Below are positions 1 through 64,000 of a stretch of DNA of 64,000 nucleotides, in pieces. Below the pieces are notes generated by a model that had not been told where the DNA came from, ran no database searches, and saw only the letters and a program-made list of their open reading frames with translations. Source of the stretch: Gemmatimonadales bacterium (GTDB lineage Bacteria; Gemmatimonadota; Gemmatimonadetes; Gemmatimonadales; Gemmatimonadaceae). Numbering within the stretch: the stretch's first letter is position 1; the number at the start of each line of letters is the position of its first letter. The stretch is from positions 9,140 to 73,139 of the forward strand of contig JBBRFQ010000001.1 of NCBI GenBank assembly GCA_038224035.1, in the 5' to 3' direction. The translations under genes and the position numbers were made by a program.

Positions 1-891
1 ACTGCCATCGTCGCCCTTGCGATCGGCCTCGATGAACTGCGCGCTATGACGTGACACAATGCGGTATTCCTTATCGCTCCGCGGCAGCGGAATCGTGAGC
101 GTTTCCCGCTTGTCGGCACTGGTGAAGAGAGCGTTGTCGAGTTCACGCGCCGGGACCAACGTGCGCCCAAGGCGTACCACGAGCAACGCACGCGAGCCCC
201 CTTCCTGCGTGACAATCTTGCGATCCAGCAGGTCCTGCTTGGTGCCGACGACGTAGAACACCCGATTCGCGCTCGTTTCCACCTGGCGCACCGTATCCGT
301 GAGCGCAGCTTTTTCATATACGAGCTGGACATTGGCTTCGCGCAACTGACGCACCTCCGTTTCAAACGCGACAATTTCGCGGTCGCGCATGGCCAGACGT
401 GCCTGCAAATCGTCGAGCAGTTCTGCCGCTGCTGACGATTCGCCCCGCAGGGCGATCAGTGAATCCCGCGTACGCTGCAAGTCCGACTGCCGCGCGCTCA
501 GCCGCTGACGCAGCTGTTTCAGCCGCTCAAGGATGTCCGCGCGGGCAGCGCTGGCCTGAGCCTGTCCGCTTTCATCGCCGGCCTGCGGCTGTACCTTGGA
601 CGTCAATCCACGCACCTGACGCAGCTCGGCATCGATCTGGTCGGCGAATCGGCTGGCATCAACGACCTCAGCGATCGCGCGATCCTTGTCCGCACCCGCC
701 GTTCCCACCAGCTGCGCCAGTGAATCGCGCTCGGCCGTGGCGGCCGCGAGCTCGATCGCGAGACGCTCGGCCTCCGCGATCGCCTTCTTGTCCTGACACG
801 CGCCTGATGAGAGCAGCGCGAGGGCGAGACCCGTGATCCGGAGAGCCAACCGTCGAGAGGGCTGGCGGAAAGACATTTTGTGGTGAACCAT
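1..891 (-). CDS. Coiled-coil lipoprotein, partial (3' end lies beyond the window start)
   Basis: Mirror of 55346..56317. The frame stays open to position 1, and the last 81 nt including the stop are outside the window. The right copy shows a signal peptide with a lipobox-like LLSSGAC, a long Ala/Glu/Arg/Leu-rich coiled-coil segment and a beta-rich C-terminal domain. Confidence 0.6.
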   Translation of the reverse strand, partial: MVHHKMSFRQPSRRLALRITGLALALLSSGACQDKKAIAEAERLAIELAAATAERDSLAQLVGTAGADKDRAIAEVVDASRFADQIDAELRQVRGLTSKVQPQAGDESGQAQASAARADILERLKQLRQRLSARQSDLQRTRDSLIALRGESSAAAELLDDLQARLAMRDREIVAFETEVRQLREANVQLVYEKAALTDTVRQVETSANRVFYVVGTKQDLLDRKIVTQEGGSRALLVVRLGRTLVPARELDNALFTSADKRETLTIPLPRSDKEYRIVSRHSAQFIEADRKGDDGS

Positions 892-1091
892 AGAGTTGGG
901 AGACGGGAGTGTGTGTCCGCATCGCGGTCGTGGCAGGACGCCGCGGCAACCCCGCGAACGTATCGCTCTCGCTTGCGTGATGGAAGTGTCAGCCGTCACC
1001 ACTCCAAAGTCTCGGGCTCGCGAGACGGGAAACAGCCCGCCGCCGCGATCGTCAACGTCAGCACCGGGTACGTCCCGGGGAGAAGACGGAG

Positions 1092-1646
1092 ATGCACACA
1101 AGCTCCCGCACGCGACGGCTGCATGTGTTGATGCTCTCAGGCATGCTGGTGACCGCGTGCCGACACAGCATTCCGGTCGGGACGGCGCCGGCCACGCACC
1201 AGCTTCCGCCGACCGAATCGATAATCCTGCTGATGCCGTTGGTCGAGTCGGACGCAGTGCGGGTGCTCCGGCGCACGATTTTCGAGGCCGGATTGCTCTC
1301 CTCCGTGCAGCACTCCACGGAGCGATGGGTCCGCGTGGATCTCGGCGGCGAAACGGAAGGTGAGCAAACCGTCCGCCAATGGCACGTATTCCTTCGCTAC
1401 GACGAGATGCCATGGGGCGCCACGATGGTCAGCTTGCGCGCCGTGGAGCACAGTATGACCTACCTCGTCAATGAGCGCTCACGGGAGCGTCTGCCTGGAT
1501 TTTCACGCGTGAAGACGGTATCGAATCAGTCGCGCGGCTTGTCGCTGCAAGCGTGGCAGCGCGTGGAGCAGATTGCGGAGGCGCTTGTTGCAAAGGGCGG
1601 TGAGCCGCTGACCGAGTTCGGCGTGCGAACCGCGTTGCGACGATAA
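1092..1646 (+). CDS. Hypothetical lipoprotein (184 aa)
   Basis: The N-terminus MHTSSRTRRLHVLMLSGMLVTAC has a basic n-region, a hydrophobic core and a lipobox Cys. Third-position GC bias is consistent with coding. No recognisable family. Confidence 0.5.
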   Translation: MHTSSRTRRLHVLMLSGMLVTACRHSIPVGTAPATHQLPPTESIILLMPLVESDAVRVLRRTIFEAGLLSSVQHSTERWVRVDLGGETEGEQTVRQWHVFLRYDEMPWGATMVSLRAVEHSMTYLVNERSRERLPGFSRVKTVSNQSRGLSLQAWQRVEQIAEALVAKGGEPLTEFGVRTALRR

Positions 1647-1664
1647 CGTCAGCACTTCCCTTGT

Positions 1665-2108
1665 TTAATGCGAGAGCGGCTCGCACGTGTAGGCGCCGTC
1701 TTCCCAAAGGCCTCGCCGTCCGTAGCGATCCTCGCGTTGCACATCAAACTCGAGCCACACCGTGTCGCCGCGAGGCATCCTCGCGCGGAGCGCATCACGC
1801 GAGCGCACGCCAAAGGCCCCTTGGTCCATTTCGGGTGCGTCGAGCAGCAGCAGACGCACACGCTGAATATCGCGGCATCGGAACGAGTCACCGTCGCTCA
1901 CCGCCGCGACAACGCACCGAACACGTGTCGACGCGCCGGGCGCACGCTCAGCATCGCGGTTGGCGGGCTTCGACGCTGCCTCGGTGGGTGCATCACGAAA
2001 GGACGCGGCCCGCGGGACCTCGGCGTTCACGTTGGGAGTCGAGTCGCCCGTGCAGGCGCCAACCGCGAGGCAGACCGTGACGCCACTCCGCCTGAACCAG
2101 GCGATCAC
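1665..2108 (-). CDS. Staphylococcal-nuclease (SNase/thermonuclease)-like lipoprotein, short or possibly C-terminally truncated
   Basis: Motifs seen are VSDGDSFRC, VRLLLLDAPE and DRYGRR, preceded by a signal with lipobox (CLAVGAC). I placed the start at a GTG that overlaps the upstream stop (GTGA). The protein ends right after the DRYGR motif and lacks the usual C-terminal helices. Confidence 0.55.
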   Translation of the reverse strand: MIAWFRRSGVTVCLAVGACTGDSTPNVNAEVPRAASFRDAPTEAASKPANRDAERAPGASTRVRCVVAAVSDGDSFRCRDIQRVRLLLLDAPEMDQGAFGVRSRDALRARMPRGDTVWLEFDVQREDRYGRRGLWEDGAYTCEPLSH

Positions 2109-2932
2109 AGCCAGCCTCGCAGGCGATACACTGTGTATCCAACCGCTTCGTGCAGCGCCGCGCGTGTCGCAGTAATGCGTGCGCCTGGCGTGTCGAGCTG
2201 ACTGAAGGACACGTGGCGTGGTGTGGAGGGTGCGCACATGACCGAAACGCCGGTCGCTTCAAGTGTTGCACAGGCGCGCCGCGCGTGCAGCGGATCGGTG
2301 ACGGCCTGCAGGCGAGACCATTGCTGCGTGCGGGCCAGCGCGGCAAACGCGAGACTTTCGTCATGCGTGTTGCGGACGTCGCGCACCACGTGCACTTCGA
2401 CGGCGCCGCCGAGCAGACTCGCAATGCGTTGCTGGTCGGCCACCGTGCTGATCAGGCGGCCGCGCACGTCGCGCACCTGCTCGGACACGACCACATCCCG
2501 AATCCCGAGTCGCTGTGCATCGTCGAGTGCGCTGACGAGTCGGGAGAGTGCCATCTCGCCGATGTGCCCCCCATCAGTCATTGCACCGGAATACACCACG
2601 ATGGCGTCGGCACGCGCGCCCGGCGCGTCGGCGCGCAACAGGCTGCGCACGGGACGCTCGACCAGTGGGGTAAACAGCACGAGCAGCAGCAGAACAGCGG
2701 TGATGCCGGTGACCAGCCACAGCCAACGCGCGGCGCGAGTGGGCGCCAGCAGCGCGCCGAGAACGAGCGCGCCGAGCCGAAGGGCGGTCTCGCCAGCGCC
2801 GGTGGCCAACGCGAGGCCGAGCGTGAGCGCCATCTCCATGGTACCCAGCGCCAACACGGCACCGGCGGCACGCACAAACCAGCCGGACAATCGTCCGGCT
2901 GGCAAGTTCTCGTTCATGGTGTGCCGCGTCAC
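2105..2932 (-). CDS. DUF218 / YdcF-ElyC-like membrane protein
   Basis: N-terminal TM helices are followed by AIVVYSG...THDESL...VTDPLHARRA, which is a DUF218-type pattern. The start overlaps the S9 peptidase stop by 4 nt (GTGA). Confidence 0.6.
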   Translation of the reverse strand: MTRHTMNENLPAGRLSGWFVRAAGAVLALGTMEMALTLGLALATGAGETALRLGALVLGALLAPTRAARWLWLVTGITAVLLLLVLFTPLVERPVRSLLRADAPGARADAIVVYSGAMTDGGHIGEMALSRLVSALDDAQRLGIRDVVVSEQVRDVRGRLISTVADQQRIASLLGGAVEVHVVRDVRNTHDESLAFAALARTQQWSRLQAVTDPLHARRACATLEATGVSVMCAPSTPRHVSFSQLDTPGARITATRAALHEAVGYTVYRLRGWL

Positions 2933-5013
2933 TCCTGCGAGATCGGACCGCCGCCCGGTTTGCCCGGCGGCGCAGTCCAGCGATCAAACCAGCTGCGCAG
3001 GAACGCCTGTGTACGCAGGAAGTTGGACGGCGTGGAGCTGGTCCCGTGCCATTCGTTGTTGAACCGCACCATGGCCGTGGGCACCTTCAGCACCTTGAGC
3101 GCCTCGTAGTACTCCTCCGTCTGCGCCATCGGTGTGCGCAAGTCGTTCACACCGGTCATGAGCATTGTCGGTGTGCGCACGTTGCCGACATACATGAGCG
3201 GAGAGCGGCGCAGATGCTCCGACGGATCGTCCCACGGAAACTTCTCGAAGTTGCGGTACCAGCTGGGTCCGTCCGTGGTACCCACAAAACTCAGCCAATT
3301 TGTCACCGGGCAGTTCGCGCTGGCCGCGGCAAAGCGGTTCGTGTGTCCCACGATCCAGCTGGTGAGCACACCGCCGCCCGAGCATCCGTACACGTACAGA
3401 CGATTACTGTCGATGTAGCCGCGTCCGATTACCGTGTCGACACCGGCCATGAGGTCGTCGTAGTCCTTGCCGGGATACGCATTCTTGATGGCGTTGCCGA
3501 ATGCCGATCCGTAGCCCGTGGAGCCACGCGGATTGGTGTAGAGCGTGACAAATCCGTGCGACGCATGATCCTGACGCGCAAAGCTGAAGCCCACATTGTA
3601 CATGCTATGCGGCCCCCCGTGAATCTCGAGCAGCAACGGATACTTCTTCGAGGCGTCGAAATCCGGTGGCTTGACAATCCACCCCTGAATCTTGAATCCA
3701 TCGACCGACGTGTACCAGATCTCTTCGGTGGTTGCGAGGTCTTTACCGGCGAGCAGGTCGCCGTTGATGTCGGTCAGCGTGTTGATCTTGTCCGGAGTGC
3801 GCACGTCAAACGTGACGATGTCGGTTGGCTTGCTGCTCGTGGAGCGTGTGCCCACCACCAAGCCGAGCGTGCTCATGTCGGATACGTTCAGCATGTGCGC
3901 ACCCTTGGTCACCACGCGGTGCTGTCCGGTGACCGAGACATAGTGCAGGTTACTCGCGCCGTCACTCTGCAGCGTGAAGTACACCCCGCGGTTGTCCGGC
4001 GCCCATGTCAAATCAGCGGGTGAGCGATCGAGGTCCGCGGTGAGCACACGTGATCCACTGCCGTCCACGTTCATGAGGTAGAGCGCCGCGTCCTTCCACG
4101 TGGCATCAGTGGAGTCATACCCCGTATAGGCGATCAATCGTCCGTCCGGCGACGGCGTCGGATTTCCGTCGGGGCCGCGACGCGTGGTGAGCTGATTGAC
4201 CGCACCGCTCGCCACATTCACGCGATAGATGTCCGATTCGCGCCACGCGTACTCCCAGTTCGGGTCGCGGTTTGCGCTGAACAGCAACGCCAGCCCGTCG
4301 GATGTCCACGTACCACCGGTGTGGTTCCATTCGCCGGTGGTGATCTGGCGCGGAGTCCCGCCATCGGCCGACACGACGAACAGATGCGTCACACCATCGG
4401 GAAGAAACCCCTGACGATCCGCACGATAGCGCACCGTCGTGACGACACGCGGGGGTTCGGTCCACTTCGCGCCTTTCGGTGCGGGCGGCATCGACAGATT
4501 CCAGTTCTCGCGCTGGGGCACCTGCATCTGGAACGACAGATGACCGCCGTCCGGCGACCAGTTGATGTCACTCGGCGACTCGACCACTCGCGTGATCTGA
4601 GACGACGCGCCCTCGGCATCCATCCAGCGAACAAAGATCTGCGAGCCGCCAGGCTCGCCCGGCGCGAGATACGCGATGCGCGTGCCGTCGGGCGACCACT
4701 GTGCATTGGAGCCCTTGCTCAGAAACCGGCTGCGCGATCCGTCGGCGTTCATGAGCCACAGCGCCGACTCGCGCTTGTCGTTGATCGCGTCGATCCACGT
4801 TCTGGTGTAGAGAATCTGGCGGCCGTCGGGCGAGAGCGACGGATTGCTTACGTCCTGCCAGTTCATGTAGTCGGCAATCGTCAGGCGATCAGCGCCCGGA
4901 GCGGGCCGAGCCGATGGACCGGATTGCGCCGGCAGCGACGTGCCGGACAGCAACATGAGTCCAAAGAGCCACGCGGTGGTTCGACGCGGGGAAGACGGGG
5001 TGCGGCAGGACAT
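2929..5013 (-). CDS. S9 family serine peptidase (prolyl oligopeptidase / acylaminoacyl-peptidase type) with N-terminal beta-propeller
   Basis: It has the GxSxGG nucleophile elbow (YVYGCSGGGV), TolB-like repeats (SPDG...) and a signal peptide. The start was moved to the ATG (MSCRTPSS) 5 nt downstream of GGAGG. The ORF track start at 5100 is upstream of the signal sequence. Confidence 0.85.
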   Translation of the reverse strand: MSCRTPSSPRRTTAWLFGLMLLSGTSLPAQSGPSARPAPGADRLTIADYMNWQDVSNPSLSPDGRQILYTRTWIDAINDKRESALWLMNADGSRSRFLSKGSNAQWSPDGTRIAYLAPGEPGGSQIFVRWMDAEGASSQITRVVESPSDINWSPDGGHLSFQMQVPQRENWNLSMPPAPKGAKWTEPPRVVTTVRYRADRQGFLPDGVTHLFVVSADGGTPRQITTGEWNHTGGTWTSDGLALLFSANRDPNWEYAWRESDIYRVNVASGAVNQLTTRRGPDGNPTPSPDGRLIAYTGYDSTDATWKDAALYLMNVDGSGSRVLTADLDRSPADLTWAPDNRGVYFTLQSDGASNLHYVSVTGQHRVVTKGAHMLNVSDMSTLGLVVGTRSTSSKPTDIVTFDVRTPDKINTLTDINGDLLAGKDLATTEEIWYTSVDGFKIQGWIVKPPDFDASKKYPLLLEIHGGPHSMYNVGFSFARQDHASHGFVTLYTNPRGSTGYGSAFGNAIKNAYPGKDYDDLMAGVDTVIGRGYIDSNRLYVYGCSGGGVLTSWIVGHTNRFAAASANCPVTNWLSFVGTTDGPSWYRNFEKFPWDDPSEHLRRSPLMYVGNVRTPTMLMTGVNDLRTPMAQTEEYYEALKVLKVPTAMVRFNNEWHGTSSTPSNFLRTQAFLRSWFDRWTAPPGKPGGGPISQE

Positions 5014-5112
5014 GCATTCCTCCGTAGGCGGGCGGACGGGATTGGAACAGCACCAACAACTGAGCGGCATCTCACGGTGCTCCTGACGATATGTCCGCAA
5101 CCCGCGACGCGG

Positions 5113-5472
5113 CTAGTCGCCGCGGTAGACCACGCGAAAACCGCCGGTCTCAGAAATCTCCACGGCGGCGAGTAAAGGCACCTGCTCGCGAAGTTCGTGC
5201 CAGATCCAGACGGCCAGCCGCTCGCTCGTGGGATTCTCGAGTCCGGGTACGTCGTTCAGAAGGCGATGGTCGAGCGCATCGGCGATCGGAGACCACGCGG
5301 TGGCGAGCTCCGCAAAATCGAGGACCCAACCGCTGACCGGATCGATCGGGCCGCGCACGGTCAAGCGGACGCCGAACGTGTGCCCGTGCAGTCGGCCGCA
5401 GGGGTGTCCCTCGGCCACATTCGGGAGCCGACGAGCGCTCGCTAGCGCGAAGTCGGCGGAGAGCTCTGCCAC
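5113..5472 (-). CDS. queD: 6-carboxy-5,6,7,8-tetrahydropterin synthase
   Basis: 119 aa with a CGRLHGHTFGV zinc/His motif and typical QueD size and layout. Confidence 0.85.
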   Translation of the reverse strand: MAELSADFALASARRLPNVAEGHPCGRLHGHTFGVRLTVRGPIDPVSGWVLDFAELATAWSPIADALDHRLLNDVPGLENPTSERLAVWIWHELREQVPLLAAVEISETGGFRVVYRGD

Positions 5473-5489
5473 GGGTGCCGCCGGACCGA

Positions 5490-6164
5490 TCAGGGGCGGC
5501 GATCGGAAACGGAATCGCGCACGGAATCCAGATAGGCGAAGACGCTGTCATAGCGTGATGCCACTCGGTCGCCGTCAACAAGCCGGCGGACGCCTTTCCA
5601 CTGCTTCACCAGTGAAGATCGCGACTGATCAAGCGAACTCTCGATGACCTGCCGCTTGGACGTACTGGCGTGCACAAACCGACCCTCGCCCACATACATG
5701 CCGATGTGGGTGATGCGAGCGCCAGTGCCGAACGTGAGCAGGTCGCCCGGCTTCAGCTGCGAGCGATCCTTGGGAATGGCCCGCCCCATTCGCGCTTGCT
5801 CCTGCGCGGTACGCGGGAGCGAGATGTCGATGGCCGAGAGCACGTACTTGATCAGCGCGCTGCAGTCGAAGCCGCGTGACGGATCATTGCCGCCCAGCAG
5901 ATACTTGATGCCCAACGCGCCCTGTGCCCGGGCGACTACGGAGTCGCGGAGCGCGGAGACCGAGGCGGCCAGCGCCGAAAAGGCTCTCAGTCGCACGCCG
6001 TCGACGGCTACACGTGGCATCGCGTCGGCCATCGTCTCGGCAGCGGCCGCGCGAGTGGTTCCCGATGAGGACGCTTGGGCCTGCACGCGGTTGACCGGTC
6101 CGAGAACGGCGGTCGCAAGAACCACGGAGGCAACGATTTTTCGCGGGCGTGCCAGTAGAGCCAC
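5490..6164 (-). CDS. NlpC/P60 family peptidoglycan endopeptidase (secreted)
   Basis: Signal peptide, catalytic Cys context GFDCSALIKYV and His context HIGMYVGEGRFVHAS. Confidence 0.8.
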   Translation of the reverse strand: MALLARPRKIVASVVLATAVLGPVNRVQAQASSSGTTRAAAAETMADAMPRVAVDGVRLRAFSALAASVSALRDSVVARAQGALGIKYLLGGNDPSRGFDCSALIKYVLSAIDISLPRTAQEQARMGRAIPKDRSQLKPGDLLTFGTGARITHIGMYVGEGRFVHASTSKRQVIESSLDQSRSSLVKQWKGVRRLVDGDRVASRYDSVFAYLDSVRDSVSDRRP

Positions 6165-6295
6165 GTCGGATAATCGGGAAGCAGGGTTTCGGAAACGGTG
6201 ATCGAACGGCGCGCAGGTACGGAGGAGACGATACCCTGCGGCTATTCGAAACTATCCCGAAAGGTATAGTGCGGAGCGGGCGAGCGCGAGCCCGA

Positions 6296-6628
6296 TTACG
6301 CAGTCGCCGCCTCGAGAAGCACCTTTGTGACCCTGCGGTGTGATCCATGCCACACCGGTGCTCCGTCACGGAACACAATTGTCTGCGGAGACTCGTGGCG
6401 AATGCGCAACGATGACTCGATCGCATTGGAAAGCGACCGCTGACTCAGCACATCGACCATGCGCACTGGCACATCCGGGTTGTCGGCGGCGAACGCTTTG
6501 ACTTCCTCCATGGCGATCGCCGAGAGACCGCAAGACGGGCTGTGTTTGAACAGGACCACCAGGCCGTCTTCGGCCAGCACGTCGAGCCAGGGGGAGTCAG
6601 CGGAGTCGGAGAACGGGACGATTGACAT
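6296..6628 (-). CDS. ytxJ: YtxJ-like monothiol thioredoxin-fold protein (bacillithiol-system type)
   Basis: 110 aa. The VVLFKHSPSCGLS motif matches the KHSxxCxxS signature of the YtxJ family, and the size fits. Confidence 0.65.
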   Translation of the reverse strand: MSIVPFSDSADSPWLDVLAEDGLVVLFKHSPSCGLSAIAMEEVKAFAADNPDVPVRMVDVLSQRSLSNAIESSLRIRHESPQTIVFRDGAPVWHGSHRRVTKVLLEAATA

Positions 6629-6655
6629 GCACGAGGGGTAAGAGCGGTTGGTGGC

Positions 6656-7369
6656 GTGAAATGGATGACAACCTTACAGGCCACTAAATTTGACGAACGT
6701 ATCTTTACCCCGGCAACCGGATTAATGCACCGATCCCCCAGAACCAGTTGGCGCACTCGTGTTACGACGACATTCGGCGCGACGCTCTGTTTTTTCACGT
6801 TGCAGGCCGACCGCGTCGCCGCGCAGGATCTGAATAGGCTCGGTCATACGGTCGGTTCCACGAATGCGCCGGTTGAGGTGATTGAGTTTCTCGATTTCGG
6901 CTGTAGCCAGTGTGCGAGTTTCACGGCCCAATCGTTCGGCATGGTGCAGCGCGAGTTCATCAATACGGGGCAGGTGCGCTGGCGGTCCGTCCCCTTCGTT
7001 GGCGGTGCGTTCCGCCACTCCGCCTTCGCGGCGGAGGCTGCGGAGTGCGCGGCCGAACAGGGGCGCTACTTCGCGATGCACGATTCGCTGTTGGCTAGGC
7101 AAAAGCAGTGGGGACGCGTTGGCAAACCCGCGCCCGTGCTGCTTGAGATTGCCCGTTCCATTGGCGCCGACACCGTACAGTTCAACGACTGCGTGCGCAG
7201 CGAACGCATGCGGGCACGCGTGCGGGAGCACAAGGCCGCGGCGCTTGCGCTGCGCGTGTACGGCACCCCGACATTCTTCCTGCAACGCGAGCGGCGCGTG
7301 CTCGGCGCGATTCCTACGGCGCAGTTTCGTGACATTTTGCGCGCTGAAGTGAACGGGATCGGTCGTTAG
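6656..7369 (+). CDS. DsbA-family thiol:disulfide oxidoreductase (thioredoxin fold)
   Basis: CxxC motif FLDFGCSQCASF and the C-terminal YGTPTFFL motif. An alternative start is the ATG at 6725 (MHRSPRTS...). Confidence 0.75.
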   Translation: MKWMTTLQATKFDERIFTPATGLMHRSPRTSWRTRVTTTFGATLCFFTLQADRVAAQDLNRLGHTVGSTNAPVEVIEFLDFGCSQCASFTAQSFGMVQREFINTGQVRWRSVPFVGGAFRHSAFAAEAAECAAEQGRYFAMHDSLLARQKQWGRVGKPAPVLLEIARSIGADTVQFNDCVRSERMRARVREHKAAALALRVYGTPTFFLQRERRVLGAIPTAQFRDILRAEVNGIGR

Positions 7370-7511
7370 CTCGCGCCTCACTCCACGCTATGCGTTGCTG
7401 AGGTCTACCGCGAGTCGTAGCGCCCGAGCGAATGACCGCGGTCGGCAGCGGTCGGCGGGGGAGATCAATCCCCCGTGACGAACGGATTCGCGCCGACTGC
7501 GTACTCGCAGT

Positions 7512-10500
7512 ATGCTTGGCCGCGAACCCTCAACCCCACTCGCCGTGCTCTCTCGTTCCCTCCGCGCCGCTGCCCTCGCGGCGCTGCTCGTCGGTCCTAC
7601 CGCAGCGTCGGCGGACGCACAACTGATCGCCGACTCCACCACGCGCGCCGCCATGCGCTGGCGCTCCCTTGGCCCCGTGAACATGGTGGGCCGCATCACG
7701 GCGCTGGCCGTCAATCCGAAGAATCACAAAATCTTTTACGTGGCCGGCGCGACCGGAGGCATCTGGAAGACGGTGAACGCGGGCACGACGTTCTTCCCCG
7801 TGTGGGACGACGGACCAATCGCCTCGATGGGCGATATCGCGATTGCGCCAAGCAATCCCGACATCGTGTGGGCGGGCACCGGCGAAGAAGATTCGCGCAA
7901 CTCGGTCGCGCCTGGATTTGGCGTTTACAAAAGCTCCGACGGTGGACTTACGTGGCAGTCGATGGGCCTTGAGAGAACGCAGCACATCGGACGCATCGTC
8001 ATTCATCCCACGAATCCCGACATCGTGTATGTCGCGGCGCTCGGCGCGCTGTGGGGCACGAACGCCGAACGTGGGTTGTACAAGACGGTGGACGGTGGCA
8101 AAACGTGGGCGCTGTCCAAGTTCATCAGCGATCGCGCCGGCTTTGTGGACGTGGCGATGGATCCGCGCGATCCGAATGTGTTGTACGCCGCCAGTTGGGA
8201 GCGCATTCGCAAGCCGAGCTCTTTCAATAGTGGCGGGCCTGGCTCGGCGCTGTGGAAGAGTACCGACGGCGGCACGTCGTGGAACGAAGTTCGCGGCGGC
8301 GGATTCCCCGGGACCATGAAAGGGCGCATCACGCTCGCGATTGCGCGCAGCAATCCCGACGTGGTGTACGCGATGGTCGAAGCGGACTCAGTGCGTGGCA
8401 CGAAGACGCCGCAGCTGTTGCTGAGTGGTTTGTATCGATCTGCCGATGCGGGGACAACGTGGACGTGGATGAGCACCGAGAATCGGCGTCCGTTCTACTT
8501 CTCCGAGATCGCCGTCGATCCGAAAAATCCCGATCGCGTGTATCGTTTGGCCGTCGCGTTCCACGCCTCCGATGACGGTGGGCATTCGTGGCGCGCGAGC
8601 ATGCTTGGCATTCACGAAGACTACCACGCGATGTGGATCAACCCCGACGATCCCGAGCACTTTCTCGTTGGTGGGGACGCCGGACTGTTTCAAACCGTTG
8701 ATCGGGGTGGCACGTACGACGCCCTCAACAAAATGGTGATGTCGCAGTTCTACGGCATCAGTTACGACTATCAGGTGCCCTATCGTGTGTGCGGTGGCAT
8801 GCAGGACAACGGCACGTCGTGCGCCATCACGCGGCGGCGCGGCGGTTCGCTGCAGATGACCGACTGGTTCGCATTGTTTGCCGCCGATGGATTGCAGTCG
8901 GCGCAGAATCCGTTCAATCCCGACATCGTCTATTTCGAGTCGCAGGGTGGCAATCTGATGCGCCGCGACCTCGGCACGGGCGAACTTTCGCGGCTGCGGC
9001 CGCGCACGCTGTCGCGCGCCAACTATGCGCCGCAGATCGCGGCCATTCAGTCTGCGGCGGCCGGACGCAAGCTCACGGCCGAAGAGCAGGGGCGACTCAC
9101 CGCAGTTCGCGCCCGCATGAAAGATGAGTTGAGTGATCCGCAGGTTGCGACGCGGTGGAATTGGAACACACCGTTCATCCTCTCGCGGCACGACGCCAAT
9201 GTGTTCTACGCAGGCGCTGAAAAGCTGTTCAAGTCGGTGAAGAGTGGGCTCGATTTGTACGCGATCTCCCCTGATCTTTCCACCGCCGACGAAGACGTGC
9301 TGCGCATCACGACCGGCTTTGACGCCCTTGGCAATCCCGCGTCTGACGCTACCGGGGGCATCACGCGCGATGCCACGGGTGCCGAAGAGAACGCGACGAT
9401 TGTCACGATCGGCGAGTCGCCGATCAAGCCCGGGATGTTGTATGTGGGCACGAGCGACGGCAAAGTGTGGCTCACCCGGAATGATGGCGGTACGTGGGAG
9501 GATTTGTCGGGCCGATTTGCCGGCGTTCCGCGCAACACGTATGTGAGCCGCGTGGAAGGCTCGCGCTACGACACGGCCACGCTGTACGTGTCATTCGACA
9601 ATCATCGCGAGAATGACTTCACGCCGTATTTGTTCGTCTCACGCGACTACGGAAAGTCATTTGCTTCGTTGGCCGCGGGCATTCCCCGTGACCGGCCCAA
9701 CACGGTGTACGTGGTGCGCGAAGATCCCGTGAACAAGGAGTTGCTGTACATCGGTACGGAACTCGGCGTGTCCGCATCACTCGATGCCGGCAGGTCATGG
9801 TTTGCACTCAACGGCAATCTGCCGGTGGTGCCGGTGTACGACTTGCAGGTGCATCCGCGCGACCGCGAGCTCATCGCCGGCACGCACGGCCGCGGCGTGC
9901 AGATCCTTGATGTCGCGCCACTGCAGCAGATGACGGCGCCGGTGGCTGCGAAGCCCGTGCATGTGTTCGAACCGGCGCCGGCATTTCAGTACGGCCAGCT
10001 GCCTGCACCGTCGGAAGTGCGGGCGCAGAGTCCGTGGCGCACCGAAGGCGGACCGTCGGGCGCCGTGATCACGTATCGCCTCTCTGCGCCGGTCACCGGA
10101 GCAGCGCGCGTGTTCGTGCTCAGCGCCGGTGGTGATACGCTCGCGCGACTGGCCGGCGGCAACACGGCGGGGCTGCATCGTGTGGAGTGGAATCTCGACG
10201 CTGGCGGCGGAGCAGGGGGGTTCGGTGGTGGTGGCGGGCGAGGCGCGCAAGGTGCCGGAGGTGTGCAGCTGGAGGGATTCCCCGCGGGCTACAATCCGCG
10301 TCCGGCAGAAGCACGCGGCGCGGCTGATTCCTCGGCGAGCCCGGCGGCGGTGCAGCGTCGTTTGGCTGCGGCGGCGGCCGCGCCACAAGCAACCGGTGGT
10401 GGTAGTGGTGGTGGCGGTGGCGGCTTTGGCGGATTCGGCGCAGCGCGGCCGGCCGATACCGGTGACTATCGTATCGTGCTCGAGGCCGGTGGTCAGACCA

Positions 10501-10571
10501 GTTCGACCGTGCTCCGCGTGGTCAAGGTGGCGCCCACCGATCGCGCCGTGATGGTGCCGGCCGTGCGGTAA
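7512..10571 (+). CDS. Large secreted BNR/Asp-box repeat protein (sortilin/VPS10-like glycosyl-hydrolase-like beta-propellers) with Gly-rich linkers
   Basis: Repeated S-x-D-x-G-x-T-W boxes (SSDGGLTW, TVDGGKTW, STDGGTSW, SADAGTTW, SDDGGHSW, RNDGGTWE) and a signal peptide. Poly-Gly tracts lie near the C-terminus, followed by a short beta domain. Confidence 0.75.
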   Translation: MLGREPSTPLAVLSRSLRAAALAALLVGPTAASADAQLIADSTTRAAMRWRSLGPVNMVGRITALAVNPKNHKIFYVAGATGGIWKTVNAGTTFFPVWDDGPIASMGDIAIAPSNPDIVWAGTGEEDSRNSVAPGFGVYKSSDGGLTWQSMGLERTQHIGRIVIHPTNPDIVYVAALGALWGTNAERGLYKTVDGGKTWALSKFISDRAGFVDVAMDPRDPNVLYAASWERIRKPSSFNSGGPGSALWKSTDGGTSWNEVRGGGFPGTMKGRITLAIARSNPDVVYAMVEADSVRGTKTPQLLLSGLYRSADAGTTWTWMSTENRRPFYFSEIAVDPKNPDRVYRLAVAFHASDDGGHSWRASMLGIHEDYHAMWINPDDPEHFLVGGDAGLFQTVDRGGTYDALNKMVMSQFYGISYDYQVPYRVCGGMQDNGTSCAITRRRGGSLQMTDWFALFAADGLQSAQNPFNPDIVYFESQGGNLMRRDLGTGELSRLRPRTLSRANYAPQIAAIQSAAAGRKLTAEEQGRLTAVRARMKDELSDPQVATRWNWNTPFILSRHDANVFYAGAEKLFKSVKSGLDLYAISPDLSTADEDVLRITTGFDALGNPASDATGGITRDATGAEENATIVTIGESPIKPGMLYVGTSDGKVWLTRNDGGTWEDLSGRFAGVPRNTYVSRVEGSRYDTATLYVSFDNHRENDFTPYLFVSRDYGKSFASLAAGIPRDRPNTVYVVREDPVNKELLYIGTELGVSASLDAGRSWFALNGNLPVVPVYDLQVHPRDRELIAGTHGRGVQILDVAPLQQMTAPVAAKPVHVFEPAPAFQYGQLPAPSEVRAQSPWRTEGGPSGAVITYRLSAPVTGAARVFVLSAGGDTLARLAGGNTAGLHRVEWNLDAGGGAGGFGGGGGRGAQGAGGVQLEGFPAGYNPRPAEARGAADSSASPAAVQRRLAAAAAAPQATGGGSGGGGGGFGGFGAARPADTGDYRIVLEAGGQTSSTVLRVVKVAPTDRAVMVPAVR

Positions 10572-10758
10572 GCTGGCGAGGTGCTGGAGCGCGTCACACC
10601 ACTCAGCCGGGGGACAGCAGACGCTGTCCTCCGGTGATTTGTCTTTTGACTTCTTCATTCGAGAGCCGCGCCGCACGATGCGCTTGCCCGACGCATCCAC
10701 TTCGCGCATCGTTCGAAAGTGTCAGTGCGTCAGCGCCTCACTCCTACCCATTGCTCGC

Positions 10759-11721
10759 ATGACTGAAGAATCCGCGCAGGCGATTGTCATCATTGCTGCA
10801 ATCGCCGCCATGGCCGACGGCGTGCGTGACGCTCAGGAGCAGGCGCAGATCGCCGATGCCGCCGCCCGACTCGGCGTGCCGCTCGACGAAGTCGTGCTCG
10901 CAGACGGCGCCAGCGCCCCGATCGAAGCCGCGAAAGTCGCGCGACGGCTGACAACGATCGAAGCGCGCCTCGCGGCATATCAAGTAGCGGTCGCCGTGTG
11001 CCACGCCGACGGCTACGCCAATACGCGCGAGACGCTGTTCCTCCAGAGCCTGGCCAAGTCGCTCGACGTCGATGCCGCGCAGATCGACGCTCAGTCGACG
11101 ACTACCGCCAAGGCAATCGATGGCTGGCTGTCGGCCGGCAGCGGAACTGCGTCCGGTGCGTCGTTTGCGTCAAGCGCTGGTGCAACGAACGCGCCGCCGA
11201 GCGACGCGGGCTCGAGGGACGAGTTCATTCTGAATCAGGCACTGCTCTCGGCCGCGCTCGAACTGCTTCCCGATCGGCTCGCGAACCTCGGCATCATTCC
11301 GCTGCAGATGCGACTCGTGCACATGATCGGGCAACGCAGCGGAGCGACCGACGGGCCGCACGTGCGGGAGCTGATGGCCACGCTCGGTGTTGGCATCGCG
11401 GCGCAGGTCATGGAATCCGTGGTGCGCAAAACCTTCGGCGGATTGGCCGGCGGTTTGCTCGGTGGATTGTTCGGTGGCGTGGCCGGCACGGCCGCCGGCG
11501 GTGCCGTCACCTTCGCGGCCACATATGCACTGGGACACGCAGCGCAGCAGTACTACGCGCAAGGGCGCAACATGTCGTCCACCGACTTCAAAGCGCTATT
11601 CTCAAAACTCAAGCAGGACGCCACGACCATGTATCCACGGGTGCAGGAGCGTGTGAGCGAGATCGCGCGCGGCAACTCGCTCCAGTCGATCATGCAGCAG
11701 GTCCGTGGGGAAATGGCGTAA
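10759..11721 (+). CDS. TerB-like N-terminal domain protein with Gly-rich hydrophobic C-terminal (DUF697-like) region
   Basis: The start was set at ATG MTEESAQ. The N-terminus (IIAAIAAMADG...ETLFLQSLAKSLDV) resembles TerB-type four-helix modules. The C-terminus has IIPLQMRLVHMIGQRSG and a GGLxGGLFGG glycine zipper. The domain assignment is tentative. Confidence 0.5.
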   Translation: MTEESAQAIVIIAAIAAMADGVRDAQEQAQIADAAARLGVPLDEVVLADGASAPIEAAKVARRLTTIEARLAAYQVAVAVCHADGYANTRETLFLQSLAKSLDVDAAQIDAQSTTTAKAIDGWLSAGSGTASGASFASSAGATNAPPSDAGSRDEFILNQALLSAALELLPDRLANLGIIPLQMRLVHMIGQRSGATDGPHVRELMATLGVGIAAQVMESVVRKTFGGLAGGLLGGLFGGVAGTAAGGAVTFAATYALGHAAQQYYAQGRNMSSTDFKALFSKLKQDATTMYPRVQERVSEIARGNSLQSIMQQVRGEMA

Positions 11722-11759
11722 CAGGCCGACCGGCACACCGTCGCTTCCTCCTCAATATC

Positions 11760-13379
11760 ATGACTTCCCGTCGATCGTTTCTCGCGACCAGTTCGGCTAC
11801 GGCACTCTCGCTGTTGGCCGCTCAACGACTGCTCGGCGCCTCCGCCGACCACGACCTCATTCTGCGCGGCGGTACGGTGTTCGATGGCACCGGCACCCCG
11901 GGTCGCGAGCTCGATGTTGGCATCACGAACGGCCGCATTGCGGAGCTGGCACCCTCGATCACGGGCCGTGGCCGCGAAGAAATCGACACGCGTGGACTGG
12001 TGGTTGCGCCCGGTTTTGTGGATTTGCATTCACACGCCGATAGCGCGCTGTTTGAAGATCCGCGCGCCGAGTCGGTGATTCGTCAGGGCATCACCACAAT
12101 CGTTGGTGGAGCCGACGGGAGTTCGCGCGCGCTGGGCTCCCCGGCGCGTCCGTTTGCCGCGTATTTCGATAGCATTGACCGATTGCAGCCGGCGTGCAAC
12201 GTGGCCAGCAACGTCGGCTTGGGCAGCGTGCGCGGCGCTGTGGTCGGCAACGACGACCGTCCGGCGACGGCCTCGGAACTCGACAGCATGCGCACGTTCG
12301 TGGAACGCGCACTGGCCGATGGGGCGTGCGGTGCATCGTCGGGACTTGAGTACACACCAGGCGCTTTCGCGTCGCGGGAAGAACTCATTGCGCTGTGCAA
12401 GCCGCTTGCGGCGCGCGGTCTCGTGTACGCCACACACATGCGCAATGAGGATGATCGGTTGCTCGAGGCGATTGATGAATCGATCGCCGTCGCCAAGGGC
12501 GCCGGATGCGGCCTGCAGATCTCACATCTCAAAACGCAGGGACCACGTAACTGGAAGTCGCTCGATATGGTGTTCGCGCGCATCGAAGCCGAGCAGGCCG
12601 GCGGCCTTGATGTTGCGTTTGATCGCTACCCATATCTCGCGTACGCAACGGGGCTCACCAATCTCTTCCCGGTTTGGAGTCGCGACGGTGGCACCGCGGC
12701 ATTTTTCCGTCGACTCGATGATGCGACGGATGGCCCCAGGATCCGCACGGAAACACTGGCCAAGATCGCGCTGCTCGGCGGCTGGGACAATGTACAGATC
12801 ACGTCCGTGGGTGCGGTTGTGGACCGCGATGCGGAGGGCGCTCGGCTCGGCGCGTACGCGAATCGTAGCAACACTGATCCGTACGAGCGCACCGTGCAGT
12901 TGCTACGCCGTAGCGACGGCAACGTGAGCATGGTCGGCTTTGCGATGAGCGAGGAGAACCTTGAACGCATTCTGGCGCATCCACTCGGCATGGTGTGCAC
13001 GGACGGCGGCGGCTTTGCGATTGACGGTCCGACGCGCCGAGGCAGTCCGCATCCGCGTGGCATTGGCAGTTTCGCGCGCGTACTCGGACGATACGTGCGT
13101 GAGCGCAGCGCGCTCACGATGGCGGCGGCGATTCACAAGATGAGCGCGCTGCCGGCCTCGCGCGTCCGACTGACCGATCGAGGCCGGATCGCGGTTGGAC
13201 TGTGGGCCGACATCACGGTGTTCGACGCTGCCAGAATTGCCGACACGGCAACGTTCGAGGCGCCGTTTCAGTACCCCGACGGCATGCGGCTGGTGCTGGT
13301 GAACGGCGCGGTGGCGCTGCGAAACGGCGAGCGGTCAGCGGTGGGAACGGGGCGGGCGCTACGGCGGTCGACGCGGTAA
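11760..13379 (+). CDS. N-acyl-D-amino-acid deacylase (D-aminoacylase) family amidohydrolase, Tat-signal
   Basis: Twin-arginine signal MTSRRSFLATS, metal-binding VDLHSHAD and a family-typical layout. The 793-aa ORF in the track is an artefactual 5' extension that overlaps the previous gene. Confidence 0.8.
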   Translation: MTSRRSFLATSSATALSLLAAQRLLGASADHDLILRGGTVFDGTGTPGRELDVGITNGRIAELAPSITGRGREEIDTRGLVVAPGFVDLHSHADSALFEDPRAESVIRQGITTIVGGADGSSRALGSPARPFAAYFDSIDRLQPACNVASNVGLGSVRGAVVGNDDRPATASELDSMRTFVERALADGACGASSGLEYTPGAFASREELIALCKPLAARGLVYATHMRNEDDRLLEAIDESIAVAKGAGCGLQISHLKTQGPRNWKSLDMVFARIEAEQAGGLDVAFDRYPYLAYATGLTNLFPVWSRDGGTAAFFRRLDDATDGPRIRTETLAKIALLGGWDNVQITSVGAVVDRDAEGARLGAYANRSNTDPYERTVQLLRRSDGNVSMVGFAMSEENLERILAHPLGMVCTDGGGFAIDGPTRRGSPHPRGIGSFARVLGRYVRERSALTMAAAIHKMSALPASRVRLTDRGRIAVGLWADITVFDAARIADTATFEAPFQYPDGMRLVLVNGAVALRNGERSAVGTGRALRRSTR

Positions 13380-13425
13380 GTGGAGATGCTGAGGAGGAAT
13401 CGGCAACCTTGACGGCATTCTTCCC

Positions 13426-13449
13426 TTGACTTAGTTTGTTGACTAAGTC
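13426..13449. promoter_or_regulatory. Putative toxin-antitoxin operator/promoter: 8-bp inverted repeat GACTTAGT-N6-ACTAAGTC with two TTGACT boxes
   Basis: Perfect inverted repeat at 13428-13435 and 13442-13449, immediately upstream of the antitoxin ATG. TA antitoxins commonly autoregulate through such palindromes. Confidence 0.35.
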
Positions 13450-13453
13450 TTAC

Positions 13454-13747
13454 ATGGAGCCAGCTATGACCGTGCCGCCCGATGAGTCCGACCATTCGCC
13501 TTCCGTCGACGCCGAGGAAGTGACGGTGCACTACGCTAAAACACATCTGTCACGCCTTCTGCGCGAGGTCGCGACGGGCGCAGAGTACGTCATCGCTCGC
13601 GGCAACACGCCCGTGGCGCGCCTGATCCCGATCGATCAACGTGGTTCGCAGCGCGAGTTCGGGGCGCTGCGCGAATCGCTGGTGGTTCCGGCCGATTTTT
13701 TGTCGCCCCTGACCAGCACCGAGCTCGATGCTTGGGACGGCGGCTGA
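13454..13747 (+). CDS. Phd/YefM-family type II antitoxin
   Basis: VTVHYAKTHLSRLLREVATGAEYVIARGNTPVARLIP is a typical Phd/YefM N-terminal domain. It sits directly upstream of, and overlaps, a PIN toxin gene. The start is ATG 13454 or 13466. Confidence 0.75.
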   Translation: MEPAMTVPPDESDHSPSVDAEEVTVHYAKTHLSRLLREVATGAEYVIARGNTPVARLIPIDQRGSQREFGALRESLVVPADFLSPLTSTELDAWDGG

Positions 13748-14129
13748 AGTGCTGCTACTCGATACGCACGCGCTCCTGTGGTGGCTGGCCGGCGACGCAC
13801 AGCTCTCCGGGCACGCACGTGCGTCCATCGAGAGCGCGCGAGCCGTGCACGTAAGCGCCGTCTCCACCTGGGAGATCGCCATCAAGACGCAGCTCGGCAA
13901 GCTGCCGGGTGGCGAGCTGCTGCTCGCCGAGCTTCCTGACTTGCTGCTGGCCCAAGGATTCACGGAGCTTCCAATCGTCGGGCGAGACGCGCACATGGCC
14001 GGCCTGCTCCCGCGACACCACCGCGACCCGTTTGATCGCATGCTCGTTGCCCAGTCACTGCGCCTCGGGCTTCCGTTGGTGAGCAACGATCCGCTGCTCG
14101 TACCCTATGGGGTCACGCGGATCTGGTAG
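13728..14129 (+). CDS. vapC: VapC-family PIN-domain toxin (type II TA)
   Basis: LLLDTHALLWW...STWEIAIK...HRDPFDRMLVAQ...VSND carries the PIN acidic-residue pattern. An alternative GTG start at 13749 lies just after the antitoxin stop. Confidence 0.8.
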   Translation: MLGTAAEVLLLDTHALLWWLAGDAQLSGHARASIESARAVHVSAVSTWEIAIKTQLGKLPGGELLLAELPDLLLAQGFTELPIVGRDAHMAGLLPRHHRDPFDRMLVAQSLRLGLPLVSNDPLLVPYGVTRIW

Positions 14130-14140
14130 TTCGTACCGCG

Positions 14141-14785
14141 TCAGCGAACGCCGATGTCCTTGTGCGTTTGCACTGACAAACGCCAACGCGGATTTGCCAG
14201 ACAATACGCGATAGCCGCGGCCGTATTTTCCGCTCGCCGAGGTCCGTCCATTGGCTGCAGCAAGAAGTTCGCGAAGTTGAACGAGGCGAATCGCGCCGGA
14301 TCACCAGCCGGTCCATCCTGCGGAAACACCAGCTTAAGTTCGTCGCCTGCCGTTTGTACCAGCGTCGCATTTACTTTCGGACTGACGCACAACCAATCAA
14401 TCCCCTCCGGGGCGGCGATCGTACCGTTACTCTCCACGGCGATCTCAAACCCTTCGTCGTGCAGCGCACTGATCGCCGCGCGGTCAAGCTGCAGCAACGG
14501 TTCGCCGCCCGTGCACACCACGAACGGTCGGGCGCCGGCCGCCGCTTCGTCCGGCCAGCGCAACTTCACCGCAGCGGCCAACGCGCCCGCCGTGGCAAAT
14601 TTCCCGCCGTCCGGCCCCACGCCGACAAAATCCGTGTCGCAGAACTGGCACACTGCGTCGGCACGGTCGGCCTCACGTCCCGTCCACAGATTGCATCCGG
14701 AAAAACGGCAGAACACGGCCGGTCGGCCGGCGTTCACACCCTCACCTTGTAAAGTGTAGAAAATCTCCTTCACCGTGTACGTCAT
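14141..14785 (-). CDS. queE: 7-carboxy-7-deazaguanine synthase (radical SAM)
   Basis: N-terminus [28 protein letters not shown] and the ending LQPMD...RLSVQTHK are classical QueE features. It overlaps the queC stop by 4 nt. Confidence 0.9.
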
Positions 14786-15567
14786 GAGTCGCGCGGCTCC
14801 ACGTAGGCGATCGGATCCTGTGCACCCGCTTCGGCAAAACCTTTGAGACGCAGCAAGCAGGCGTCACAGTGTCCGCACGCAGAGCCGTCGGCCGAGGGAT
14901 CGTAGCAACTTGTGGTAATGGAATAGTCCACGCCGAGCGAATGCCCAAGCGCAATGATGCCGGCCTTGGTGAGATGCAGCAGCGGTGCGTGAATGGCGAG
15001 ACGGTGCGTGCCTTCCACGCCGGCGCGTGTGGCCAGATTCGCCATCGTCTCGAAGGCGCGCAGGTAGTCCGGCCGGCAATCGGGATAGCCGGAATAATCG
15101 AGCGCATTCACACCGACAAAAATGTCGGTGGCACCCAATGTTTCCGCCCACGCGAGCGCGAACGACAGAAAGATCGTGTTGCGGGCCGGCACATAGGTGA
15201 CTGGGATATCGTGCGCCGACGCAACATCGCGATCCTTGGGCACCGCGACATCGCCGGTGAGCGCCGAACCGCCCCACTGTCGCAAATCGATATCTACGAC
15301 GACGTGTGCCGTCACGCCCTGCGCCGCTGCCACGCGGTGCGCCGCCTCAATTTCGTAGGCGTGGCGCTGGCCGTAGCGAAACGTCATGGCGTGCGGCGAG
15401 AAGCCGTCGCGCTTGGCGACCGACAGCACGGTGGTGGAGTCGAGCCCTCCGCTGAGCAGTACCACTGCCGGACGAGGGCCACTTCTCTCTTTCGGAGAGG
15501 ACGGATCCGAGCCGCCCGAACGGGGTGTATGGCCTGTCGAAGAATTCATCGCGGAAGACATGCCCAA
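14782..15567 (-). CDS. queC: 7-cyano-7-deazaguanine synthase
   Basis: PP-loop [12 protein letters not shown] and the C-terminal zinc cluster CYD...CGHCDAC. The start is TTG 15567 or ATG 15561. Confidence 0.9.
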
Positions 15568-15655
15568 AGCTATCTCCGCTCCAGCTGGTCAGGGTATTCT
15601 TCGGCGTCAAACACCGTCACCCTTTTGCCCCCGTCCCGTCGTGCCCACGTCTCGA

Positions 15656-16882
15656 ATGTTCAGCCGCCTTACGCTCGCGTCGGCCCCGCTGGCGCTCTGC
15701 TGTCTGTCGCTGGTGGCCTGCGCGCAGCAGGGCAACGGCGCGCGCTCGCCGGCCGCCCCCACCCGCAGCTACTCCCCAGCCATCACCGAAGCGGATTTGC
15801 GCCAACGGCTCTTCATCTACGCCGACGATTCCATGCAGGGGCGCGATGCCGGCAGCGTGGGCCACGAAAAGGCGCTCTCCTACCTCGTGAGCGAACTCAC
15901 GCGACTTGGCGTCAAGCCTGCCGGTGAAAACGGCTACTATCAGCGCGTGCCGCTGGTGCCACGCCGCGCACCGGCCGGTGAGCGCGTTGATACAAGCTGG
16001 TCACGCAATGTCGTGGCCGTGATTGAAGGGAGCGACCCGACGCTCAAGGCCGAGTACGTCGCGCTCGGCGCGCACAGCGATCACGTCGGCTTTTCGCGTC
16101 GTGCCGTTGATCATGACTCCATGCGTGCGTTTCTGCGCGCCGGATGGGAGGCCATCGGGCGCGATGCCAACGCACGGGGACCGTCGCCGGATCAACTGGC
16201 CGCGATTCGCGTGAACGTGGATTCGCTCCGCAAGATCCGGCCGGCCCGGCTTGACTCCATCAACAACGGCGCCGACGATGACGGGTCTGGGTCCATGGCG
16301 CTGCTCGAGATTGCCGAAGCCTTTGCCACAAGCGGTACGAAGCCCAAGCGTTCGCTGCTGCTCGTGTGGCACACCGCGGAAGAGAAGGGCCTCGTGGGTG
16401 CGGCGTGGTTCATGGACCATCCCACCGTCGACCGCAACAAGATCGTTGCGCAGATCAATATCGACATGATCGGCCGAGGCAGCGCACGCGACGTCAAAGG
16501 CGGCGGGGACGATTTTCTCACGGTGCTCGGCCCGAAGCGGCTGTCGTCGCAGTTCGACCGATGGGTGCGTGAGGTGAACGACCAGCAGCCGCGCCCGCTC
16601 AAGCTCGACTACGAGTTCGACGGCGACGGACACCCGCAGCAGTTCTACTGCCGTAGCGATCACTATCATTACGCGCGTTACGGCATCCCGATTGCGTTCT
16701 TCTTTACCAGCATTCACGAAGACTACCATCAGGTGACTGACGAGCCGCAGTACATCGAGTATCCCAAGTACACGCGAATCACACGGTACCTGCATGAGCT
16801 GGCCGCATTCACGGCGAACCAGCCGCAGGCGCCGGTCGTGGACAAGCCGAAACCCGATCCGGCGGGCACCTGTCGGCAGTGA
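15656..16882 (+). CDS. M28 family metallopeptidase (aminopeptidase), lipoprotein
   Basis: Signal with lipobox (LSLVACAQ), the metal-ligand region GADDDGSGSMALLEIAEAF, and HTAEEKGLVG. The track ORF start (15386) runs antisense through queC and was rejected. Confidence 0.8.
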   Translation: MFSRLTLASAPLALCCLSLVACAQQGNGARSPAAPTRSYSPAITEADLRQRLFIYADDSMQGRDAGSVGHEKALSYLVSELTRLGVKPAGENGYYQRVPLVPRRAPAGERVDTSWSRNVVAVIEGSDPTLKAEYVALGAHSDHVGFSRRAVDHDSMRAFLRAGWEAIGRDANARGPSPDQLAAIRVNVDSLRKIRPARLDSINNGADDDGSGSMALLEIAEAFATSGTKPKRSLLLVWHTAEEKGLVGAAWFMDHPTVDRNKIVAQINIDMIGRGSARDVKGGGDDFLTVLGPKRLSSQFDRWVREVNDQQPRPLKLDYEFDGDGHPQQFYCRSDHYHYARYGIPIAFFFTSIHEDYHQVTDEPQYIEYPKYTRITRYLHELAAFTANQPQAPVVDKPKPDPAGTCRQ

Positions 16883-16984
16883 TCGCTGCCGACGGCTGGC
16901 AATCGTTCGCTATCCGCTTCGGCGACTCGGACTCCGCAGTACTCGCAACTTCACGCCTGACAAACAAAGTCACCTACGGAGCAT

Positions 16985-17752
16985 GTGATGGAATGGCTGT
17001 CTGATCCAGCGGCCTGGATTTCGTTGTTGACGTTGACCGCGCTCGAGATTGTCCTCGGCATCGACAACATCATTTTCATTTCGATTCTCGCCTCGCGTGT
17101 AGAGGCGTCCAAGCAGGCGAAGGCGCGCCGACTGGGGTTGATGGGGGCGTTTGTCAGCCGACTCGGTCTACTCTTTTCCATCGCGTGGATCGCACGGCTC
17201 ACCGAGCCGCTCTTCGAGGTGTTCGGCCGTGGTTGGGGCGGCCGTGATTTGATTCTGGTGTTCGGCGGCCTCTTTCTCATCGGCAAGGCCGTCCTCGAAA
17301 TTCATCACAAGCTCGAGCCCGAGAAGGCCACCGCGGGTGAGGTTGCGCGAGCAGCTGCGTCCATGGGTGCGGTCGTCTCGCAGATTATGGTCATCGACAT
17401 CGTGTTCTCGCTCGATTCCGTGATTACCGCGGTCGGCATGGCCGAGCACATCGAGATCATGGTGGCGGCGAACGTGATCGCGCTCGCGGTGATGCTGCTG
17501 GCGGTGACACCCGTGAGCGCGTTTGTGGAGAAGCATCCCACCGTAAAGGTTCTGGCCCTCGCATTCCTTGTCCTGATCGGCACGAATCTCGTGGCCGAGG
17601 GTTTCGGACAGCACATCTCGAAGGGCTACACCTATTTCGCGATGGCGTTTTCCGTGCTGGTGGAGATGATCAATCTTCGTGTTCGATCGACGATTGTGCC
17701 TGTCGAGCTGCGCGCTGAGCCGGTCGCCGAGACTCATCGAGGCGCATTGTAA
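16985..17752 (+). CDS. TerC family integral membrane protein
   Basis: LTALEIVLGIDNIIFISIL and the second DSVITAVGM repeat are TerC hallmarks. It is a multi-pass membrane protein. Confidence 0.85.
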   Translation: MMEWLSDPAAWISLLTLTALEIVLGIDNIIFISILASRVEASKQAKARRLGLMGAFVSRLGLLFSIAWIARLTEPLFEVFGRGWGGRDLILVFGGLFLIGKAVLEIHHKLEPEKATAGEVARAAASMGAVVSQIMVIDIVFSLDSVITAVGMAEHIEIMVAANVIALAVMLLAVTPVSAFVEKHPTVKVLALAFLVLIGTNLVAEGFGQHISKGYTYFAMAFSVLVEMINLRVRSTIVPVELRAEPVAETHRGAL

Positions 17753-17808
17753 GCAGCCACGTGGCTGCCCCCGTTGACCATGCACTGACCCAGAATCCGC
17801 GGTCTCAC

Positions 17809-17837
17809 CTGTCCGTCAGGGGGGACAGCGGGTTTTG
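17809..17837 (+). terminator. Weak intrinsic-terminator-like hairpin downstream of the TerC-family gene
   Basis: CTGTCC-N8-GGACAG followed by CGGGTTTTGCGTTT. The stem is short, so this is tentative. Confidence 0.3.
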
Positions 17838-17954
17838 CGTTTAGCCGCCTCGTGTGTCGGTAACCCGTTGATCTATCATCAGTTTCACGATGCAAGCGAC
17901 GCCTGCGTCAGTTTGGCCCGCGCTCTGCACTAGAACAAGACCAACCGATTCCTC

Positions 17955-18674
17955 ATGGAGGGGAACATGAACTCTGCTCTTGTTCGCAACGCTCGCGCTT
18001 CCGTGGTCAGCCTACCCGTCGTCACTGCAGACTCCCATTTTGCGTCCGTCAAGCTGCGGCTGGCGGCGGGTATGGCAACCACCGCGCTTCTGCTTTCACT
18101 GCCGCTGATCTCGGGCGGCGCCCAGACGTTGGGCCTCGGAGGCTCTGTCACGCCGTACGCCGGTTATCTCGTCACGGGACAGTGGTACGACGGCCCCGTT
18201 GGCACCTCGCTCTCGACGGCGAATACGCCGATGATTGGCGCACAGCTCTCCATCCCGCTGGTGGCGGGGTTGTCGCTGACGGGAAACGTGGGCTACGCCT
18301 CAGGTGACGTGCGGGTCGGGGTGCCGTTCCTCGGTGGCCTCAACGTGGGTACGAACAAGTTATGGGTGTATGACGCGGGACTCGAACTGGGTGGACTGCC
18401 GCGCGGAGGCACGGGTCTCGCTCCGTTCGTGCAGGGCGGGGTGGGCGGCATGACGAACAATTTGAGCAGCCGCGTGTTCTCGACGCAGTCCACGAACCTC
18501 ATGTACTCGGCGGGTGTAGGTGTGGATGTCGGGTTGTCCCGGAAAATCGCCCTGCGCGTTCAGGCGAAGGACTACATCGGGCGCTTCGACACCCAGGAAG
18601 CGATTGGCATTGGAACGCGCGGGAACCTGTCGCATAACTGGGCCTTGAGTGCAGGTGTGAAGCTCGCCTTCTAG
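17955..18674 (+). CDS. Outer-membrane beta-barrel protein (OmpA-beta/OmpW-like porin family)
   Basis: Alternating Gly/aromatic beta-strand pattern, an internal signal-like segment KLRLAAGMATTALLLSLPLISGGAQT, and a C-terminal ...GVKLAF with terminal Phe. The exact start is uncertain (17955, 17967 or 18072). Confidence 0.55.
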   Translation: MEGNMNSALVRNARASVVSLPVVTADSHFASVKLRLAAGMATTALLLSLPLISGGAQTLGLGGSVTPYAGYLVTGQWYDGPVGTSLSTANTPMIGAQLSIPLVAGLSLTGNVGYASGDVRVGVPFLGGLNVGTNKLWVYDAGLELGGLPRGGTGLAPFVQGGVGGMTNNLSSRVFSTQSTNLMYSAGVGVDVGLSRKIALRVQAKDYIGRFDTQEAIGIGTRGNLSHNWALSAGVKLAF

Positions 18675-18778
18675 CCGGTCGGCGTTAGACTAGGCACAAG
18701 GGATGGGCGCCGGGTCGGTCCCGTTGCGGGTCCGGCTCGGCATTCCATTCCGCCACCCGCTGGCTGGCCCGTCTACTC

Positions 18779-20629
18779 GTGACCTCCATCGAGATGCCTT
18801 TCGTGCGATTCGCTCTGTTGTCGGCCGCTCATTCAGGCCGTGTGTCGTGTGTTGCCGCTCGCTGCGTCGTTGTCGGCGCAATTATCATGAGCGCGTTCAC
18901 GCTCCACCCTTTACACGCGCAAGCGGGTGGCGAGCAGCCCCCCCCACCGCCGCGCTTCGATTCGCTGACGGTCGATCAGACTCGTAGCGCCACGGGCGTG
19001 AGTCGAGCGGTGAGCGCCCAGGGATCGGCGGCTCGCACCGCGCAGGATGCGTTTGAACGCAACCGCCGAGCGGGCTTGCGCTTCTATAACGGTGGTGCGA
19101 ACGCCTCGTGCGAAGTGCAGATCGGGAACCTCTGCTACTGGAACAACAATGGGGACGTGCCGCCCCCGGCGGAACGCACCGATCTGATCATCGAGCGTGA
19201 TCGTCTGCTCGAAACGCTTGCGCAGGCCGCGAGTGCGGATCCGGCCGACGACTGGGTGGCGGGCATGCGCGTGCGATACGCGCTTGAGCAGCAAAAGCTT
19301 CCCATGGCGCTCGCTGCGGCGAGGGAGTGCGGTGGGACGGCGTGGTGGTGTGATGCGCTGCGCGGGTTGGCGTTGCACGTAATGGATCAACATGTTGACG
19401 CATCGTCCGCCTTTGATCGCGCGTTGGCGTCGATGTCGGAATCCACGCGTTGTGAGTGGACCGATCTGACGCCGTGGCTGCCCACGTCGATGCACGAGGC
19501 CTATCGCTCGAAAGGGTGCACGCAGCGGGCTGCAGACAACGGTCGCATCTTGCGAATGTCACAGCCACTGTGGTTGTTGCCCGCCAATGATCTGCGCAAT
19601 GAGCTCTTCTCGCGTCACCTGATCTCTCTCGTGCACGGACAGGGTCGGATTCCTTACGACATGAGCTTCGACGGCTCGATTCCGGCAATTCAGGTGCGCT
19701 ACGGTTGGCCGACTGCGTGGTCCATGCAGACGGCGGGCGCACTCGATCCGCGTCTGCCGAGCATAATCGGCCATGAGCCAACGCCGAGCTACGATTTCAT
19801 ACCGAGCGAGAAGGCCTTGATGTCGCCCTCAACGGCCACCGCCGCCGATTGGGATCCGGCTCGTGAAGACGCGCGCATGCGATATGCAACGCGCTACGCA
19901 ACCGGATTCGCGCCACTGCCTCACCAGATTGCACGTTTCCGTCGCGGCGACTCCACCGTGATCGCGGGTGCGTGGCGCTTGATGCGTGAGCAGCGCATGG
20001 GTCCGGCGCCGTACAACGTCGGCCTTTTCGTGGCCGACGACTCAGGACACGTAATTGCGCGTCAGACGAAGGACAGCGCGGGAGCCAACGGCGCGGTGAT
20101 TGCAACACTGGGGCGCACGCCACGCCTGGTCTCGCTCGAAGTGATTGCGCCGAGTGCGAAGCGCGCGACGCGCGTGCGTACTGCGGTGCAACCGCTCGGC
20201 AGCAATGCGGCCGTGAGCGACATGTTGCTGCTCGCCGGTGGTGACGCCGGTGCGACGCCAACGCTCGAGAGCGTGTCTGCTCGCGCGTGGGGCAGCAACG
20301 ATATTGAGCCGGGGCGCTCATTTGGCTTGTACTGGGAAACGTATGTGCCCGTATCTCCAGCCGCTCCACTGCAGGTGACGGTTCGCGCCACGCGTACGAG
20401 CTCGAGTTTCACGCAGCGCATCGGGAACGCCCTGCGGCTGTCCCGTGCGATGACACCAGTGGCGATCAGCTTTCGCGACGCGGGGCGTCCGGACGGATTA
20501 CCGGGGCGCGCGATCACGTTTACGTGGCCCGAAGTACCGCCGGGCGAGTATCGGCTCACGGTGAAACTGCAGGGCGCCACGAGTGTGGACAGCACGTCGC
20601 AGTTGTTCACCGTGCGCGGATCGCGATAG
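18779..20629 (+). CDS. Hypothetical secreted protein (616 aa), Cys-containing N-terminal half and Ig-like C-terminal domain
   Basis: Long ORF with strong coding bias and a signal-like N-terminus ending HPLHAQA. I could not securely assign a family. The YGWPTAW segment is only faintly reminiscent of GWxTD proteins. Confidence 0.5.
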   Translation: MTSIEMPFVRFALLSAAHSGRVSCVAARCVVVGAIIMSAFTLHPLHAQAGGEQPPPPPRFDSLTVDQTRSATGVSRAVSAQGSAARTAQDAFERNRRAGLRFYNGGANASCEVQIGNLCYWNNNGDVPPPAERTDLIIERDRLLETLAQAASADPADDWVAGMRVRYALEQQKLPMALAAARECGGTAWWCDALRGLALHVMDQHVDASSAFDRALASMSESTRCEWTDLTPWLPTSMHEAYRSKGCTQRAADNGRILRMSQPLWLLPANDLRNELFSRHLISLVHGQGRIPYDMSFDGSIPAIQVRYGWPTAWSMQTAGALDPRLPSIIGHEPTPSYDFIPSEKALMSPSTATAADWDPAREDARMRYATRYATGFAPLPHQIARFRRGDSTVIAGAWRLMREQRMGPAPYNVGLFVADDSGHVIARQTKDSAGANGAVIATLGRTPRLVSLEVIAPSAKRATRVRTAVQPLGSNAAVSDMLLLAGGDAGATPTLESVSARAWGSNDIEPGRSFGLYWETYVPVSPAAPLQVTVRATRTSSSFTQRIGNALRLSRAMTPVAISFRDAGRPDGLPGRAITFTWPEVPPGEYRLTVKLQGATSVDSTSQLFTVRGSR

Positions 20630-20640
20630 CAGGTGGGGCT

Positions 20641-20668
20641 CGGTGCGTGGCGTGTGCGCCGCGCACCG
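20641..20668. terminator. GC-rich hairpin between convergent genes (possible bidirectional terminator, no U-tract)
   Basis: CGGTGCGTGGCG-TGTG-CGCCGCGCACCG forms a 12-bp stem with one G.T pair. It sits between the stops at 20629 and 20682. Confidence 0.35.
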
Positions 20669-20681
20669 GGATCGGGTTGGC

Positions 20682-21272
20682 TCAGCGCGGCGCCATCGTG
20701 CCCATCACGCTCGCGAACCCGAGCGCGACAATCACGCCGACCAGCACATAGGTGAGCATGCCGCTCGTGCCACCTACCCGGCGCAGCAACTGCAACGATT
20801 CGGCCGCGGACATCGGTTGCATCCCAACCACCCGAATCGCCGTGCGTGCGCGTCTGAACAGGAGCCAGTTACCGATGCCGCCGGCGGCAAGACACGCGGC
20901 AAGTTGCACGGCCAGAATCATCAATGCTGCCTGCTGATTCTCCGGTTTGGCCAACTCCTCGGGTGCGATTGATCGTGCGCCTGGCACGAGCCATTCCAGC
21001 AGCGCATTGGGGATGAAGTAAAACGCCGCAAACCACACGTACATCTTGCGATAGAGAAACCAGAACGGCATCGCAAAAAATGCCGACCAGTTCCAGGTGG
21101 GAACGAACGACGAATCGTCGACAAACACCGCCAGCTTCTGGCGATACGATCGCTCCCAGCGCGGCCCGATGAATGCGCCGAGCCGTTCCTCGAACTCGAC
21201 GCTTCCGGGCGCGCGCATGGCCGTGGCAGCACCGTTCGGTGTCGAGGTCGAGTTGTTCGGTTCGTCGGGCAT
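20682..21272 (-). CDS. DUF2628-like small membrane protein
   Basis: WNWSAFFAMPFWFLYRKMYVW matches the DUF2628 signature. The start was set at ATG MPDEPNN, 8 nt after the aguA stop. Confidence 0.65.
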   Translation of the reverse strand: MPDEPNNSTSTPNGAATAMRAPGSVEFEERLGAFIGPRWERSYRQKLAVFVDDSSFVPTWNWSAFFAMPFWFLYRKMYVWFAAFYFIPNALLEWLVPGARSIAPEELAKPENQQAALMILAVQLAACLAAGGIGNWLLFRRARTAIRVVGMQPMSAAESLQLLRRVGGTSGMLTYVLVGVIVALGFASVMGTMAPR

Positions 21273-21280
21273 CTTCTGAG

Positions 21281-22378
21281 TCACGGCGTGCGGGCAGACG
21301 GCTGTTGCTGCGTGAGACAATGCAACGTTCCGAGCCCCCAGACGAGATCGACAGCGTGAATGCCCACTACGCGTCGTGTCGGGAACAGATCAGCGAGGAT
21401 ATTGAGCGCCAATCGATCGTTCGGGTCATTGAACGTCGGTACGAGTACTACGCCGTTCGCGATGTAAAAGTTTGCGTAACTCGCCGGCAATCGCTGTCCA
21501 TCCATGACCACGGCGCGCGGATAGGGGAGCGTGACCACGCGCACTGGCTCCCCGCGTGCGTCGCGTGCGTGCTGCAGTCGCTGCAGGTTGTCGAGCGATC
21601 GGCGATGATTGTCGTCCGCGGGATCTTCTTCGTGCGCGAGCACGATGAGTCCCGGCGCCACAAACCGCGCGATGTCGTCCACGTGGCCGTGCGTGTCGTC
21701 ACCCACGCACCCTTCACCGAGCCAAATCGTATGCGAGATGCCAAGGGTATCGGCGAAGACGCGCTCGTAGTCGGCTCGCCCGAGTCCGGGATTGCGCACC
21801 TGCACATCAGAGAGCAGCCACTCTTCCGTCACCAGCAGGGTGCCGAGTCCGTCTGTTTCAATCCCGCCGCCCTCAAGCACGAGCGGTGCGCCGGTATCCG
21901 GGCGCGTCGCCTGCACCAGCGGCAAGCCGCTCACCGTGTGTACGATGTCCGGAATGCGACGGTCGTGCTCGAAATTGTCGTACTTGGCCCAGGCGTTGAA
22001 GTCCCAGCGCATCAGCGAGACGAGCCCGAGTGGATCCTGCACGCCCGTGGGCCCGCTATCGCGCAGCCAGACGCGATCGGTAGGCGCACGGTGCAGGCGA
22101 TACGTGTCGGGCGGCACGGCGTGCATGTCGAGGCACGCTGCGGCGTCTTCGCGCACGGCATCATCGTGGCACACGATGTCCACGAGCTCACTACCCGAGA
22201 TCGCCCGCACGATTTCCGCGTACACCCAGGGGATCGGCTCGAACTTGCCGGGCCAGTCGGGCTCATGATGCGGCCACGCAATCCACGTGGCGTCATGTGG
22301 CTCCCACTCAGCGGGCATTCGCCACACGCCACGCGGATTGATGACGTCCGGAGTGGGCAGCGTCTCGATTGGTGTCAT
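21281..22378 (-). CDS. aguA: Agmatine deiminase
   Basis: MPAEWEPHDATWIAWPH, FNAWAKYDNF, DDTHGHVDDIARF and the C-terminal GTLHCLTQQQP catalytic Cys motif. Confidence 0.85.
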   Translation of the reverse strand: MTPIETLPTPDVINPRGVWRMPAEWEPHDATWIAWPHHEPDWPGKFEPIPWVYAEIVRAISGSELVDIVCHDDAVREDAAACLDMHAVPPDTYRLHRAPTDRVWLRDSGPTGVQDPLGLVSLMRWDFNAWAKYDNFEHDRRIPDIVHTVSGLPLVQATRPDTGAPLVLEGGGIETDGLGTLLVTEEWLLSDVQVRNPGLGRADYERVFADTLGISHTIWLGEGCVGDDTHGHVDDIARFVAPGLIVLAHEEDPADDNHRRSLDNLQRLQHARDARGEPVRVVTLPYPRAVVMDGQRLPASYANFYIANGVVLVPTFNDPNDRLALNILADLFPTRRVVGIHAVDLVWGLGTLHCLTQQQPSARTP

Positions 22379-22387
22379 GGCGTGCGT

Positions 22388-23311
22388 CTACTCCCCGAGC
22401 CAGCGCTGAAGGATCGGGCCGTACGCATCGATGCGACGATCCCGAAGAAACGGCCAGTTGCGGCGCGTCTCTTCGATCAGGTTGAGATCGCACTCCGCGA
22501 CGAGCACTGCCGGATCTGTACCCGCCTCGGCGAGGTATCGACCAAACGGGTCGGCGATGAACGATTGACCAAAAAACTCAATGCCGTCCGTGCCGGCTTC
22601 GGCCTCGAAGCCCACGCGATTGGGCGATGCCACGAACACGCCATTGGCGATCGCGTGCGAGCGCTGCATGGTGCGCCACGCGTCGACCTGCGGGGTGCCG
22701 AACGTGGATTTTTCGGCTGGATGCCAACCGATCGCCGTGGGATAGAAGAGAATCTCCGCGCCAAGCAGGGACGTGATGCGCGCGCCTTCGGGAAACCACT
22801 GATCCCAGCAAATGAGCACGCCGATGTCGGCGTATTTCGTACGCCACATGCGAAAGCCGTTGATGCCCGGATGCCGATCGGTGCGCAGGTCAGCTCCCAC
22901 GTCGCCCGGCGCGAAATAGTATTTCTCTTCGAAGAGTGGGTCATGCGGGATATGCATCTTGCGATACGTGCCGAGCAGCGCGCCGTCCGCGTCAATCACG
23001 CACGCCGAGTTGCGATACAGGCCGGCCGCCTGGCGCTCATAGATGGGCACCACGAGTACGACGGCGAGTTCTTTCGCGACGGCCTGCAGCGCGTGCACGG
23101 TGTCACCGGCAATCGGCTCGGCGAGATCAAAGCGGTCCAGCTTGAGTGATTTGCAGAAGTACGGTGCATTGAACAGCTCCTGCATCGCAATGATCTGCGC
23201 ACCACGCGCGGCAGCTTCACGCACGCGGGTGATCGTACGCGCAAGGTTGGCAGCACGGTCATCACTGGCGGTCTCCTGGATGAGACCGACGGACACGGGG
23301 CGTCGGGACAT
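22388..23311 (-). CDS. aguB: N-carbamoylputrescine amidase (carbon-nitrogen hydrolase family)
   Basis: Nitrilase-superfamily pattern (MQELF...YRKMHIP...ICWDQWFPE). It is adjacent to aguA. The start was set at ATG MSRRPVSVGLIQ. Confidence 0.8.
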   Translation of the reverse strand: MSRRPVSVGLIQETASDDRAANLARTITRVREAAARGAQIIAMQELFNAPYFCKSLKLDRFDLAEPIAGDTVHALQAVAKELAVVLVVPIYERQAAGLYRNSACVIDADGALLGTYRKMHIPHDPLFEEKYYFAPGDVGADLRTDRHPGINGFRMWRTKYADIGVLICWDQWFPEGARITSLLGAEILFYPTAIGWHPAEKSTFGTPQVDAWRTMQRSHAIANGVFVASPNRVGFEAEAGTDGIEFFGQSFIADPFGRYLAEAGTDPAVLVAECDLNLIEETRRNWPFLRDRRIDAYGPILQRWLGE

Positions 23312-23422
23312 GGCGCGTGGGGCTCGGGACGAAGCGGCGCGCGGACAGGCGCGAGGACAATCATCAAAGTTCGCCGAGTGCAAACGCTGGGGGTAGGTCT
23401 GCCGCTTCGATCCGGGAGCTCG

Positions 23423-24202
23423 CTACTGCTTCGATGACGTCGCCACACGCGCTCGCAACGCGTCCGGCTCGGGAACGGGCTGGTCGAGCAGCGGCGTGAG
23501 ATAGCACCACAGCACGCGGCGGAGGTCGTCAAGCAGCGGTTTTTTTTCGGCGCTTGCGGCCCGGTCGCGCCGCGCCAGCAACGACTGCCCAATCGATGCA
23601 GCGACCAGTGCGGCGCGCCGCCGCTCCCGGGCGGGCAGCTTCGGATTGCGAGCCGCGAAGAGCAAATCGAGTCGATCGACGATGGAGTCGAAGAGCTGCG
23701 CTCGAATACGATTGGGCGCCGCGCCGGTCGAGTCGACGGGGGCATCCGCCGTCATGAACACGCGTCGAAAGGCCGGATTTCTGTCGTGAAACGAAGCCAA
23801 CGGTCGTACGATGCGATCGATGAGCCGATCAAGCGGCATTCCGCGCGGATCGGTGGCAAACGCCTTCTCGTGGATTCTCCGGAGTTCATCGGCGAATCGC
23901 AGGGCAAGCGCGGCCACCACGGCGTCGCGATTCGGAAAGAATTGATAAAGCGAGCCTTTGGCCGTGCGCGCTCGCAGCGCAATCGCTTCGGCGGTGGCCG
24001 CATGGAGACCGTGCTCGGCGATCACCTCAGCGGCCGCATCGAGCAGCAGGTCAACGCGCTGCTGGCCGCGGATCTGCCGGGGTTTGCGGCGGTAAGTCGC
24101 GTCGGGCTCGTCGGCGCGCGTGGGTGCATCAGCGGGCCGTTCAGCGCTCGCTCGGGGAACGGTGTCGCGCGCGGGGGGACGCTTGGGCGGACGAGTGGGC
24201 AT
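23423..24202 (-). CDS. TetR/AcrR family transcriptional regulator
   Basis: Helix-turn-helix region LLDAAAEVIAEHGLHAATAEAIALRARTAKGSLYQFFPNRDAV, preceded by a Pro/Arg-rich N-terminal tail. Confidence 0.85.
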   Translation of the reverse strand: MPTRPPKRPPARDTVPRASAERPADAPTRADEPDATYRRKPRQIRGQQRVDLLLDAAAEVIAEHGLHAATAEAIALRARTAKGSLYQFFPNRDAVVAALALRFADELRRIHEKAFATDPRGMPLDRLIDRIVRPLASFHDRNPAFRRVFMTADAPVDSTGAAPNRIRAQLFDSIVDRLDLLFAARNPKLPARERRRAALVAASIGQSLLARRDRAASAEKKPLLDDLRRVLWCYLTPLLDQPVPEPDALRARVATSSKQ

Positions 24203-24385
24203 GCCGGGGTGAACGGGGGAGAGGGCTGCGGCGAATATCGCCCTTCAGACCCACTGAACACAACATGACGTTCGCGTCGTATTGCAAACATGACAGTGCC
24301 GTCGTGTTTTGGAGGACGGGCGAACGCGTCGGTCAGCGCATGCTGTGTCGATTTCCCCGCCGCGACGCAACGGAGAACGCTGGCG

Positions 24386-25981
24386 TCAAGCGCGACCGGG
24401 AGTTCGGCCCGGCCACCAGAGGAACGCCGACTCGTCGTCGGAAGGTGAACGCGAGATCCGGTCGCGCGGCGTGTCGGCACGAAGGAAGACCAGCACGATA
24501 TCCATGACATTCGTGCCGGTCGGTCCGGTGCGCAGTAGCGCGCTGGCCGCGTCCAGCGCACGGTAGCTGCGCAGGCGCTGCAGATCGCGCGCCGGATCGC
24601 GTCCGGCGCGTCGTATGAGCAGCGCGGAGTTCGCATCCACGATGGCGCCCGCCGCATCCGTCGGGCCGTCGCGTCCATCGGTGCCGGCGGCGAGTATCGT
24701 GATGCGCTGCGCGTCGTCACGTGTCTCGACGGCGCCGTCGAGCACCAGAGCGGCGGCCAGGGCGAGCGCTTGCATGCGCCCGCCGAGCGGCGCCTCACCG
24801 CGTGATGGATCACCCGGCCGCGGTGGTGTGAGCAAGCGCGCGTATGCACGCTGGGGATTCTCATCGGCGATGGCCGTCGACGAGGCGTCGTTTGGTGGCT
24901 CTTCATCATCGTCACCGAACAGACGGCGCGCATCGTGCATATTGACCACAGTAGGCTCACCGCCGAACACCATGAGTGCCGCGCCAGCGTGACGTCGGGC
25001 CACGGAGAGCGCGGCTTGCGCAATCGCTCCGCCGAGCGATTCGGCTTCGCCTTCAAGCGGCAAGTCCACCATCTCCGCGTGCTCGATCCCGGCATTCAGC
25101 GCGGCGCGTACTGCGGCCTGTTGCGCTTCGGCGTTGCAGGCAATCACCTCGTAGGTGACGCGCTCGAACGCCGGATGTGTGGGCGACGGTGGAATTACGG
25201 CAACATGATCGCTGCCTTCGAGGCCGAGCGCCCGCGCAATCGGCGCGGGAAACGCCGAGCGCAGTCCGAATGCGTCACATAATCCGAGCACCGTGGAGTA
25301 AAGCAGTGGATCGGCTGTACAGGGCCCCGAGCCGATCACCGCGGGATCGTCGCCGATCACGTCGGAAAAAGCCAGGACGTGCGTCGCGCGCGCGCCGCGT
25401 GCATGGATGGCCGTGGCGAGCCGGCCACCGCCCCATCGCAGGAGTCGACGCCGAATCGCATTCATCTGATGAATTGCCAGTCCGCGCTCCATCATCTGCT
25501 GCATGGCAGTCGCGAGGTGCGTCTGCGCCTCCGCCGGATGACCGACGAGCGCGACGAGTTCGGCACACGGTGCGGCGCACAGCGATGTGGCGCCTCCGGA
25601 CAGCAGCACCAACACGTCATCATCGACATTGATCTCGGCGATCGCGTTCGCGATGGCATCGGCGGCCGCTAAGGAGCCGATGTCGGGCAAAGGATGATCG
25701 CCTACTCTGAGTGGCAACGGTCCGCCCACGTAATCATTCGGACGGTGCGCGGCGATCACCAAGCCACCGGCCAACGGGGTACCGGCCTCCCGCAGCGCGC
25801 CGAGCGCTCCGGTCGCCATCTCGGGGGCGGCCTTACCGAGCGCAAACACGTGCACCGGCGATGCGGTGCCACGCGTCTGAAGCCAATCGCGCGCACGATC
25901 GTGTGCACGCGGGAACGGCGACACGCCCTGAATGGCCGCGCGATGCAGTGCGGTCAACAGGGCGTGCGGTGTATCTGTCAT
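24386..25981 (-). CDS. MOFRL-family glycerate 2-kinase / hydroxypyruvate-reductase-like protein (DUF4147 + MOFRL) with an internal insertion
   Basis: LLSGGATSL, FGGEPTV, AAGTDGRDGPTDAAGA and TGPTGTNVMD are family motifs. About 50 extra acidic/Pro-rich residues lie between GGEPTV and the GGR(M)Q motif. Confidence 0.7.
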   Translation of the reverse strand: MTDTPHALLTALHRAAIQGVSPFPRAHDRARDWLQTRGTASPVHVFALGKAAPEMATGALGALREAGTPLAGGLVIAAHRPNDYVGGPLPLRVGDHPLPDIGSLAAADAIANAIAEINVDDDVLVLLSGGATSLCAAPCAELVALVGHPAEAQTHLATAMQQMMERGLAIHQMNAIRRRLLRWGGGRLATAIHARGARATHVLAFSDVIGDDPAVIGSGPCTADPLLYSTVLGLCDAFGLRSAFPAPIARALGLEGSDHVAVIPPSPTHPAFERVTYEVIACNAEAQQAAVRAALNAGIEHAEMVDLPLEGEAESLGGAIAQAALSVARRHAGAALMVFGGEPTVVNMHDARRLFGDDDEEPPNDASSTAIADENPQRAYARLLTPPRPGDPSRGEAPLGGRMQALALAAALVLDGAVETRDDAQRITILAAGTDGRDGPTDAAGAIVDANSALLIRRAGRDPARDLQRLRSYRALDAASALLRTGPTGTNVMDIVLVFLRADTPRDRISRSPSDDESAFLWWPGRTPGRA

Positions 25982-25990
25982 CAGTGTGCG

Positions 25991-26575
25991 TCAGCGCGCG
26001 ACTTTCTTGATCGCCACGTCGAGTTCATCGTAGGCGTCCTGCGCCATCGCGCGAAAGCTGGTCGCGTAGCTGATCTTGCCGTCGGGACCAATGACGTACA
26101 GGTAGCGCTTGTGATAGCCTGTTTCGGTGGCCGCATGGTAGAGGGCGCCGACTTTCTTGTCGGTGTCCGCACCCATCGCGAACTGGAATCCATCATCCTT
26201 GGCCCAGGCCGTGAGATCAGCGCCATTGTCGGTGCTGATACCAACCAGCGTGACGTTCTTGCCGTTGAGGAACATGCTTTCGTACTTGTCGCGGTACGTG
26301 TGCATCTGCGCGGTGCAGCCGCTGGTGCGGGCTTTCGGGAAAAAGGCCAACACCACCGTCTCCCCGCGATGCTCGGAGAGCTTGAACGGCTTGGCGGTGG
26401 GTCCGGCCTGCGTCACGGTCGTCAGTGTGAAGTCGGGCGCGATGTCACCAACGCTGAGCAGCGAGGCTGCCGGCGCCTGCGCGTGCAGCGGCAAAAGCGA
26501 GGGCGCGACAATCAGCACCGCTGCGGCCAGGAACGATCGGGAACGAAGCATTGAACAAGACTCCATGAAGGGCAA
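25991..26575 (-). CDS. Secreted peroxiredoxin (AhpC/TSA-Bcp type)
   Basis: Signal peptide, APDFTL, the peroxidatic Cys context FFPKARTSGCT and GISTD. Confidence 0.8.
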   Translation of the reverse strand: MPFMESCSMLRSRSFLAAAVLIVAPSLLPLHAQAPAASLLSVGDIAPDFTLTTVTQAGPTAKPFKLSEHRGETVVLAFFPKARTSGCTAQMHTYRDKYESMFLNGKNVTLVGISTDNGADLTAWAKDDGFQFAMGADTDKKVGALYHAATETGYHKRYLYVIGPDGKISYATSFRAMAQDAYDELDVAIKKVAR

Positions 26576-26823
26576 AATTGCGTGGGCGAATCAGTACAGC
26601 ACGGAAGATACCCCCGAAACCGTGGACACGTTCGGGGCTGTCGGTGTCCGCAGGACGGGACGGGTCATGTGCCGACAAAAGGACAATGCTCGGTGACCCC
26701 CGGCACGTTTCCTCTGCCACGTCCTCCCGATACGGGTGATTCGCGGTGGCACGGCTTGTGCTCTGTCAGTGGGTAACGCTGGCCTGCGTGGTCAGCGGCA
26801 CGATCTTCTTTCCGAGGTGCACC

Positions 26824-27408
26824 ATGGCTACTTCTTCGTTAACGTTTGCGCTGCTAGCGTCAGTTGTTGCCGTCACCGCGTGCGGCGGCCGCGACACTCG
26901 CGCCCTTGACGCCGCACTCCAGTCGGATCTCGCCATGGCCTCCACCGCGCCCGGCCTGCGATCGGCGTATGTCAGTCCCATGGAGATGGGCTATCCACAG
27001 GGCTACGCGCCGCCTGGCTATGCACCGGGTTACCCGCCGCAGCCGTACGGCTACCCAACGCCGTACCCGCAGCCGGGGTACCCGCAGCCGTACCCGCCGC
27101 AGCCCTACGGCTATCCACAGCCTGCGCCCGCCCGCGCACCGCAGCAGGTTGTGTATCGGGCGCCCGCCCCGTCGGGATCCGGCACCGTTCGTTCAGGATC
27201 CGGCACTGGTACGAGTGGCGGAACCGGTGCCGGTCAGGCCACCGAGCGGAATACGCAGCGGGGCGCGATCATCGGTGCTGCCACCGGCGCGGCGGTCGGG
27301 ATTGCCACGCAGCGCGACAAGGTGAAGGGTGGCGCTGTTGGCGCGGTGGCCGGTGCGGTGCTTGGCGGCGTCGTGGGCTCGCAGATCTACACCAAGCCGA
27401 GACCGTAG
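26824..27408 (+). CDS. Pro/Tyr/Gly-rich lipoprotein with C-terminal glycine-zipper domain
   Basis: Lipoprotein signal MATSSLTFALLASVVAVTAC, a PY-rich repeat block, and a C-terminal GAIIGAATGAAVG...GGAVGAVAGAVLGGVVG zipper. The start was set at ATG 26824. Confidence 0.6.
   Translation: MATSSLTFALLASVVAVTACGGRDTRALDAALQSDLAMASTAPGLRSAYVSPMEMGYPQGYAPPGYAPGYPPQPYGYPTPYPQPGYPQPYPPQPYGYPQPAPARAPQQVVYRAPAPSGSGTVRSGSGTGTSGGTGAGQATERNTQRGAIIGAATGAAVGIATQRDKVKGGAVGAVAGAVLGGVVGSQIYTKPRP
26989..27126 (+). repeat. Imperfect in-frame tandem repeats encoding (G)YP(Q/P)P-type units
   Basis: The DNA reads ...ccgcagccgtacggctaccca...ccgtacccgcagccggggtacccgcagccgtacccgccgcagccctacggctatccacag. It encodes GYPQGYAPPGYAPGYPPQPYGYPTPYPQPGYPQPYPPQPYGYPQPAP. 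Confidence 0.6.
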
Positions 27409-27546
27409 CGAAATGGACCTGGGTCGACGTGCTGTTGGCACAGCTGAGCCAGCCGCTTGACGGGCCGGCCCGATACTTTAATAGTATCCGTGTTCCGGCT
27501 TCCCGGCTCCAGCTACAGTTTCATTCCACGCAGGTGCGGCAACGCA

Positions 27547-28098
27547 ATGAGCTACCTCGTCAAGCCCGCGGCTCCACATCACATTCCGGCGCTGTCGGAA
27601 ATCGAGCGTGCTGCCGCGACGCTGTTTACGACTGAAGACTTGCCGGAGTTGTTACGGAACGAGGTCATCGCGGCACAGCGATTTGAGGATGCCCAGCGCG
27701 ACGATCGGTTGTGGGTCGCCGTCGATTCAGCTGATCAACCGGTGGGTTTTCTGTTGGCCGACGTCGTGGACGACACACTGCACATTGCGGAAATGGCCGT
27801 GCATCCGGAACACGCGCGCCGTGGCTTGGGAGCGACGTTGCTTCGACATATGTTGCTCGTCGCGGAACATCACGGGCACCACGCGGTGACATTGACCACG
27901 TTCTCGCATGTCGCGTGGAACGCACCGTTTTATCAACGGCAGGGATTTGTGGTGCTGGGCGATGACGAATGTGGGCCTGAGTTGCGCGCCTCGCTGGAGC
28001 AAGAGGGCGCACGCGGGCTCAGTCACCGCGTTGCGATGCGTCGACAGGTACGTCGCGCCGAACGCACGACACACTGGGCGGAACGAGGCAACTCCTGA
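27547..28098 (+). CDS. GNAT family N-acetyltransferase
   Basis: Acetyl-CoA binding motif AVHPEHARRGLGATLL and a typical size of 183 aa. The start was set at ATG MSYLVKP. The stop TGA at 28096-28098 is 20 nt from the palindrome axis. Confidence 0.85.
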   Translation: MSYLVKPAAPHHIPALSEIERAAATLFTTEDLPELLRNEVIAAQRFEDAQRDDRLWVAVDSADQPVGFLLADVVDDTLHIAEMAVHPEHARRGLGATLLRHMLLVAEHHGHHAVTLTTFSHVAWNAPFYQRQGFVVLGDDECGPELRASLEQEGARGLSHRVAMRRQVRRAERTTHWAERGNS

Positions 28099-28138
28099 AC
28101 AAACGGCCGCCGGAACACGTGTTCCGGCGGCCGTTTGT
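28099..28138. terminator. Axis hairpin: 40-nt perfect palindrome ACAAACGGCCGCCGGAACAC|GTGTTCCGGCGGCCGTTTGT, terminator-like, between the two tail-to-tail GNAT copies
   Basis: GC-rich stem flanked by an A-rich 5' and a T-rich 3' tract (TTTGTT), which looks like a bidirectional intrinsic terminator. The symmetry centre of the whole 56-kb palindrome lies between 28118 and 28119. Confidence 0.5.
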
Positions 28139-28690
28139 TCAGGAGTTGCCTCGTTCCGCCCAGTGTGTCGTGCGTTCGGCGCGACGTACCTGTCGACGCA
28201 TCGCAACGCGGTGACTGAGCCCGCGTGCGCCCTCTTGCTCCAGCGAGGCGCGCAACTCAGGCCCACATTCGTCATCGCCCAGCACCACAAATCCCTGCCG
28301 TTGATAAAACGGTGCGTTCCACGCGACATGCGAGAACGTGGTCAATGTCACCGCGTGGTGCCCGTGATGTTCCGCGACGAGCAACATATGTCGAAGCAAC
28401 GTCGCTCCCAAGCCACGGCGCGCGTGTTCCGGATGCACGGCCATTTCCGCAATGTGCAGTGTGTCGTCCACGACGTCGGCCAACAGAAAACCCACCGGTT
28501 GATCAGCTGAATCGACGGCGACCCACAACCGATCGTCGCGCTGGGCATCCTCAAATCGCTGTGCCGCGATGACCTCGTTCCGTAACAACTCCGGCAAGTC
28601 TTCAGTCGTAAACAGCGTCGCGGCAGCACGCTCGATTTCCGACAGCGCCGGAATGTGATGTGGAGCCGCGGGCTTGACGAGGTAGCTCAT
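28139..28690 (-). CDS. GNAT family N-acetyltransferase (mirror copy)
   Basis: Exact mirror of 27547..28098 with identical translation. Confidence 0.85.
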   Translation of the reverse strand: MSYLVKPAAPHHIPALSEIERAAATLFTTEDLPELLRNEVIAAQRFEDAQRDDRLWVAVDSADQPVGFLLADVVDDTLHIAEMAVHPEHARRGLGATLLRHMLLVAEHHGHHAVTLTTFSHVAWNAPFYQRQGFVVLGDDECGPELRASLEQEGARGLSHRVAMRRQVRRAERTTHWAERGNS

Positions 28691-28828
28691 TGCGTTGCCG
28701 CACCTGCGTGGAATGAAACTGTAGCTGGAGCCGGGAAGCCGGAACACGGATACTATTAAAGTATCGGGCCGGCCCGTCAAGCGGCTGGCTCAGCTGTGCC
28801 AACAGCACGTCGACCCAGGTCCATTTCG

Positions 28829-29413
28829 CTACGGTCTCGGCTTGGTGTAGATCTGCGAGCCCACGACGCCGCCAAGCACCGCACCGGCCACCGCGCCAAC
28901 AGCGCCACCCTTCACCTTGTCGCGCTGCGTGGCAATCCCGACCGCCGCGCCGGTGGCAGCACCGATGATCGCGCCCCGCTGCGTATTCCGCTCGGTGGCC
29001 TGACCGGCACCGGTTCCGCCACTCGTACCAGTGCCGGATCCTGAACGAACGGTGCCGGATCCCGACGGGGCGGGCGCCCGATACACAACCTGCTGCGGTG
29101 CGCGGGCGGGCGCAGGCTGTGGATAGCCGTAGGGCTGCGGCGGGTACGGCTGCGGGTACCCCGGCTGCGGGTACGGCGTTGGGTAGCCGTACGGCTGCGG
29201 CGGGTAACCCGGTGCATAGCCAGGCGGCGCGTAGCCCTGTGGATAGCCCATCTCCATGGGACTGACATACGCCGATCGCAGGCCGGGCGCGGTGGAGGCC
29301 ATGGCGAGATCCGACTGGAGTGCGGCGTCAAGGGCGCGAGTGTCGCGGCCGCCGCACGCGGTGACGGCAACAACTGACGCTAGCAGCGCAAACGTTAACG
29401 AAGAAGTAGCCAT
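28829..29413 (-). CDS. Pro/Tyr/Gly-rich glycine-zipper lipoprotein (mirror copy)
   Basis: Exact mirror of 26824..27408. Confidence 0.6.
   Translation of the reverse strand: MATSSLTFALLASVVAVTACGGRDTRALDAALQSDLAMASTAPGLRSAYVSPMEMGYPQGYAPPGYAPGYPPQPYGYPTPYPQPGYPQPYPPQPYGYPQPAPARAPQQVVYRAPAPSGSGTVRSGSGTGTSGGTGAGQATERNTQRGAIIGAATGAAVGIATQRDKVKGGAVGAVAGAVLGGVVGSQIYTKPRP
29111..29248 (-). repeat. PY-rich in-frame tandem repeat block (mirror copy)
   Basis: Exact mirror of 26989..27126. Confidence 0.6.
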
Positions 29414-29661
29414 GGTGCACCTCGGAAAGAAGATCGTGCCGCTGACCACGCAGGCCAGCGTTACCCACTGACAGAGCACAAGCCGTGCCACCGCGAATCA
29501 CCCGTATCGGGAGGACGTGGCAGAGGAAACGTGCCGGGGGTCACCGAGCATTGTCCTTTTGTCGGCACATGACCCGTCCCGTCCTGCGGACACCGACAGC
29601 CCCGAACGTGTCCACGGTTTCGGGGGTATCTTCCGTGCTGTACTGATTCGCCCACGCAATT

Positions 29662-30246
29662 TTGCCCTTCATGGAGTCTTGTTCAATGCTTCGTTCCCGA
29701 TCGTTCCTGGCCGCAGCGGTGCTGATTGTCGCGCCCTCGCTTTTGCCGCTGCACGCGCAGGCGCCGGCAGCCTCGCTGCTCAGCGTTGGTGACATCGCGC
29801 CCGACTTCACACTGACGACCGTGACGCAGGCCGGACCCACCGCCAAGCCGTTCAAGCTCTCCGAGCATCGCGGGGAGACGGTGGTGTTGGCCTTTTTCCC
29901 GAAAGCCCGCACCAGCGGCTGCACCGCGCAGATGCACACGTACCGCGACAAGTACGAAAGCATGTTCCTCAACGGCAAGAACGTCACGCTGGTTGGTATC
30001 AGCACCGACAATGGCGCTGATCTCACGGCCTGGGCCAAGGATGATGGATTCCAGTTCGCGATGGGTGCGGACACCGACAAGAAAGTCGGCGCCCTCTACC
30101 ATGCGGCCACCGAAACAGGCTATCACAAGCGCTACCTGTACGTCATTGGTCCCGACGGCAAGATCAGCTACGCGACCAGCTTTCGCGCGATGGCGCAGGA
30201 CGCCTACGATGAACTCGACGTGGCGATCAAGAAAGTCGCGCGCTGA
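29662..30246 (+). CDS. Secreted peroxiredoxin (mirror copy)
   Basis: Exact mirror of 25991..26575. Confidence 0.8.
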   Translation: MPFMESCSMLRSRSFLAAAVLIVAPSLLPLHAQAPAASLLSVGDIAPDFTLTTVTQAGPTAKPFKLSEHRGETVVLAFFPKARTSGCTAQMHTYRDKYESMFLNGKNVTLVGISTDNGADLTAWAKDDGFQFAMGADTDKKVGALYHAATETGYHKRYLYVIGPDGKISYATSFRAMAQDAYDELDVAIKKVAR

Positions 30247-30255
30247 CGCACACTG

Positions 30256-31851
30256 ATGACAGATACACCGCACGCCCTGTTGACCGCACTGCATCGCGCG
30301 GCCATTCAGGGCGTGTCGCCGTTCCCGCGTGCACACGATCGTGCGCGCGATTGGCTTCAGACGCGTGGCACCGCATCGCCGGTGCACGTGTTTGCGCTCG
30401 GTAAGGCCGCCCCCGAGATGGCGACCGGAGCGCTCGGCGCGCTGCGGGAGGCCGGTACCCCGTTGGCCGGTGGCTTGGTGATCGCCGCGCACCGTCCGAA
30501 TGATTACGTGGGCGGACCGTTGCCACTCAGAGTAGGCGATCATCCTTTGCCCGACATCGGCTCCTTAGCGGCCGCCGATGCCATCGCGAACGCGATCGCC
30601 GAGATCAATGTCGATGATGACGTGTTGGTGCTGCTGTCCGGAGGCGCCACATCGCTGTGCGCCGCACCGTGTGCCGAACTCGTCGCGCTCGTCGGTCATC
30701 CGGCGGAGGCGCAGACGCACCTCGCGACTGCCATGCAGCAGATGATGGAGCGCGGACTGGCAATTCATCAGATGAATGCGATTCGGCGTCGACTCCTGCG
30801 ATGGGGCGGTGGCCGGCTCGCCACGGCCATCCATGCACGCGGCGCGCGCGCGACGCACGTCCTGGCTTTTTCCGACGTGATCGGCGACGATCCCGCGGTG
30901 ATCGGCTCGGGGCCCTGTACAGCCGATCCACTGCTTTACTCCACGGTGCTCGGATTATGTGACGCATTCGGACTGCGCTCGGCGTTTCCCGCGCCGATTG
31001 CGCGGGCGCTCGGCCTCGAAGGCAGCGATCATGTTGCCGTAATTCCACCGTCGCCCACACATCCGGCGTTCGAGCGCGTCACCTACGAGGTGATTGCCTG
31101 CAACGCCGAAGCGCAACAGGCCGCAGTACGCGCCGCGCTGAATGCCGGGATCGAGCACGCGGAGATGGTGGACTTGCCGCTTGAAGGCGAAGCCGAATCG
31201 CTCGGCGGAGCGATTGCGCAAGCCGCGCTCTCCGTGGCCCGACGTCACGCTGGCGCGGCACTCATGGTGTTCGGCGGTGAGCCTACTGTGGTCAATATGC
31301 ACGATGCGCGCCGTCTGTTCGGTGACGATGATGAAGAGCCACCAAACGACGCCTCGTCGACGGCCATCGCCGATGAGAATCCCCAGCGTGCATACGCGCG
31401 CTTGCTCACACCACCGCGGCCGGGTGATCCATCACGCGGTGAGGCGCCGCTCGGCGGGCGCATGCAAGCGCTCGCCCTGGCCGCCGCTCTGGTGCTCGAC
31501 GGCGCCGTCGAGACACGTGACGACGCGCAGCGCATCACGATACTCGCCGCCGGCACCGATGGACGCGACGGCCCGACGGATGCGGCGGGCGCCATCGTGG
31601 ATGCGAACTCCGCGCTGCTCATACGACGCGCCGGACGCGATCCGGCGCGCGATCTGCAGCGCCTGCGCAGCTACCGTGCGCTGGACGCGGCCAGCGCGCT
31701 ACTGCGCACCGGACCGACCGGCACGAATGTCATGGATATCGTGCTGGTCTTCCTTCGTGCCGACACGCCGCGCGACCGGATCTCGCGTTCACCTTCCGAC
31801 GACGAGTCGGCGTTCCTCTGGTGGCCGGGCCGAACTCCCGGTCGCGCTTGA
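30256..31851 (+). CDS. MOFRL-family glycerate kinase-like protein (mirror copy)
   Basis: Exact mirror of 24386..25981. Confidence 0.7.
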   Translation: MTDTPHALLTALHRAAIQGVSPFPRAHDRARDWLQTRGTASPVHVFALGKAAPEMATGALGALREAGTPLAGGLVIAAHRPNDYVGGPLPLRVGDHPLPDIGSLAAADAIANAIAEINVDDDVLVLLSGGATSLCAAPCAELVALVGHPAEAQTHLATAMQQMMERGLAIHQMNAIRRRLLRWGGGRLATAIHARGARATHVLAFSDVIGDDPAVIGSGPCTADPLLYSTVLGLCDAFGLRSAFPAPIARALGLEGSDHVAVIPPSPTHPAFERVTYEVIACNAEAQQAAVRAALNAGIEHAEMVDLPLEGEAESLGGAIAQAALSVARRHAGAALMVFGGEPTVVNMHDARRLFGDDDEEPPNDASSTAIADENPQRAYARLLTPPRPGDPSRGEAPLGGRMQALALAAALVLDGAVETRDDAQRITILAAGTDGRDGPTDAAGAIVDANSALLIRRAGRDPARDLQRLRSYRALDAASALLRTGPTGTNVMDIVLVFLRADTPRDRISRSPSDDESAFLWWPGRTPGRA

Positions 31852-32034
31852 CGCCAGCGTTCTCCGTTGCGTCGCGGCGGGGAAATCGACACAGCATGCG
31901 CTGACCGACGCGTTCGCCCGTCCTCCAAAACACGACGGCACTGTCATGTTTGCAATACGACGCGAACGTCATGTTGTGTTCAGTGGGTCTGAAGGGCGAT
32001 ATTCGCCGCAGCCCTCTCCCCCGTTCACCCCGGC

Positions 32035-32814
32035 ATGCCCACTCGTCCGCCCAAGCGTCCCCCCGCGCGCGACACCGTTCCCCGAGCGAGCGCTGAACGG
32101 CCCGCTGATGCACCCACGCGCGCCGACGAGCCCGACGCGACTTACCGCCGCAAACCCCGGCAGATCCGCGGCCAGCAGCGCGTTGACCTGCTGCTCGATG
32201 CGGCCGCTGAGGTGATCGCCGAGCACGGTCTCCATGCGGCCACCGCCGAAGCGATTGCGCTGCGAGCGCGCACGGCCAAAGGCTCGCTTTATCAATTCTT
32301 TCCGAATCGCGACGCCGTGGTGGCCGCGCTTGCCCTGCGATTCGCCGATGAACTCCGGAGAATCCACGAGAAGGCGTTTGCCACCGATCCGCGCGGAATG
32401 CCGCTTGATCGGCTCATCGATCGCATCGTACGACCGTTGGCTTCGTTTCACGACAGAAATCCGGCCTTTCGACGCGTGTTCATGACGGCGGATGCCCCCG
32501 TCGACTCGACCGGCGCGGCGCCCAATCGTATTCGAGCGCAGCTCTTCGACTCCATCGTCGATCGACTCGATTTGCTCTTCGCGGCTCGCAATCCGAAGCT
32601 GCCCGCCCGGGAGCGGCGGCGCGCCGCACTGGTCGCTGCATCGATTGGGCAGTCGTTGCTGGCGCGGCGCGACCGGGCCGCAAGCGCCGAAAAAAAACCG
32701 CTGCTTGACGACCTCCGCCGCGTGCTGTGGTGCTATCTCACGCCGCTGCTCGACCAGCCCGTTCCCGAGCCGGACGCGTTGCGAGCGCGTGTGGCGACGT
32801 CATCGAAGCAGTAG
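32035..32814 (+). CDS. TetR/AcrR family regulator (mirror copy)
   Basis: Exact mirror of 23423..24202. Confidence 0.85.
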   Translation: MPTRPPKRPPARDTVPRASAERPADAPTRADEPDATYRRKPRQIRGQQRVDLLLDAAAEVIAEHGLHAATAEAIALRARTAKGSLYQFFPNRDAVVAALALRFADELRRIHEKAFATDPRGMPLDRLIDRIVRPLASFHDRNPAFRRVFMTADAPVDSTGAAPNRIRAQLFDSIVDRLDLLFAARNPKLPARERRRAALVAASIGQSLLARRDRAASAEKKPLLDDLRRVLWCYLTPLLDQPVPEPDALRARVATSSKQ

Positions 32815-32925
32815 CGAGCTCCCGGATCGAAGCGGCAGACCTACCCCCAGCGTTTGCACTCGGCGAACTTTGATGATTGTCCTCGCGCCTGTCCGCGCGC
32901 CGCTTCGTCCCGAGCCCCACGCGCC

Positions 32926-33849
32926 ATGTCCCGACGCCCCGTGTCCGTCGGTCTCATCCAGGAGACCGCCAGTGATGACCGTGCTGCCAACCTTGCGCGT
33001 ACGATCACCCGCGTGCGTGAAGCTGCCGCGCGTGGTGCGCAGATCATTGCGATGCAGGAGCTGTTCAATGCACCGTACTTCTGCAAATCACTCAAGCTGG
33101 ACCGCTTTGATCTCGCCGAGCCGATTGCCGGTGACACCGTGCACGCGCTGCAGGCCGTCGCGAAAGAACTCGCCGTCGTACTCGTGGTGCCCATCTATGA
33201 GCGCCAGGCGGCCGGCCTGTATCGCAACTCGGCGTGCGTGATTGACGCGGACGGCGCGCTGCTCGGCACGTATCGCAAGATGCATATCCCGCATGACCCA
33301 CTCTTCGAAGAGAAATACTATTTCGCGCCGGGCGACGTGGGAGCTGACCTGCGCACCGATCGGCATCCGGGCATCAACGGCTTTCGCATGTGGCGTACGA
33401 AATACGCCGACATCGGCGTGCTCATTTGCTGGGATCAGTGGTTTCCCGAAGGCGCGCGCATCACGTCCCTGCTTGGCGCGGAGATTCTCTTCTATCCCAC
33501 GGCGATCGGTTGGCATCCAGCCGAAAAATCCACGTTCGGCACCCCGCAGGTCGACGCGTGGCGCACCATGCAGCGCTCGCACGCGATCGCCAATGGCGTG
33601 TTCGTGGCATCGCCCAATCGCGTGGGCTTCGAGGCCGAAGCCGGCACGGACGGCATTGAGTTTTTTGGTCAATCGTTCATCGCCGACCCGTTTGGTCGAT
33701 ACCTCGCCGAGGCGGGTACAGATCCGGCAGTGCTCGTCGCGGAGTGCGATCTCAACCTGATCGAAGAGACGCGCCGCAACTGGCCGTTTCTTCGGGATCG
33801 TCGCATCGATGCGTACGGCCCGATCCTTCAGCGCTGGCTCGGGGAGTAG
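32926..33849 (+). CDS. aguB: N-carbamoylputrescine amidase (mirror copy)
   Basis: Exact mirror of 22388..23311. The ATG at 32926 was verified in the sequence. Confidence 0.8.
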   Translation: MSRRPVSVGLIQETASDDRAANLARTITRVREAAARGAQIIAMQELFNAPYFCKSLKLDRFDLAEPIAGDTVHALQAVAKELAVVLVVPIYERQAAGLYRNSACVIDADGALLGTYRKMHIPHDPLFEEKYYFAPGDVGADLRTDRHPGINGFRMWRTKYADIGVLICWDQWFPEGARITSLLGAEILFYPTAIGWHPAEKSTFGTPQVDAWRTMQRSHAIANGVFVASPNRVGFEAEAGTDGIEFFGQSFIADPFGRYLAEAGTDPAVLVAECDLNLIEETRRNWPFLRDRRIDAYGPILQRWLGE

Positions 33850-33858
33850 ACGCACGCC

Positions 33859-34956
33859 ATGACACCAATCGAGACGCTGCCCACTCCGGACGTCATCAAT
33901 CCGCGTGGCGTGTGGCGAATGCCCGCTGAGTGGGAGCCACATGACGCCACGTGGATTGCGTGGCCGCATCATGAGCCCGACTGGCCCGGCAAGTTCGAGC
34001 CGATCCCCTGGGTGTACGCGGAAATCGTGCGGGCGATCTCGGGTAGTGAGCTCGTGGACATCGTGTGCCACGATGATGCCGTGCGCGAAGACGCCGCAGC
34101 GTGCCTCGACATGCACGCCGTGCCGCCCGACACGTATCGCCTGCACCGTGCGCCTACCGATCGCGTCTGGCTGCGCGATAGCGGGCCCACGGGCGTGCAG
34201 GATCCACTCGGGCTCGTCTCGCTGATGCGCTGGGACTTCAACGCCTGGGCCAAGTACGACAATTTCGAGCACGACCGTCGCATTCCGGACATCGTACACA
34301 CGGTGAGCGGCTTGCCGCTGGTGCAGGCGACGCGCCCGGATACCGGCGCACCGCTCGTGCTTGAGGGCGGCGGGATTGAAACAGACGGACTCGGCACCCT
34401 GCTGGTGACGGAAGAGTGGCTGCTCTCTGATGTGCAGGTGCGCAATCCCGGACTCGGGCGAGCCGACTACGAGCGCGTCTTCGCCGATACCCTTGGCATC
34501 TCGCATACGATTTGGCTCGGTGAAGGGTGCGTGGGTGACGACACGCACGGCCACGTGGACGACATCGCGCGGTTTGTGGCGCCGGGACTCATCGTGCTCG
34601 CGCACGAAGAAGATCCCGCGGACGACAATCATCGCCGATCGCTCGACAACCTGCAGCGACTGCAGCACGCACGCGACGCACGCGGGGAGCCAGTGCGCGT
34701 GGTCACGCTCCCCTATCCGCGCGCCGTGGTCATGGATGGACAGCGATTGCCGGCGAGTTACGCAAACTTTTACATCGCGAACGGCGTAGTACTCGTACCG
34801 ACGTTCAATGACCCGAACGATCGATTGGCGCTCAATATCCTCGCTGATCTGTTCCCGACACGACGCGTAGTGGGCATTCACGCTGTCGATCTCGTCTGGG
34901 GGCTCGGAACGTTGCATTGTCTCACGCAGCAACAGCCGTCTGCCCGCACGCCGTGA
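33859..34956 (+). CDS. aguA: Agmatine deiminase (mirror copy)
   Basis: Exact mirror of 21281..22378. Confidence 0.85.
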   Translation: MTPIETLPTPDVINPRGVWRMPAEWEPHDATWIAWPHHEPDWPGKFEPIPWVYAEIVRAISGSELVDIVCHDDAVREDAAACLDMHAVPPDTYRLHRAPTDRVWLRDSGPTGVQDPLGLVSLMRWDFNAWAKYDNFEHDRRIPDIVHTVSGLPLVQATRPDTGAPLVLEGGGIETDGLGTLLVTEEWLLSDVQVRNPGLGRADYERVFADTLGISHTIWLGEGCVGDDTHGHVDDIARFVAPGLIVLAHEEDPADDNHRRSLDNLQRLQHARDARGEPVRVVTLPYPRAVVMDGQRLPASYANFYIANGVVLVPTFNDPNDRLALNILADLFPTRRVVGIHAVDLVWGLGTLHCLTQQQPSARTP

Positions 34957-34964
34957 CTCAGAAG

Positions 34965-35555
34965 ATGCCCGACGAACCGAACAACTCGACCTCGACACCG
35001 AACGGTGCTGCCACGGCCATGCGCGCGCCCGGAAGCGTCGAGTTCGAGGAACGGCTCGGCGCATTCATCGGGCCGCGCTGGGAGCGATCGTATCGCCAGA
35101 AGCTGGCGGTGTTTGTCGACGATTCGTCGTTCGTTCCCACCTGGAACTGGTCGGCATTTTTTGCGATGCCGTTCTGGTTTCTCTATCGCAAGATGTACGT
35201 GTGGTTTGCGGCGTTTTACTTCATCCCCAATGCGCTGCTGGAATGGCTCGTGCCAGGCGCACGATCAATCGCACCCGAGGAGTTGGCCAAACCGGAGAAT
35301 CAGCAGGCAGCATTGATGATTCTGGCCGTGCAACTTGCCGCGTGTCTTGCCGCCGGCGGCATCGGTAACTGGCTCCTGTTCAGACGCGCACGCACGGCGA
35401 TTCGGGTGGTTGGGATGCAACCGATGTCCGCGGCCGAATCGTTGCAGTTGCTGCGCCGGGTAGGTGGCACGAGCGGCATGCTCACCTATGTGCTGGTCGG
35501 CGTGATTGTCGCGCTCGGGTTCGCGAGCGTGATGGGCACGATGGCGCCGCGCTGA
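34965..35555 (+). CDS. DUF2628-like membrane protein (mirror copy)
   Basis: Exact mirror of 20682..21272. The ATG at 34965 was verified. Confidence 0.65.
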   Translation: MPDEPNNSTSTPNGAATAMRAPGSVEFEERLGAFIGPRWERSYRQKLAVFVDDSSFVPTWNWSAFFAMPFWFLYRKMYVWFAAFYFIPNALLEWLVPGARSIAPEELAKPENQQAALMILAVQLAACLAAGGIGNWLLFRRARTAIRVVGMQPMSAAESLQLLRRVGGTSGMLTYVLVGVIVALGFASVMGTMAPR

Positions 35556-35568
35556 GCCAACCCGATCC

Positions 35569-35596
35569 CGGTGCGCGGCGCACACGCCACGCACCG
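35569..35596. terminator. GC-rich hairpin between convergent genes (mirror copy)
   Basis: Exact mirror of 20641..20668. Confidence 0.35.
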
Positions 35597-35607
35597 AGCC
35601 CCACCTG

Positions 35608-37458
35608 CTATCGCGATCCGCGCACGGTGAACAACTGCGACGTGCTGTCCACACTCGTGGCGCCCTGCAGTTTCACCGTGAGCCGATACTCGCCCGGCGG
35701 TACTTCGGGCCACGTAAACGTGATCGCGCGCCCCGGTAATCCGTCCGGACGCCCCGCGTCGCGAAAGCTGATCGCCACTGGTGTCATCGCACGGGACAGC
35801 CGCAGGGCGTTCCCGATGCGCTGCGTGAAACTCGAGCTCGTACGCGTGGCGCGAACCGTCACCTGCAGTGGAGCGGCTGGAGATACGGGCACATACGTTT
35901 CCCAGTACAAGCCAAATGAGCGCCCCGGCTCAATATCGTTGCTGCCCCACGCGCGAGCAGACACGCTCTCGAGCGTTGGCGTCGCACCGGCGTCACCACC
36001 GGCGAGCAGCAACATGTCGCTCACGGCCGCATTGCTGCCGAGCGGTTGCACCGCAGTACGCACGCGCGTCGCGCGCTTCGCACTCGGCGCAATCACTTCG
36101 AGCGAGACCAGGCGTGGCGTGCGCCCCAGTGTTGCAATCACCGCGCCGTTGGCTCCCGCGCTGTCCTTCGTCTGACGCGCAATTACGTGTCCTGAGTCGT
36201 CGGCCACGAAAAGGCCGACGTTGTACGGCGCCGGACCCATGCGCTGCTCACGCATCAAGCGCCACGCACCCGCGATCACGGTGGAGTCGCCGCGACGGAA
36301 ACGTGCAATCTGGTGAGGCAGTGGCGCGAATCCGGTTGCGTAGCGCGTTGCATATCGCATGCGCGCGTCTTCACGAGCCGGATCCCAATCGGCGGCGGTG
36401 GCCGTTGAGGGCGACATCAAGGCCTTCTCGCTCGGTATGAAATCGTAGCTCGGCGTTGGCTCATGGCCGATTATGCTCGGCAGACGCGGATCGAGTGCGC
36501 CCGCCGTCTGCATGGACCACGCAGTCGGCCAACCGTAGCGCACCTGAATTGCCGGAATCGAGCCGTCGAAGCTCATGTCGTAAGGAATCCGACCCTGTCC
36601 GTGCACGAGAGAGATCAGGTGACGCGAGAAGAGCTCATTGCGCAGATCATTGGCGGGCAACAACCACAGTGGCTGTGACATTCGCAAGATGCGACCGTTG
36701 TCTGCAGCCCGCTGCGTGCACCCTTTCGAGCGATAGGCCTCGTGCATCGACGTGGGCAGCCACGGCGTCAGATCGGTCCACTCACAACGCGTGGATTCCG
36801 ACATCGACGCCAACGCGCGATCAAAGGCGGACGATGCGTCAACATGTTGATCCATTACGTGCAACGCCAACCCGCGCAGCGCATCACACCACCACGCCGT
36901 CCCACCGCACTCCCTCGCCGCAGCGAGCGCCATGGGAAGCTTTTGCTGCTCAAGCGCGTATCGCACGCGCATGCCCGCCACCCAGTCGTCGGCCGGATCC
37001 GCACTCGCGGCCTGCGCAAGCGTTTCGAGCAGACGATCACGCTCGATGATCAGATCGGTGCGTTCCGCCGGGGGCGGCACGTCCCCATTGTTGTTCCAGT
37101 AGCAGAGGTTCCCGATCTGCACTTCGCACGAGGCGTTCGCACCACCGTTATAGAAGCGCAAGCCCGCTCGGCGGTTGCGTTCAAACGCATCCTGCGCGGT
37201 GCGAGCCGCCGATCCCTGGGCGCTCACCGCTCGACTCACGCCCGTGGCGCTACGAGTCTGATCGACCGTCAGCGAATCGAAGCGCGGCGGTGGGGGGGGC
37301 TGCTCGCCACCCGCTTGCGCGTGTAAAGGGTGGAGCGTGAACGCGCTCATGATAATTGCGCCGACAACGACGCAGCGAGCGGCAACACACGACACACGGC
37401 CTGAATGAGCGGCCGACAACAGAGCGAATCGCACGAAAGGCATCTCGATGGAGGTCAC
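35608..37458 (-). CDS. Hypothetical secreted 616-aa protein (mirror copy)
   Basis: Exact mirror of 18779..20629. Confidence 0.5.
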   Translation of the reverse strand: MTSIEMPFVRFALLSAAHSGRVSCVAARCVVVGAIIMSAFTLHPLHAQAGGEQPPPPPRFDSLTVDQTRSATGVSRAVSAQGSAARTAQDAFERNRRAGLRFYNGGANASCEVQIGNLCYWNNNGDVPPPAERTDLIIERDRLLETLAQAASADPADDWVAGMRVRYALEQQKLPMALAAARECGGTAWWCDALRGLALHVMDQHVDASSAFDRALASMSESTRCEWTDLTPWLPTSMHEAYRSKGCTQRAADNGRILRMSQPLWLLPANDLRNELFSRHLISLVHGQGRIPYDMSFDGSIPAIQVRYGWPTAWSMQTAGALDPRLPSIIGHEPTPSYDFIPSEKALMSPSTATAADWDPAREDARMRYATRYATGFAPLPHQIARFRRGDSTVIAGAWRLMREQRMGPAPYNVGLFVADDSGHVIARQTKDSAGANGAVIATLGRTPRLVSLEVIAPSAKRATRVRTAVQPLGSNAAVSDMLLLAGGDAGATPTLESVSARAWGSNDIEPGRSFGLYWETYVPVSPAAPLQVTVRATRTSSSFTQRIGNALRLSRAMTPVAISFRDAGRPDGLPGRAITFTWPEVPPGEYRLTVKLQGATSVDSTSQLFTVRGSR

Positions 37459-37562
37459 GAGTAGACGGGCCAGCCAGCGGGTGGCGGAATGGAATGCCGA
37501 GCCGGACCCGCAACGGGACCGACCCGGCGCCCATCCCTTGTGCCTAGTCTAACGCCGACCGG

Positions 37563-38282
37563 CTAGAAGGCGAGCTTCACACCTGCACTCAAGGCCCAGT
37601 TATGCGACAGGTTCCCGCGCGTTCCAATGCCAATCGCTTCCTGGGTGTCGAAGCGCCCGATGTAGTCCTTCGCCTGAACGCGCAGGGCGATTTTCCGGGA
37701 CAACCCGACATCCACACCTACACCCGCCGAGTACATGAGGTTCGTGGACTGCGTCGAGAACACGCGGCTGCTCAAATTGTTCGTCATGCCGCCCACCCCG
37801 CCCTGCACGAACGGAGCGAGACCCGTGCCTCCGCGCGGCAGTCCACCCAGTTCGAGTCCCGCGTCATACACCCATAACTTGTTCGTACCCACGTTGAGGC
37901 CACCGAGGAACGGCACCCCGACCCGCACGTCACCTGAGGCGTAGCCCACGTTTCCCGTCAGCGACAACCCCGCCACCAGCGGGATGGAGAGCTGTGCGCC
38001 AATCATCGGCGTATTCGCCGTCGAGAGCGAGGTGCCAACGGGGCCGTCGTACCACTGTCCCGTGACGAGATAACCGGCGTACGGCGTGACAGAGCCTCCG
38101 AGGCCCAACGTCTGGGCGCCGCCCGAGATCAGCGGCAGTGAAAGCAGAAGCGCGGTGGTTGCCATACCCGCCGCCAGCCGCAGCTTGACGGACGCAAAAT
38201 GGGAGTCTGCAGTGACGACGGGTAGGCTGACCACGGAAGCGCGAGCGTTGCGAACAAGAGCAGAGTTCATGTTCCCCTCCAT
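37563..38282 (-). CDS. Outer-membrane beta-barrel protein (mirror copy)
   Basis: Exact mirror of 17955..18674. Confidence 0.55.
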   Translation of the reverse strand: MEGNMNSALVRNARASVVSLPVVTADSHFASVKLRLAAGMATTALLLSLPLISGGAQTLGLGGSVTPYAGYLVTGQWYDGPVGTSLSTANTPMIGAQLSIPLVAGLSLTGNVGYASGDVRVGVPFLGGLNVGTNKLWVYDAGLELGGLPRGGTGLAPFVQGGVGGMTNNLSSRVFSTQSTNLMYSAGVGVDVGLSRKIALRVQAKDYIGRFDTQEAIGIGTRGNLSHNWALSAGVKLAF

Positions 38283-38399
38283 GAGGAATCGGTTGGTCTT
38301 GTTCTAGTGCAGAGCGCGGGCCAAACTGACGCAGGCGTCGCTTGCATCGTGAAACTGATGATAGATCAACGGGTTACCGACACACGAGGCGGCTAAACG

Positions 38400-38428
38400 C
38401 AAAACCCGCTGTCCCCCCTGACGGACAG
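38400..38428 (-). terminator. Weak terminator-like hairpin after the TerC-family gene (mirror copy)
   Basis: Exact mirror of 17809..17837. Confidence 0.3.
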
Positions 38429-38484
38429 GTGAGACCGCGGATTCTGGGTCAGTGCATGGTCAACGGGGGCAGCCACGTGGCTGC

Positions 38485-39252
38485 TTACAATGCGCCTCGA
38501 TGAGTCTCGGCGACCGGCTCAGCGCGCAGCTCGACAGGCACAATCGTCGATCGAACACGAAGATTGATCATCTCCACCAGCACGGAAAACGCCATCGCGA
38601 AATAGGTGTAGCCCTTCGAGATGTGCTGTCCGAAACCCTCGGCCACGAGATTCGTGCCGATCAGGACAAGGAATGCGAGGGCCAGAACCTTTACGGTGGG
38701 ATGCTTCTCCACAAACGCGCTCACGGGTGTCACCGCCAGCAGCATCACCGCGAGCGCGATCACGTTCGCCGCCACCATGATCTCGATGTGCTCGGCCATG
38801 CCGACCGCGGTAATCACGGAATCGAGCGAGAACACGATGTCGATGACCATAATCTGCGAGACGACCGCACCCATGGACGCAGCTGCTCGCGCAACCTCAC
38901 CCGCGGTGGCCTTCTCGGGCTCGAGCTTGTGATGAATTTCGAGGACGGCCTTGCCGATGAGAAAGAGGCCGCCGAACACCAGAATCAAATCACGGCCGCC
39001 CCAACCACGGCCGAACACCTCGAAGAGCGGCTCGGTGAGCCGTGCGATCCACGCGATGGAAAAGAGTAGACCGAGTCGGCTGACAAACGCCCCCATCAAC
39101 CCCAGTCGGCGCGCCTTCGCCTGCTTGGACGCCTCTACACGCGAGGCGAGAATCGAAATGAAAATGATGTTGTCGATGCCGAGGACAATCTCGAGCGCGG
39201 TCAACGTCAACAACGAAATCCAGGCCGCTGGATCAGACAGCCATTCCATCAC
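38485..39252 (-). CDS. TerC family membrane protein (mirror copy)
   Basis: Exact mirror of 16985..17752. Confidence 0.85.
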   Translation of the reverse strand: MMEWLSDPAAWISLLTLTALEIVLGIDNIIFISILASRVEASKQAKARRLGLMGAFVSRLGLLFSIAWIARLTEPLFEVFGRGWGGRDLILVFGGLFLIGKAVLEIHHKLEPEKATAGEVARAAASMGAVVSQIMVIDIVFSLDSVITAVGMAEHIEIMVAANVIALAVMLLAVTPVSAFVEKHPTVKVLALAFLVLIGTNLVAEGFGQHISKGYTYFAMAFSVLVEMINLRVRSTIVPVELRAEPVAETHRGAL

Positions 39253-39354
39253 ATGCTCCGTAGGTGACTTTGTTTGTCAGGCGTGAAGTTGCGAGTACTG
39301 CGGAGTCCGAGTCGCCGAAGCGGATAGCGAACGATTGCCAGCCGTCGGCAGCGA

Positions 39355-40581
39355 TCACTGCCGACAGGTGCCCGCCGGATCGGGTTTCGGCTTGTCCACG
39401 ACCGGCGCCTGCGGCTGGTTCGCCGTGAATGCGGCCAGCTCATGCAGGTACCGTGTGATTCGCGTGTACTTGGGATACTCGATGTACTGCGGCTCGTCAG
39501 TCACCTGATGGTAGTCTTCGTGAATGCTGGTAAAGAAGAACGCAATCGGGATGCCGTAACGCGCGTAATGATAGTGATCGCTACGGCAGTAGAACTGCTG
39601 CGGGTGTCCGTCGCCGTCGAACTCGTAGTCGAGCTTGAGCGGGCGCGGCTGCTGGTCGTTCACCTCACGCACCCATCGGTCGAACTGCGACGACAGCCGC
39701 TTCGGGCCGAGCACCGTGAGAAAATCGTCCCCGCCGCCTTTGACGTCGCGTGCGCTGCCTCGGCCGATCATGTCGATATTGATCTGCGCAACGATCTTGT
39801 TGCGGTCGACGGTGGGATGGTCCATGAACCACGCCGCACCCACGAGGCCCTTCTCTTCCGCGGTGTGCCACACGAGCAGCAGCGAACGCTTGGGCTTCGT
39901 ACCGCTTGTGGCAAAGGCTTCGGCAATCTCGAGCAGCGCCATGGACCCAGACCCGTCATCGTCGGCGCCGTTGTTGATGGAGTCAAGCCGGGCCGGCCGG
40001 ATCTTGCGGAGCGAATCCACGTTCACGCGAATCGCGGCCAGTTGATCCGGCGACGGTCCCCGTGCGTTGGCATCGCGCCCGATGGCCTCCCATCCGGCGC
40101 GCAGAAACGCACGCATGGAGTCATGATCAACGGCACGACGCGAAAAGCCGACGTGATCGCTGTGCGCGCCGAGCGCGACGTACTCGGCCTTGAGCGTCGG
40201 GTCGCTCCCTTCAATCACGGCCACGACATTGCGTGACCAGCTTGTATCAACGCGCTCACCGGCCGGTGCGCGGCGTGGCACCAGCGGCACGCGCTGATAG
40301 TAGCCGTTTTCACCGGCAGGCTTGACGCCAAGTCGCGTGAGTTCGCTCACGAGGTAGGAGAGCGCCTTTTCGTGGCCCACGCTGCCGGCATCGCGCCCCT
40401 GCATGGAATCGTCGGCGTAGATGAAGAGCCGTTGGCGCAAATCCGCTTCGGTGATGGCTGGGGAGTAGCTGCGGGTGGGGGCGGCCGGCGAGCGCGCGCC
40501 GTTGCCCTGCTGCGCGCAGGCCACCAGCGACAGACAGCAGAGCGCCAGCGGGGCCGACGCGAGCGTAAGGCGGCTGAACAT
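39355..40581 (-). CDS. M28 family metallopeptidase lipoprotein (mirror copy)
   Basis: Exact mirror of 15656..16882. Confidence 0.8.
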   Translation of the reverse strand: MFSRLTLASAPLALCCLSLVACAQQGNGARSPAAPTRSYSPAITEADLRQRLFIYADDSMQGRDAGSVGHEKALSYLVSELTRLGVKPAGENGYYQRVPLVPRRAPAGERVDTSWSRNVVAVIEGSDPTLKAEYVALGAHSDHVGFSRRAVDHDSMRAFLRAGWEAIGRDANARGPSPDQLAAIRVNVDSLRKIRPARLDSINNGADDDGSGSMALLEIAEAFATSGTKPKRSLLLVWHTAEEKGLVGAAWFMDHPTVDRNKIVAQINIDMIGRGSARDVKGGGDDFLTVLGPKRLSSQFDRWVREVNDQQPRPLKLDYEFDGDGHPQQFYCRSDHYHYARYGIPIAFFFTSIHEDYHQVTDEPQYIEYPKYTRITRYLHELAAFTANQPQAPVVDKPKPDPAGTCRQ

Positions 40582-40669
40582 TCGAGACGTGGGCACGACG
40601 GGACGGGGGCAAAAGGGTGACGGTGTTTGACGCCGAAGAATACCCTGACCAGCTGGAGCGGAGATAGCT

Positions 40670-41455
40670 TTGGGCATGTCTTCCGCGATGAATTCTTCGA
40701 CAGGCCATACACCCCGTTCGGGCGGCTCGGATCCGTCCTCTCCGAAAGAGAGAAGTGGCCCTCGTCCGGCAGTGGTACTGCTCAGCGGAGGGCTCGACTC
40801 CACCACCGTGCTGTCGGTCGCCAAGCGCGACGGCTTCTCGCCGCACGCCATGACGTTTCGCTACGGCCAGCGCCACGCCTACGAAATTGAGGCGGCGCAC
40901 CGCGTGGCAGCGGCGCAGGGCGTGACGGCACACGTCGTCGTAGATATCGATTTGCGACAGTGGGGCGGTTCGGCGCTCACCGGCGATGTCGCGGTGCCCA
41001 AGGATCGCGATGTTGCGTCGGCGCACGATATCCCAGTCACCTATGTGCCGGCCCGCAACACGATCTTTCTGTCGTTCGCGCTCGCGTGGGCGGAAACATT
41101 GGGTGCCACCGACATTTTTGTCGGTGTGAATGCGCTCGATTATTCCGGCTATCCCGATTGCCGGCCGGACTACCTGCGCGCCTTCGAGACGATGGCGAAT
41201 CTGGCCACACGCGCCGGCGTGGAAGGCACGCACCGTCTCGCCATTCACGCACCGCTGCTGCATCTCACCAAGGCCGGCATCATTGCGCTTGGGCATTCGC
41301 TCGGCGTGGACTATTCCATTACCACAAGTTGCTACGATCCCTCGGCCGACGGCTCTGCGTGCGGACACTGTGACGCCTGCTTGCTGCGTCTCAAAGGTTT
41401 TGCCGAAGCGGGTGCACAGGATCCGATCGCCTACGTGGAGCCGCGCGACTCATGA
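40670..41455 (+). CDS. queC: 7-cyano-7-deazaguanine synthase (mirror copy)
   Basis: Exact mirror of 14782..15567. Confidence 0.9.
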
Positions 41456-42096
41456 CGTACACGGTGAAGGAGATTTTCTACACTTTACAAGGTGAGGGTG
41501 TGAACGCCGGCCGACCGGCCGTGTTCTGCCGTTTTTCCGGATGCAATCTGTGGACGGGACGTGAGGCCGACCGTGCCGACGCAGTGTGCCAGTTCTGCGA
41601 CACGGATTTTGTCGGCGTGGGGCCGGACGGCGGGAAATTTGCCACGGCGGGCGCGTTGGCCGCTGCGGTGAAGTTGCGCTGGCCGGACGAAGCGGCGGCC
41701 GGCGCCCGACCGTTCGTGGTGTGCACGGGCGGCGAACCGTTGCTGCAGCTTGACCGCGCGGCGATCAGTGCGCTGCACGACGAAGGGTTTGAGATCGCCG
41801 TGGAGAGTAACGGTACGATCGCCGCCCCGGAGGGGATTGATTGGTTGTGCGTCAGTCCGAAAGTAAATGCGACGCTGGTACAAACGGCAGGCGACGAACT
41901 TAAGCTGGTGTTTCCGCAGGATGGACCGGCTGGTGATCCGGCGCGATTCGCCTCGTTCAACTTCGCGAACTTCTTGCTGCAGCCAATGGACGGACCTCGG
42001 CGAGCGGAAAATACGGCCGCGGCTATCGCGTATTGTCTGGCAAATCCGCGTTGGCGTTTGTCAGTGCAAACGCACAAGGACATCGGCGTTCGCTGA
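41452..42096 (+). CDS. queE: 7-carboxy-7-deazaguanine synthase (mirror copy)
   Basis: Exact mirror of 14141..14785. Confidence 0.9.
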
Positions 42097-42107
42097 CGCG
42101 GTACGAA

Positions 42108-42509
42108 CTACCAGATCCGCGTGACCCCATAGGGTACGAGCAGCGGATCGTTGCTCACCAACGGAAGCCCGAGGCGCAGTGACTGGGCAACGAGCATGCG
42201 ATCAAACGGGTCGCGGTGGTGTCGCGGGAGCAGGCCGGCCATGTGCGCGTCTCGCCCGACGATTGGAAGCTCCGTGAATCCTTGGGCCAGCAGCAAGTCA
42301 GGAAGCTCGGCGAGCAGCAGCTCGCCACCCGGCAGCTTGCCGAGCTGCGTCTTGATGGCGATCTCCCAGGTGGAGACGGCGCTTACGTGCACGGCTCGCG
42401 CGCTCTCGATGGACGCACGTGCGTGCCCGGAGAGCTGTGCGTCGCCGGCCAGCCACCACAGGAGCGCGTGCGTATCGAGTAGCAGCACTTCAGCCGCCGT
42501 CCCAAGCAT
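42108..42509 (-). CDS. vapC: VapC-family PIN toxin (mirror copy)
   Basis: Exact mirror of 13728..14129. Confidence 0.8.
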   Translation of the reverse strand: MLGTAAEVLLLDTHALLWWLAGDAQLSGHARASIESARAVHVSAVSTWEIAIKTQLGKLPGGELLLAELPDLLLAQGFTELPIVGRDAHMAGLLPRHHRDPFDRMLVAQSLRLGLPLVSNDPLLVPYGVTRIW

Positions 42510-42783
42510 CGAGCTCGGTGCTGGTCAGGGGCGACAAAAAATCGGCCGGAACCACCAGCGATTCGCGCAGCGCCCCGAACTCGCGCTGCGAACCACGTTG
42601 ATCGATCGGGATCAGGCGCGCCACGGGCGTGTTGCCGCGAGCGATGACGTACTCTGCGCCCGTCGCGACCTCGCGCAGAAGGCGTGACAGATGTGTTTTA
42701 GCGTAGTGCACCGTCACTTCCTCGGCGTCGACGGAAGGCGAATGGTCGGACTCATCGGGCGGCACGGTCATAGCTGGCTCCAT
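42490..42783 (-). CDS. Phd/YefM-family antitoxin (mirror copy)
   Basis: Exact mirror of 13454..13747. Confidence 0.75.
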   Translation of the reverse strand: MEPAMTVPPDESDHSPSVDAEEVTVHYAKTHLSRLLREVATGAEYVIARGNTPVARLIPIDQRGSQREFGALRESLVVPADFLSPLTSTELDAWDGG

Positions 42784-42787
42784 GTAA

Positions 42788-42811
42788 GACTTAGTCAACA
42801 AACTAAGTCAA
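42788..42811. promoter_or_regulatory. Putative TA operator inverted repeat (mirror copy)
   Basis: Exact mirror of 13426..13449. Confidence 0.35.
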
Positions 42812-42857
42812 GGGAAGAATGCCGTCAAGGTTGCCGATTCCTCCTCAGCATCTCCAC

Positions 42858-44477
42858 TTACCGCGTCGACCGCCGTAGCGCCCGCCCCGTTCCCACCGCT
42901 GACCGCTCGCCGTTTCGCAGCGCCACCGCGCCGTTCACCAGCACCAGCCGCATGCCGTCGGGGTACTGAAACGGCGCCTCGAACGTTGCCGTGTCGGCAA
43001 TTCTGGCAGCGTCGAACACCGTGATGTCGGCCCACAGTCCAACCGCGATCCGGCCTCGATCGGTCAGTCGGACGCGCGAGGCCGGCAGCGCGCTCATCTT
43101 GTGAATCGCCGCCGCCATCGTGAGCGCGCTGCGCTCACGCACGTATCGTCCGAGTACGCGCGCGAAACTGCCAATGCCACGCGGATGCGGACTGCCTCGG
43201 CGCGTCGGACCGTCAATCGCAAAGCCGCCGCCGTCCGTGCACACCATGCCGAGTGGATGCGCCAGAATGCGTTCAAGGTTCTCCTCGCTCATCGCAAAGC
43301 CGACCATGCTCACGTTGCCGTCGCTACGGCGTAGCAACTGCACGGTGCGCTCGTACGGATCAGTGTTGCTACGATTCGCGTACGCGCCGAGCCGAGCGCC
43401 CTCCGCATCGCGGTCCACAACCGCACCCACGGACGTGATCTGTACATTGTCCCAGCCGCCGAGCAGCGCGATCTTGGCCAGTGTTTCCGTGCGGATCCTG
43501 GGGCCATCCGTCGCATCATCGAGTCGACGGAAAAATGCCGCGGTGCCACCGTCGCGACTCCAAACCGGGAAGAGATTGGTGAGCCCCGTTGCGTACGCGA
43601 GATATGGGTAGCGATCAAACGCAACATCAAGGCCGCCGGCCTGCTCGGCTTCGATGCGCGCGAACACCATATCGAGCGACTTCCAGTTACGTGGTCCCTG
43701 CGTTTTGAGATGTGAGATCTGCAGGCCGCATCCGGCGCCCTTGGCGACGGCGATCGATTCATCAATCGCCTCGAGCAACCGATCATCCTCATTGCGCATG
43801 TGTGTGGCGTACACGAGACCGCGCGCCGCAAGCGGCTTGCACAGCGCAATGAGTTCTTCCCGCGACGCGAAAGCGCCTGGTGTGTACTCAAGTCCCGACG
43901 ATGCACCGCACGCCCCATCGGCCAGTGCGCGTTCCACGAACGTGCGCATGCTGTCGAGTTCCGAGGCCGTCGCCGGACGGTCGTCGTTGCCGACCACAGC
44001 GCCGCGCACGCTGCCCAAGCCGACGTTGCTGGCCACGTTGCACGCCGGCTGCAATCGGTCAATGCTATCGAAATACGCGGCAAACGGACGCGCCGGGGAG
44101 CCCAGCGCGCGCGAACTCCCGTCGGCTCCACCAACGATTGTGGTGATGCCCTGACGAATCACCGACTCGGCGCGCGGATCTTCAAACAGCGCGCTATCGG
44201 CGTGTGAATGCAAATCCACAAAACCGGGCGCAACCACCAGTCCACGCGTGTCGATTTCTTCGCGGCCACGGCCCGTGATCGAGGGTGCCAGCTCCGCAAT
44301 GCGGCCGTTCGTGATGCCAACATCGAGCTCGCGACCCGGGGTGCCGGTGCCATCGAACACCGTACCGCCGCGCAGAATGAGGTCGTGGTCGGCGGAGGCG
44401 CCGAGCAGTCGTTGAGCGGCCAACAGCGAGAGTGCCGTAGCCGAACTGGTCGCGAGAAACGATCGACGGGAAGTCAT
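42858..44477 (-). CDS. D-aminoacylase family amidohydrolase (mirror copy)
   Basis: Exact mirror of 11760..13379. Confidence 0.8.
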   Translation of the reverse strand: MTSRRSFLATSSATALSLLAAQRLLGASADHDLILRGGTVFDGTGTPGRELDVGITNGRIAELAPSITGRGREEIDTRGLVVAPGFVDLHSHADSALFEDPRAESVIRQGITTIVGGADGSSRALGSPARPFAAYFDSIDRLQPACNVASNVGLGSVRGAVVGNDDRPATASELDSMRTFVERALADGACGASSGLEYTPGAFASREELIALCKPLAARGLVYATHMRNEDDRLLEAIDESIAVAKGAGCGLQISHLKTQGPRNWKSLDMVFARIEAEQAGGLDVAFDRYPYLAYATGLTNLFPVWSRDGGTAAFFRRLDDATDGPRIRTETLAKIALLGGWDNVQITSVGAVVDRDAEGARLGAYANRSNTDPYERTVQLLRRSDGNVSMVGFAMSEENLERILAHPLGMVCTDGGGFAIDGPTRRGSPHPRGIGSFARVLGRYVRERSALTMAAAIHKMSALPASRVRLTDRGRIAVGLWADITVFDAARIADTATFEAPFQYPDGMRLVLVNGAVALRNGERSAVGTGRALRRSTR

Positions 44478-44515
44478 GATATTGAGGAGGAAGCGACGGT
44501 GTGCCGGTCGGCCTG

Positions 44516-45478
44516 TTACGCCATTTCCCCACGGACCTGCTGCATGATCGACTGGAGCGAGTTGCCGCGCGCGATCTCGCTCACACGCTCCTGCACCCGT
44601 GGATACATGGTCGTGGCGTCCTGCTTGAGTTTTGAGAATAGCGCTTTGAAGTCGGTGGACGACATGTTGCGCCCTTGCGCGTAGTACTGCTGCGCTGCGT
44701 GTCCCAGTGCATATGTGGCCGCGAAGGTGACGGCACCGCCGGCGGCCGTGCCGGCCACGCCACCGAACAATCCACCGAGCAAACCGCCGGCCAATCCGCC
44801 GAAGGTTTTGCGCACCACGGATTCCATGACCTGCGCCGCGATGCCAACACCGAGCGTGGCCATCAGCTCCCGCACGTGCGGCCCGTCGGTCGCTCCGCTG
44901 CGTTGCCCGATCATGTGCACGAGTCGCATCTGCAGCGGAATGATGCCGAGGTTCGCGAGCCGATCGGGAAGCAGTTCGAGCGCGGCCGAGAGCAGTGCCT
45001 GATTCAGAATGAACTCGTCCCTCGAGCCCGCGTCGCTCGGCGGCGCGTTCGTTGCACCAGCGCTTGACGCAAACGACGCACCGGACGCAGTTCCGCTGCC
45101 GGCCGACAGCCAGCCATCGATTGCCTTGGCGGTAGTCGTCGACTGAGCGTCGATCTGCGCGGCATCGACGTCGAGCGACTTGGCCAGGCTCTGGAGGAAC
45201 AGCGTCTCGCGCGTATTGGCGTAGCCGTCGGCGTGGCACACGGCGACCGCTACTTGATATGCCGCGAGGCGCGCTTCGATCGTTGTCAGCCGTCGCGCGA
45301 CTTTCGCGGCTTCGATCGGGGCGCTGGCGCCGTCTGCGAGCACGACTTCGTCGAGCGGCACGCCGAGTCGGGCGGCGGCATCGGCGATCTGCGCCTGCTC
45401 CTGAGCGTCACGCACGCCGTCGGCCATGGCGGCGATTGCAGCAATGATGACAATCGCCTGCGCGGATTCTTCAGTCAT
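44516..45478 (-). CDS. TerB-like / DUF697-like protein (mirror copy)
   Basis: Exact mirror of 10759..11721. Confidence 0.5.
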   Translation of the reverse strand: MTEESAQAIVIIAAIAAMADGVRDAQEQAQIADAAARLGVPLDEVVLADGASAPIEAAKVARRLTTIEARLAAYQVAVAVCHADGYANTRETLFLQSLAKSLDVDAAQIDAQSTTTAKAIDGWLSAGSGTASGASFASSAGATNAPPSDAGSRDEFILNQALLSAALELLPDRLANLGIIPLQMRLVHMIGQRSGATDGPHVRELMATLGVGIAAQVMESVVRKTFGGLAGGLLGGLFGGVAGTAAGGAVTFAATYALGHAAQQYYAQGRNMSSTDFKALFSKLKQDATTMYPRVQERVSEIARGNSLQSIMQQVRGEMA

Positions 45479-45665
45479 GCGAGCAATGGGTAGGAGTGAG
45501 GCGCTGACGCACTGACACTTTCGAACGATGCGCGAAGTGGATGCGTCGGGCAAGCGCATCGTGCGGCGCGGCTCTCGAATGAAGAAGTCAAAAGACAAAT
45601 CACCGGAGGACAGCGTCTGCTGTCCCCCGGCTGAGTGGTGTGACGCGCTCCAGCACCTCGCCAGC

Positions 45666-48600
45666 TTACCGCACGGCCGGCACCATCACGGCGCGATCGG
45701 TGGGCGCCACCTTGACCACGCGGAGCACGGTCGAACTGGTCTGACCACCGGCCTCGAGCACGATACGATAGTCACCGGTATCGGCCGGCCGCGCTGCGCC
45801 GAATCCGCCAAAGCCGCCACCGCCACCACCACTACCACCACCGGTTGCTTGTGGCGCGGCCGCCGCCGCAGCCAAACGACGCTGCACCGCCGCCGGGCTC
45901 GCCGAGGAATCAGCCGCGCCGCGTGCTTCTGCCGGACGCGGATTGTAGCCCGCGGGGAATCCCTCCAGCTGCACACCTCCGGCACCTTGCGCGCCTCGCC
46001 CGCCACCACCACCGAACCCCCCTGCTCCGCCGCCAGCGTCGAGATTCCACTCCACACGATGCAGCCCCGCCGTGTTGCCGCCGGCCAGTCGCGCGAGCGT
46101 ATCACCACCGGCGCTGAGCACGAACACGCGCGCTGCTCCGGTGACCGGCGCAGAGAGGCGATACGTGATCACGGCGCCCGACGGTCCGCCTTCGGTGCGC
46201 CACGGACTCTGCGCCCGCACTTCCGACGGTGCAGGCAGCTGGCCGTACTGAAATGCCGGCGCCGGTTCGAACACATGCACGGGCTTCGCAGCCACCGGCG
46301 CCGTCATCTGCTGCAGTGGCGCGACATCAAGGATCTGCACGCCGCGGCCGTGCGTGCCGGCGATGAGCTCGCGGTCGCGCGGATGCACCTGCAAGTCGTA
46401 CACCGGCACCACCGGCAGATTGCCGTTGAGTGCAAACCATGACCTGCCGGCATCGAGTGATGCGGACACGCCGAGTTCCGTACCGATGTACAGCAACTCC
46501 TTGTTCACGGGATCTTCGCGCACCACGTACACCGTGTTGGGCCGGTCACGGGGAATGCCCGCGGCCAACGAAGCAAATGACTTTCCGTAGTCGCGTGAGA
46601 CGAACAAATACGGCGTGAAGTCATTCTCGCGATGATTGTCGAATGACACGTACAGCGTGGCCGTGTCGTAGCGCGAGCCTTCCACGCGGCTCACATACGT
46701 GTTGCGCGGAACGCCGGCAAATCGGCCCGACAAATCCTCCCACGTACCGCCATCATTCCGGGTGAGCCACACTTTGCCGTCGCTCGTGCCCACATACAAC
46801 ATCCCGGGCTTGATCGGCGACTCGCCGATCGTGACAATCGTCGCGTTCTCTTCGGCACCCGTGGCATCGCGCGTGATGCCCCCGGTAGCGTCAGACGCGG
46901 GATTGCCAAGGGCGTCAAAGCCGGTCGTGATGCGCAGCACGTCTTCGTCGGCGGTGGAAAGATCAGGGGAGATCGCGTACAAATCGAGCCCACTCTTCAC
47001 CGACTTGAACAGCTTTTCAGCGCCTGCGTAGAACACATTGGCGTCGTGCCGCGAGAGGATGAACGGTGTGTTCCAATTCCACCGCGTCGCAACCTGCGGA
47101 TCACTCAACTCATCTTTCATGCGGGCGCGAACTGCGGTGAGTCGCCCCTGCTCTTCGGCCGTGAGCTTGCGTCCGGCCGCCGCAGACTGAATGGCCGCGA
47201 TCTGCGGCGCATAGTTGGCGCGCGACAGCGTGCGCGGCCGCAGCCGCGAAAGTTCGCCCGTGCCGAGGTCGCGGCGCATCAGATTGCCACCCTGCGACTC
47301 GAAATAGACGATGTCGGGATTGAACGGATTCTGCGCCGACTGCAATCCATCGGCGGCAAACAATGCGAACCAGTCGGTCATCTGCAGCGAACCGCCGCGC
47401 CGCCGCGTGATGGCGCACGACGTGCCGTTGTCCTGCATGCCACCGCACACACGATAGGGCACCTGATAGTCGTAACTGATGCCGTAGAACTGCGACATCA
47501 CCATTTTGTTGAGGGCGTCGTACGTGCCACCCCGATCAACGGTTTGAAACAGTCCGGCGTCCCCACCAACGAGAAAGTGCTCGGGATCGTCGGGGTTGAT
47601 CCACATCGCGTGGTAGTCTTCGTGAATGCCAAGCATGCTCGCGCGCCACGAATGCCCACCGTCATCGGAGGCGTGGAACGCGACGGCCAAACGATACACG
47701 CGATCGGGATTTTTCGGATCGACGGCGATCTCGGAGAAGTAGAACGGACGCCGATTCTCGGTGCTCATCCACGTCCACGTTGTCCCCGCATCGGCAGATC
47801 GATACAAACCACTCAGCAACAGCTGCGGCGTCTTCGTGCCACGCACTGAGTCCGCTTCGACCATCGCGTACACCACGTCGGGATTGCTGCGCGCAATCGC
47901 GAGCGTGATGCGCCCTTTCATGGTCCCGGGGAATCCGCCGCCGCGAACTTCGTTCCACGACGTGCCGCCGTCGGTACTCTTCCACAGCGCCGAGCCAGGC
48001 CCGCCACTATTGAAAGAGCTCGGCTTGCGAATGCGCTCCCAACTGGCGGCGTACAACACATTCGGATCGCGCGGATCCATCGCCACGTCCACAAAGCCGG
48101 CGCGATCGCTGATGAACTTGGACAGCGCCCACGTTTTGCCACCGTCCACCGTCTTGTACAACCCACGTTCGGCGTTCGTGCCCCACAGCGCGCCGAGCGC
48201 CGCGACATACACGATGTCGGGATTCGTGGGATGAATGACGATGCGTCCGATGTGCTGCGTTCTCTCAAGGCCCATCGACTGCCACGTAAGTCCACCGTCG
48301 GAGCTTTTGTAAACGCCAAATCCAGGCGCGACCGAGTTGCGCGAATCTTCTTCGCCGGTGCCCGCCCACACGATGTCGGGATTGCTTGGCGCAATCGCGA
48401 TATCGCCCATCGAGGCGATTGGTCCGTCGTCCCACACGGGGAAGAACGTCGTGCCCGCGTTCACCGTCTTCCAGATGCCTCCGGTCGCGCCGGCCACGTA
48501 AAAGATTTTGTGATTCTTCGGATTGACGGCCAGCGCCGTGATGCGGCCCACCATGTTCACGGGGCCAAGGGAGCGCCAGCGCATGGCGGCGCGCGTGGTG

Positions 48601-48725
48601 GAGTCGGCGATCAGTTGTGCGTCCGCCGACGCTGCGGTAGGACCGACGAGCAGCGCCGCGAGGGCAGCGGCGCGGAGGGAACGAGAGAGCACGGCGAGTG
48701 GGGTTGAGGGTTCGCGGCCAAGCAT
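45666..48725 (-). CDS. BNR/Asp-box sortilin-like secreted protein (mirror copy)
   Basis: Exact mirror of 7512..10571. Confidence 0.75.
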   Translation of the reverse strand: MLGREPSTPLAVLSRSLRAAALAALLVGPTAASADAQLIADSTTRAAMRWRSLGPVNMVGRITALAVNPKNHKIFYVAGATGGIWKTVNAGTTFFPVWDDGPIASMGDIAIAPSNPDIVWAGTGEEDSRNSVAPGFGVYKSSDGGLTWQSMGLERTQHIGRIVIHPTNPDIVYVAALGALWGTNAERGLYKTVDGGKTWALSKFISDRAGFVDVAMDPRDPNVLYAASWERIRKPSSFNSGGPGSALWKSTDGGTSWNEVRGGGFPGTMKGRITLAIARSNPDVVYAMVEADSVRGTKTPQLLLSGLYRSADAGTTWTWMSTENRRPFYFSEIAVDPKNPDRVYRLAVAFHASDDGGHSWRASMLGIHEDYHAMWINPDDPEHFLVGGDAGLFQTVDRGGTYDALNKMVMSQFYGISYDYQVPYRVCGGMQDNGTSCAITRRRGGSLQMTDWFALFAADGLQSAQNPFNPDIVYFESQGGNLMRRDLGTGELSRLRPRTLSRANYAPQIAAIQSAAAGRKLTAEEQGRLTAVRARMKDELSDPQVATRWNWNTPFILSRHDANVFYAGAEKLFKSVKSGLDLYAISPDLSTADEDVLRITTGFDALGNPASDATGGITRDATGAEENATIVTIGESPIKPGMLYVGTSDGKVWLTRNDGGTWEDLSGRFAGVPRNTYVSRVEGSRYDTATLYVSFDNHRENDFTPYLFVSRDYGKSFASLAAGIPRDRPNTVYVVREDPVNKELLYIGTELGVSASLDAGRSWFALNGNLPVVPVYDLQVHPRDRELIAGTHGRGVQILDVAPLQQMTAPVAAKPVHVFEPAPAFQYGQLPAPSEVRAQSPWRTEGGPSGAVITYRLSAPVTGAARVFVLSAGGDTLARLAGGNTAGLHRVEWNLDAGGGAGGFGGGGGRGAQGAGGVQLEGFPAGYNPRPAEARGAADSSASPAAVQRRLAAAAAAPQATGGGSGGGGGGFGGFGAARPADTGDYRIVLEAGGQTSSTVLRVVKVAPTDRAVMVPAVR

Positions 48726-48867
48726 ACTGCGAGTACGCAGTCGGCGCGAATCCGTTCGTCACGGGGGATTGATCTCCCCCGCCGACCGCTGCCGACCGCG
48801 GTCATTCGCTCGGGCGCTACGACTCGCGGTAGACCTCAGCAACGCATAGCGTGGAGTGAGGCGCGAG

Positions 48868-49581
48868 CTAACGACCGATCCCGTTCACTTCAGCGCGCAA
48901 AATGTCACGAAACTGCGCCGTAGGAATCGCGCCGAGCACGCGCCGCTCGCGTTGCAGGAAGAATGTCGGGGTGCCGTACACGCGCAGCGCAAGCGCCGCG
49001 GCCTTGTGCTCCCGCACGCGTGCCCGCATGCGTTCGCTGCGCACGCAGTCGTTGAACTGTACGGTGTCGGCGCCAATGGAACGGGCAATCTCAAGCAGCA
49101 CGGGCGCGGGTTTGCCAACGCGTCCCCACTGCTTTTGCCTAGCCAACAGCGAATCGTGCATCGCGAAGTAGCGCCCCTGTTCGGCCGCGCACTCCGCAGC
49201 CTCCGCCGCGAAGGCGGAGTGGCGGAACGCACCGCCAACGAAGGGGACGGACCGCCAGCGCACCTGCCCCGTATTGATGAACTCGCGCTGCACCATGCCG
49301 AACGATTGGGCCGTGAAACTCGCACACTGGCTACAGCCGAAATCGAGAAACTCAATCACCTCAACCGGCGCATTCGTGGAACCGACCGTATGACCGAGCC
49401 TATTCAGATCCTGCGCGGCGACGCGGTCGGCCTGCAACGTGAAAAAACAGAGCGTCGCGCCGAATGTCGTCGTAACACGAGTGCGCCAACTGGTTCTGGG
49501 GGATCGGTGCATTAATCCGGTTGCCGGGGTAAAGATACGTTCGTCAAATTTAGTGGCCTGTAAGGTTGTCATCCATTTCAC
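48868..49581 (-). CDS. DsbA-family oxidoreductase (mirror copy)
   Basis: Exact mirror of 6656..7369. Confidence 0.75.
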   Translation of the reverse strand: MKWMTTLQATKFDERIFTPATGLMHRSPRTSWRTRVTTTFGATLCFFTLQADRVAAQDLNRLGHTVGSTNAPVEVIEFLDFGCSQCASFTAQSFGMVQREFINTGQVRWRSVPFVGGAFRHSAFAAEAAECAAEQGRYFAMHDSLLARQKQWGRVGKPAPVLLEIARSIGADTVQFNDCVRSERMRARVREHKAAALALRVYGTPTFFLQRERRVLGAIPTAQFRDILRAEVNGIGR

Positions 49582-49608
49582 GCCACCAACCGCTCTTACC
49601 CCTCGTGC

Positions 49609-49941
49609 ATGTCAATCGTCCCGTTCTCCGACTCCGCTGACTCCCCCTGGCTCGACGTGCTGGCCGAAGACGGCCTGGTGGTCCTGTTCAAACACAGCCC
49701 GTCTTGCGGTCTCTCGGCGATCGCCATGGAGGAAGTCAAAGCGTTCGCCGCCGACAACCCGGATGTGCCAGTGCGCATGGTCGATGTGCTGAGTCAGCGG
49801 TCGCTTTCCAATGCGATCGAGTCATCGTTGCGCATTCGCCACGAGTCTCCGCAGACAATTGTGTTCCGTGACGGAGCACCGGTGTGGCATGGATCACACC
49901 GCAGGGTCACAAAGGTGCTTCTCGAGGCGGCGACTGCGTAA
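49609..49941 (+). CDS. ytxJ: YtxJ-like thioredoxin-fold protein (mirror copy)
   Basis: Exact mirror of 6296..6628. Confidence 0.65.
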   Translation: MSIVPFSDSADSPWLDVLAEDGLVVLFKHSPSCGLSAIAMEEVKAFAADNPDVPVRMVDVLSQRSLSNAIESSLRIRHESPQTIVFRDGAPVWHGSHRRVTKVLLEAATA

Positions 49942-50072
49942 TCGGGCTCGCGCTCGCCCGCTCCGCACTATACCTTTCGGGATAGTTTCGAATAGCCGCA
50001 GGGTATCGTCTCCTCCGTACCTGCGCGCCGTTCGATCACCGTTTCCGAAACCCTGCTTCCCGATTATCCGAC

Positions 50073-50747
50073 GTGGCTCTACTGGCACGCCCGCGAAAAA
50101 TCGTTGCCTCCGTGGTTCTTGCGACCGCCGTTCTCGGACCGGTCAACCGCGTGCAGGCCCAAGCGTCCTCATCGGGAACCACTCGCGCGGCCGCTGCCGA
50201 GACGATGGCCGACGCGATGCCACGTGTAGCCGTCGACGGCGTGCGACTGAGAGCCTTTTCGGCGCTGGCCGCCTCGGTCTCCGCGCTCCGCGACTCCGTA
50301 GTCGCCCGGGCACAGGGCGCGTTGGGCATCAAGTATCTGCTGGGCGGCAATGATCCGTCACGCGGCTTCGACTGCAGCGCGCTGATCAAGTACGTGCTCT
50401 CGGCCATCGACATCTCGCTCCCGCGTACCGCGCAGGAGCAAGCGCGAATGGGGCGGGCCATTCCCAAGGATCGCTCGCAGCTGAAGCCGGGCGACCTGCT
50501 CACGTTCGGCACTGGCGCTCGCATCACCCACATCGGCATGTATGTGGGCGAGGGTCGGTTTGTGCACGCCAGTACGTCCAAGCGGCAGGTCATCGAGAGT
50601 TCGCTTGATCAGTCGCGATCTTCACTGGTGAAGCAGTGGAAAGGCGTCCGCCGGCTTGTTGACGGCGACCGAGTGGCATCACGCTATGACAGCGTCTTCG
50701 CCTATCTGGATTCCGTGCGCGATTCCGTTTCCGATCGCCGCCCCTGA
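50073..50747 (+). CDS. NlpC/P60 endopeptidase (mirror copy)
   Basis: Exact mirror of 5490..6164. Confidence 0.8.
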   Translation: MALLARPRKIVASVVLATAVLGPVNRVQAQASSSGTTRAAAAETMADAMPRVAVDGVRLRAFSALAASVSALRDSVVARAQGALGIKYLLGGNDPSRGFDCSALIKYVLSAIDISLPRTAQEQARMGRAIPKDRSQLKPGDLLTFGTGARITHIGMYVGEGRFVHASTSKRQVIESSLDQSRSSLVKQWKGVRRLVDGDRVASRYDSVFAYLDSVRDSVSDRRP

Positions 50748-50764
50748 TCGGTCCGGCGGCACCC

Positions 50765-51124
50765 GTGGCAGAGCTCTCCGCCGACTTCGCGCTAGCGAGC
50801 GCTCGTCGGCTCCCGAATGTGGCCGAGGGACACCCCTGCGGCCGACTGCACGGGCACACGTTCGGCGTCCGCTTGACCGTGCGCGGCCCGATCGATCCGG
50901 TCAGCGGTTGGGTCCTCGATTTTGCGGAGCTCGCCACCGCGTGGTCTCCGATCGCCGATGCGCTCGACCATCGCCTTCTGAACGACGTACCCGGACTCGA
51001 GAATCCCACGAGCGAGCGGCTGGCCGTCTGGATCTGGCACGAACTTCGCGAGCAGGTGCCTTTACTCGCCGCCGTGGAGATTTCTGAGACCGGCGGTTTT
51101 CGCGTGGTCTACCGCGGCGACTAG
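50765..51124 (+). CDS. queD: 6-carboxytetrahydropterin synthase (mirror copy)
   Basis: Exact mirror of 5113..5472. Confidence 0.85.
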   Translation: MAELSADFALASARRLPNVAEGHPCGRLHGHTFGVRLTVRGPIDPVSGWVLDFAELATAWSPIADALDHRLLNDVPGLENPTSERLAVWIWHELREQVPLLAAVEISETGGFRVVYRGD

Positions 51125-51223
51125 CCGCGTCGCGGGTTGCGGACATATCGTCAGGAGCACCGTGAGATGCCGCTCAGTTGTTGGTGCTGTTCCAATCCCG
51201 TCCGCCCGCCTACGGAGGAATGC

Positions 51224-53308
51224 ATGTCCTGCCGCACCCCGTCTTCCCCGCGTCGAACCACCGCGTGGCTCTTTGGACTCATGTTGCTGTCCGGCACGTC
51301 GCTGCCGGCGCAATCCGGTCCATCGGCTCGGCCCGCTCCGGGCGCTGATCGCCTGACGATTGCCGACTACATGAACTGGCAGGACGTAAGCAATCCGTCG
51401 CTCTCGCCCGACGGCCGCCAGATTCTCTACACCAGAACGTGGATCGACGCGATCAACGACAAGCGCGAGTCGGCGCTGTGGCTCATGAACGCCGACGGAT
51501 CGCGCAGCCGGTTTCTGAGCAAGGGCTCCAATGCACAGTGGTCGCCCGACGGCACGCGCATCGCGTATCTCGCGCCGGGCGAGCCTGGCGGCTCGCAGAT
51601 CTTTGTTCGCTGGATGGATGCCGAGGGCGCGTCGTCTCAGATCACGCGAGTGGTCGAGTCGCCGAGTGACATCAACTGGTCGCCGGACGGCGGTCATCTG
51701 TCGTTCCAGATGCAGGTGCCCCAGCGCGAGAACTGGAATCTGTCGATGCCGCCCGCACCGAAAGGCGCGAAGTGGACCGAACCCCCGCGTGTCGTCACGA
51801 CGGTGCGCTATCGTGCGGATCGTCAGGGGTTTCTTCCCGATGGTGTGACGCATCTGTTCGTCGTGTCGGCCGATGGCGGGACTCCGCGCCAGATCACCAC
51901 CGGCGAATGGAACCACACCGGTGGTACGTGGACATCCGACGGGCTGGCGTTGCTGTTCAGCGCAAACCGCGACCCGAACTGGGAGTACGCGTGGCGCGAA
52001 TCGGACATCTATCGCGTGAATGTGGCGAGCGGTGCGGTCAATCAGCTCACCACGCGTCGCGGCCCCGACGGAAATCCGACGCCGTCGCCGGACGGACGAT
52101 TGATCGCCTATACGGGGTATGACTCCACTGATGCCACGTGGAAGGACGCGGCGCTCTACCTCATGAACGTGGACGGCAGTGGATCACGTGTGCTCACCGC
52201 GGACCTCGATCGCTCACCCGCTGATTTGACATGGGCGCCGGACAACCGCGGGGTGTACTTCACGCTGCAGAGTGACGGCGCGAGTAACCTGCACTATGTC
52301 TCGGTCACCGGACAGCACCGCGTGGTGACCAAGGGTGCGCACATGCTGAACGTATCCGACATGAGCACGCTCGGCTTGGTGGTGGGCACACGCTCCACGA
52401 GCAGCAAGCCAACCGACATCGTCACGTTTGACGTGCGCACTCCGGACAAGATCAACACGCTGACCGACATCAACGGCGACCTGCTCGCCGGTAAAGACCT
52501 CGCAACCACCGAAGAGATCTGGTACACGTCGGTCGATGGATTCAAGATTCAGGGGTGGATTGTCAAGCCACCGGATTTCGACGCCTCGAAGAAGTATCCG
52601 TTGCTGCTCGAGATTCACGGGGGGCCGCATAGCATGTACAATGTGGGCTTCAGCTTTGCGCGTCAGGATCATGCGTCGCACGGATTTGTCACGCTCTACA
52701 CCAATCCGCGTGGCTCCACGGGCTACGGATCGGCATTCGGCAACGCCATCAAGAATGCGTATCCCGGCAAGGACTACGACGACCTCATGGCCGGTGTCGA
52801 CACGGTAATCGGACGCGGCTACATCGACAGTAATCGTCTGTACGTGTACGGATGCTCGGGCGGCGGTGTGCTCACCAGCTGGATCGTGGGACACACGAAC
52901 CGCTTTGCCGCGGCCAGCGCGAACTGCCCGGTGACAAATTGGCTGAGTTTTGTGGGTACCACGGACGGACCCAGCTGGTACCGCAACTTCGAGAAGTTTC
53001 CGTGGGACGATCCGTCGGAGCATCTGCGCCGCTCTCCGCTCATGTATGTCGGCAACGTGCGCACACCGACAATGCTCATGACCGGTGTGAACGACTTGCG
53101 CACACCGATGGCGCAGACGGAGGAGTACTACGAGGCGCTCAAGGTGCTGAAGGTGCCCACGGCCATGGTGCGGTTCAACAACGAATGGCACGGGACCAGC
53201 TCCACGCCGTCCAACTTCCTGCGTACACAGGCGTTCCTGCGCAGCTGGTTTGATCGCTGGACTGCGCCGCCGGGCAAACCGGGCGGCGGTCCGATCTCGC
53301 AGGAGTGA
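51224..53308 (+). CDS. S9 family serine peptidase (mirror copy)
   Basis: Exact mirror of 2929..5013. GGAGG at 51214-51218 precedes the ATG at 51224. Confidence 0.85.
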   Translation: MSCRTPSSPRRTTAWLFGLMLLSGTSLPAQSGPSARPAPGADRLTIADYMNWQDVSNPSLSPDGRQILYTRTWIDAINDKRESALWLMNADGSRSRFLSKGSNAQWSPDGTRIAYLAPGEPGGSQIFVRWMDAEGASSQITRVVESPSDINWSPDGGHLSFQMQVPQRENWNLSMPPAPKGAKWTEPPRVVTTVRYRADRQGFLPDGVTHLFVVSADGGTPRQITTGEWNHTGGTWTSDGLALLFSANRDPNWEYAWRESDIYRVNVASGAVNQLTTRRGPDGNPTPSPDGRLIAYTGYDSTDATWKDAALYLMNVDGSGSRVLTADLDRSPADLTWAPDNRGVYFTLQSDGASNLHYVSVTGQHRVVTKGAHMLNVSDMSTLGLVVGTRSTSSKPTDIVTFDVRTPDKINTLTDINGDLLAGKDLATTEEIWYTSVDGFKIQGWIVKPPDFDASKKYPLLLEIHGGPHSMYNVGFSFARQDHASHGFVTLYTNPRGSTGYGSAFGNAIKNAYPGKDYDDLMAGVDTVIGRGYIDSNRLYVYGCSGGGVLTSWIVGHTNRFAAASANCPVTNWLSFVGTTDGPSWYRNFEKFPWDDPSEHLRRSPLMYVGNVRTPTMLMTGVNDLRTPMAQTEEYYEALKVLKVPTAMVRFNNEWHGTSSTPSNFLRTQAFLRSWFDRWTAPPGKPGGGPISQE

Positions 53309-54132
53309 CGCGGCACACCATGAACGAGAACTTGCCAGCCGGACGATTGTCCGGCTGGTTTGTGCGTGCCGCCGGTGCCGTGTTGGCGCTGGGTACCATG
53401 GAGATGGCGCTCACGCTCGGCCTCGCGTTGGCCACCGGCGCTGGCGAGACCGCCCTTCGGCTCGGCGCGCTCGTTCTCGGCGCGCTGCTGGCGCCCACTC
53501 GCGCCGCGCGTTGGCTGTGGCTGGTCACCGGCATCACCGCTGTTCTGCTGCTGCTCGTGCTGTTTACCCCACTGGTCGAGCGTCCCGTGCGCAGCCTGTT
53601 GCGCGCCGACGCGCCGGGCGCGCGTGCCGACGCCATCGTGGTGTATTCCGGTGCAATGACTGATGGGGGGCACATCGGCGAGATGGCACTCTCCCGACTC
53701 GTCAGCGCACTCGACGATGCACAGCGACTCGGGATTCGGGATGTGGTCGTGTCCGAGCAGGTGCGCGACGTGCGCGGCCGCCTGATCAGCACGGTGGCCG
53801 ACCAGCAACGCATTGCGAGTCTGCTCGGCGGCGCCGTCGAAGTGCACGTGGTGCGCGACGTCCGCAACACGCATGACGAAAGTCTCGCGTTTGCCGCGCT
53901 GGCCCGCACGCAGCAATGGTCTCGCCTGCAGGCCGTCACCGATCCGCTGCACGCGCGGCGCGCCTGTGCAACACTTGAAGCGACCGGCGTTTCGGTCATG
54001 TGCGCACCCTCCACACCACGCCACGTGTCCTTCAGTCAGCTCGACACGCCAGGCGCACGCATTACTGCGACACGCGCGGCGCTGCACGAAGCGGTTGGAT
54101 ACACAGTGTATCGCCTGCGAGGCTGGCTGTGA
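53305..54132 (+). CDS. DUF218/YdcF-like membrane protein (mirror copy)
   Basis: Exact mirror of 2105..2932. The GTG start overlaps the S9 TGA stop. Confidence 0.6.
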   Translation: MTRHTMNENLPAGRLSGWFVRAAGAVLALGTMEMALTLGLALATGAGETALRLGALVLGALLAPTRAARWLWLVTGITAVLLLLVLFTPLVERPVRSLLRADAPGARADAIVVYSGAMTDGGHIGEMALSRLVSALDDAQRLGIRDVVVSEQVRDVRGRLISTVADQQRIASLLGGAVEVHVVRDVRNTHDESLAFAALARTQQWSRLQAVTDPLHARRACATLEATGVSVMCAPSTPRHVSFSQLDTPGARITATRAALHEAVGYTVYRLRGWL

Positions 54133-54572
54133 TCGCCTGGTTCAGGCGGAGTGGCGTCACGGTCTGCCTCGCGGTTGGCGCCTGCACGGGCGACTCGACT
54201 CCCAACGTGAACGCCGAGGTCCCGCGGGCCGCGTCCTTTCGTGATGCACCCACCGAGGCAGCGTCGAAGCCCGCCAACCGCGATGCTGAGCGTGCGCCCG
54301 GCGCGTCGACACGTGTTCGGTGCGTTGTCGCGGCGGTGAGCGACGGTGACTCGTTCCGATGCCGCGATATTCAGCGTGTGCGTCTGCTGCTGCTCGACGC
54401 ACCCGAAATGGACCAAGGGGCCTTTGGCGTGCGCTCGCGTGATGCGCTCCGCGCGAGGATGCCTCGCGGCGACACGGTGTGGCTCGAGTTTGATGTGCAA
54501 CGCGAGGATCGCTACGGACGGCGAGGCCTTTGGGAAGACGGCGCCTACACGTGCGAGCCGCTCTCGCATTAA
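54129..54572 (+). CDS. SNase-like lipoprotein, short (mirror copy)
   Basis: Exact mirror of 1665..2108. The GTG at 54129 overlaps the TGA at 54130-54132. Confidence 0.55.
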   Translation: MIAWFRRSGVTVCLAVGACTGDSTPNVNAEVPRAASFRDAPTEAASKPANRDAERAPGASTRVRCVVAAVSDGDSFRCRDIQRVRLLLLDAPEMDQGAFGVRSRDALRARMPRGDTVWLEFDVQREDRYGRRGLWEDGAYTCEPLSH

Positions 54573-54590
54573 ACAAGGGAAGTGCTGACG

Positions 54591-55145
54591 TTATCGTCGC
54601 AACGCGGTTCGCACGCCGAACTCGGTCAGCGGCTCACCGCCCTTTGCAACAAGCGCCTCCGCAATCTGCTCCACGCGCTGCCACGCTTGCAGCGACAAGC
54701 CGCGCGACTGATTCGATACCGTCTTCACGCGTGAAAATCCAGGCAGACGCTCCCGTGAGCGCTCATTGACGAGGTAGGTCATACTGTGCTCCACGGCGCG
54801 CAAGCTGACCATCGTGGCGCCCCATGGCATCTCGTCGTAGCGAAGGAATACGTGCCATTGGCGGACGGTTTGCTCACCTTCCGTTTCGCCGCCGAGATCC
54901 ACGCGGACCCATCGCTCCGTGGAGTGCTGCACGGAGGAGAGCAATCCGGCCTCGAAAATCGTGCGCCGGAGCACCCGCACTGCGTCCGACTCGACCAACG
55001 GCATCAGCAGGATTATCGATTCGGTCGGCGGAAGCTGGTGCGTGGCCGGCGCCGTCCCGACCGGAATGCTGTGTCGGCACGCGGTCACCAGCATGCCTGA
55101 GAGCATCAACACATGCAGCCGTCGCGTGCGGGAGCTTGTGTGCAT
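54591..55145 (-). CDS. Hypothetical lipoprotein 184 aa (mirror copy)
   Basis: Exact mirror of 1092..1646. Confidence 0.5.
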   Translation of the reverse strand: MHTSSRTRRLHVLMLSGMLVTACRHSIPVGTAPATHQLPPTESIILLMPLVESDAVRVLRRTIFEAGLLSSVQHSTERWVRVDLGGETEGEQTVRQWHVFLRYDEMPWGATMVSLRAVEHSMTYLVNERSRERLPGFSRVKTVSNQSRGLSLQAWQRVEQIAEALVAKGGEPLTEFGVRTALRR

Positions 55146-55345
55146 CTCCGTCTTCTCCCCGGGACGTACCCGGTGCTGACGTTGACGATCGCGGCGGCGG
55201 GCTGTTTCCCGTCTCGCGAGCCCGAGACTTTGGAGTGGTGACGGCTGACACTTCCATCACGCAAGCGAGAGCGATACGTTCGCGGGGTTGCCGCGGCGTC
55301 CTGCCACGACCGCGATGCGGACACACACTCCCGTCTCCCAACTCT

Positions 55346-56317
55346 ATGGTTCACCACAAAATGTCTTTCCGCCAGCCCTCTCGACGGTTGGCTCTCCGGA
55401 TCACGGGTCTCGCCCTCGCGCTGCTCTCATCAGGCGCGTGTCAGGACAAGAAGGCGATCGCGGAGGCCGAGCGTCTCGCGATCGAGCTCGCGGCCGCCAC
55501 GGCCGAGCGCGATTCACTGGCGCAGCTGGTGGGAACGGCGGGTGCGGACAAGGATCGCGCGATCGCTGAGGTCGTTGATGCCAGCCGATTCGCCGACCAG
55601 ATCGATGCCGAGCTGCGTCAGGTGCGTGGATTGACGTCCAAGGTACAGCCGCAGGCCGGCGATGAAAGCGGACAGGCTCAGGCCAGCGCTGCCCGCGCGG
55701 ACATCCTTGAGCGGCTGAAACAGCTGCGTCAGCGGCTGAGCGCGCGGCAGTCGGACTTGCAGCGTACGCGGGATTCACTGATCGCCCTGCGGGGCGAATC
55801 GTCAGCAGCGGCAGAACTGCTCGACGATTTGCAGGCACGTCTGGCCATGCGCGACCGCGAAATTGTCGCGTTTGAAACGGAGGTGCGTCAGTTGCGCGAA
55901 GCCAATGTCCAGCTCGTATATGAAAAAGCTGCGCTCACGGATACGGTGCGCCAGGTGGAAACGAGCGCGAATCGGGTGTTCTACGTCGTCGGCACCAAGC
56001 AGGACCTGCTGGATCGCAAGATTGTCACGCAGGAAGGGGGCTCGCGTGCGTTGCTCGTGGTACGCCTTGGGCGCACGTTGGTCCCGGCGCGTGAACTCGA
56101 CAACGCTCTCTTCACCAGTGCCGACAAGCGGGAAACGCTCACGATTCCGCTGCCGCGGAGCGATAAGGAATACCGCATTGTGTCACGTCATAGCGCGCAG
56201 TTCATCGAGGCCGATCGCAAGGGCGACGATGGCAGTTTTCGGGGCGCGAGTATTCGCATCACCGACCCGAACGCGTTCTGGGCTGCGTCGCCCTACCTGA
56301 TCATCGTCGAGAAGTAA
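55346..56317 (+). CDS. Coiled-coil lipoprotein (complete copy; crosses the apparent palindrome end at 56236)
   Basis: Start at ATG 55346 (MVHHKMSFRQPSRRLALRITGLALALLSSGAC) or 55361. It has a long coiled-coil segment and then a beta-rich C-terminal domain (VFYVVGTKQDLLDRKIVTQEGG...). The track ORF start at 54824 is an Arg-rich 5' extension that overlaps the neighbouring gene and was rejected. Confidence 0.65.
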   Translation: MVHHKMSFRQPSRRLALRITGLALALLSSGACQDKKAIAEAERLAIELAAATAERDSLAQLVGTAGADKDRAIAEVVDASRFADQIDAELRQVRGLTSKVQPQAGDESGQAQASAARADILERLKQLRQRLSARQSDLQRTRDSLIALRGESSAAAELLDDLQARLAMRDREIVAFETEVRQLREANVQLVYEKAALTDTVRQVETSANRVFYVVGTKQDLLDRKIVTQEGGSRALLVVRLGRTLVPARELDNALFTSADKRETLTIPLPRSDKEYRIVSRHSAQFIEADRKGDDGSFRGASIRITDPNAFWAASPYLIIVEK

Positions 56318-57980
56318 CCCGTCGCCAGCGTTGCACCGTGAGCGCCAGTAACGCGGCGCTCACGGTGAACCACCACACCGCGCGCCACAGCGCATCGCGC
56401 AGCGGTACGTCCACTCCGGGCAATAGTGGCGGCGGATCGGCGAATCGGATCCACGGCGAGGTCGCGCCATTCGCATCGAGCGCTACGGCAAGCACCCACC
56501 CGGCGATCAACAGCAGGTGCGCGATCACTTTGTGTTGTACCAATACGTGCACACACAGCGAGAGCACCGTCCACTGCACGAACGGCACGAGCAGCCACAG
56601 CGCACCGAGTCCCGCCAGAGTCCACGGCGGCGCGTACACACCACGCGCGGCGCTCCCGGTCCACGCGGCGGCGAGCAGTCCCGCCACCAGAGCGGTTTGC
56701 GCCATCGCGATGCCGAGCACACGCCCACCTACCAGTACCGCCGTCGGCAGCGGCGCGCTGTGCACCAGCTCCACGACCCGCTCATCGTGATCGCGCCACA
56801 GCAACTCACCGGCGTAGATCGTGGCGAGGAGAATCAGGAAGAGTCGCGCGTGTTCCTGCACCATCAGCACCAACGTACCTGCGCCAGCGTCCGGGAGCGC
56901 GCCCTGCGCAAACGCGTGCGCCAGCACGTTCAGCAGGCCGAGCGCCGCAATCACACGCCACCCGCGATCGCGCCAGAGCCAGAAGATGGTGAACTGTGCG
57001 ATATGGAGCAGCGTGGACTCGTGCGAGGAGAACGGCGTCGCTGTGCGACGCACCGGCCGCTGCGTCGCGGTGACCGCTGAGTCCGCGTGCGTCCTGACGG
57101 CCACGCGCGGCGACGTCGCACGCCAGCCAAGCACCCACGCGCCTGTCACGCCCGCCACGACGAGCCATAGCACGCGACTCATGCCTACCACGCCGAACCA
57201 TGGGACCAGCCGAGTGGCGCGCTCGCTGTCCGTCCACGAATCGGACGCCATTTGCACCGCCACCGTACCGAACGGATCGAGCAGCGCCGCGACGAGCACG
57301 GCCGTGTTCTGCGCGCTGTCAGTGATCGCGTGTGCCTGCCACACCGCCTCGCAGCCCTGCCAGAGGAACAGCAGCGCCAGCGCCAGCGCCAGTACGGCCA
57401 GCAGCCGCTGCGTACGCACTGCGACGGCCGTCAGCACGGTCGCGACCGCCAGAGTGGTGGGCAGCGTCAACGTTACCCACGGCCACAGCGCACGAACGAG
57501 CACCTCGGCGAATGTCGCATCGCGTTCGACCCACGGCGCCAGAGCGCCCAGCAGGATTCCCCCCACCAGCGCGCTGTAGACCAGCACCATCACCGCGCAG
57601 GCCGCCAGCCATCGCCCGATCATCCAGGCTCGCGGATCGACTGGCGTACTGAAGACGAGGTGATCGGTGCGCCACGCCGTATCCCGCAACAAGGCGCTCG
57701 CTGTGATCATGGTGGTGATCACTTGTCCGAAGGCGGTGAGCCCGCCCATCGACAGCGTAATCGCGAGCGACGACAACTTGGGCAGTGCCCCCCGGTCGCG
57801 CACCAACTCGACCGTCCCGCTGCTCACAAAGGCGAAGGTCAGGAGCAGAAAAACGAGTGCGTAGAGCACCGTGGCCGGCTCGCGTCGCTGTATCCCGAGC
57901 TCAAAGCACAACACCGACCAGATCGAGGCGCGCCACGACCCCGACCGGCCAGGATCGCGAAGACGTGACGTCACGCGCAT
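56301..57980 (-). CDS. ABC-2-type permease-like polytopic membrane protein (resembles the membrane half of ABC-permease/M1-aminopeptidase fusions)
   Basis: 559 aa with about 12 hydrophobic helices. The N-terminus ...FELGIQRREPATVLYALVFLLLTF is typical of that permease family. No peptidase domain and no adjacent ATPase gene are present. The start codon abuts the DUF983 stop. Confidence 0.5.
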   Translation of the reverse strand: MRVTSRLRDPGRSGSWRASIWSVLCFELGIQRREPATVLYALVFLLLTFAFVSSGTVELVRDRGALPKLSSLAITLSMGGLTAFGQVITTMITASALLRDTAWRTDHLVFSTPVDPRAWMIGRWLAACAVMVLVYSALVGGILLGALAPWVERDATFAEVLVRALWPWVTLTLPTTLAVATVLTAVAVRTQRLLAVLALALALLFLWQGCEAVWQAHAITDSAQNTAVLVAALLDPFGTVAVQMASDSWTDSERATRLVPWFGVVGMSRVLWLVVAGVTGAWVLGWRATSPRVAVRTHADSAVTATQRPVRRTATPFSSHESTLLHIAQFTIFWLWRDRGWRVIAALGLLNVLAHAFAQGALPDAGAGTLVLMVQEHARLFLILLATIYAGELLWRDHDERVVELVHSAPLPTAVLVGGRVLGIAMAQTALVAGLLAAAWTGSAARGVYAPPWTLAGLGALWLLVPFVQWTVLSLCVHVLVQHKVIAHLLLIAGWVLAVALDANGATSPWIRFADPPPLLPGVDVPLRDALWRAVWWFTVSAALLALTVQRWRRVTSRR

Positions 57981-58463
57981 TCAGACGTGCGGCAGGTCCC
58001 GGTCGCCGAGCTGGCCCGCCTCGTGATGCCAGCGCATCTCAGCTTCCGAAAGCGGACGAATTGCGAGATCCACCGCCAGCCATGTCGTCTTCGCAAAGGG
58101 ATAGCACAGGAGACATCCGGCGAGCATCAGGCCGCCGGTGACATACGTCAACAGGTCCCACGGCACATCGGGCCACGTGACGAACACAAATCCGCACACG
58201 CAGATGAACAGAATGAGTTCAACCGCGATCAGGTTAAACAGATACGCGCCCACAAAATAATCACTCTCGCCGCGCTCGATGCGCAGTCCGCAGGTCGGAC
58301 ATTGCGGCTTCAGGGCAAAGAACGACGCAAAGATGCCGCGTCCGCCGCAGTTCGGACAGCGCAGCAGCAGTGCGCGGCCAATCAGGCGCGCGGTCGGCAC
58401 ACGACGTCTCGGCAAGGTGTCCGCCGATTTTGTCGGCTCAACGGGTGCAGGAATCGTGTGCAT
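57981..58463 (-). CDS. DUF983-like zinc-ribbon membrane protein
   Basis: Zinc-ribbon pair CPNCG...CPTCG followed by two TM helices. The size of about 160 aa fits. Confidence 0.6.
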   Translation of the reverse strand: MHTIPAPVEPTKSADTLPRRRVPTARLIGRALLLRCPNCGGRGIFASFFALKPQCPTCGLRIERGESDYFVGAYLFNLIAVELILFICVCGFVFVTWPDVPWDLLTYVTGGLMLAGCLLCYPFAKTTWLAVDLAIRPLSEAEMRWHHEAGQLGDRDLPHV

Positions 58464-58504
58464 CGGTGTAATCTATCGCTCAGCCAATAGCCAAGGACCG
58501 CACC

Positions 58505-59146
58505 GTGGGCGTTGCATACGATCAGATCTTCGAAAACAATCGCCGGTGGGTAGCGAGCCGCACCGCTGCAGACCCGGAATTCTTCAGCGCACTGTCGCGT
58601 GATCAGCAGCCGGGTTGGTTGTGGATTGGCTGTGCCGACAGTCGCGTACCGGCGAATGAAATCACCGGCCTCGACGTTGGCGACCTGTTTGTGCATCGCA
58701 ACATCGCGAATCTGGTGCCGAATACCGACCTGAACTCGCAGTCGGTGATCCAGTTCGCCGTCGGCACGTTGCACGTGGAGCACGTGGTTGTGTGCGGGCA
58801 CTACGGATGCGGCGGGATTAAAGCGGCTATGCAGCCGGCTGATCTGGGACTGCTGAATCCGTGGCTGCGCAATATCCGCGATGTCTATCGCATGCATGCC
58901 GCCGAGCTCAACAGCATCGAGGACCAGACGGCGCGCACCAACCGTCTCGTGGAACTCAACGTGACGGAACAGTGCCGGAACGTGCTGAAAATGGCGGTGG
59001 TGCAGCGCCGCTTTCTCGCGGGCGGCACGCCGTTGGTCCACGGCTGGGTGTATGACCTGCACGACGGTCTGCTCAAGGACCTGCACGTGAATACCGAGGC
59101 CCTGCTCACCGAGCTGCGGGCCATCTACGCGCTGCAGCCGGAGTAG
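58505..59146 (+). CDS. can: Beta-class carbonic anhydrase (Can type)
   Basis: WIGCADSRVPANEI, LFVHRNIANLV and VCGHYGCGGIKAA zinc-ligand motifs. It is collinear with E. coli Can along the whole length, from memory of that sequence. Confidence 0.9.
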   Translation: MGVAYDQIFENNRRWVASRTAADPEFFSALSRDQQPGWLWIGCADSRVPANEITGLDVGDLFVHRNIANLVPNTDLNSQSVIQFAVGTLHVEHVVVCGHYGCGGIKAAMQPADLGLLNPWLRNIRDVYRMHAAELNSIEDQTARTNRLVELNVTEQCRNVLKMAVVQRRFLAGGTPLVHGWVYDLHDGLLKDLHVNTEALLTELRAIYALQPE

Positions 59147-59199
59147 GCAGGCTCCGGTGTCTTGACGGCTAAGACGACCGCGCTGGCGGTCAGGCCGAG

Positions 59200-60813
59200 T
59201 CAGGGCCTCTCGCGGAATGCCTGCGTCAACACACGGCCGTCCACCTTCTCCGTCACGCGCAGGCCGAGCGTCGCGGCGAGCGTGGGCGCCAGATCCACGA
59301 CGCGCACCACGCTGTTGTCACGCGCGGACCGGAATGGCGCGCCCCAGAAGATCAGCGGGACATGCGCGTCGTAGTCGTGCGGACTGCCATGCGTCGCCAC
59401 ATTGCCGCGTCCGAAAATACTGTACGGATTCAGCGTGACCACGGCGGCCACATCCCCACCGGGGCGAAACATGTGCAACCATCGCCGCGCGATGGCGTCC
59501 TGCACGGTGTCGGCCTTGGCCAGCTCGTCAATGAGATCCACGCGCATCACACCCGGAACGGAGCGCGCCGACTTCGCGAACGCTTCAGCAATATTGCGGA
59601 TATCGCGATCGCGGCCCCGGATCATCGCGCGATCCACCGAGAACGTGAATCCGTCGAAATCGAGCGCTTCGAGTGGGAACCGCGCCTGCGAGGCACGCGC
59701 CGCCGACGCAGTGATGGCCGGCTGAAACTCATCGAGCATCACGCGATGCGCGCCGCTGTTGTCTACCTGCACGGACCGCATGTCCGGGCTGGGCGCGACA
59801 CCGTGATCGCTCGTCAACGCGATGATCAGCTTGTTCTCACCCAGTCGCGCCGTCAGCGAATCAATGAACGCTCCCAGCGAACGGTCGAGACGCAGAATAT
59901 GGTCATGCATCTCCCGCGACTCCGGGCCCCAGCGATGTCCGACCGCATCGGTGGTGGAGAGTGAGACGGCCAGCAGATCGATGTGGCCACGCTGCCCAAG
60001 CTGCATTTCGCGCACCCCGCGCCAGGCAAAATCCAACGTGAGTTCGTCCATGAACGGAAACGAAATGAGCATGTTGGTGGCCGTCAGCGTGTCGTTCGGC
60101 ATGTCGTAGGGAAACACGAAGCTCTGACCGAAACTCTCAAAGACCACCGTGTCCGGTTCAGCGTACGCGGAGTCGGGGAGCAACAGGTCCCACCGACGTC
60201 CCGCGAACCGGTTCATCACGGGCTGCTCCGCGTTGAACGCGTTGACCCAGTTCGGAAGCTCGGCGCCGTACCAGGTGCTGGTGGTAAACGTGCCGTTGGA
60301 CGACGCATACCAGAACACCGAGTGCTGGCCACGTCCGATCGGCAGAATCGCGCCGCGATCTTTTCGCGAGACCGAGAGCACGCGCGTCTCCGCATCCGCG
60401 CTCACCATCCAGTCGGCGAGGGTCGTTCCGCGAAAACGATCGGGACTCGCGCCCATGCCCGACGCGCCAAGCAGTGGGCTGTCGTTCGTGTTGACGCCCG
60501 CAAGATTCGCGGCGATGCCGGTACTGTAGGGAAATCGGCCGGACAGGATGGAGGCGTGCCCGGGCGCCGTCTCCGTGATGGCGTGATCGTGGAACGCCTC
60601 CGTGAACACCGCGCCCTCCGTGGTGAGCCGGCGCAACCCACCGGTGAGCTGGTCACGCCAGCGGTCGAGGAGCGCGGGAGTCAGCTGGTCGATCGTGACC
60701 ACCACGACGAGCGCGGGGGCGGCCGCTCGCCCGGACGGGACGGCCGAGGACGTCTGCTGGGCGTGAGCACAGCCGGTGGCGATCAGGCTCGCGACAATGA
60801 GAAGTCGAATCAC
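59200..60813 (-). CDS. Alkaline phosphatase family protein (PafA-like / nucleotide pyrophosphatase-phosphodiesterase superfamily), lipoprotein
   Basis: Lipoprotein signal (SLIATGCAHAQ), VVVTIDQL, TETAPGHASILSG and SDHG metal/nucleophile motifs, at about 540 aa. Confidence 0.75.
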   Translation of the reverse strand: MIRLLIVASLIATGCAHAQQTSSAVPSGRAAAPALVVVVTIDQLTPALLDRWRDQLTGGLRRLTTEGAVFTEAFHDHAITETAPGHASILSGRFPYSTGIAANLAGVNTNDSPLLGASGMGASPDRFRGTTLADWMVSADAETRVLSVSRKDRGAILPIGRGQHSVFWYASSNGTFTTSTWYGAELPNWVNAFNAEQPVMNRFAGRRWDLLLPDSAYAEPDTVVFESFGQSFVFPYDMPNDTLTATNMLISFPFMDELTLDFAWRGVREMQLGQRGHIDLLAVSLSTTDAVGHRWGPESREMHDHILRLDRSLGAFIDSLTARLGENKLIIALTSDHGVAPSPDMRSVQVDNSGAHRVMLDEFQPAITASAARASQARFPLEALDFDGFTFSVDRAMIRGRDRDIRNIAEAFAKSARSVPGVMRVDLIDELAKADTVQDAIARRWLHMFRPGGDVAAVVTLNPYSIFGRGNVATHGSPHDYDAHVPLIFWGAPFRSARDNSVVRVVDLAPTLAATLGLRVTEKVDGRVLTQAFRERP

Positions 60814-60905
60814 GGAGCGTGTGTGCGAAGGGTTTCAGGGAAACTATCTGTCGAACACCATTTGTGCCGTTGTGGTCCGGCGCGCGAGGCTCCATTATCG
60901 CCGTC

Positions 60906-61922
60906 ATGAACTGGCTTCTCGAGCATCCCCTGTGGCGAAATGCCGTGGCCCGCGTGATCGTTTACTACGCGCTCTTCGGCACCCTTGCCGCCATCGTGTA
61001 CCGATACGTCCCCTCAGCCTGGGGCGTGCTCGGCGGCGAGTCGCTGACCGACCTCATGGTGCCGCCCGGCTCCGCGTCCACGGCTGGTGGACAGGGCCCG
61101 ACGCCGCTGGCGACCGTTATTGCCATGCTGACCGCGTTTGCCACTTCGCTCCCGGTGGCCTGGATTTATACGCTGACGCGGCGCAAGAAGGGCTACCAGC
61201 AGTCGATCGTCCAGACGTATCTCATCTTGCCCGTGGTGGTTGCCGGCATCGTGGTGCTCGTCAAATACTCGCTGGCGCTGGCCTTCTCGCTCGGCGGCAT
61301 TGTCGCGGCGGTTCGGTTCCGGACGACGCTTGATGACAGCAAGGATGCGACCGGCATTTTCGTGGTGACGGGCATCGGCATGGCGGCGGCAGTCGCACCC
61401 AGTGTTTCATGGGTGATTTCGGGTGGGTTCAACGCACTCATGCTCGGCTTGTGGTACACCGATTTCGGCCGCCCATCGGCTCTCGAAGGCAAGACCGCGG
61501 AAAAACGTATGCAACGGGCGCTCGCGGTCGCGAATCGCACCGGCATGTTTGTGGCCAAGCTCGACGATGAAGTGCTCAAGTCGCTGTCACCGGAGCAACT
61601 GGAGGCCATCGCCGACCGAGCGTGGCGCCGTCGCAAACGCAACGCCAGCGACGAGCAGGAGACGGGGGAGCGCGAAGCACCGGCCGCGTTCGAACATCTG
61701 TTGCGCATTCACACGATGGATATCGAGGCGACGCGCGCGGCCGTGGAGCCTTTCTTCAATGGGTATTTCTCCCGGTGGAAGTTCATGGGCTCGGTGCAGC
61801 AGGATGAGTTGCGCATCGCCGAATATGGCGTCACGTTTTCCGAGACCGTGACGATCGGTGTGGTGAGCGATGACCTTCGCGCCATCCCGGGTACACCTGT
61901 CCGCAAACTGGAGCTGCGATGA
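60906..61922 (+). CDS. DUF4956-like membrane protein with soluble C-terminal extension
   Basis: The signature AAVRFRTTLDDSKDATGIFVVTGIGMAAAV sits in a 4-5 TM core. About 150 aa of charged C-terminal extension follow. The start was set at ATG MNWLLEHPLW. Confidence 0.6.
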   Translation: MNWLLEHPLWRNAVARVIVYYALFGTLAAIVYRYVPSAWGVLGGESLTDLMVPPGSASTAGGQGPTPLATVIAMLTAFATSLPVAWIYTLTRRKKGYQQSIVQTYLILPVVVAGIVVLVKYSLALAFSLGGIVAAVRFRTTLDDSKDATGIFVVTGIGMAAAVAPSVSWVISGGFNALMLGLWYTDFGRPSALEGKTAEKRMQRALAVANRTGMFVAKLDDEVLKSLSPEQLEAIADRAWRRRKRNASDEQETGEREAPAAFEHLLRIHTMDIEATRAAVEPFFNGYFSRWKFMGSVQQDELRIAEYGVTFSETVTIGVVSDDLRAIPGTPVRKLELR

Positions 61923-63007
61923 TGCCACACATGGCGGGTTGTCACGCGCGATCGTCACGTTCGCGATGGTGGCGTTCGCGTTTCTCATGCCGCGTGGCGC
62001 TCCTGCTGACGGTACTGTTCGCGCCGTCGGCCACAGCGCACGCGCAGCCGCTCTTTCGGACGGATTCGGTGCTGACCGTCACGATTACCACCAATCTGCG
62101 CGAGCTGATTCGCGAGCGTGACTCCACCGAGTTGCAGTGGTTCGGCGCGGAGTTCGCCTATGCGGACGGCGACAGCACCGTGACGCTGCCGGTGGAACTG
62201 CGGGCGCGCGGGCACTTTCGCCGGCAGCGCTCCAACTGCGAGTTCCCGCCGCTGTTTGTCCGGGTGAAAGACCAGGACGCGCGCGGCACACAGTTGCAGG
62301 GGAATCCGCGCGTCAAGCTGGTCACGCCGTGTCGCCCGGGCAATGACGAGTATCAACAGTACATTCTGCTCGAGTATGGCGTGTATCGCACGTACGCTGC
62401 ACTCAATCCGATTCATCCGCGGACACGTCTGGCGCAGATTACGTATCGCGATTCGAGCGATCGCACCAAGCCGATCACGGTGCAAGCCTTCTTCAGCGAA
62501 ACCGAGGAGGAGGTGGCGAAGGAGTTCGACATGTCACTGCGCGACAATCTCACCGGCGCGCGATTCCGTGATCTTGACGCCCCCACGCTGCAATCGGTCG
62601 CGCTGTTCGCCCTCATGGTTGGCAGTGCGGACTGGTCCATCGGCGGATTGCACAACGTCTATCTGCTGCAGGATTCGTTGGGCACGTTCCGACCGGTGGC
62701 GTACGATTGGGATTGGGTGGGGCTGGTGAGCGCCCGGTACGCCAAACCGGACTACCGCCTTCCCATCAAGTCCGTCGCAGAGCGTTATTACATGGGGCCC
62801 TGCTACACCGCGGAGGAGTGGTCGGGCGGCGTGGCTCGGTATCTTGGCAGCCGTTCAGCCGTCGATGCTGTATGGAGTGCCATTCCCAACCTGACCGACA
62901 ACAGGCGCCAACAGGCGGCCCGATATCTGGGAGATTTTTGGAAGATTCTCGAAAACCCTCGCGAGCTCACCAGACTCACGAAGTCCTGCCGGCCAGAGGG
63001 CAACTGA
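61919..63007 (+). CDS. CotH-like (atypical kinase fold) secreted protein
   Basis: The pattern ELRARGHFRR..PPLFVRVKD..KLVTPC..DEYQQYILLEYGVYRTY..AFFSETEEEVAKEF..HNVYLLQD..AYDWDW parallels CotH family conserved blocks. It has a signal peptide. The ATG overlaps the upstream stop (ATGA). Confidence 0.55.
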   Translation: MMPHMAGCHARSSRSRWWRSRFSCRVALLLTVLFAPSATAHAQPLFRTDSVLTVTITTNLRELIRERDSTELQWFGAEFAYADGDSTVTLPVELRARGHFRRQRSNCEFPPLFVRVKDQDARGTQLQGNPRVKLVTPCRPGNDEYQQYILLEYGVYRTYAALNPIHPRTRLAQITYRDSSDRTKPITVQAFFSETEEEVAKEFDMSLRDNLTGARFRDLDAPTLQSVALFALMVGSADWSIGGLHNVYLLQDSLGTFRPVAYDWDWVGLVSARYAKPDYRLPIKSVAERYYMGPCYTAEEWSGGVARYLGSRSAVDAVWSAIPNLTDNRRQQAARYLGDFWKILENPRELTRLTKSCRPEGN

Positions 63008-64000
63008 TCAGTTGTTGGCGCGCCGCCGTGGCCGCCCTCGCGCTGGTCCTCGCCAGCTGTGATGGTGGCGGCGGTGCCGTGAACGATCCGCCGGTCGTTC
63101 GACCGCCCGAGAGATCGCAGCTGCTGATTCAGCTGTCCGGCGTGCCCGCGACCGGAACGGATCAGGCGCTCCGCGCGGCGGGCTTCGGTGTGCGGGTGCG
63201 TGGTCCGAATGGTCTCGACACCGTGCTGCTGCAGTCCGGCACCGTGCTGGCGAGCACCGGCGGTCGCTTCACGATCACGGCACAACGCGCGGAGTTTGAC
63301 TCGGTCCGGTACACTGCGGCCCCCGACTCGCAGTCAATCGACGTGGCGCTGGCGAGCACGCGGATTGCGTCGCTCACGTACAGCGCACTCACGGGCGGCC
63401 TCGATGTGCGCGCAATCGGCGGTCCACCAGACACCACGCGACTGTCTGCGCAGTTGCGCCATCCGGACGGACGCCTCGACACGCTGGTCTTGCCTTCGCG
63501 CCTCGCGTTGCTGGCGCCCGGGTCCTACGTGGTTACGCCGTCCCCGCGCACCGTGGATGGGGTCCTGTACGCACCGGCCCGGACGGCGGATACCGTGGTG
63601 GTGTCCGCCGGCCCGATCGCCGGCGCCACGGTGCTCGCATTTAACGCGCAACGTGCAATCGTGCGCCTGCTCGTGGTGGGTGTGCCAATGGCAGACAGGC
63701 TTGGGTTCGTCACCCTCGAAGGACTCGATCGCAGCGTGCGTACCATTCCCATCACGCCCGATACGCTGGTGTTTGCCGAACTGCCAGCCGGCACATTCAT
63801 TCTCAGGCCGCAGACCTTCGACACCGAACGTGCACGATACGCGGCGCAAAAGCCGGCCGATACGATTGTTGTTGCGGCCGGCAGCCGTCTTACGCAGCCC
63901 CTCACCTTCAATCGCTTGACCGCCTCACTGGGAGTCGCCGTCAGCGGGGTACCGGGCGGTTCGAATGCAGCGCTGACCGTGACCGGCCCCGGTGGATTTG
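63004..64000 (+). CDS. Hypothetical lipoprotein with repeated beta-rich (Ig-like) modules, partial (3' end outside the window; start codon uncertain)
   Basis: The frame is open from before 63004 to the window end. It is absent from the ORF track because no stop is reached. It reads ISCWRAAVAALALVLASCDGGGG (lipobox LASC), then Val/Thr/Pro/Arg-rich beta-type sequence, with strong third-position GC bias. Candidate starts are CTG 63004, GTG 63028 and TTG 62938. Confidence 0.5.
   Translation, partial: MISCWRAAVAALALVLASCDGGGGAVNDPPVVRPPERSQLLIQLSGVPATGTDQALRAAGFGVRVRGPNGLDTVLLQSGTVLASTGGRFTITAQRAEFDSVRYTAAPDSQSIDVALASTRIASLTYSALTGGLDVRAIGGPPDTTRLSAQLRHPDGRLDTLVLPSRLALLAPGSYVVTPSPRTVDGVLYAPARTADTVVVSAGPIAGATVLAFNAQRAIVRLLVVGVPMADRLGFVTLEGLDRSVRTIPITPDTLVFAELPAGTFILRPQTFDTERARYAAQKPADTIVVAAGSRLTQPLTFNRLTASLGVAVSGVPGGSNAALTVTGPGGF

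Follow-up and report, generated by a model that had tools for sequence, protein, structure and literature searches.

A public 74.5-kb MAG contig from the Gemmatimonadaceae appears to hold at least 28 kb of its sequence twice, the second time as the mirror image of the first. The stretch of DNA analysed here, 64,000 nucleotides in all and hereafter called the window, contains the axis of this giant palindrome. The question it raises is whether the mirror image is part of the genome of a bacterium or arose when the DNA of that bacterium was sequenced and assembled. The answer has practical consequences, in that an artefact would inflate genome size, estimates of duplication and contamination, paralogue counts and pangenome content, and would leave the true neighbour of the mirrored genes (encoding PEP-CTERM, OpuAC and EgtB proteins) on another contig. 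A real structure, on the other hand, would give a rare view of how a hairpin seeds a giant palindrome in an uncultured bacterium.

Extent and Gene Content of the Mirrored Region

The sequence-only reading of this DNA had described a perfect, spacer-less palindrome covering positions 1 to 56236 and had proposed that the window be compared with its own reverse complement. I have made that comparison, setting each position x against the complement of position 56237-x, and it yielded 0 mismatches in 28,118 pairs. At the axis, C28118 is paired with G28119, leaving no spacer. Perfection and the absence of a spacer are therefore upheld, but position 56236 cannot stand as the end of the palindrome, since it merely mirrors the first position of the window and marks neither a junction nor a boundary. 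The start of the window truncates the left arm, and the size of 56.2 kb is accordingly a lower bound. An independent Logan contig from run SRR19962010 (L052) is colinear with window positions 53225..62334 and continues unbroken across 56236/56237, and by this colinearity no outer junction of a duplication is found within the window. Two points are absent from the earlier reading: that the size of the palindrome is bounded by the edge of the window, and that its axis falls exactly on a native 36-bp perfect palindrome. The coordinates of all features are collected in Table 1.

Table 1. Features of the window around the axis of the giant palindrome. Positions are those of the window; a dot marks features without a strand.
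Feature	Position	Strand	Remarks
Left arm of giant palindrome	1..28118	+	0 mismatches to mirror; gene content from Pfam/NCBIfam; truncated by window start
GNAT acetyltransferase gene, 183 aa	27547..28098	+	Pfam PF00583; last native gene before hairpin
Extended inverted repeat, 52 bp	28093..28144	.	Common to 97%-identical conspecific contigs (blastn end points: L044, L045, L046, L050, L051)
Native perfect palindrome P, 36 bp, AAACGGCCGCCGGAACAC/GTGTTCCGGCGGCCGTTT	28101..28136	.	Centred on the axis of the giant palindrome
Right arm of giant palindrome	28119..56236	-	Exact reverse complement of 1..28118
False (or novel) junction	28137..28144	.	Window GTTCAGGA versus same-strain native ATTCAGAA, then TGTGGCACGAGCTCAGGACACG into the 3' end of the PEP-CTERM gene
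Mirror copy of GNAT gene	28139..28690	-	In right arm of giant palindrome
Native continuation of right arm	56237..64000	.	559-aa protein, DUF983, beta-carbonic anhydrase, phosphodiesterase-family protein, others

Genes were assigned by matching long open reading frames to Pfam and NCBIfam, a GC3-based call having proved not to be discriminating. The left arm carries about 26-28 ordinary chromosomal genes, amongst them those for QueD, QueE and QueC, S9 and M28 peptidases, TerC, agmatine deiminase, a TetR regulator, a CN hydrolase resembling N-carbamoylputrescine amidase, a MOFRL glycerate kinase, a peroxiredoxin, a glycine-zipper protein and the GNAT acetyltransferase. Their order is conserved in other Gemmatimonadaceae MAGs, and the exact GNAT product is present in two Logan contigs. 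No plasmid, phage, partition or resolvase/protelomerase gene was found by Pfam and NCBIfam among the open reading frames of the window, whose DNA is the ordinary chromosome of an uncultured Gemmatimonadaceae bacterium. A scan of GTDB genomes with the glycerate kinase brought up relatives with at most 79% amino-acid identity and no member of the species itself. In the closest of the GTDB relatives (L003), OpuAC directly follows GNAT, with neither the PEP-CTERM gene nor the hairpin described below.

The Hairpin at the Axis and the Native Sequence beyond It

I will refer to the native locus as U-P-D, where U is the arm of the window that ends with the GNAT gene, P is the 36-bp palindrome and D is the downstream side. 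D consists of a PEP-CTERM gene convergent with GNAT, followed by OpuAC/permease, an ABC ATPase and EgtB, and of these the PEP-CTERM, OpuAC and EgtB genes are absent from the window.

P lies 2-38 nt past the stop codon of GNAT, between that gene and the convergent PEP-CTERM gene. No other perfect palindrome in the 39.7 kb of reconstructed native sequence is as long: amongst about 39,700 possible centres, that of P has a half-length of 18 (the next has 9). Its fold as RNA is highly stable (-42.1 kcal/mol, z = -7.3). In the window's own strain, to judge from the contigs that carry D, the perfect palindrome amounts to 36 bp, and the relatives at 97% identity show a 52-bp repeat. The conspecific contigs have T at position 28118, which places one central mismatch in the 52-bp repeat, and the alignment of the window with them ends at 28144. 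The hairpin is found also in a relative of 74% identity (L043), with one compensatory change of A:T to C:G. That compensatory pair and the position between convergent genes suggest that selection maintains a hairpin in the RNA or the DNA, for instance a terminator. As a terminator should be, P is a stable, GC-rich stem-loop, situated immediately after convergent stop codons and conserved in relatives. A terminator should also have a run of T after the stem on the transcribed strand; what follows the stem here is only TTTGTT or TTTATT, with AACAAA upstream, and a search of L044 for consensus terminators left the hairpin uncalled. P probably acts as a bidirectional terminator.

What follows P in nature can be read from related sequences. 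All five of the conspecific contigs, about 97% identical to the window, read U-P-D and lose their match to the window at axis+26. One is from NCBI (L044, GCA_964616475.1), three from JGI (L045, L050 and L051) and one from Logan (L046, SRR6448205), and the five may not be fully independent, several coming from one JGI project series. A scan of JGI with a 39-nt exact pattern of U plus P produced no match; one that fixed the stems of the hairpin and left the loop open produced two more conspecific contigs and one unrelated locus. For the strain of the window itself, the junction was read by comparing the window with the reverse complement of the tails of two Logan contigs, L047 and L048, and the divergence begins at position 28137 (A instead of G).

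In the deposited data, going by cluster metadata, proteins of the window, from both arm and flank, lie on an NCBI contig of 74,514 bp and proteins of D on a separate NCBI contig of 42,932 bp. If both contigs belong to one assembly, this suggests that U and D were left unjoined there. Each length is an even number, as it must be for a spacer-less palindrome spanning a whole contig, which is no more than a weak hint.

Contig Ends within the Palindrome at k = 31

The Logan graphs, built at k = 31, break at P in an informative way. In run SRR19962010, contig L001 is 100% identical to window positions 26276..28130 and ends 30 nt into P. The contigs that carry D (L047 from the same run, L048 from SRR19962013) start at the equivalent of position 28107 and so cover 30 nt of P from the D side. 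The link of D to P is present, then, in the very run that gives a 100% match to the window, and in SRR19962013 besides. At k = 31, ends that reach 30 nt into P from both sides are the pattern predicted when U and the reverse complement of D, rc(D), run into a shared perfect palindrome of 32 bp or more. A genome with U-P-rc(U) alone is predicted to give a contig end at axis+15, and the end observed is at axis+12.

Contig L046, also from Logan, provides a like-for-like control: with its one central mismatch (T at 28118), it passes through P unbroken. Breakage in the Logan graphs is limited to the strain with the perfect centre (L001, L047 and L048), and the variant with one mismatch is read through in 5 of 5 contigs. 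The locus also serves as a worked example of how one base decides what a graph assembler does at a natural hairpin, probably a terminator: a perfect centre breaks or folds, and a centre with one mismatch passes. At k = 31, however, a graph of U-P-D is indistinguishable from one of the pair U-P-rc(U) and rc(D)-P-D, and for that reason the Logan contigs show the link of D to P in the sample without formally excluding fold-back molecules.

Possible Origins of the Mirror Image

Considering all of these observations, the giant palindrome is very probably an artefact of sequencing or assembly and not a structure of the genome, so that the genes that seem duplicated would be single-copy. The sequence-only reading had taken a chimeric read or contig, with single-copy genes, as its default, and that view is favoured by the five conspecific contigs and by D in the same run, all of which leave P into other native sequence. 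Such an artefact should show identical arms, another native sequence in independent assemblies and a junction at a feature that misleads assemblers or primes snap-back, here a perfect palindrome no shorter than k, and all of these are found. The lack of any divergence between the arms is explained if both represent one dataset read twice. The path taken in the deposited 74.5-kb contig would have led into P from U and out along rc(U) instead of D, giving U-P-rc(U). Within a perfect palindrome longer than k, k-mers would be identical to their own reverse complements, and U, rc(U), D and rc(D) would all meet at a single P node, where an assembler could turn around. The coincidence of the axis with the exact centre of the native palindrome speaks for an event seeded by the palindrome and against a fold at a random fragment end (template/complement fold-back), which was rejected on that account.

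I infer that the deposited contig originated either by a graph error or by physical snap-back during library preparation or amplification, the graph error being the more likely of these sub-mechanisms. Most modern metagenome assemblers finish at values of k greater than 36, at which a 36-bp palindrome is no longer ambiguous, and a pure graph route therefore needs carry-over from a smaller k or low coverage. It is possible, if rather doubtful, that the fold-backs were real DNA molecules, formed in vitro and assembled faithfully, which is still an artefact. They could have formed where a single-stranded end snapped back at the hairpin and was filled in during end repair, by multiple-displacement amplification, or as chimeras of SMRTbell or nanopore libraries. 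Self-priming predicts that the axis should fall on a hairpin loop, and here it falls on that of a very stable hairpin (-42 kcal/mol). Long-read data are documented to contain fold-back or inverted-repeat chimeras (PMC12870357, PMC13141652), and in ligation nanopore libraries no false chimera is commoner than the inverted-repeat kind, which makes up 0.18-7.33% of reads (PMC13141652). Structure-specific artefacts at inverted repeats reportedly arise in short-read libraries as well (PMC10908179). Nevertheless, only the strain with the perfect centre broke or folded, and a mismatch in the loop should be irrelevant to snap-back but decisive for k-mer graphs. Nor can a single chimeric molecule alone yield an arm of at least 28 kb, unless the assembler walks back along U.

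It is quite improbable that the palindrome is real, that is, a very recent inverted duplication of at least 56 kb in a subpopulation of environmental Gemmatimonadaceae, caught before divergence or remodelling. Such a duplication might arise where the chromosome breaks or stalls at P: a nascent strand or broken end could snap back at the 36-bp hairpin and copy U in reverse, or hairpin-capped ends left by a break could be replicated to give U-P-rc(U), possibly along with the reciprocal rc(D)-P-D. Palindrome formation in vivo starts at such hairpins, and the axis coincides with the strongest native hairpin, which puts a short inverted repeat of native origin at the centre. Zero divergence fits a recent event, the k = 31 contigs are formally compatible with the two products U-P-rc(U) and rc(D)-P-D, and the NCBI contigs of 74,514 and 42,932 bp are both of even length. 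Against this, every one of the conspecific contigs has the U-P-D arrangement, D is linked to P in the same run, and the window contains no outer junction. A perfect palindrome of this size (at least 56 kb) should be unstable in bacteria, this one would have to dominate an environmental population in order to be assembled, and the same appearance is documented as an artefact of assemblers and libraries.

The sequence-only reading had also entertained a linear replicon whose covalently closed hairpin telomere was read through. P would then be the target of a telomere resolvase. Formally, a spacer-less palindrome centred on an inverted repeat of 36-52 bp is what a replicated or read-through telomere looks like, and U-P-D in the relatives could be regarded as an uncut site. 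A telomere requires the sequence to end at the centre, but the sequence is continuous across P in the five conspecific contigs, its continuation D is present in them and in the same run, and the hairpin recurs in the 74%-identical L043. P, moreover, stands between convergent housekeeping genes and shows the compensatory change of A:T to C:G; the gene order is that of the chromosome of other Gemmatimonadaceae; and Pfam and NCBIfam found no protelomerase, partition, phage or plasmid gene among the open reading frames of the window. The GC-rich centre of P would also set it apart from known resolvase sites, whose centres are AT-rich. The telomere can be considered effectively excluded.

Comparison with known systems draws the same distinctions. 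The short native inverted repeat at the exact centre recalls the symmetrical tandem-inversion duplications of Salmonella and palindromes seeded by short inverted repeats, and Tanaka et al. in 2002 reportedly described palindromic amplification with seeds of this kind. Unlike snap-back duplications in vivo, the present case is known from sequence alone, and the native arrangement occurs both in this sample and in every conspecific contig. Hairpin telomeres (Borrelia, phage N15, the linear chromosome of Agrobacterium) share the spacer-less palindrome on read-through and a palindromic site of about 36-52 bp, but here the context is one of chromosomal housekeeping genes, relatives read continuously across the site, no resolvase gene was found in the window and the hairpin is GC-rich and of the terminator type. 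Template/complement read-through folds at a random fragment end, whereas here the axis is the centre of the longest native palindrome, and individual nanopore, PacBio or MDA fold-back reads differ from an arm of at least 28 kb with 0 mismatches, which represents an assembly consensus. There is a likeness also to palindromic contigs made by de Bruijn graph assemblers, which have exact mirror halves with every gene duplicated in reverse complement and identical DNA; the present arms likewise show zero divergence, and the length of the source contig is even. Whole-contig perfect palindromes in SPAdes short-read assemblies of M. bovis (PMC9455707) and palindromic contigs in single-cell assemblies (bioRxiv 10.1101/2023.06.06.543983) were both put down by their authors to errors of assembly. 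No seed is described in either report, whereas in the present case the turn-around is mapped to a native 36-bp palindrome and the missing continuation has been recovered.

Extent of the palindrome

Each base of 1..28118 was checked against the complement of the base at 56237-x, its mirror, and none of the 28,118 pairs is mismatched. There is no spacer at the axis, where C28118 is paired with G28119. The palindrome is real as a sequence and cannot be the product of chance. The sequence-only reading had described it as perfect, spacer-less, and 56.2 kb long. The first two properties hold over the full comparison, but the length is a lower bound, since the window start cuts the left arm and 56236 is only the mirror of window position 1. 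An independent 9,110-bp short-read contig from Logan (assemblies of SRA runs), L052 from run SRR19962010, is colinear with 53225..62334 and runs uninterrupted over 56236|56237, and exact-sequence look-ups place arm proteins, GNAT among them, and proteins of the supposed flank together on one 74,514-bp NCBI contig, of which the window is a 64-kb portion.

L052 and the window disagree at 22 of 9,110 positions, 20 of them in 56237..62334, although L052 shares its run with L001, a contig identical to the window over 26276..28130. The differences suggest either a mixture of close strains in the sample or an NCBI contig built as a strain consensus.

Positions of genes, matches and palindrome features in the window
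Feature	Position	Mirror position or remark
queD	5113..5472	
103-aa ORF	13436..13747	
PIN-domain toxin gene (Pfam PF01850)	13728..14129	
PIN/103-aa ORF pair	13436-14129	42108-42801
queE	14141..14785	
queC ORF	14782..15567 (-)	
M28 peptidase ORF	15386..16882 (+)	
Match to L001	26276..28130	100% identical; end at axis+12
GNAT gene	27547..28098 (+)	28139..28690 (-)
GNAT stop codon (TGA)	28096-28098	
Native palindrome P	28101..28136	36 bp
Start of L047 and L048	28107	window orientation
Axis	28118|28119	
Fold-back junction	28136|28137	28100|28101 on the other strand
End of match to five conspecific contigs	28144	axis+26
Match to L052	53225..62334	

The hairpin at the axis and the native arrangement

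The axis lies 20 nt beyond the stop codon of the GNAT gene that ends the window arm (U), within AAACGGCCGCCGGAACAC|GTGTTCCGGCGGCCGTTT, at the centre of a short perfect palindrome (P). Every fold-back yields a short palindrome at its own centre, and for that reason independent proof of a native P was needed. The same hairpin is found between the same convergent genes in L043, a related contig 74% identical (L043:9250-9420), with a compensatory change from A:T to C:G at 28101:28136, the outermost pair of P. Contigs that are about 97% identical, and conspecific, have T at 28118, a difference confined to the loop that puts a single mismatch at the exact centre. Folded as RNA, P reaches -42.1 kcal/mol (z = -7.3 versus shuffles). 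It is presumably a bidirectional terminator-type hairpin; a simple consensus terminator scan did not call it.

The same 14-bp stems (ACGGCCGCCGGAAC ... GTTCCGGCGGCCGT) enclose a different 4-nt loop at L049:152-183, in an 847,761-bp JGI contig (Ga0209930_1000034), immediately 3' of a stop codon and with flanks unrelated to the window locus. Such a hairpin may recur in this lineage as a terminator or REP-like element. The 12-mer GGCCGCCGGAAC has no other copy in the window.

The OpuAC/permease fusion, the gene after GNAT in the nearest relative, served as a query for conspecific sequence and recovered the contigs of about 97% identity: L044 (NCBI GCA_964616475.1), L045 (JGI 3300020192) and L046 (Logan SRR6448205). 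A pattern scan of JGI metagenomes added L050 and L051. Each of the five follows the window past GNAT and across the hairpin as far as 28144, and then enters the far side (D): a convergent 243-aa PEP-CTERM gene, OpuAC/permease, an ABC ATPase, EgtB and a methyltransferase. The window lacks all of these genes, and tblastn against it gave no match. With D beyond the hairpin in every conspecific contig, the native order is U-P-D; the window has instead U-P-rc(U), the arm followed by its own reverse complement.

The exact GNAT protein of the window is encoded on two Logan contigs, one of them L001 (SRR19962010). In Logan assemblies, which use k=31, a unitig entering a perfect palindrome from its flank has to end at the last k-mer that holds a flank base, 30 nt in, and a genome with the giant palindrome alone would be predicted to give a contig end at axis+15. 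The end of L001 at axis+12 predicts a native perfect palindrome with exactly the limits of P, along with a second contig arriving from the opposite flank. Such contigs were found, L047 (SRR19962010) and L048 (SRR19962013), both carrying ABC ATPase-OpuAC-PEP-CTERM, both terminating in CCGCCGGAACACGTGTTCCGGCGG, and in window orientation reading ...GGCCGTTT|ATTCAGAATGTGGCACGAGCTCAGGACACG. C28100 does not pair with A28137, which limits the perfect palindrome of this strain to 36 bp, matching the prediction. C28100 with A28137 is the native signature and C28100 with G28137 that of the fold-back. As a control, L046, likewise from Logan at k=31 and with a one-mismatch centre, is continuous through U-P-D.

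The two GNAT-bearing Logan contigs, though from different runs, start at most 6 nt apart (26276-26282), inside the peroxiredoxin gene. The shared start is probably a k-mer branch from a conserved motif common to other members of the community.

Origin of the fold

In a 39.7-kb native reconstruction (right arm, flank and D), no other perfect palindrome comes near P in length (half-length 18, as against 9 for the next), and the giant palindrome has its axis exactly at the centre of P. The chance that a fold-back from a random fragment end would land there is about 1 in 40,000, and that origin is rejected; P was therefore the seed of the event. Folding exactly at P could come about in three ways: (a) a graph assembler might reverse where k-mers are their own reverse complements; (b) the hairpin might snap back and be filled in in vitro, giving chimeric molecules; or (c) the snap-back might take place in vivo.

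An artefact, by (a) and (b) taken jointly, is very probably what the window holds. It is favored by the native order in five of five conspecific contigs and by the joining of D to P in SRR19962010, the very run that supplied the 100%-identical contig, and both support the default of the sequence-only reading, a chimera of single-copy genes. It is also favored by the zero difference between the arms and, provided that the contig belongs to the same assembly, by the occurrence of D-side proteins, among them a 240-aa PEP-CTERM protein, on a separate 42,932-bp NCBI contig, which suggests that U and D were left unjoined. Such objects are, moreover, on record: 81 whole-contig perfect palindromes from SPAdes assemblies in a study of M. 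bovis (PMC9455707), and others from single-cell assemblies (bioRxiv 10.1101/2023.06.06.543983), were deemed assembly errors, ligation nanopore libraries contain inverted-repeat chimeras at 0.18-7.33% of reads (PMC13141652), and fold-backs are a documented kind of chimeric long read (PMC12870357). Route (c) would mean that part of the population has a real inverted duplication, recently primed at the hairpin. At k=31 a graph looks the same for U-P-D as for U-P-rc(U) together with rc(D)-P-D, and the Logan contigs fit the latter pair too, but I consider a duplication in vivo improbable. The run and assembly accessions gave no hits in a literature search. The sequence-only reading had also offered a hairpin telomere, which is effectively excluded by the continuity of sequence across P in conspecifics, the conservation of P in a distant relative, again flanked by convergent housekeeping genes, the chromosomal synteny of the window genes, and the lack of a resolvase gene in the window.

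Between the two artefactual routes I lean towards the graph. Breakage is confined to the strain with the perfect centre (three Logan contigs), whose NCBI contig is the folded one, whereas the variant with the loop mismatch was assembled straight through in five of five contigs. A loop mismatch is without effect on formation of the physical hairpin but decisive in k-mer graphs. Both NCBI contigs have even lengths. A spacer-less palindrome that fills its contig always has one, but two even lengths would also arise by chance in one case out of four, and this is no more than a hint.

Gene content and chromosomal setting

Genes within 1..56236 should be treated as single-copy, and the only sequence without support from an independent assembly is the fold-back junction. 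What the long ORFs encode is ordinary for a chromosome: QueD/PTPS, QueE, QueC, S9 and M28 peptidases, an NlpC/P60 protein, a DsbA-like protein, an amidohydrolase, a PIN toxin, TerC, an outer-membrane beta-barrel protein, agmatine deiminase, CN hydrolase, TetR, MOFRL glycerate kinase, peroxiredoxin, a glycine-zipper protein and GNAT acetyltransferase, with DUF983, beta-carbonic anhydrase and a phosphodiesterase-family protein in the right-hand part of the window. No phage, plasmid, transposase or telomere-resolvase genes were seen among them. When one genome per species was scanned, the nearest relatives proved to be MAGs of Gemmatimonadaceae and Gemmatimonadales, which keep the order QueE-QueC-M28-TerC-OMP-...-AgmDeim-CNhyd-TetR-GlyK-Prx-GlyZip-GNAT.

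The PIN toxin gene overlaps the end of the 103-aa ORF upstream of it, and the pair, which lies between the amidohydrolase gene and queE, looks like an inserted VapBC-type toxin-antitoxin module. The queuosine-precursor genes queD, queE and queC are all present, not all of them adjacent. The QueC and M28 ORFs, mechanically called, have about 180 nt in common where their 5' ends meet, so at least one of the listed starts is too far upstream.

What the first reader, a model, noticed from the sequence alone, without database searches (positions are those of the whole stretch)
28085..28152. The symmetry axis sits in a terminator-like GC hairpin 20 nt after the GNAT stop codon, a likely fold-back nucleation site
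Seen: the 40 nt between the two tail-to-tail GNAT stop codons read ACAAACGGCCGCCGGAACAC|GTGTTCCGGCGGCCGTTTGT. This is a GC-rich stem with an A-rich left flank and a T-rich right flank (TTTGTT), which is the shape of a bidirectional intrinsic terminator.

Inference: the native single-copy locus probably already carried this short palindrome. A short native inverted repeat is where strand-switching polymerases (in vitro) or resected double-strand breaks (in vivo) fold back and prime synthesis of the complementary arm. Because the short palindrome belongs to both arms, the true breakpoint is hidden inside it.

A protelomerase-type hairpin telomere would also give a spacer-less axis. However, a gene ending 20 nt from the tip, and the absence of any telomere resolvase in the window, argue against that.
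Basis: partly seen in the sequence, partly recalled or inferred. Interest (0 to 1): 0.6.

Follow-up and report, generated by a model that had tools for sequence, protein, structure and literature searches.

The report
Assembly fold-back at a real terminator hairpin
The mirror-image repeat turns round inside a real 36-base hairpin between two convergent genes of an uncultured Gemmatimonadales bacterium, but the mirror itself is an assembly or library artefact, because other assemblies of the same DNA run straight through the hairpin into a different gene.

Summary
The axis (window 28118|28119) lies 20 nt after the GNAT stop codon, inside a GC-rich palindrome.

The palindrome is not local. The whole 74,514-nt contig C1 is exactly its own reverse complement. 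A second contig of the same genome, C10 (42,932 nt), is also a perfect palindrome and turns at the same 36-nt core, AAACGGCCGCCGGAACAC|GTGTTCCGGCGGCCGTTT.

The native locus is therefore C1 arm, hairpin, C10 arm: GNAT gene, hairpin, then convergent PEP-CTERM and betaine-type ABC transporter genes. Three results support this:
- A same-genus genome is colinear across the junction.
- Two independent JGI metagenome contigs about 96% identical in DNA to C1 and C10 (a closely related strain) cross it in one alignment and follow the deposited mirror for only 26 nt.
- Independent k=31 Logan contigs reach the core from both sides.

No telomere resolvase was found. Contig-end overlaps of exactly 141 nt point to a MEGAHIT-type assembly.

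The 37-kb arms are phantom, and in vivo fold-back and hairpin telomeres are contradicted.

It remains open whether chimeric reads or low-k graph steps made the false junction.

This scan has seen the same artefact in dozens of other genomes. It is ordinary and matters only for quality control.

The parts
27547..28098 (+). GNAT acetyltransferase gene (183 aa from the ATG; the longest ORF starts at TTG 27457). It is the last gene of the real C1 arm and its stop TGA is at 28096-28098.
   Evidence: Searches give the ORF and translation. One search matches Pfam PF00583, PF13508 and PF13673. One search finds the exact 183-aa product called on two independent Logan contigs.
28095..28118 (.). Left half of the native hairpin: CTGAAC + AAACGGCCGCCGGAACAC. 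The last 18 nt (28101-28118) are the left half of the native 36-nt perfect palindrome. The GNAT stop codon lies in the base of the stem.
   Evidence: The same sequence occurs in JGI contigs L022 and L023.
28119..28136 (.). Right half of the native 36-nt palindrome (GTGTTCCGGCGGCCGTTT). These 18 nt are shared by the true continuation (C10 arm) and the false one (mirror), so the switch point is hidden somewhere in 28101-28136.
   Evidence: C1 and C10 are identical for 18 nt on each side of their axes. Logan contigs from both flanks enter this core.
28137..64000 (.). Phantom mirror arm: the reverse complement of the C1 arm written a second time, including the mirrored GNAT copy at 28139-28690 on the minus strand. 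The first base that departs from the native sequence is 28137, which is G here and A in the native continuation on C10. Which of the two arms is called real is arbitrary, because they are the same sequence.
   Evidence: the whole contig is self-reverse-complementary. JGI contigs follow the deposited sequence only 26 nt past the axis and then continue into the C10 arm.
1..28094 (.). Real single-copy chromosome segment. It is the part of the 37,257-nt C1 arm that lies in the window, and it leads into the hairpin.
   Evidence: colinear with same-genus contig G007:C193 at 76-81% identity; colinear with JGI contigs at 95.5-96.2% identity.

Best explanation
The hairpin is real and ordinary. It is a 36-nt perfect palindrome, or 48 nt with one mismatch, lying between the convergent stop codons of a GNAT acetyltransferase gene and a PEP-CTERM protein gene in an uncultured Gemmatimonadales bacterium. 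It has the shape of a bidirectional intrinsic terminator.

The giant palindrome around it is not real. At this site the short-read de Bruijn assembler (MEGAHIT-type, final k = 141) paired the wrong ends. It should have written arm A - hairpin - arm B. Instead it wrote A - hairpin - reverse complement of A (contig C1, which holds the window) and reverse complement of B - hairpin - B (contig C10).

A perfectly palindromic word acts in the graph as an edge from a path to its own reverse complement. Rahman and Medvedev (2022) found that MEGAHIT writes such palindromic unitigs out in full and does not split them at the axis, so the whole unitig is written twice.

Shown: the native order A - hairpin - B, the reciprocal twin contig, the k = 141 signature, and that the hairpin is native.

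Inferred: which step supplied the palindromic junction words of at least 142 nt. These could be low-k unitigs made unsafe by thin coverage, or real snap-back chimeric inserts formed at the hairpin during library preparation.
For: -: C1 (74,514 nt) is exactly its own reverse complement.
- C10 (42,932 nt) is the only other such contig.
- the two axes share the same 36-nt core plus TTCAG at positions 20-24, and diverge completely beyond that.
- the C10 arm starts with the 3' end of a convergent PEP-CTERM gene whose stop lies 38 nt from the axis. A fused OpuAC/permease gene and an ABC ATPase gene follow.
- same-genus contig G007:C193 is colinear with C1 arm then C10 arm, with GNAT at 75% and the ABC protein at 79% identity, convergent and 117 nt apart.
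- JGI contigs Ga0163152_10021676 and Ga0163144_10043127 align to the reconstructed junction in a single HSP (95.5% over 3,922 nt and 96.2% over 6,209 nt). They match the deposited mirror only 26 nt beyond the axis.
- Logan k=31 contigs of runs SRR19962010 and SRR19962013 reach the core from the GNAT side and from the PEP-CTERM side. Each stops 12 nt past the axis, exactly where a k=31 graph must branch.
- 242 contig-end overlaps of exactly 141 nt.
- both ends of C10 overlap the same end of contig C43, as expected if one arm is written twice.
- the 36-nt core is the longest spacer-less perfect palindrome in the assembly. The next longest (30, 28, 28 and 26 nt) were assembled normally.
- (PMC9528984): MEGAHIT and SPAdes output palindromic unitigs whole, and unitigs can be unsafe at imperfect coverage.
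- (PMC9455707): 81 whole-contig palindromes in short-read M. bovis assemblies were judged to be assembly errors.
Against: - With a final k of 141, a 36-nt palindrome alone cannot make a palindromic 142-mer. Something else must have supplied it, either a chimeric read or a false contig inherited from k = 21-31. I could not see which.
- The JGI contigs come from a strain about 4% different, whose hairpin has a central T (CAT|GTG). They show the native order in a close relative, not in the very cells sampled.
- The exact 36-nt core was not found in any other public contig.
Confidence: 0.93

Rival explanations
1. The false junction existed physically in the sequencing library. Single strands ending at the hairpin snapped back and were extended by a polymerase during end repair or amplification, giving inserts of the form A-hairpin-A' and B'-hairpin-B. 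The assembler then only followed those reads. This is a variant of the artefact explanation, not an alternative to it. The 37-kb arms would still be built by the assembler.
For: With k = 141, the palindromic junction words must be at least 142 nt, longer than the 36-nt native palindrome. Real chimeric reads are the simplest source. A break at the hairpin gives both reciprocal fold-backs at once, which matches the twin contigs. The hairpin is very stable, at -38 kcal/mol for 48 nt, and is the longest perfect palindrome in the assembly.
Against: No reads were seen. Such chimeras are normally a small minority and graph cleaning should remove them where true spanning reads exist. The closely related strain in the JGI contigs, whose hairpin is equally stable (-55.7 kcal/mol for the 87-nt stretch folded, against -50.6 for 90 nt here) but is not perfectly palindromic at its centre, was assembled correctly. 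This fits a graph rule that needs an exactly palindromic word better than it fits snap-back chemistry, which ignores loop bases.
Confidence: 0.35
2. In vivo palindrome: in the sampled cells a double-strand break at the hairpin was healed by fold-back synthesis, giving a real giant inverted duplication of the chromosome arm.
For: Short inverted repeats are known to nucleate palindromic duplications in vivo (established knowledge). The axis does lie in such a repeat.
Against: Both sides of the hairpin are mirrored reciprocally (C1 and C10). For a circular bacterial chromosome this would mean two dead-end palindromic molecules and no intact junction. The arms have no outer boundary of their own: they run to the contig ends, and both ends of C10 join the same neighbouring contig. 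Close relatives and a same-genus genome have the plain order. The arms show zero mismatches over 37 kb.
Confidence: 0.02
3. Hairpin telomeres: C1 and C10 are the two covalently closed ends of a linear replicon, and they share a resolvase target sequence.
For: Two palindromic contigs share 18 + 5 terminal bases. That is what a pair of telomeres with a common recognition site would look like when reads pass round the tip.
Against: No ResT/TelK catalytic domain was found in the genome at E <= 1, although the genome is only 84% complete. Genes end 20 and 38 nt from the supposed tips. Independent contigs of the closely related strain and of two more distant relatives read straight from one 'end' into the other. 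Both arms carry ordinary chromosomal genes.
Confidence: 0.01

Closest known systems
Palindromic maximal unitigs or whole-contig palindromes from de Bruijn graph assemblers (Rahman and Medvedev 2022, PMC9528984; 81 palindromic contigs in M. bovis short-read assemblies, PMC9455707)
   Same: The whole contig equals its own reverse complement, with no spacer and zero mismatches. The turn is at a short native palindrome. The assembler is of the type reported to write palindromic unitigs out whole.
   Different: Both reciprocal products are present in one bin (C1 and C10), so the native junction can be rebuilt from the assembly itself. The native palindrome (36 nt) is much shorter than the final k (141), so an extra step, either chimeric reads or inherited low-k contigs, must be assumed.
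Bidirectional intrinsic (Rho-independent) terminators between convergent genes
   Same: A GC-rich 16-bp stem with a 4-nt loop lies between two convergent stop codons 58 nt apart. An A-run lies upstream and a T-run downstream, so both strands read stem + UUUAUU or UUUGUU. A homologous hairpin is kept next to the PEP-CTERM gene end in a relative about 79% identical in DNA.
   Different: Termination was not tested. The consensus scan did not call the site, because the T-run is largely inside the extended stem. The same-genus genome that lacks the PEP-CTERM gene has no such hairpin.
Snap-back or inverted chimeric inserts formed at inverted repeats during library preparation or whole-genome amplification
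   Same: They give the junction type 'sequence - short inverted repeat - own reverse complement', and both reciprocal forms are expected from one break.
   Different: This comparison rests on general knowledge and was not tested here. No reads were available, and such inserts explain only the few hundred bases at the junction, not the 37-kb arms.
Protelomerase-made hairpin telomeres (Borrelia ResT, Agrobacterium TelA, phage N15 TelN)
   Same: Sequencing round a closed tip gives a spacer-less palindromic junction, and two ends can share a core sequence.
   Different: There is no resolvase domain in the genome. The two 'ends' are neighbours on uninterrupted contigs of relatives.

Membership tests
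Assembler-made whole-contig palindrome (fold-back artefact) | The entire contig is its own exact reverse complement, with no spacer and no mismatch | tested here: met
   37,257-nt arms, 0 mismatches, arms reach both contig ends.
Assembler-made whole-contig palindrome (fold-back artefact) | Independent assemblies of the same or near-identical DNA continue past the axis into non-mirrored sequence | tested here: met
   two JGI contigs (95.5-96.2% identity) leave the mirror 26 nt after the axis and continue 3 kb into the C10 arm. One search shows the same order in same-genus contig G007:C193.
Assembler-made whole-contig palindrome (fold-back artefact) | The turn lies at a native exact palindrome that gives the graph a self-reverse-complement word | tested here: met
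   a 36-nt perfect core is reached from both native flanks; it is the longest such palindrome in the assembly. The closely related strain, with a central mismatch, was assembled straight through.
Assembler-made whole-contig palindrome (fold-back artefact) | Read depth on the arms is single-copy, and no or few reads carry mirrored flanks beyond the native palindrome | not testable with these tools
The contig headers with depth are not shown.
Intrinsic (Rho-independent) terminator, bidirectional | A stable GC-rich stem-loop directly followed by a U-run on the transcript, on both strands | tested here: inconclusive
   16-bp GC-rich stem with a 4-nt loop at -32 kcal/mol, followed by UUUAUU on the plus strand and UUUGUU on the minus strand. 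The first three U pair with the upstream A-run. The consensus scan on the native JGI sequence gave no call.
Intrinsic (Rho-independent) terminator, bidirectional | Placed just after the stop codons of convergent genes | tested here: met
   the GNAT stop is 20 nt from the centre and the PEP-CTERM stop is 38 nt from it. L022 has the same layout.
Intrinsic (Rho-independent) terminator, bidirectional | Transcripts end at the site | not testable with these tools
   No RNA data were available.
Hairpin telomere of a linear replicon | A telomere resolvase (ResT/TelK/TelA-type) is encoded in the genome | tested here: not met
   no match to PF16684 at E <= 1 in the 84%-complete genome.
Hairpin telomere of a linear replicon | The DNA physically ends at the axis, with nothing joining the two flanks | tested here: not met
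   contigs of relatives join the two flanks without interruption.

The most novel reading that the evidence does not exclude
A sub-population of the sampled cells, or their extracellular or damaged DNA, really carries fold-back molecules nucleated at this terminator hairpin. On that reading the twin palindromic contigs would record a natural hairpin-driven breakage and fold-back event at a convergent-gene terminator and not a purely technical error.
Probability: 0.03. Interest if true: 0.55.

Novelty: not a real feature. Interest (0 to 1): 0.08.

Why it matters
This matters for data quality, not for biology.
- The deposited genome carries 58.7 kb of phantom sequence (37,257 + 21,466 nt), about 1.4% of its 4.12 Mb.
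- Its longest contig is really half as long as deposited.
- Dozens of genes are recorded twice as fake paralogues.
- One true junction, GNAT - hairpin - PEP-CTERM gene, is missing from the assembly.

The two contigs should be halved and joined into one 58,723-nt contig.

The case is useful as a teaching example. Both reciprocal mis-joins survive in one bin, so the native junction can be rebuilt from the assembly alone and then confirmed in independent contigs. The same check can be applied to the many similar contigs this scan has met: look for a second palindromic contig that shares the core.

Tried and rejected
- Exact search for the 36-nt core in genome contigs and metagenome contigs found nothing. 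The closely related strain differs by one central base.
I did not pass run accessions learned from another tool to read laying, because that tool asks for ids from the look-up of sequencing runs.
- Telomere resolvase search gave no hit, so the telomere reading was rejected.
- I looked for the same hairpin in the closest same-genus genome, G007:C193. Its 132-nt spacer has no comparable hairpin and no PEP-CTERM gene, so the hairpin travels with the PEP-CTERM gene.
- The simple terminator scan on the native JGI sequence gave no call.
- A literature search for 'MEGAHIT' plus 'palindromic contigs' found 0 papers. Broader terms found Rahman and Medvedev and the M. bovis report.
- I considered whether a pure k-mer collapse at the final k could explain the turn. 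I rejected this because 36 nt is shorter than 141.

Full report
**1. The observation**

The GNAT ORF ends with TGA at window 28096-28098. Next come ACAAACGGCCGCCGGAACAC (28099-28118) and its exact reverse complement (28119-28138), followed by the mirrored stop codon. The repeat finder reports arms 1-28118 and 28119-56236, 100% complementary with no spacer.

The window is C1:1376-65375 (minus strand) of a 402-contig, 4.12-Mb genome. In contig coordinates the whole of C1 (74,514 nt) is exactly its own reverse complement: two arms of 37,257 nt with no mismatch. The limit at window 56236 is therefore only the mirror of window position 1.

**2. A second palindromic contig supplies the other side of the hairpin**

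I scanned all 402 contigs. One other contig, C10 (42,932 nt), is also a perfect self-reverse-complement.

Its axis has the same core as C1. The two contigs are identical for 18 nt on each side of the axis (AAACGGCCGCCGGAACAC|GTGTTCCGGCGGCCGTTT). They differ at position 19, agree again at positions 20-24 (TTCAG), and are unrelated beyond that.

The simplest reading is that the native DNA is C1 arm, 36-nt palindrome, C10 arm, and that the wrong ends were paired. That gives A-P-A' (C1) and B'-P-B (C10).

The C10 arm begins with the 3' end of a convergent gene for a PEP-CTERM protein, whose stop lies 38 nt from the axis. A fused OpuAC-type binding protein/permease, an ABC ATPase and an EgtB/EgtD-like pair follow. 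The hairpin thus sits between two convergent stop codons 58 nt apart.

**3. Independent tests of the native order**

(a) Same-genus genome. In genome G007, contig C193 carries the GNAT homologue (75% identity) and, 117 nt downstream on the other strand, the ABC fusion protein (79%). By blastn the whole 11.4-kb contig is colinear with 'last 8 kb of the C1 arm + first 8 kb of the C10 arm'. The only difference is that about 1.1 kb holding the hairpin and the PEP-CTERM gene is replaced by 132 nt.

(b) Closely related strain. Two JGI metagenome contigs, Ga0163152_10021676 and Ga0163144_10043127, encode a 98%-identical GNAT. They read ...CTCCTGAACAAACGGCCGCCGGAACATGTGTTCCGGCGGCCGTTTGTTCAGGACGTGGCACGAGCTCAGGACACG..., which is GNAT stop, hairpin, PEP-CTERM gene end.
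- They align to the reconstructed junction in one HSP each: 95.5% over 3,922 nt and 96.2% over 6,209 nt.
- They follow the deposited C1 sequence only 26 nt past the axis, which is the hairpin's own symmetric part.
- A third contig at about 79% identity is also colinear. It keeps a homologous, imperfect hairpin beside the PEP-CTERM gene end.

(c) Logan contigs. These are independent k=31 assemblies of single runs. They carry the exact GNAT protein (SRR19962010, SRR30304982) and the exact PEP-CTERM protein (SRR19962010, SRR19962013). From both sides, the contigs that reach the hairpin (those of SRR19962010 and SRR19962013) run into the same core and stop 12 nt past the axis. That is exactly where a k=31 graph must branch if two flanks share a 36-nt palindrome. 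The SRR30304982 contig stops earlier, before the core.

These contigs also show that the perfectly palindromic centre (CAC|GTG) is in the reads on both flanks. The palindrome is native.

**4. The hairpin itself**

The native 36-nt core folds into a 16-bp stem with a 4-nt loop (-32.1 kcal/mol). With the five further pairs beyond a C·A mismatch, the 48-nt element gives -38.2 kcal/mol.

On the plus strand the GC-rich stem is followed by UUUAUU, and on the minus strand by UUUGUU. This position and shape are those of a bidirectional intrinsic terminator. However, the consensus scan did not call it, because the T-run lies partly inside the extended stem. No transcript data were available, so termination is an inference.

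The -68.6 kcal/mol obtained for the finding's own 68 nt comes from the artificial mirror, not from the native element.

**5. How the fold-back arose**

There are 242 contig-end overlaps of exactly 141 nt. This is the signature of a multi-k de Bruijn assembly ending at k = 141, as in MEGAHIT. Many related Gemmatimonadales MAGs carry 'k141_' contig names.

Rahman and Medvedev (PMC9528984) showed that a palindromic word creates an edge from a path to its own reverse complement. They also showed that MEGAHIT and SPAdes write such palindromic unitigs out whole, and that unitigs can be false where coverage is imperfect. Whole-contig palindromes have been reported as assembly errors in short-read bacterial assemblies (PMC9455707).

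Other observations fit this:
- Both ends of C10 overlap the same end of contig C43, as expected when one arm is written twice.
- The 36-nt core is the longest spacer-less perfect palindrome in the assembly. The next longest (30, 28, 28 and 26 nt) were assembled normally.
- The JGI strain's hairpin is equally stable but has a central mismatch, and it was assembled straight through.

One step remains open. A 36-nt palindrome cannot by itself give a palindromic 142-mer. The false junction words came either from low-k contigs (k = 21-31) carried forward, or from real snap-back inserts formed at the hairpin during library preparation. I put the involvement of real chimeric reads at roughly one in three. 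In either case the 37-kb arms are the assembler's work.

**6. Rivals**

In vivo fold-back is contradicted on four counts:
- the reciprocal twin contig;
- arms that have no boundary of their own and end at graph junctions;
- zero divergence over 37 kb;
- the plain gene order in relatives.

Hairpin telomeres would also give two palindromic contigs with a shared core. However, no ResT/TelK domain is found (genome 84% complete). Genes end 20 and 38 nt from the supposed tips. Contigs of relatives join the two 'ends' directly.

**7. Verdict**

Its main inference is also correct: the short palindrome is native, it is where the turn happens, and the breakpoint is hidden inside it. The giant palindrome is not a feature of the organism.

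The real element is an ordinary terminator-like hairpin between convergent genes. The deposited genome holds 58.7 kb of phantom duplicate sequence and lacks one true junction. C1 and C10 should be halved and joined into one contig of 58,723 nt.

Earlier reports of this scan describe the same artefact in many other genomes. I used them only as a pointer to the two papers, which I read myself.

Noticed in passing
G000 contig C10 (whole contig; L001 = C10:21467-41466): This is a second whole-contig perfect palindrome (42,932 nt) in the same genome, and the reciprocal partner of C1. Together the two contigs add 58.7 kb of phantom duplicate sequence to the MAG. Both ends of C10 overlap the same end of C43 by 141 nt.
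   Followed up: yes
L001 39-992 (-) versus G007:C193 7424-7555, G007:C353, G008:C94, G014:C8: The PEP-CTERM protein gene and its hairpin lie between the GNAT gene and the ABC transporter gene here and in the closely related strain (JGI contigs). They are absent from that spot in the closest same-genus genome. In other same-genus genomes a homologue (45-57% identity) lies upstream of, and divergent from, a GNAT paralogue. This suggests a small gene-order difference within the genus.
   Followed up: partly
L001 3618-5869 (+): An EgtB-like gene (DinB_2 + FGE-sulfatase) overlaps an EgtD-like histidine methyltransferase gene (PF10017, E = 2e-104). This looks like an ergothioneine synthesis pair, and it sits next to the betaine-type ABC transporter on the C10 arm.
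   Followed up: no
L019 (Logan contig of SRR30304982), last bases: This contig ends at ...CTCCTGAA, one base before position 19 from the axis. That is earlier than the k=31 branch point seen in the other runs. It may reflect a variant at position 19 in that sample or a coverage gap.
   Followed up: no
L022 940-975 / L023 3230-3265 versus window 28137-28144: In the JGI strain the right flank of the hairpin reads GTTCAGGA, so its stem is symmetric for 26 nt on each side apart from one central base. In this genome the centre is perfect but positions 19 and 25 on the right flank are mismatched. A strain combining both perfect parts would have a 52-nt perfect palindrome. Mixed strains in the sample could therefore have helped the mis-join.
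   Followed up: no
window 26989-27248: Short imperfect direct/inverted repeat signals (74 nt, 72%) lie inside the glycine-zipper lipoprotein gene and its mirror copy. They reflect the Pro/Tyr-rich repeat coding region and are not part of the hairpin.
   Followed up: no
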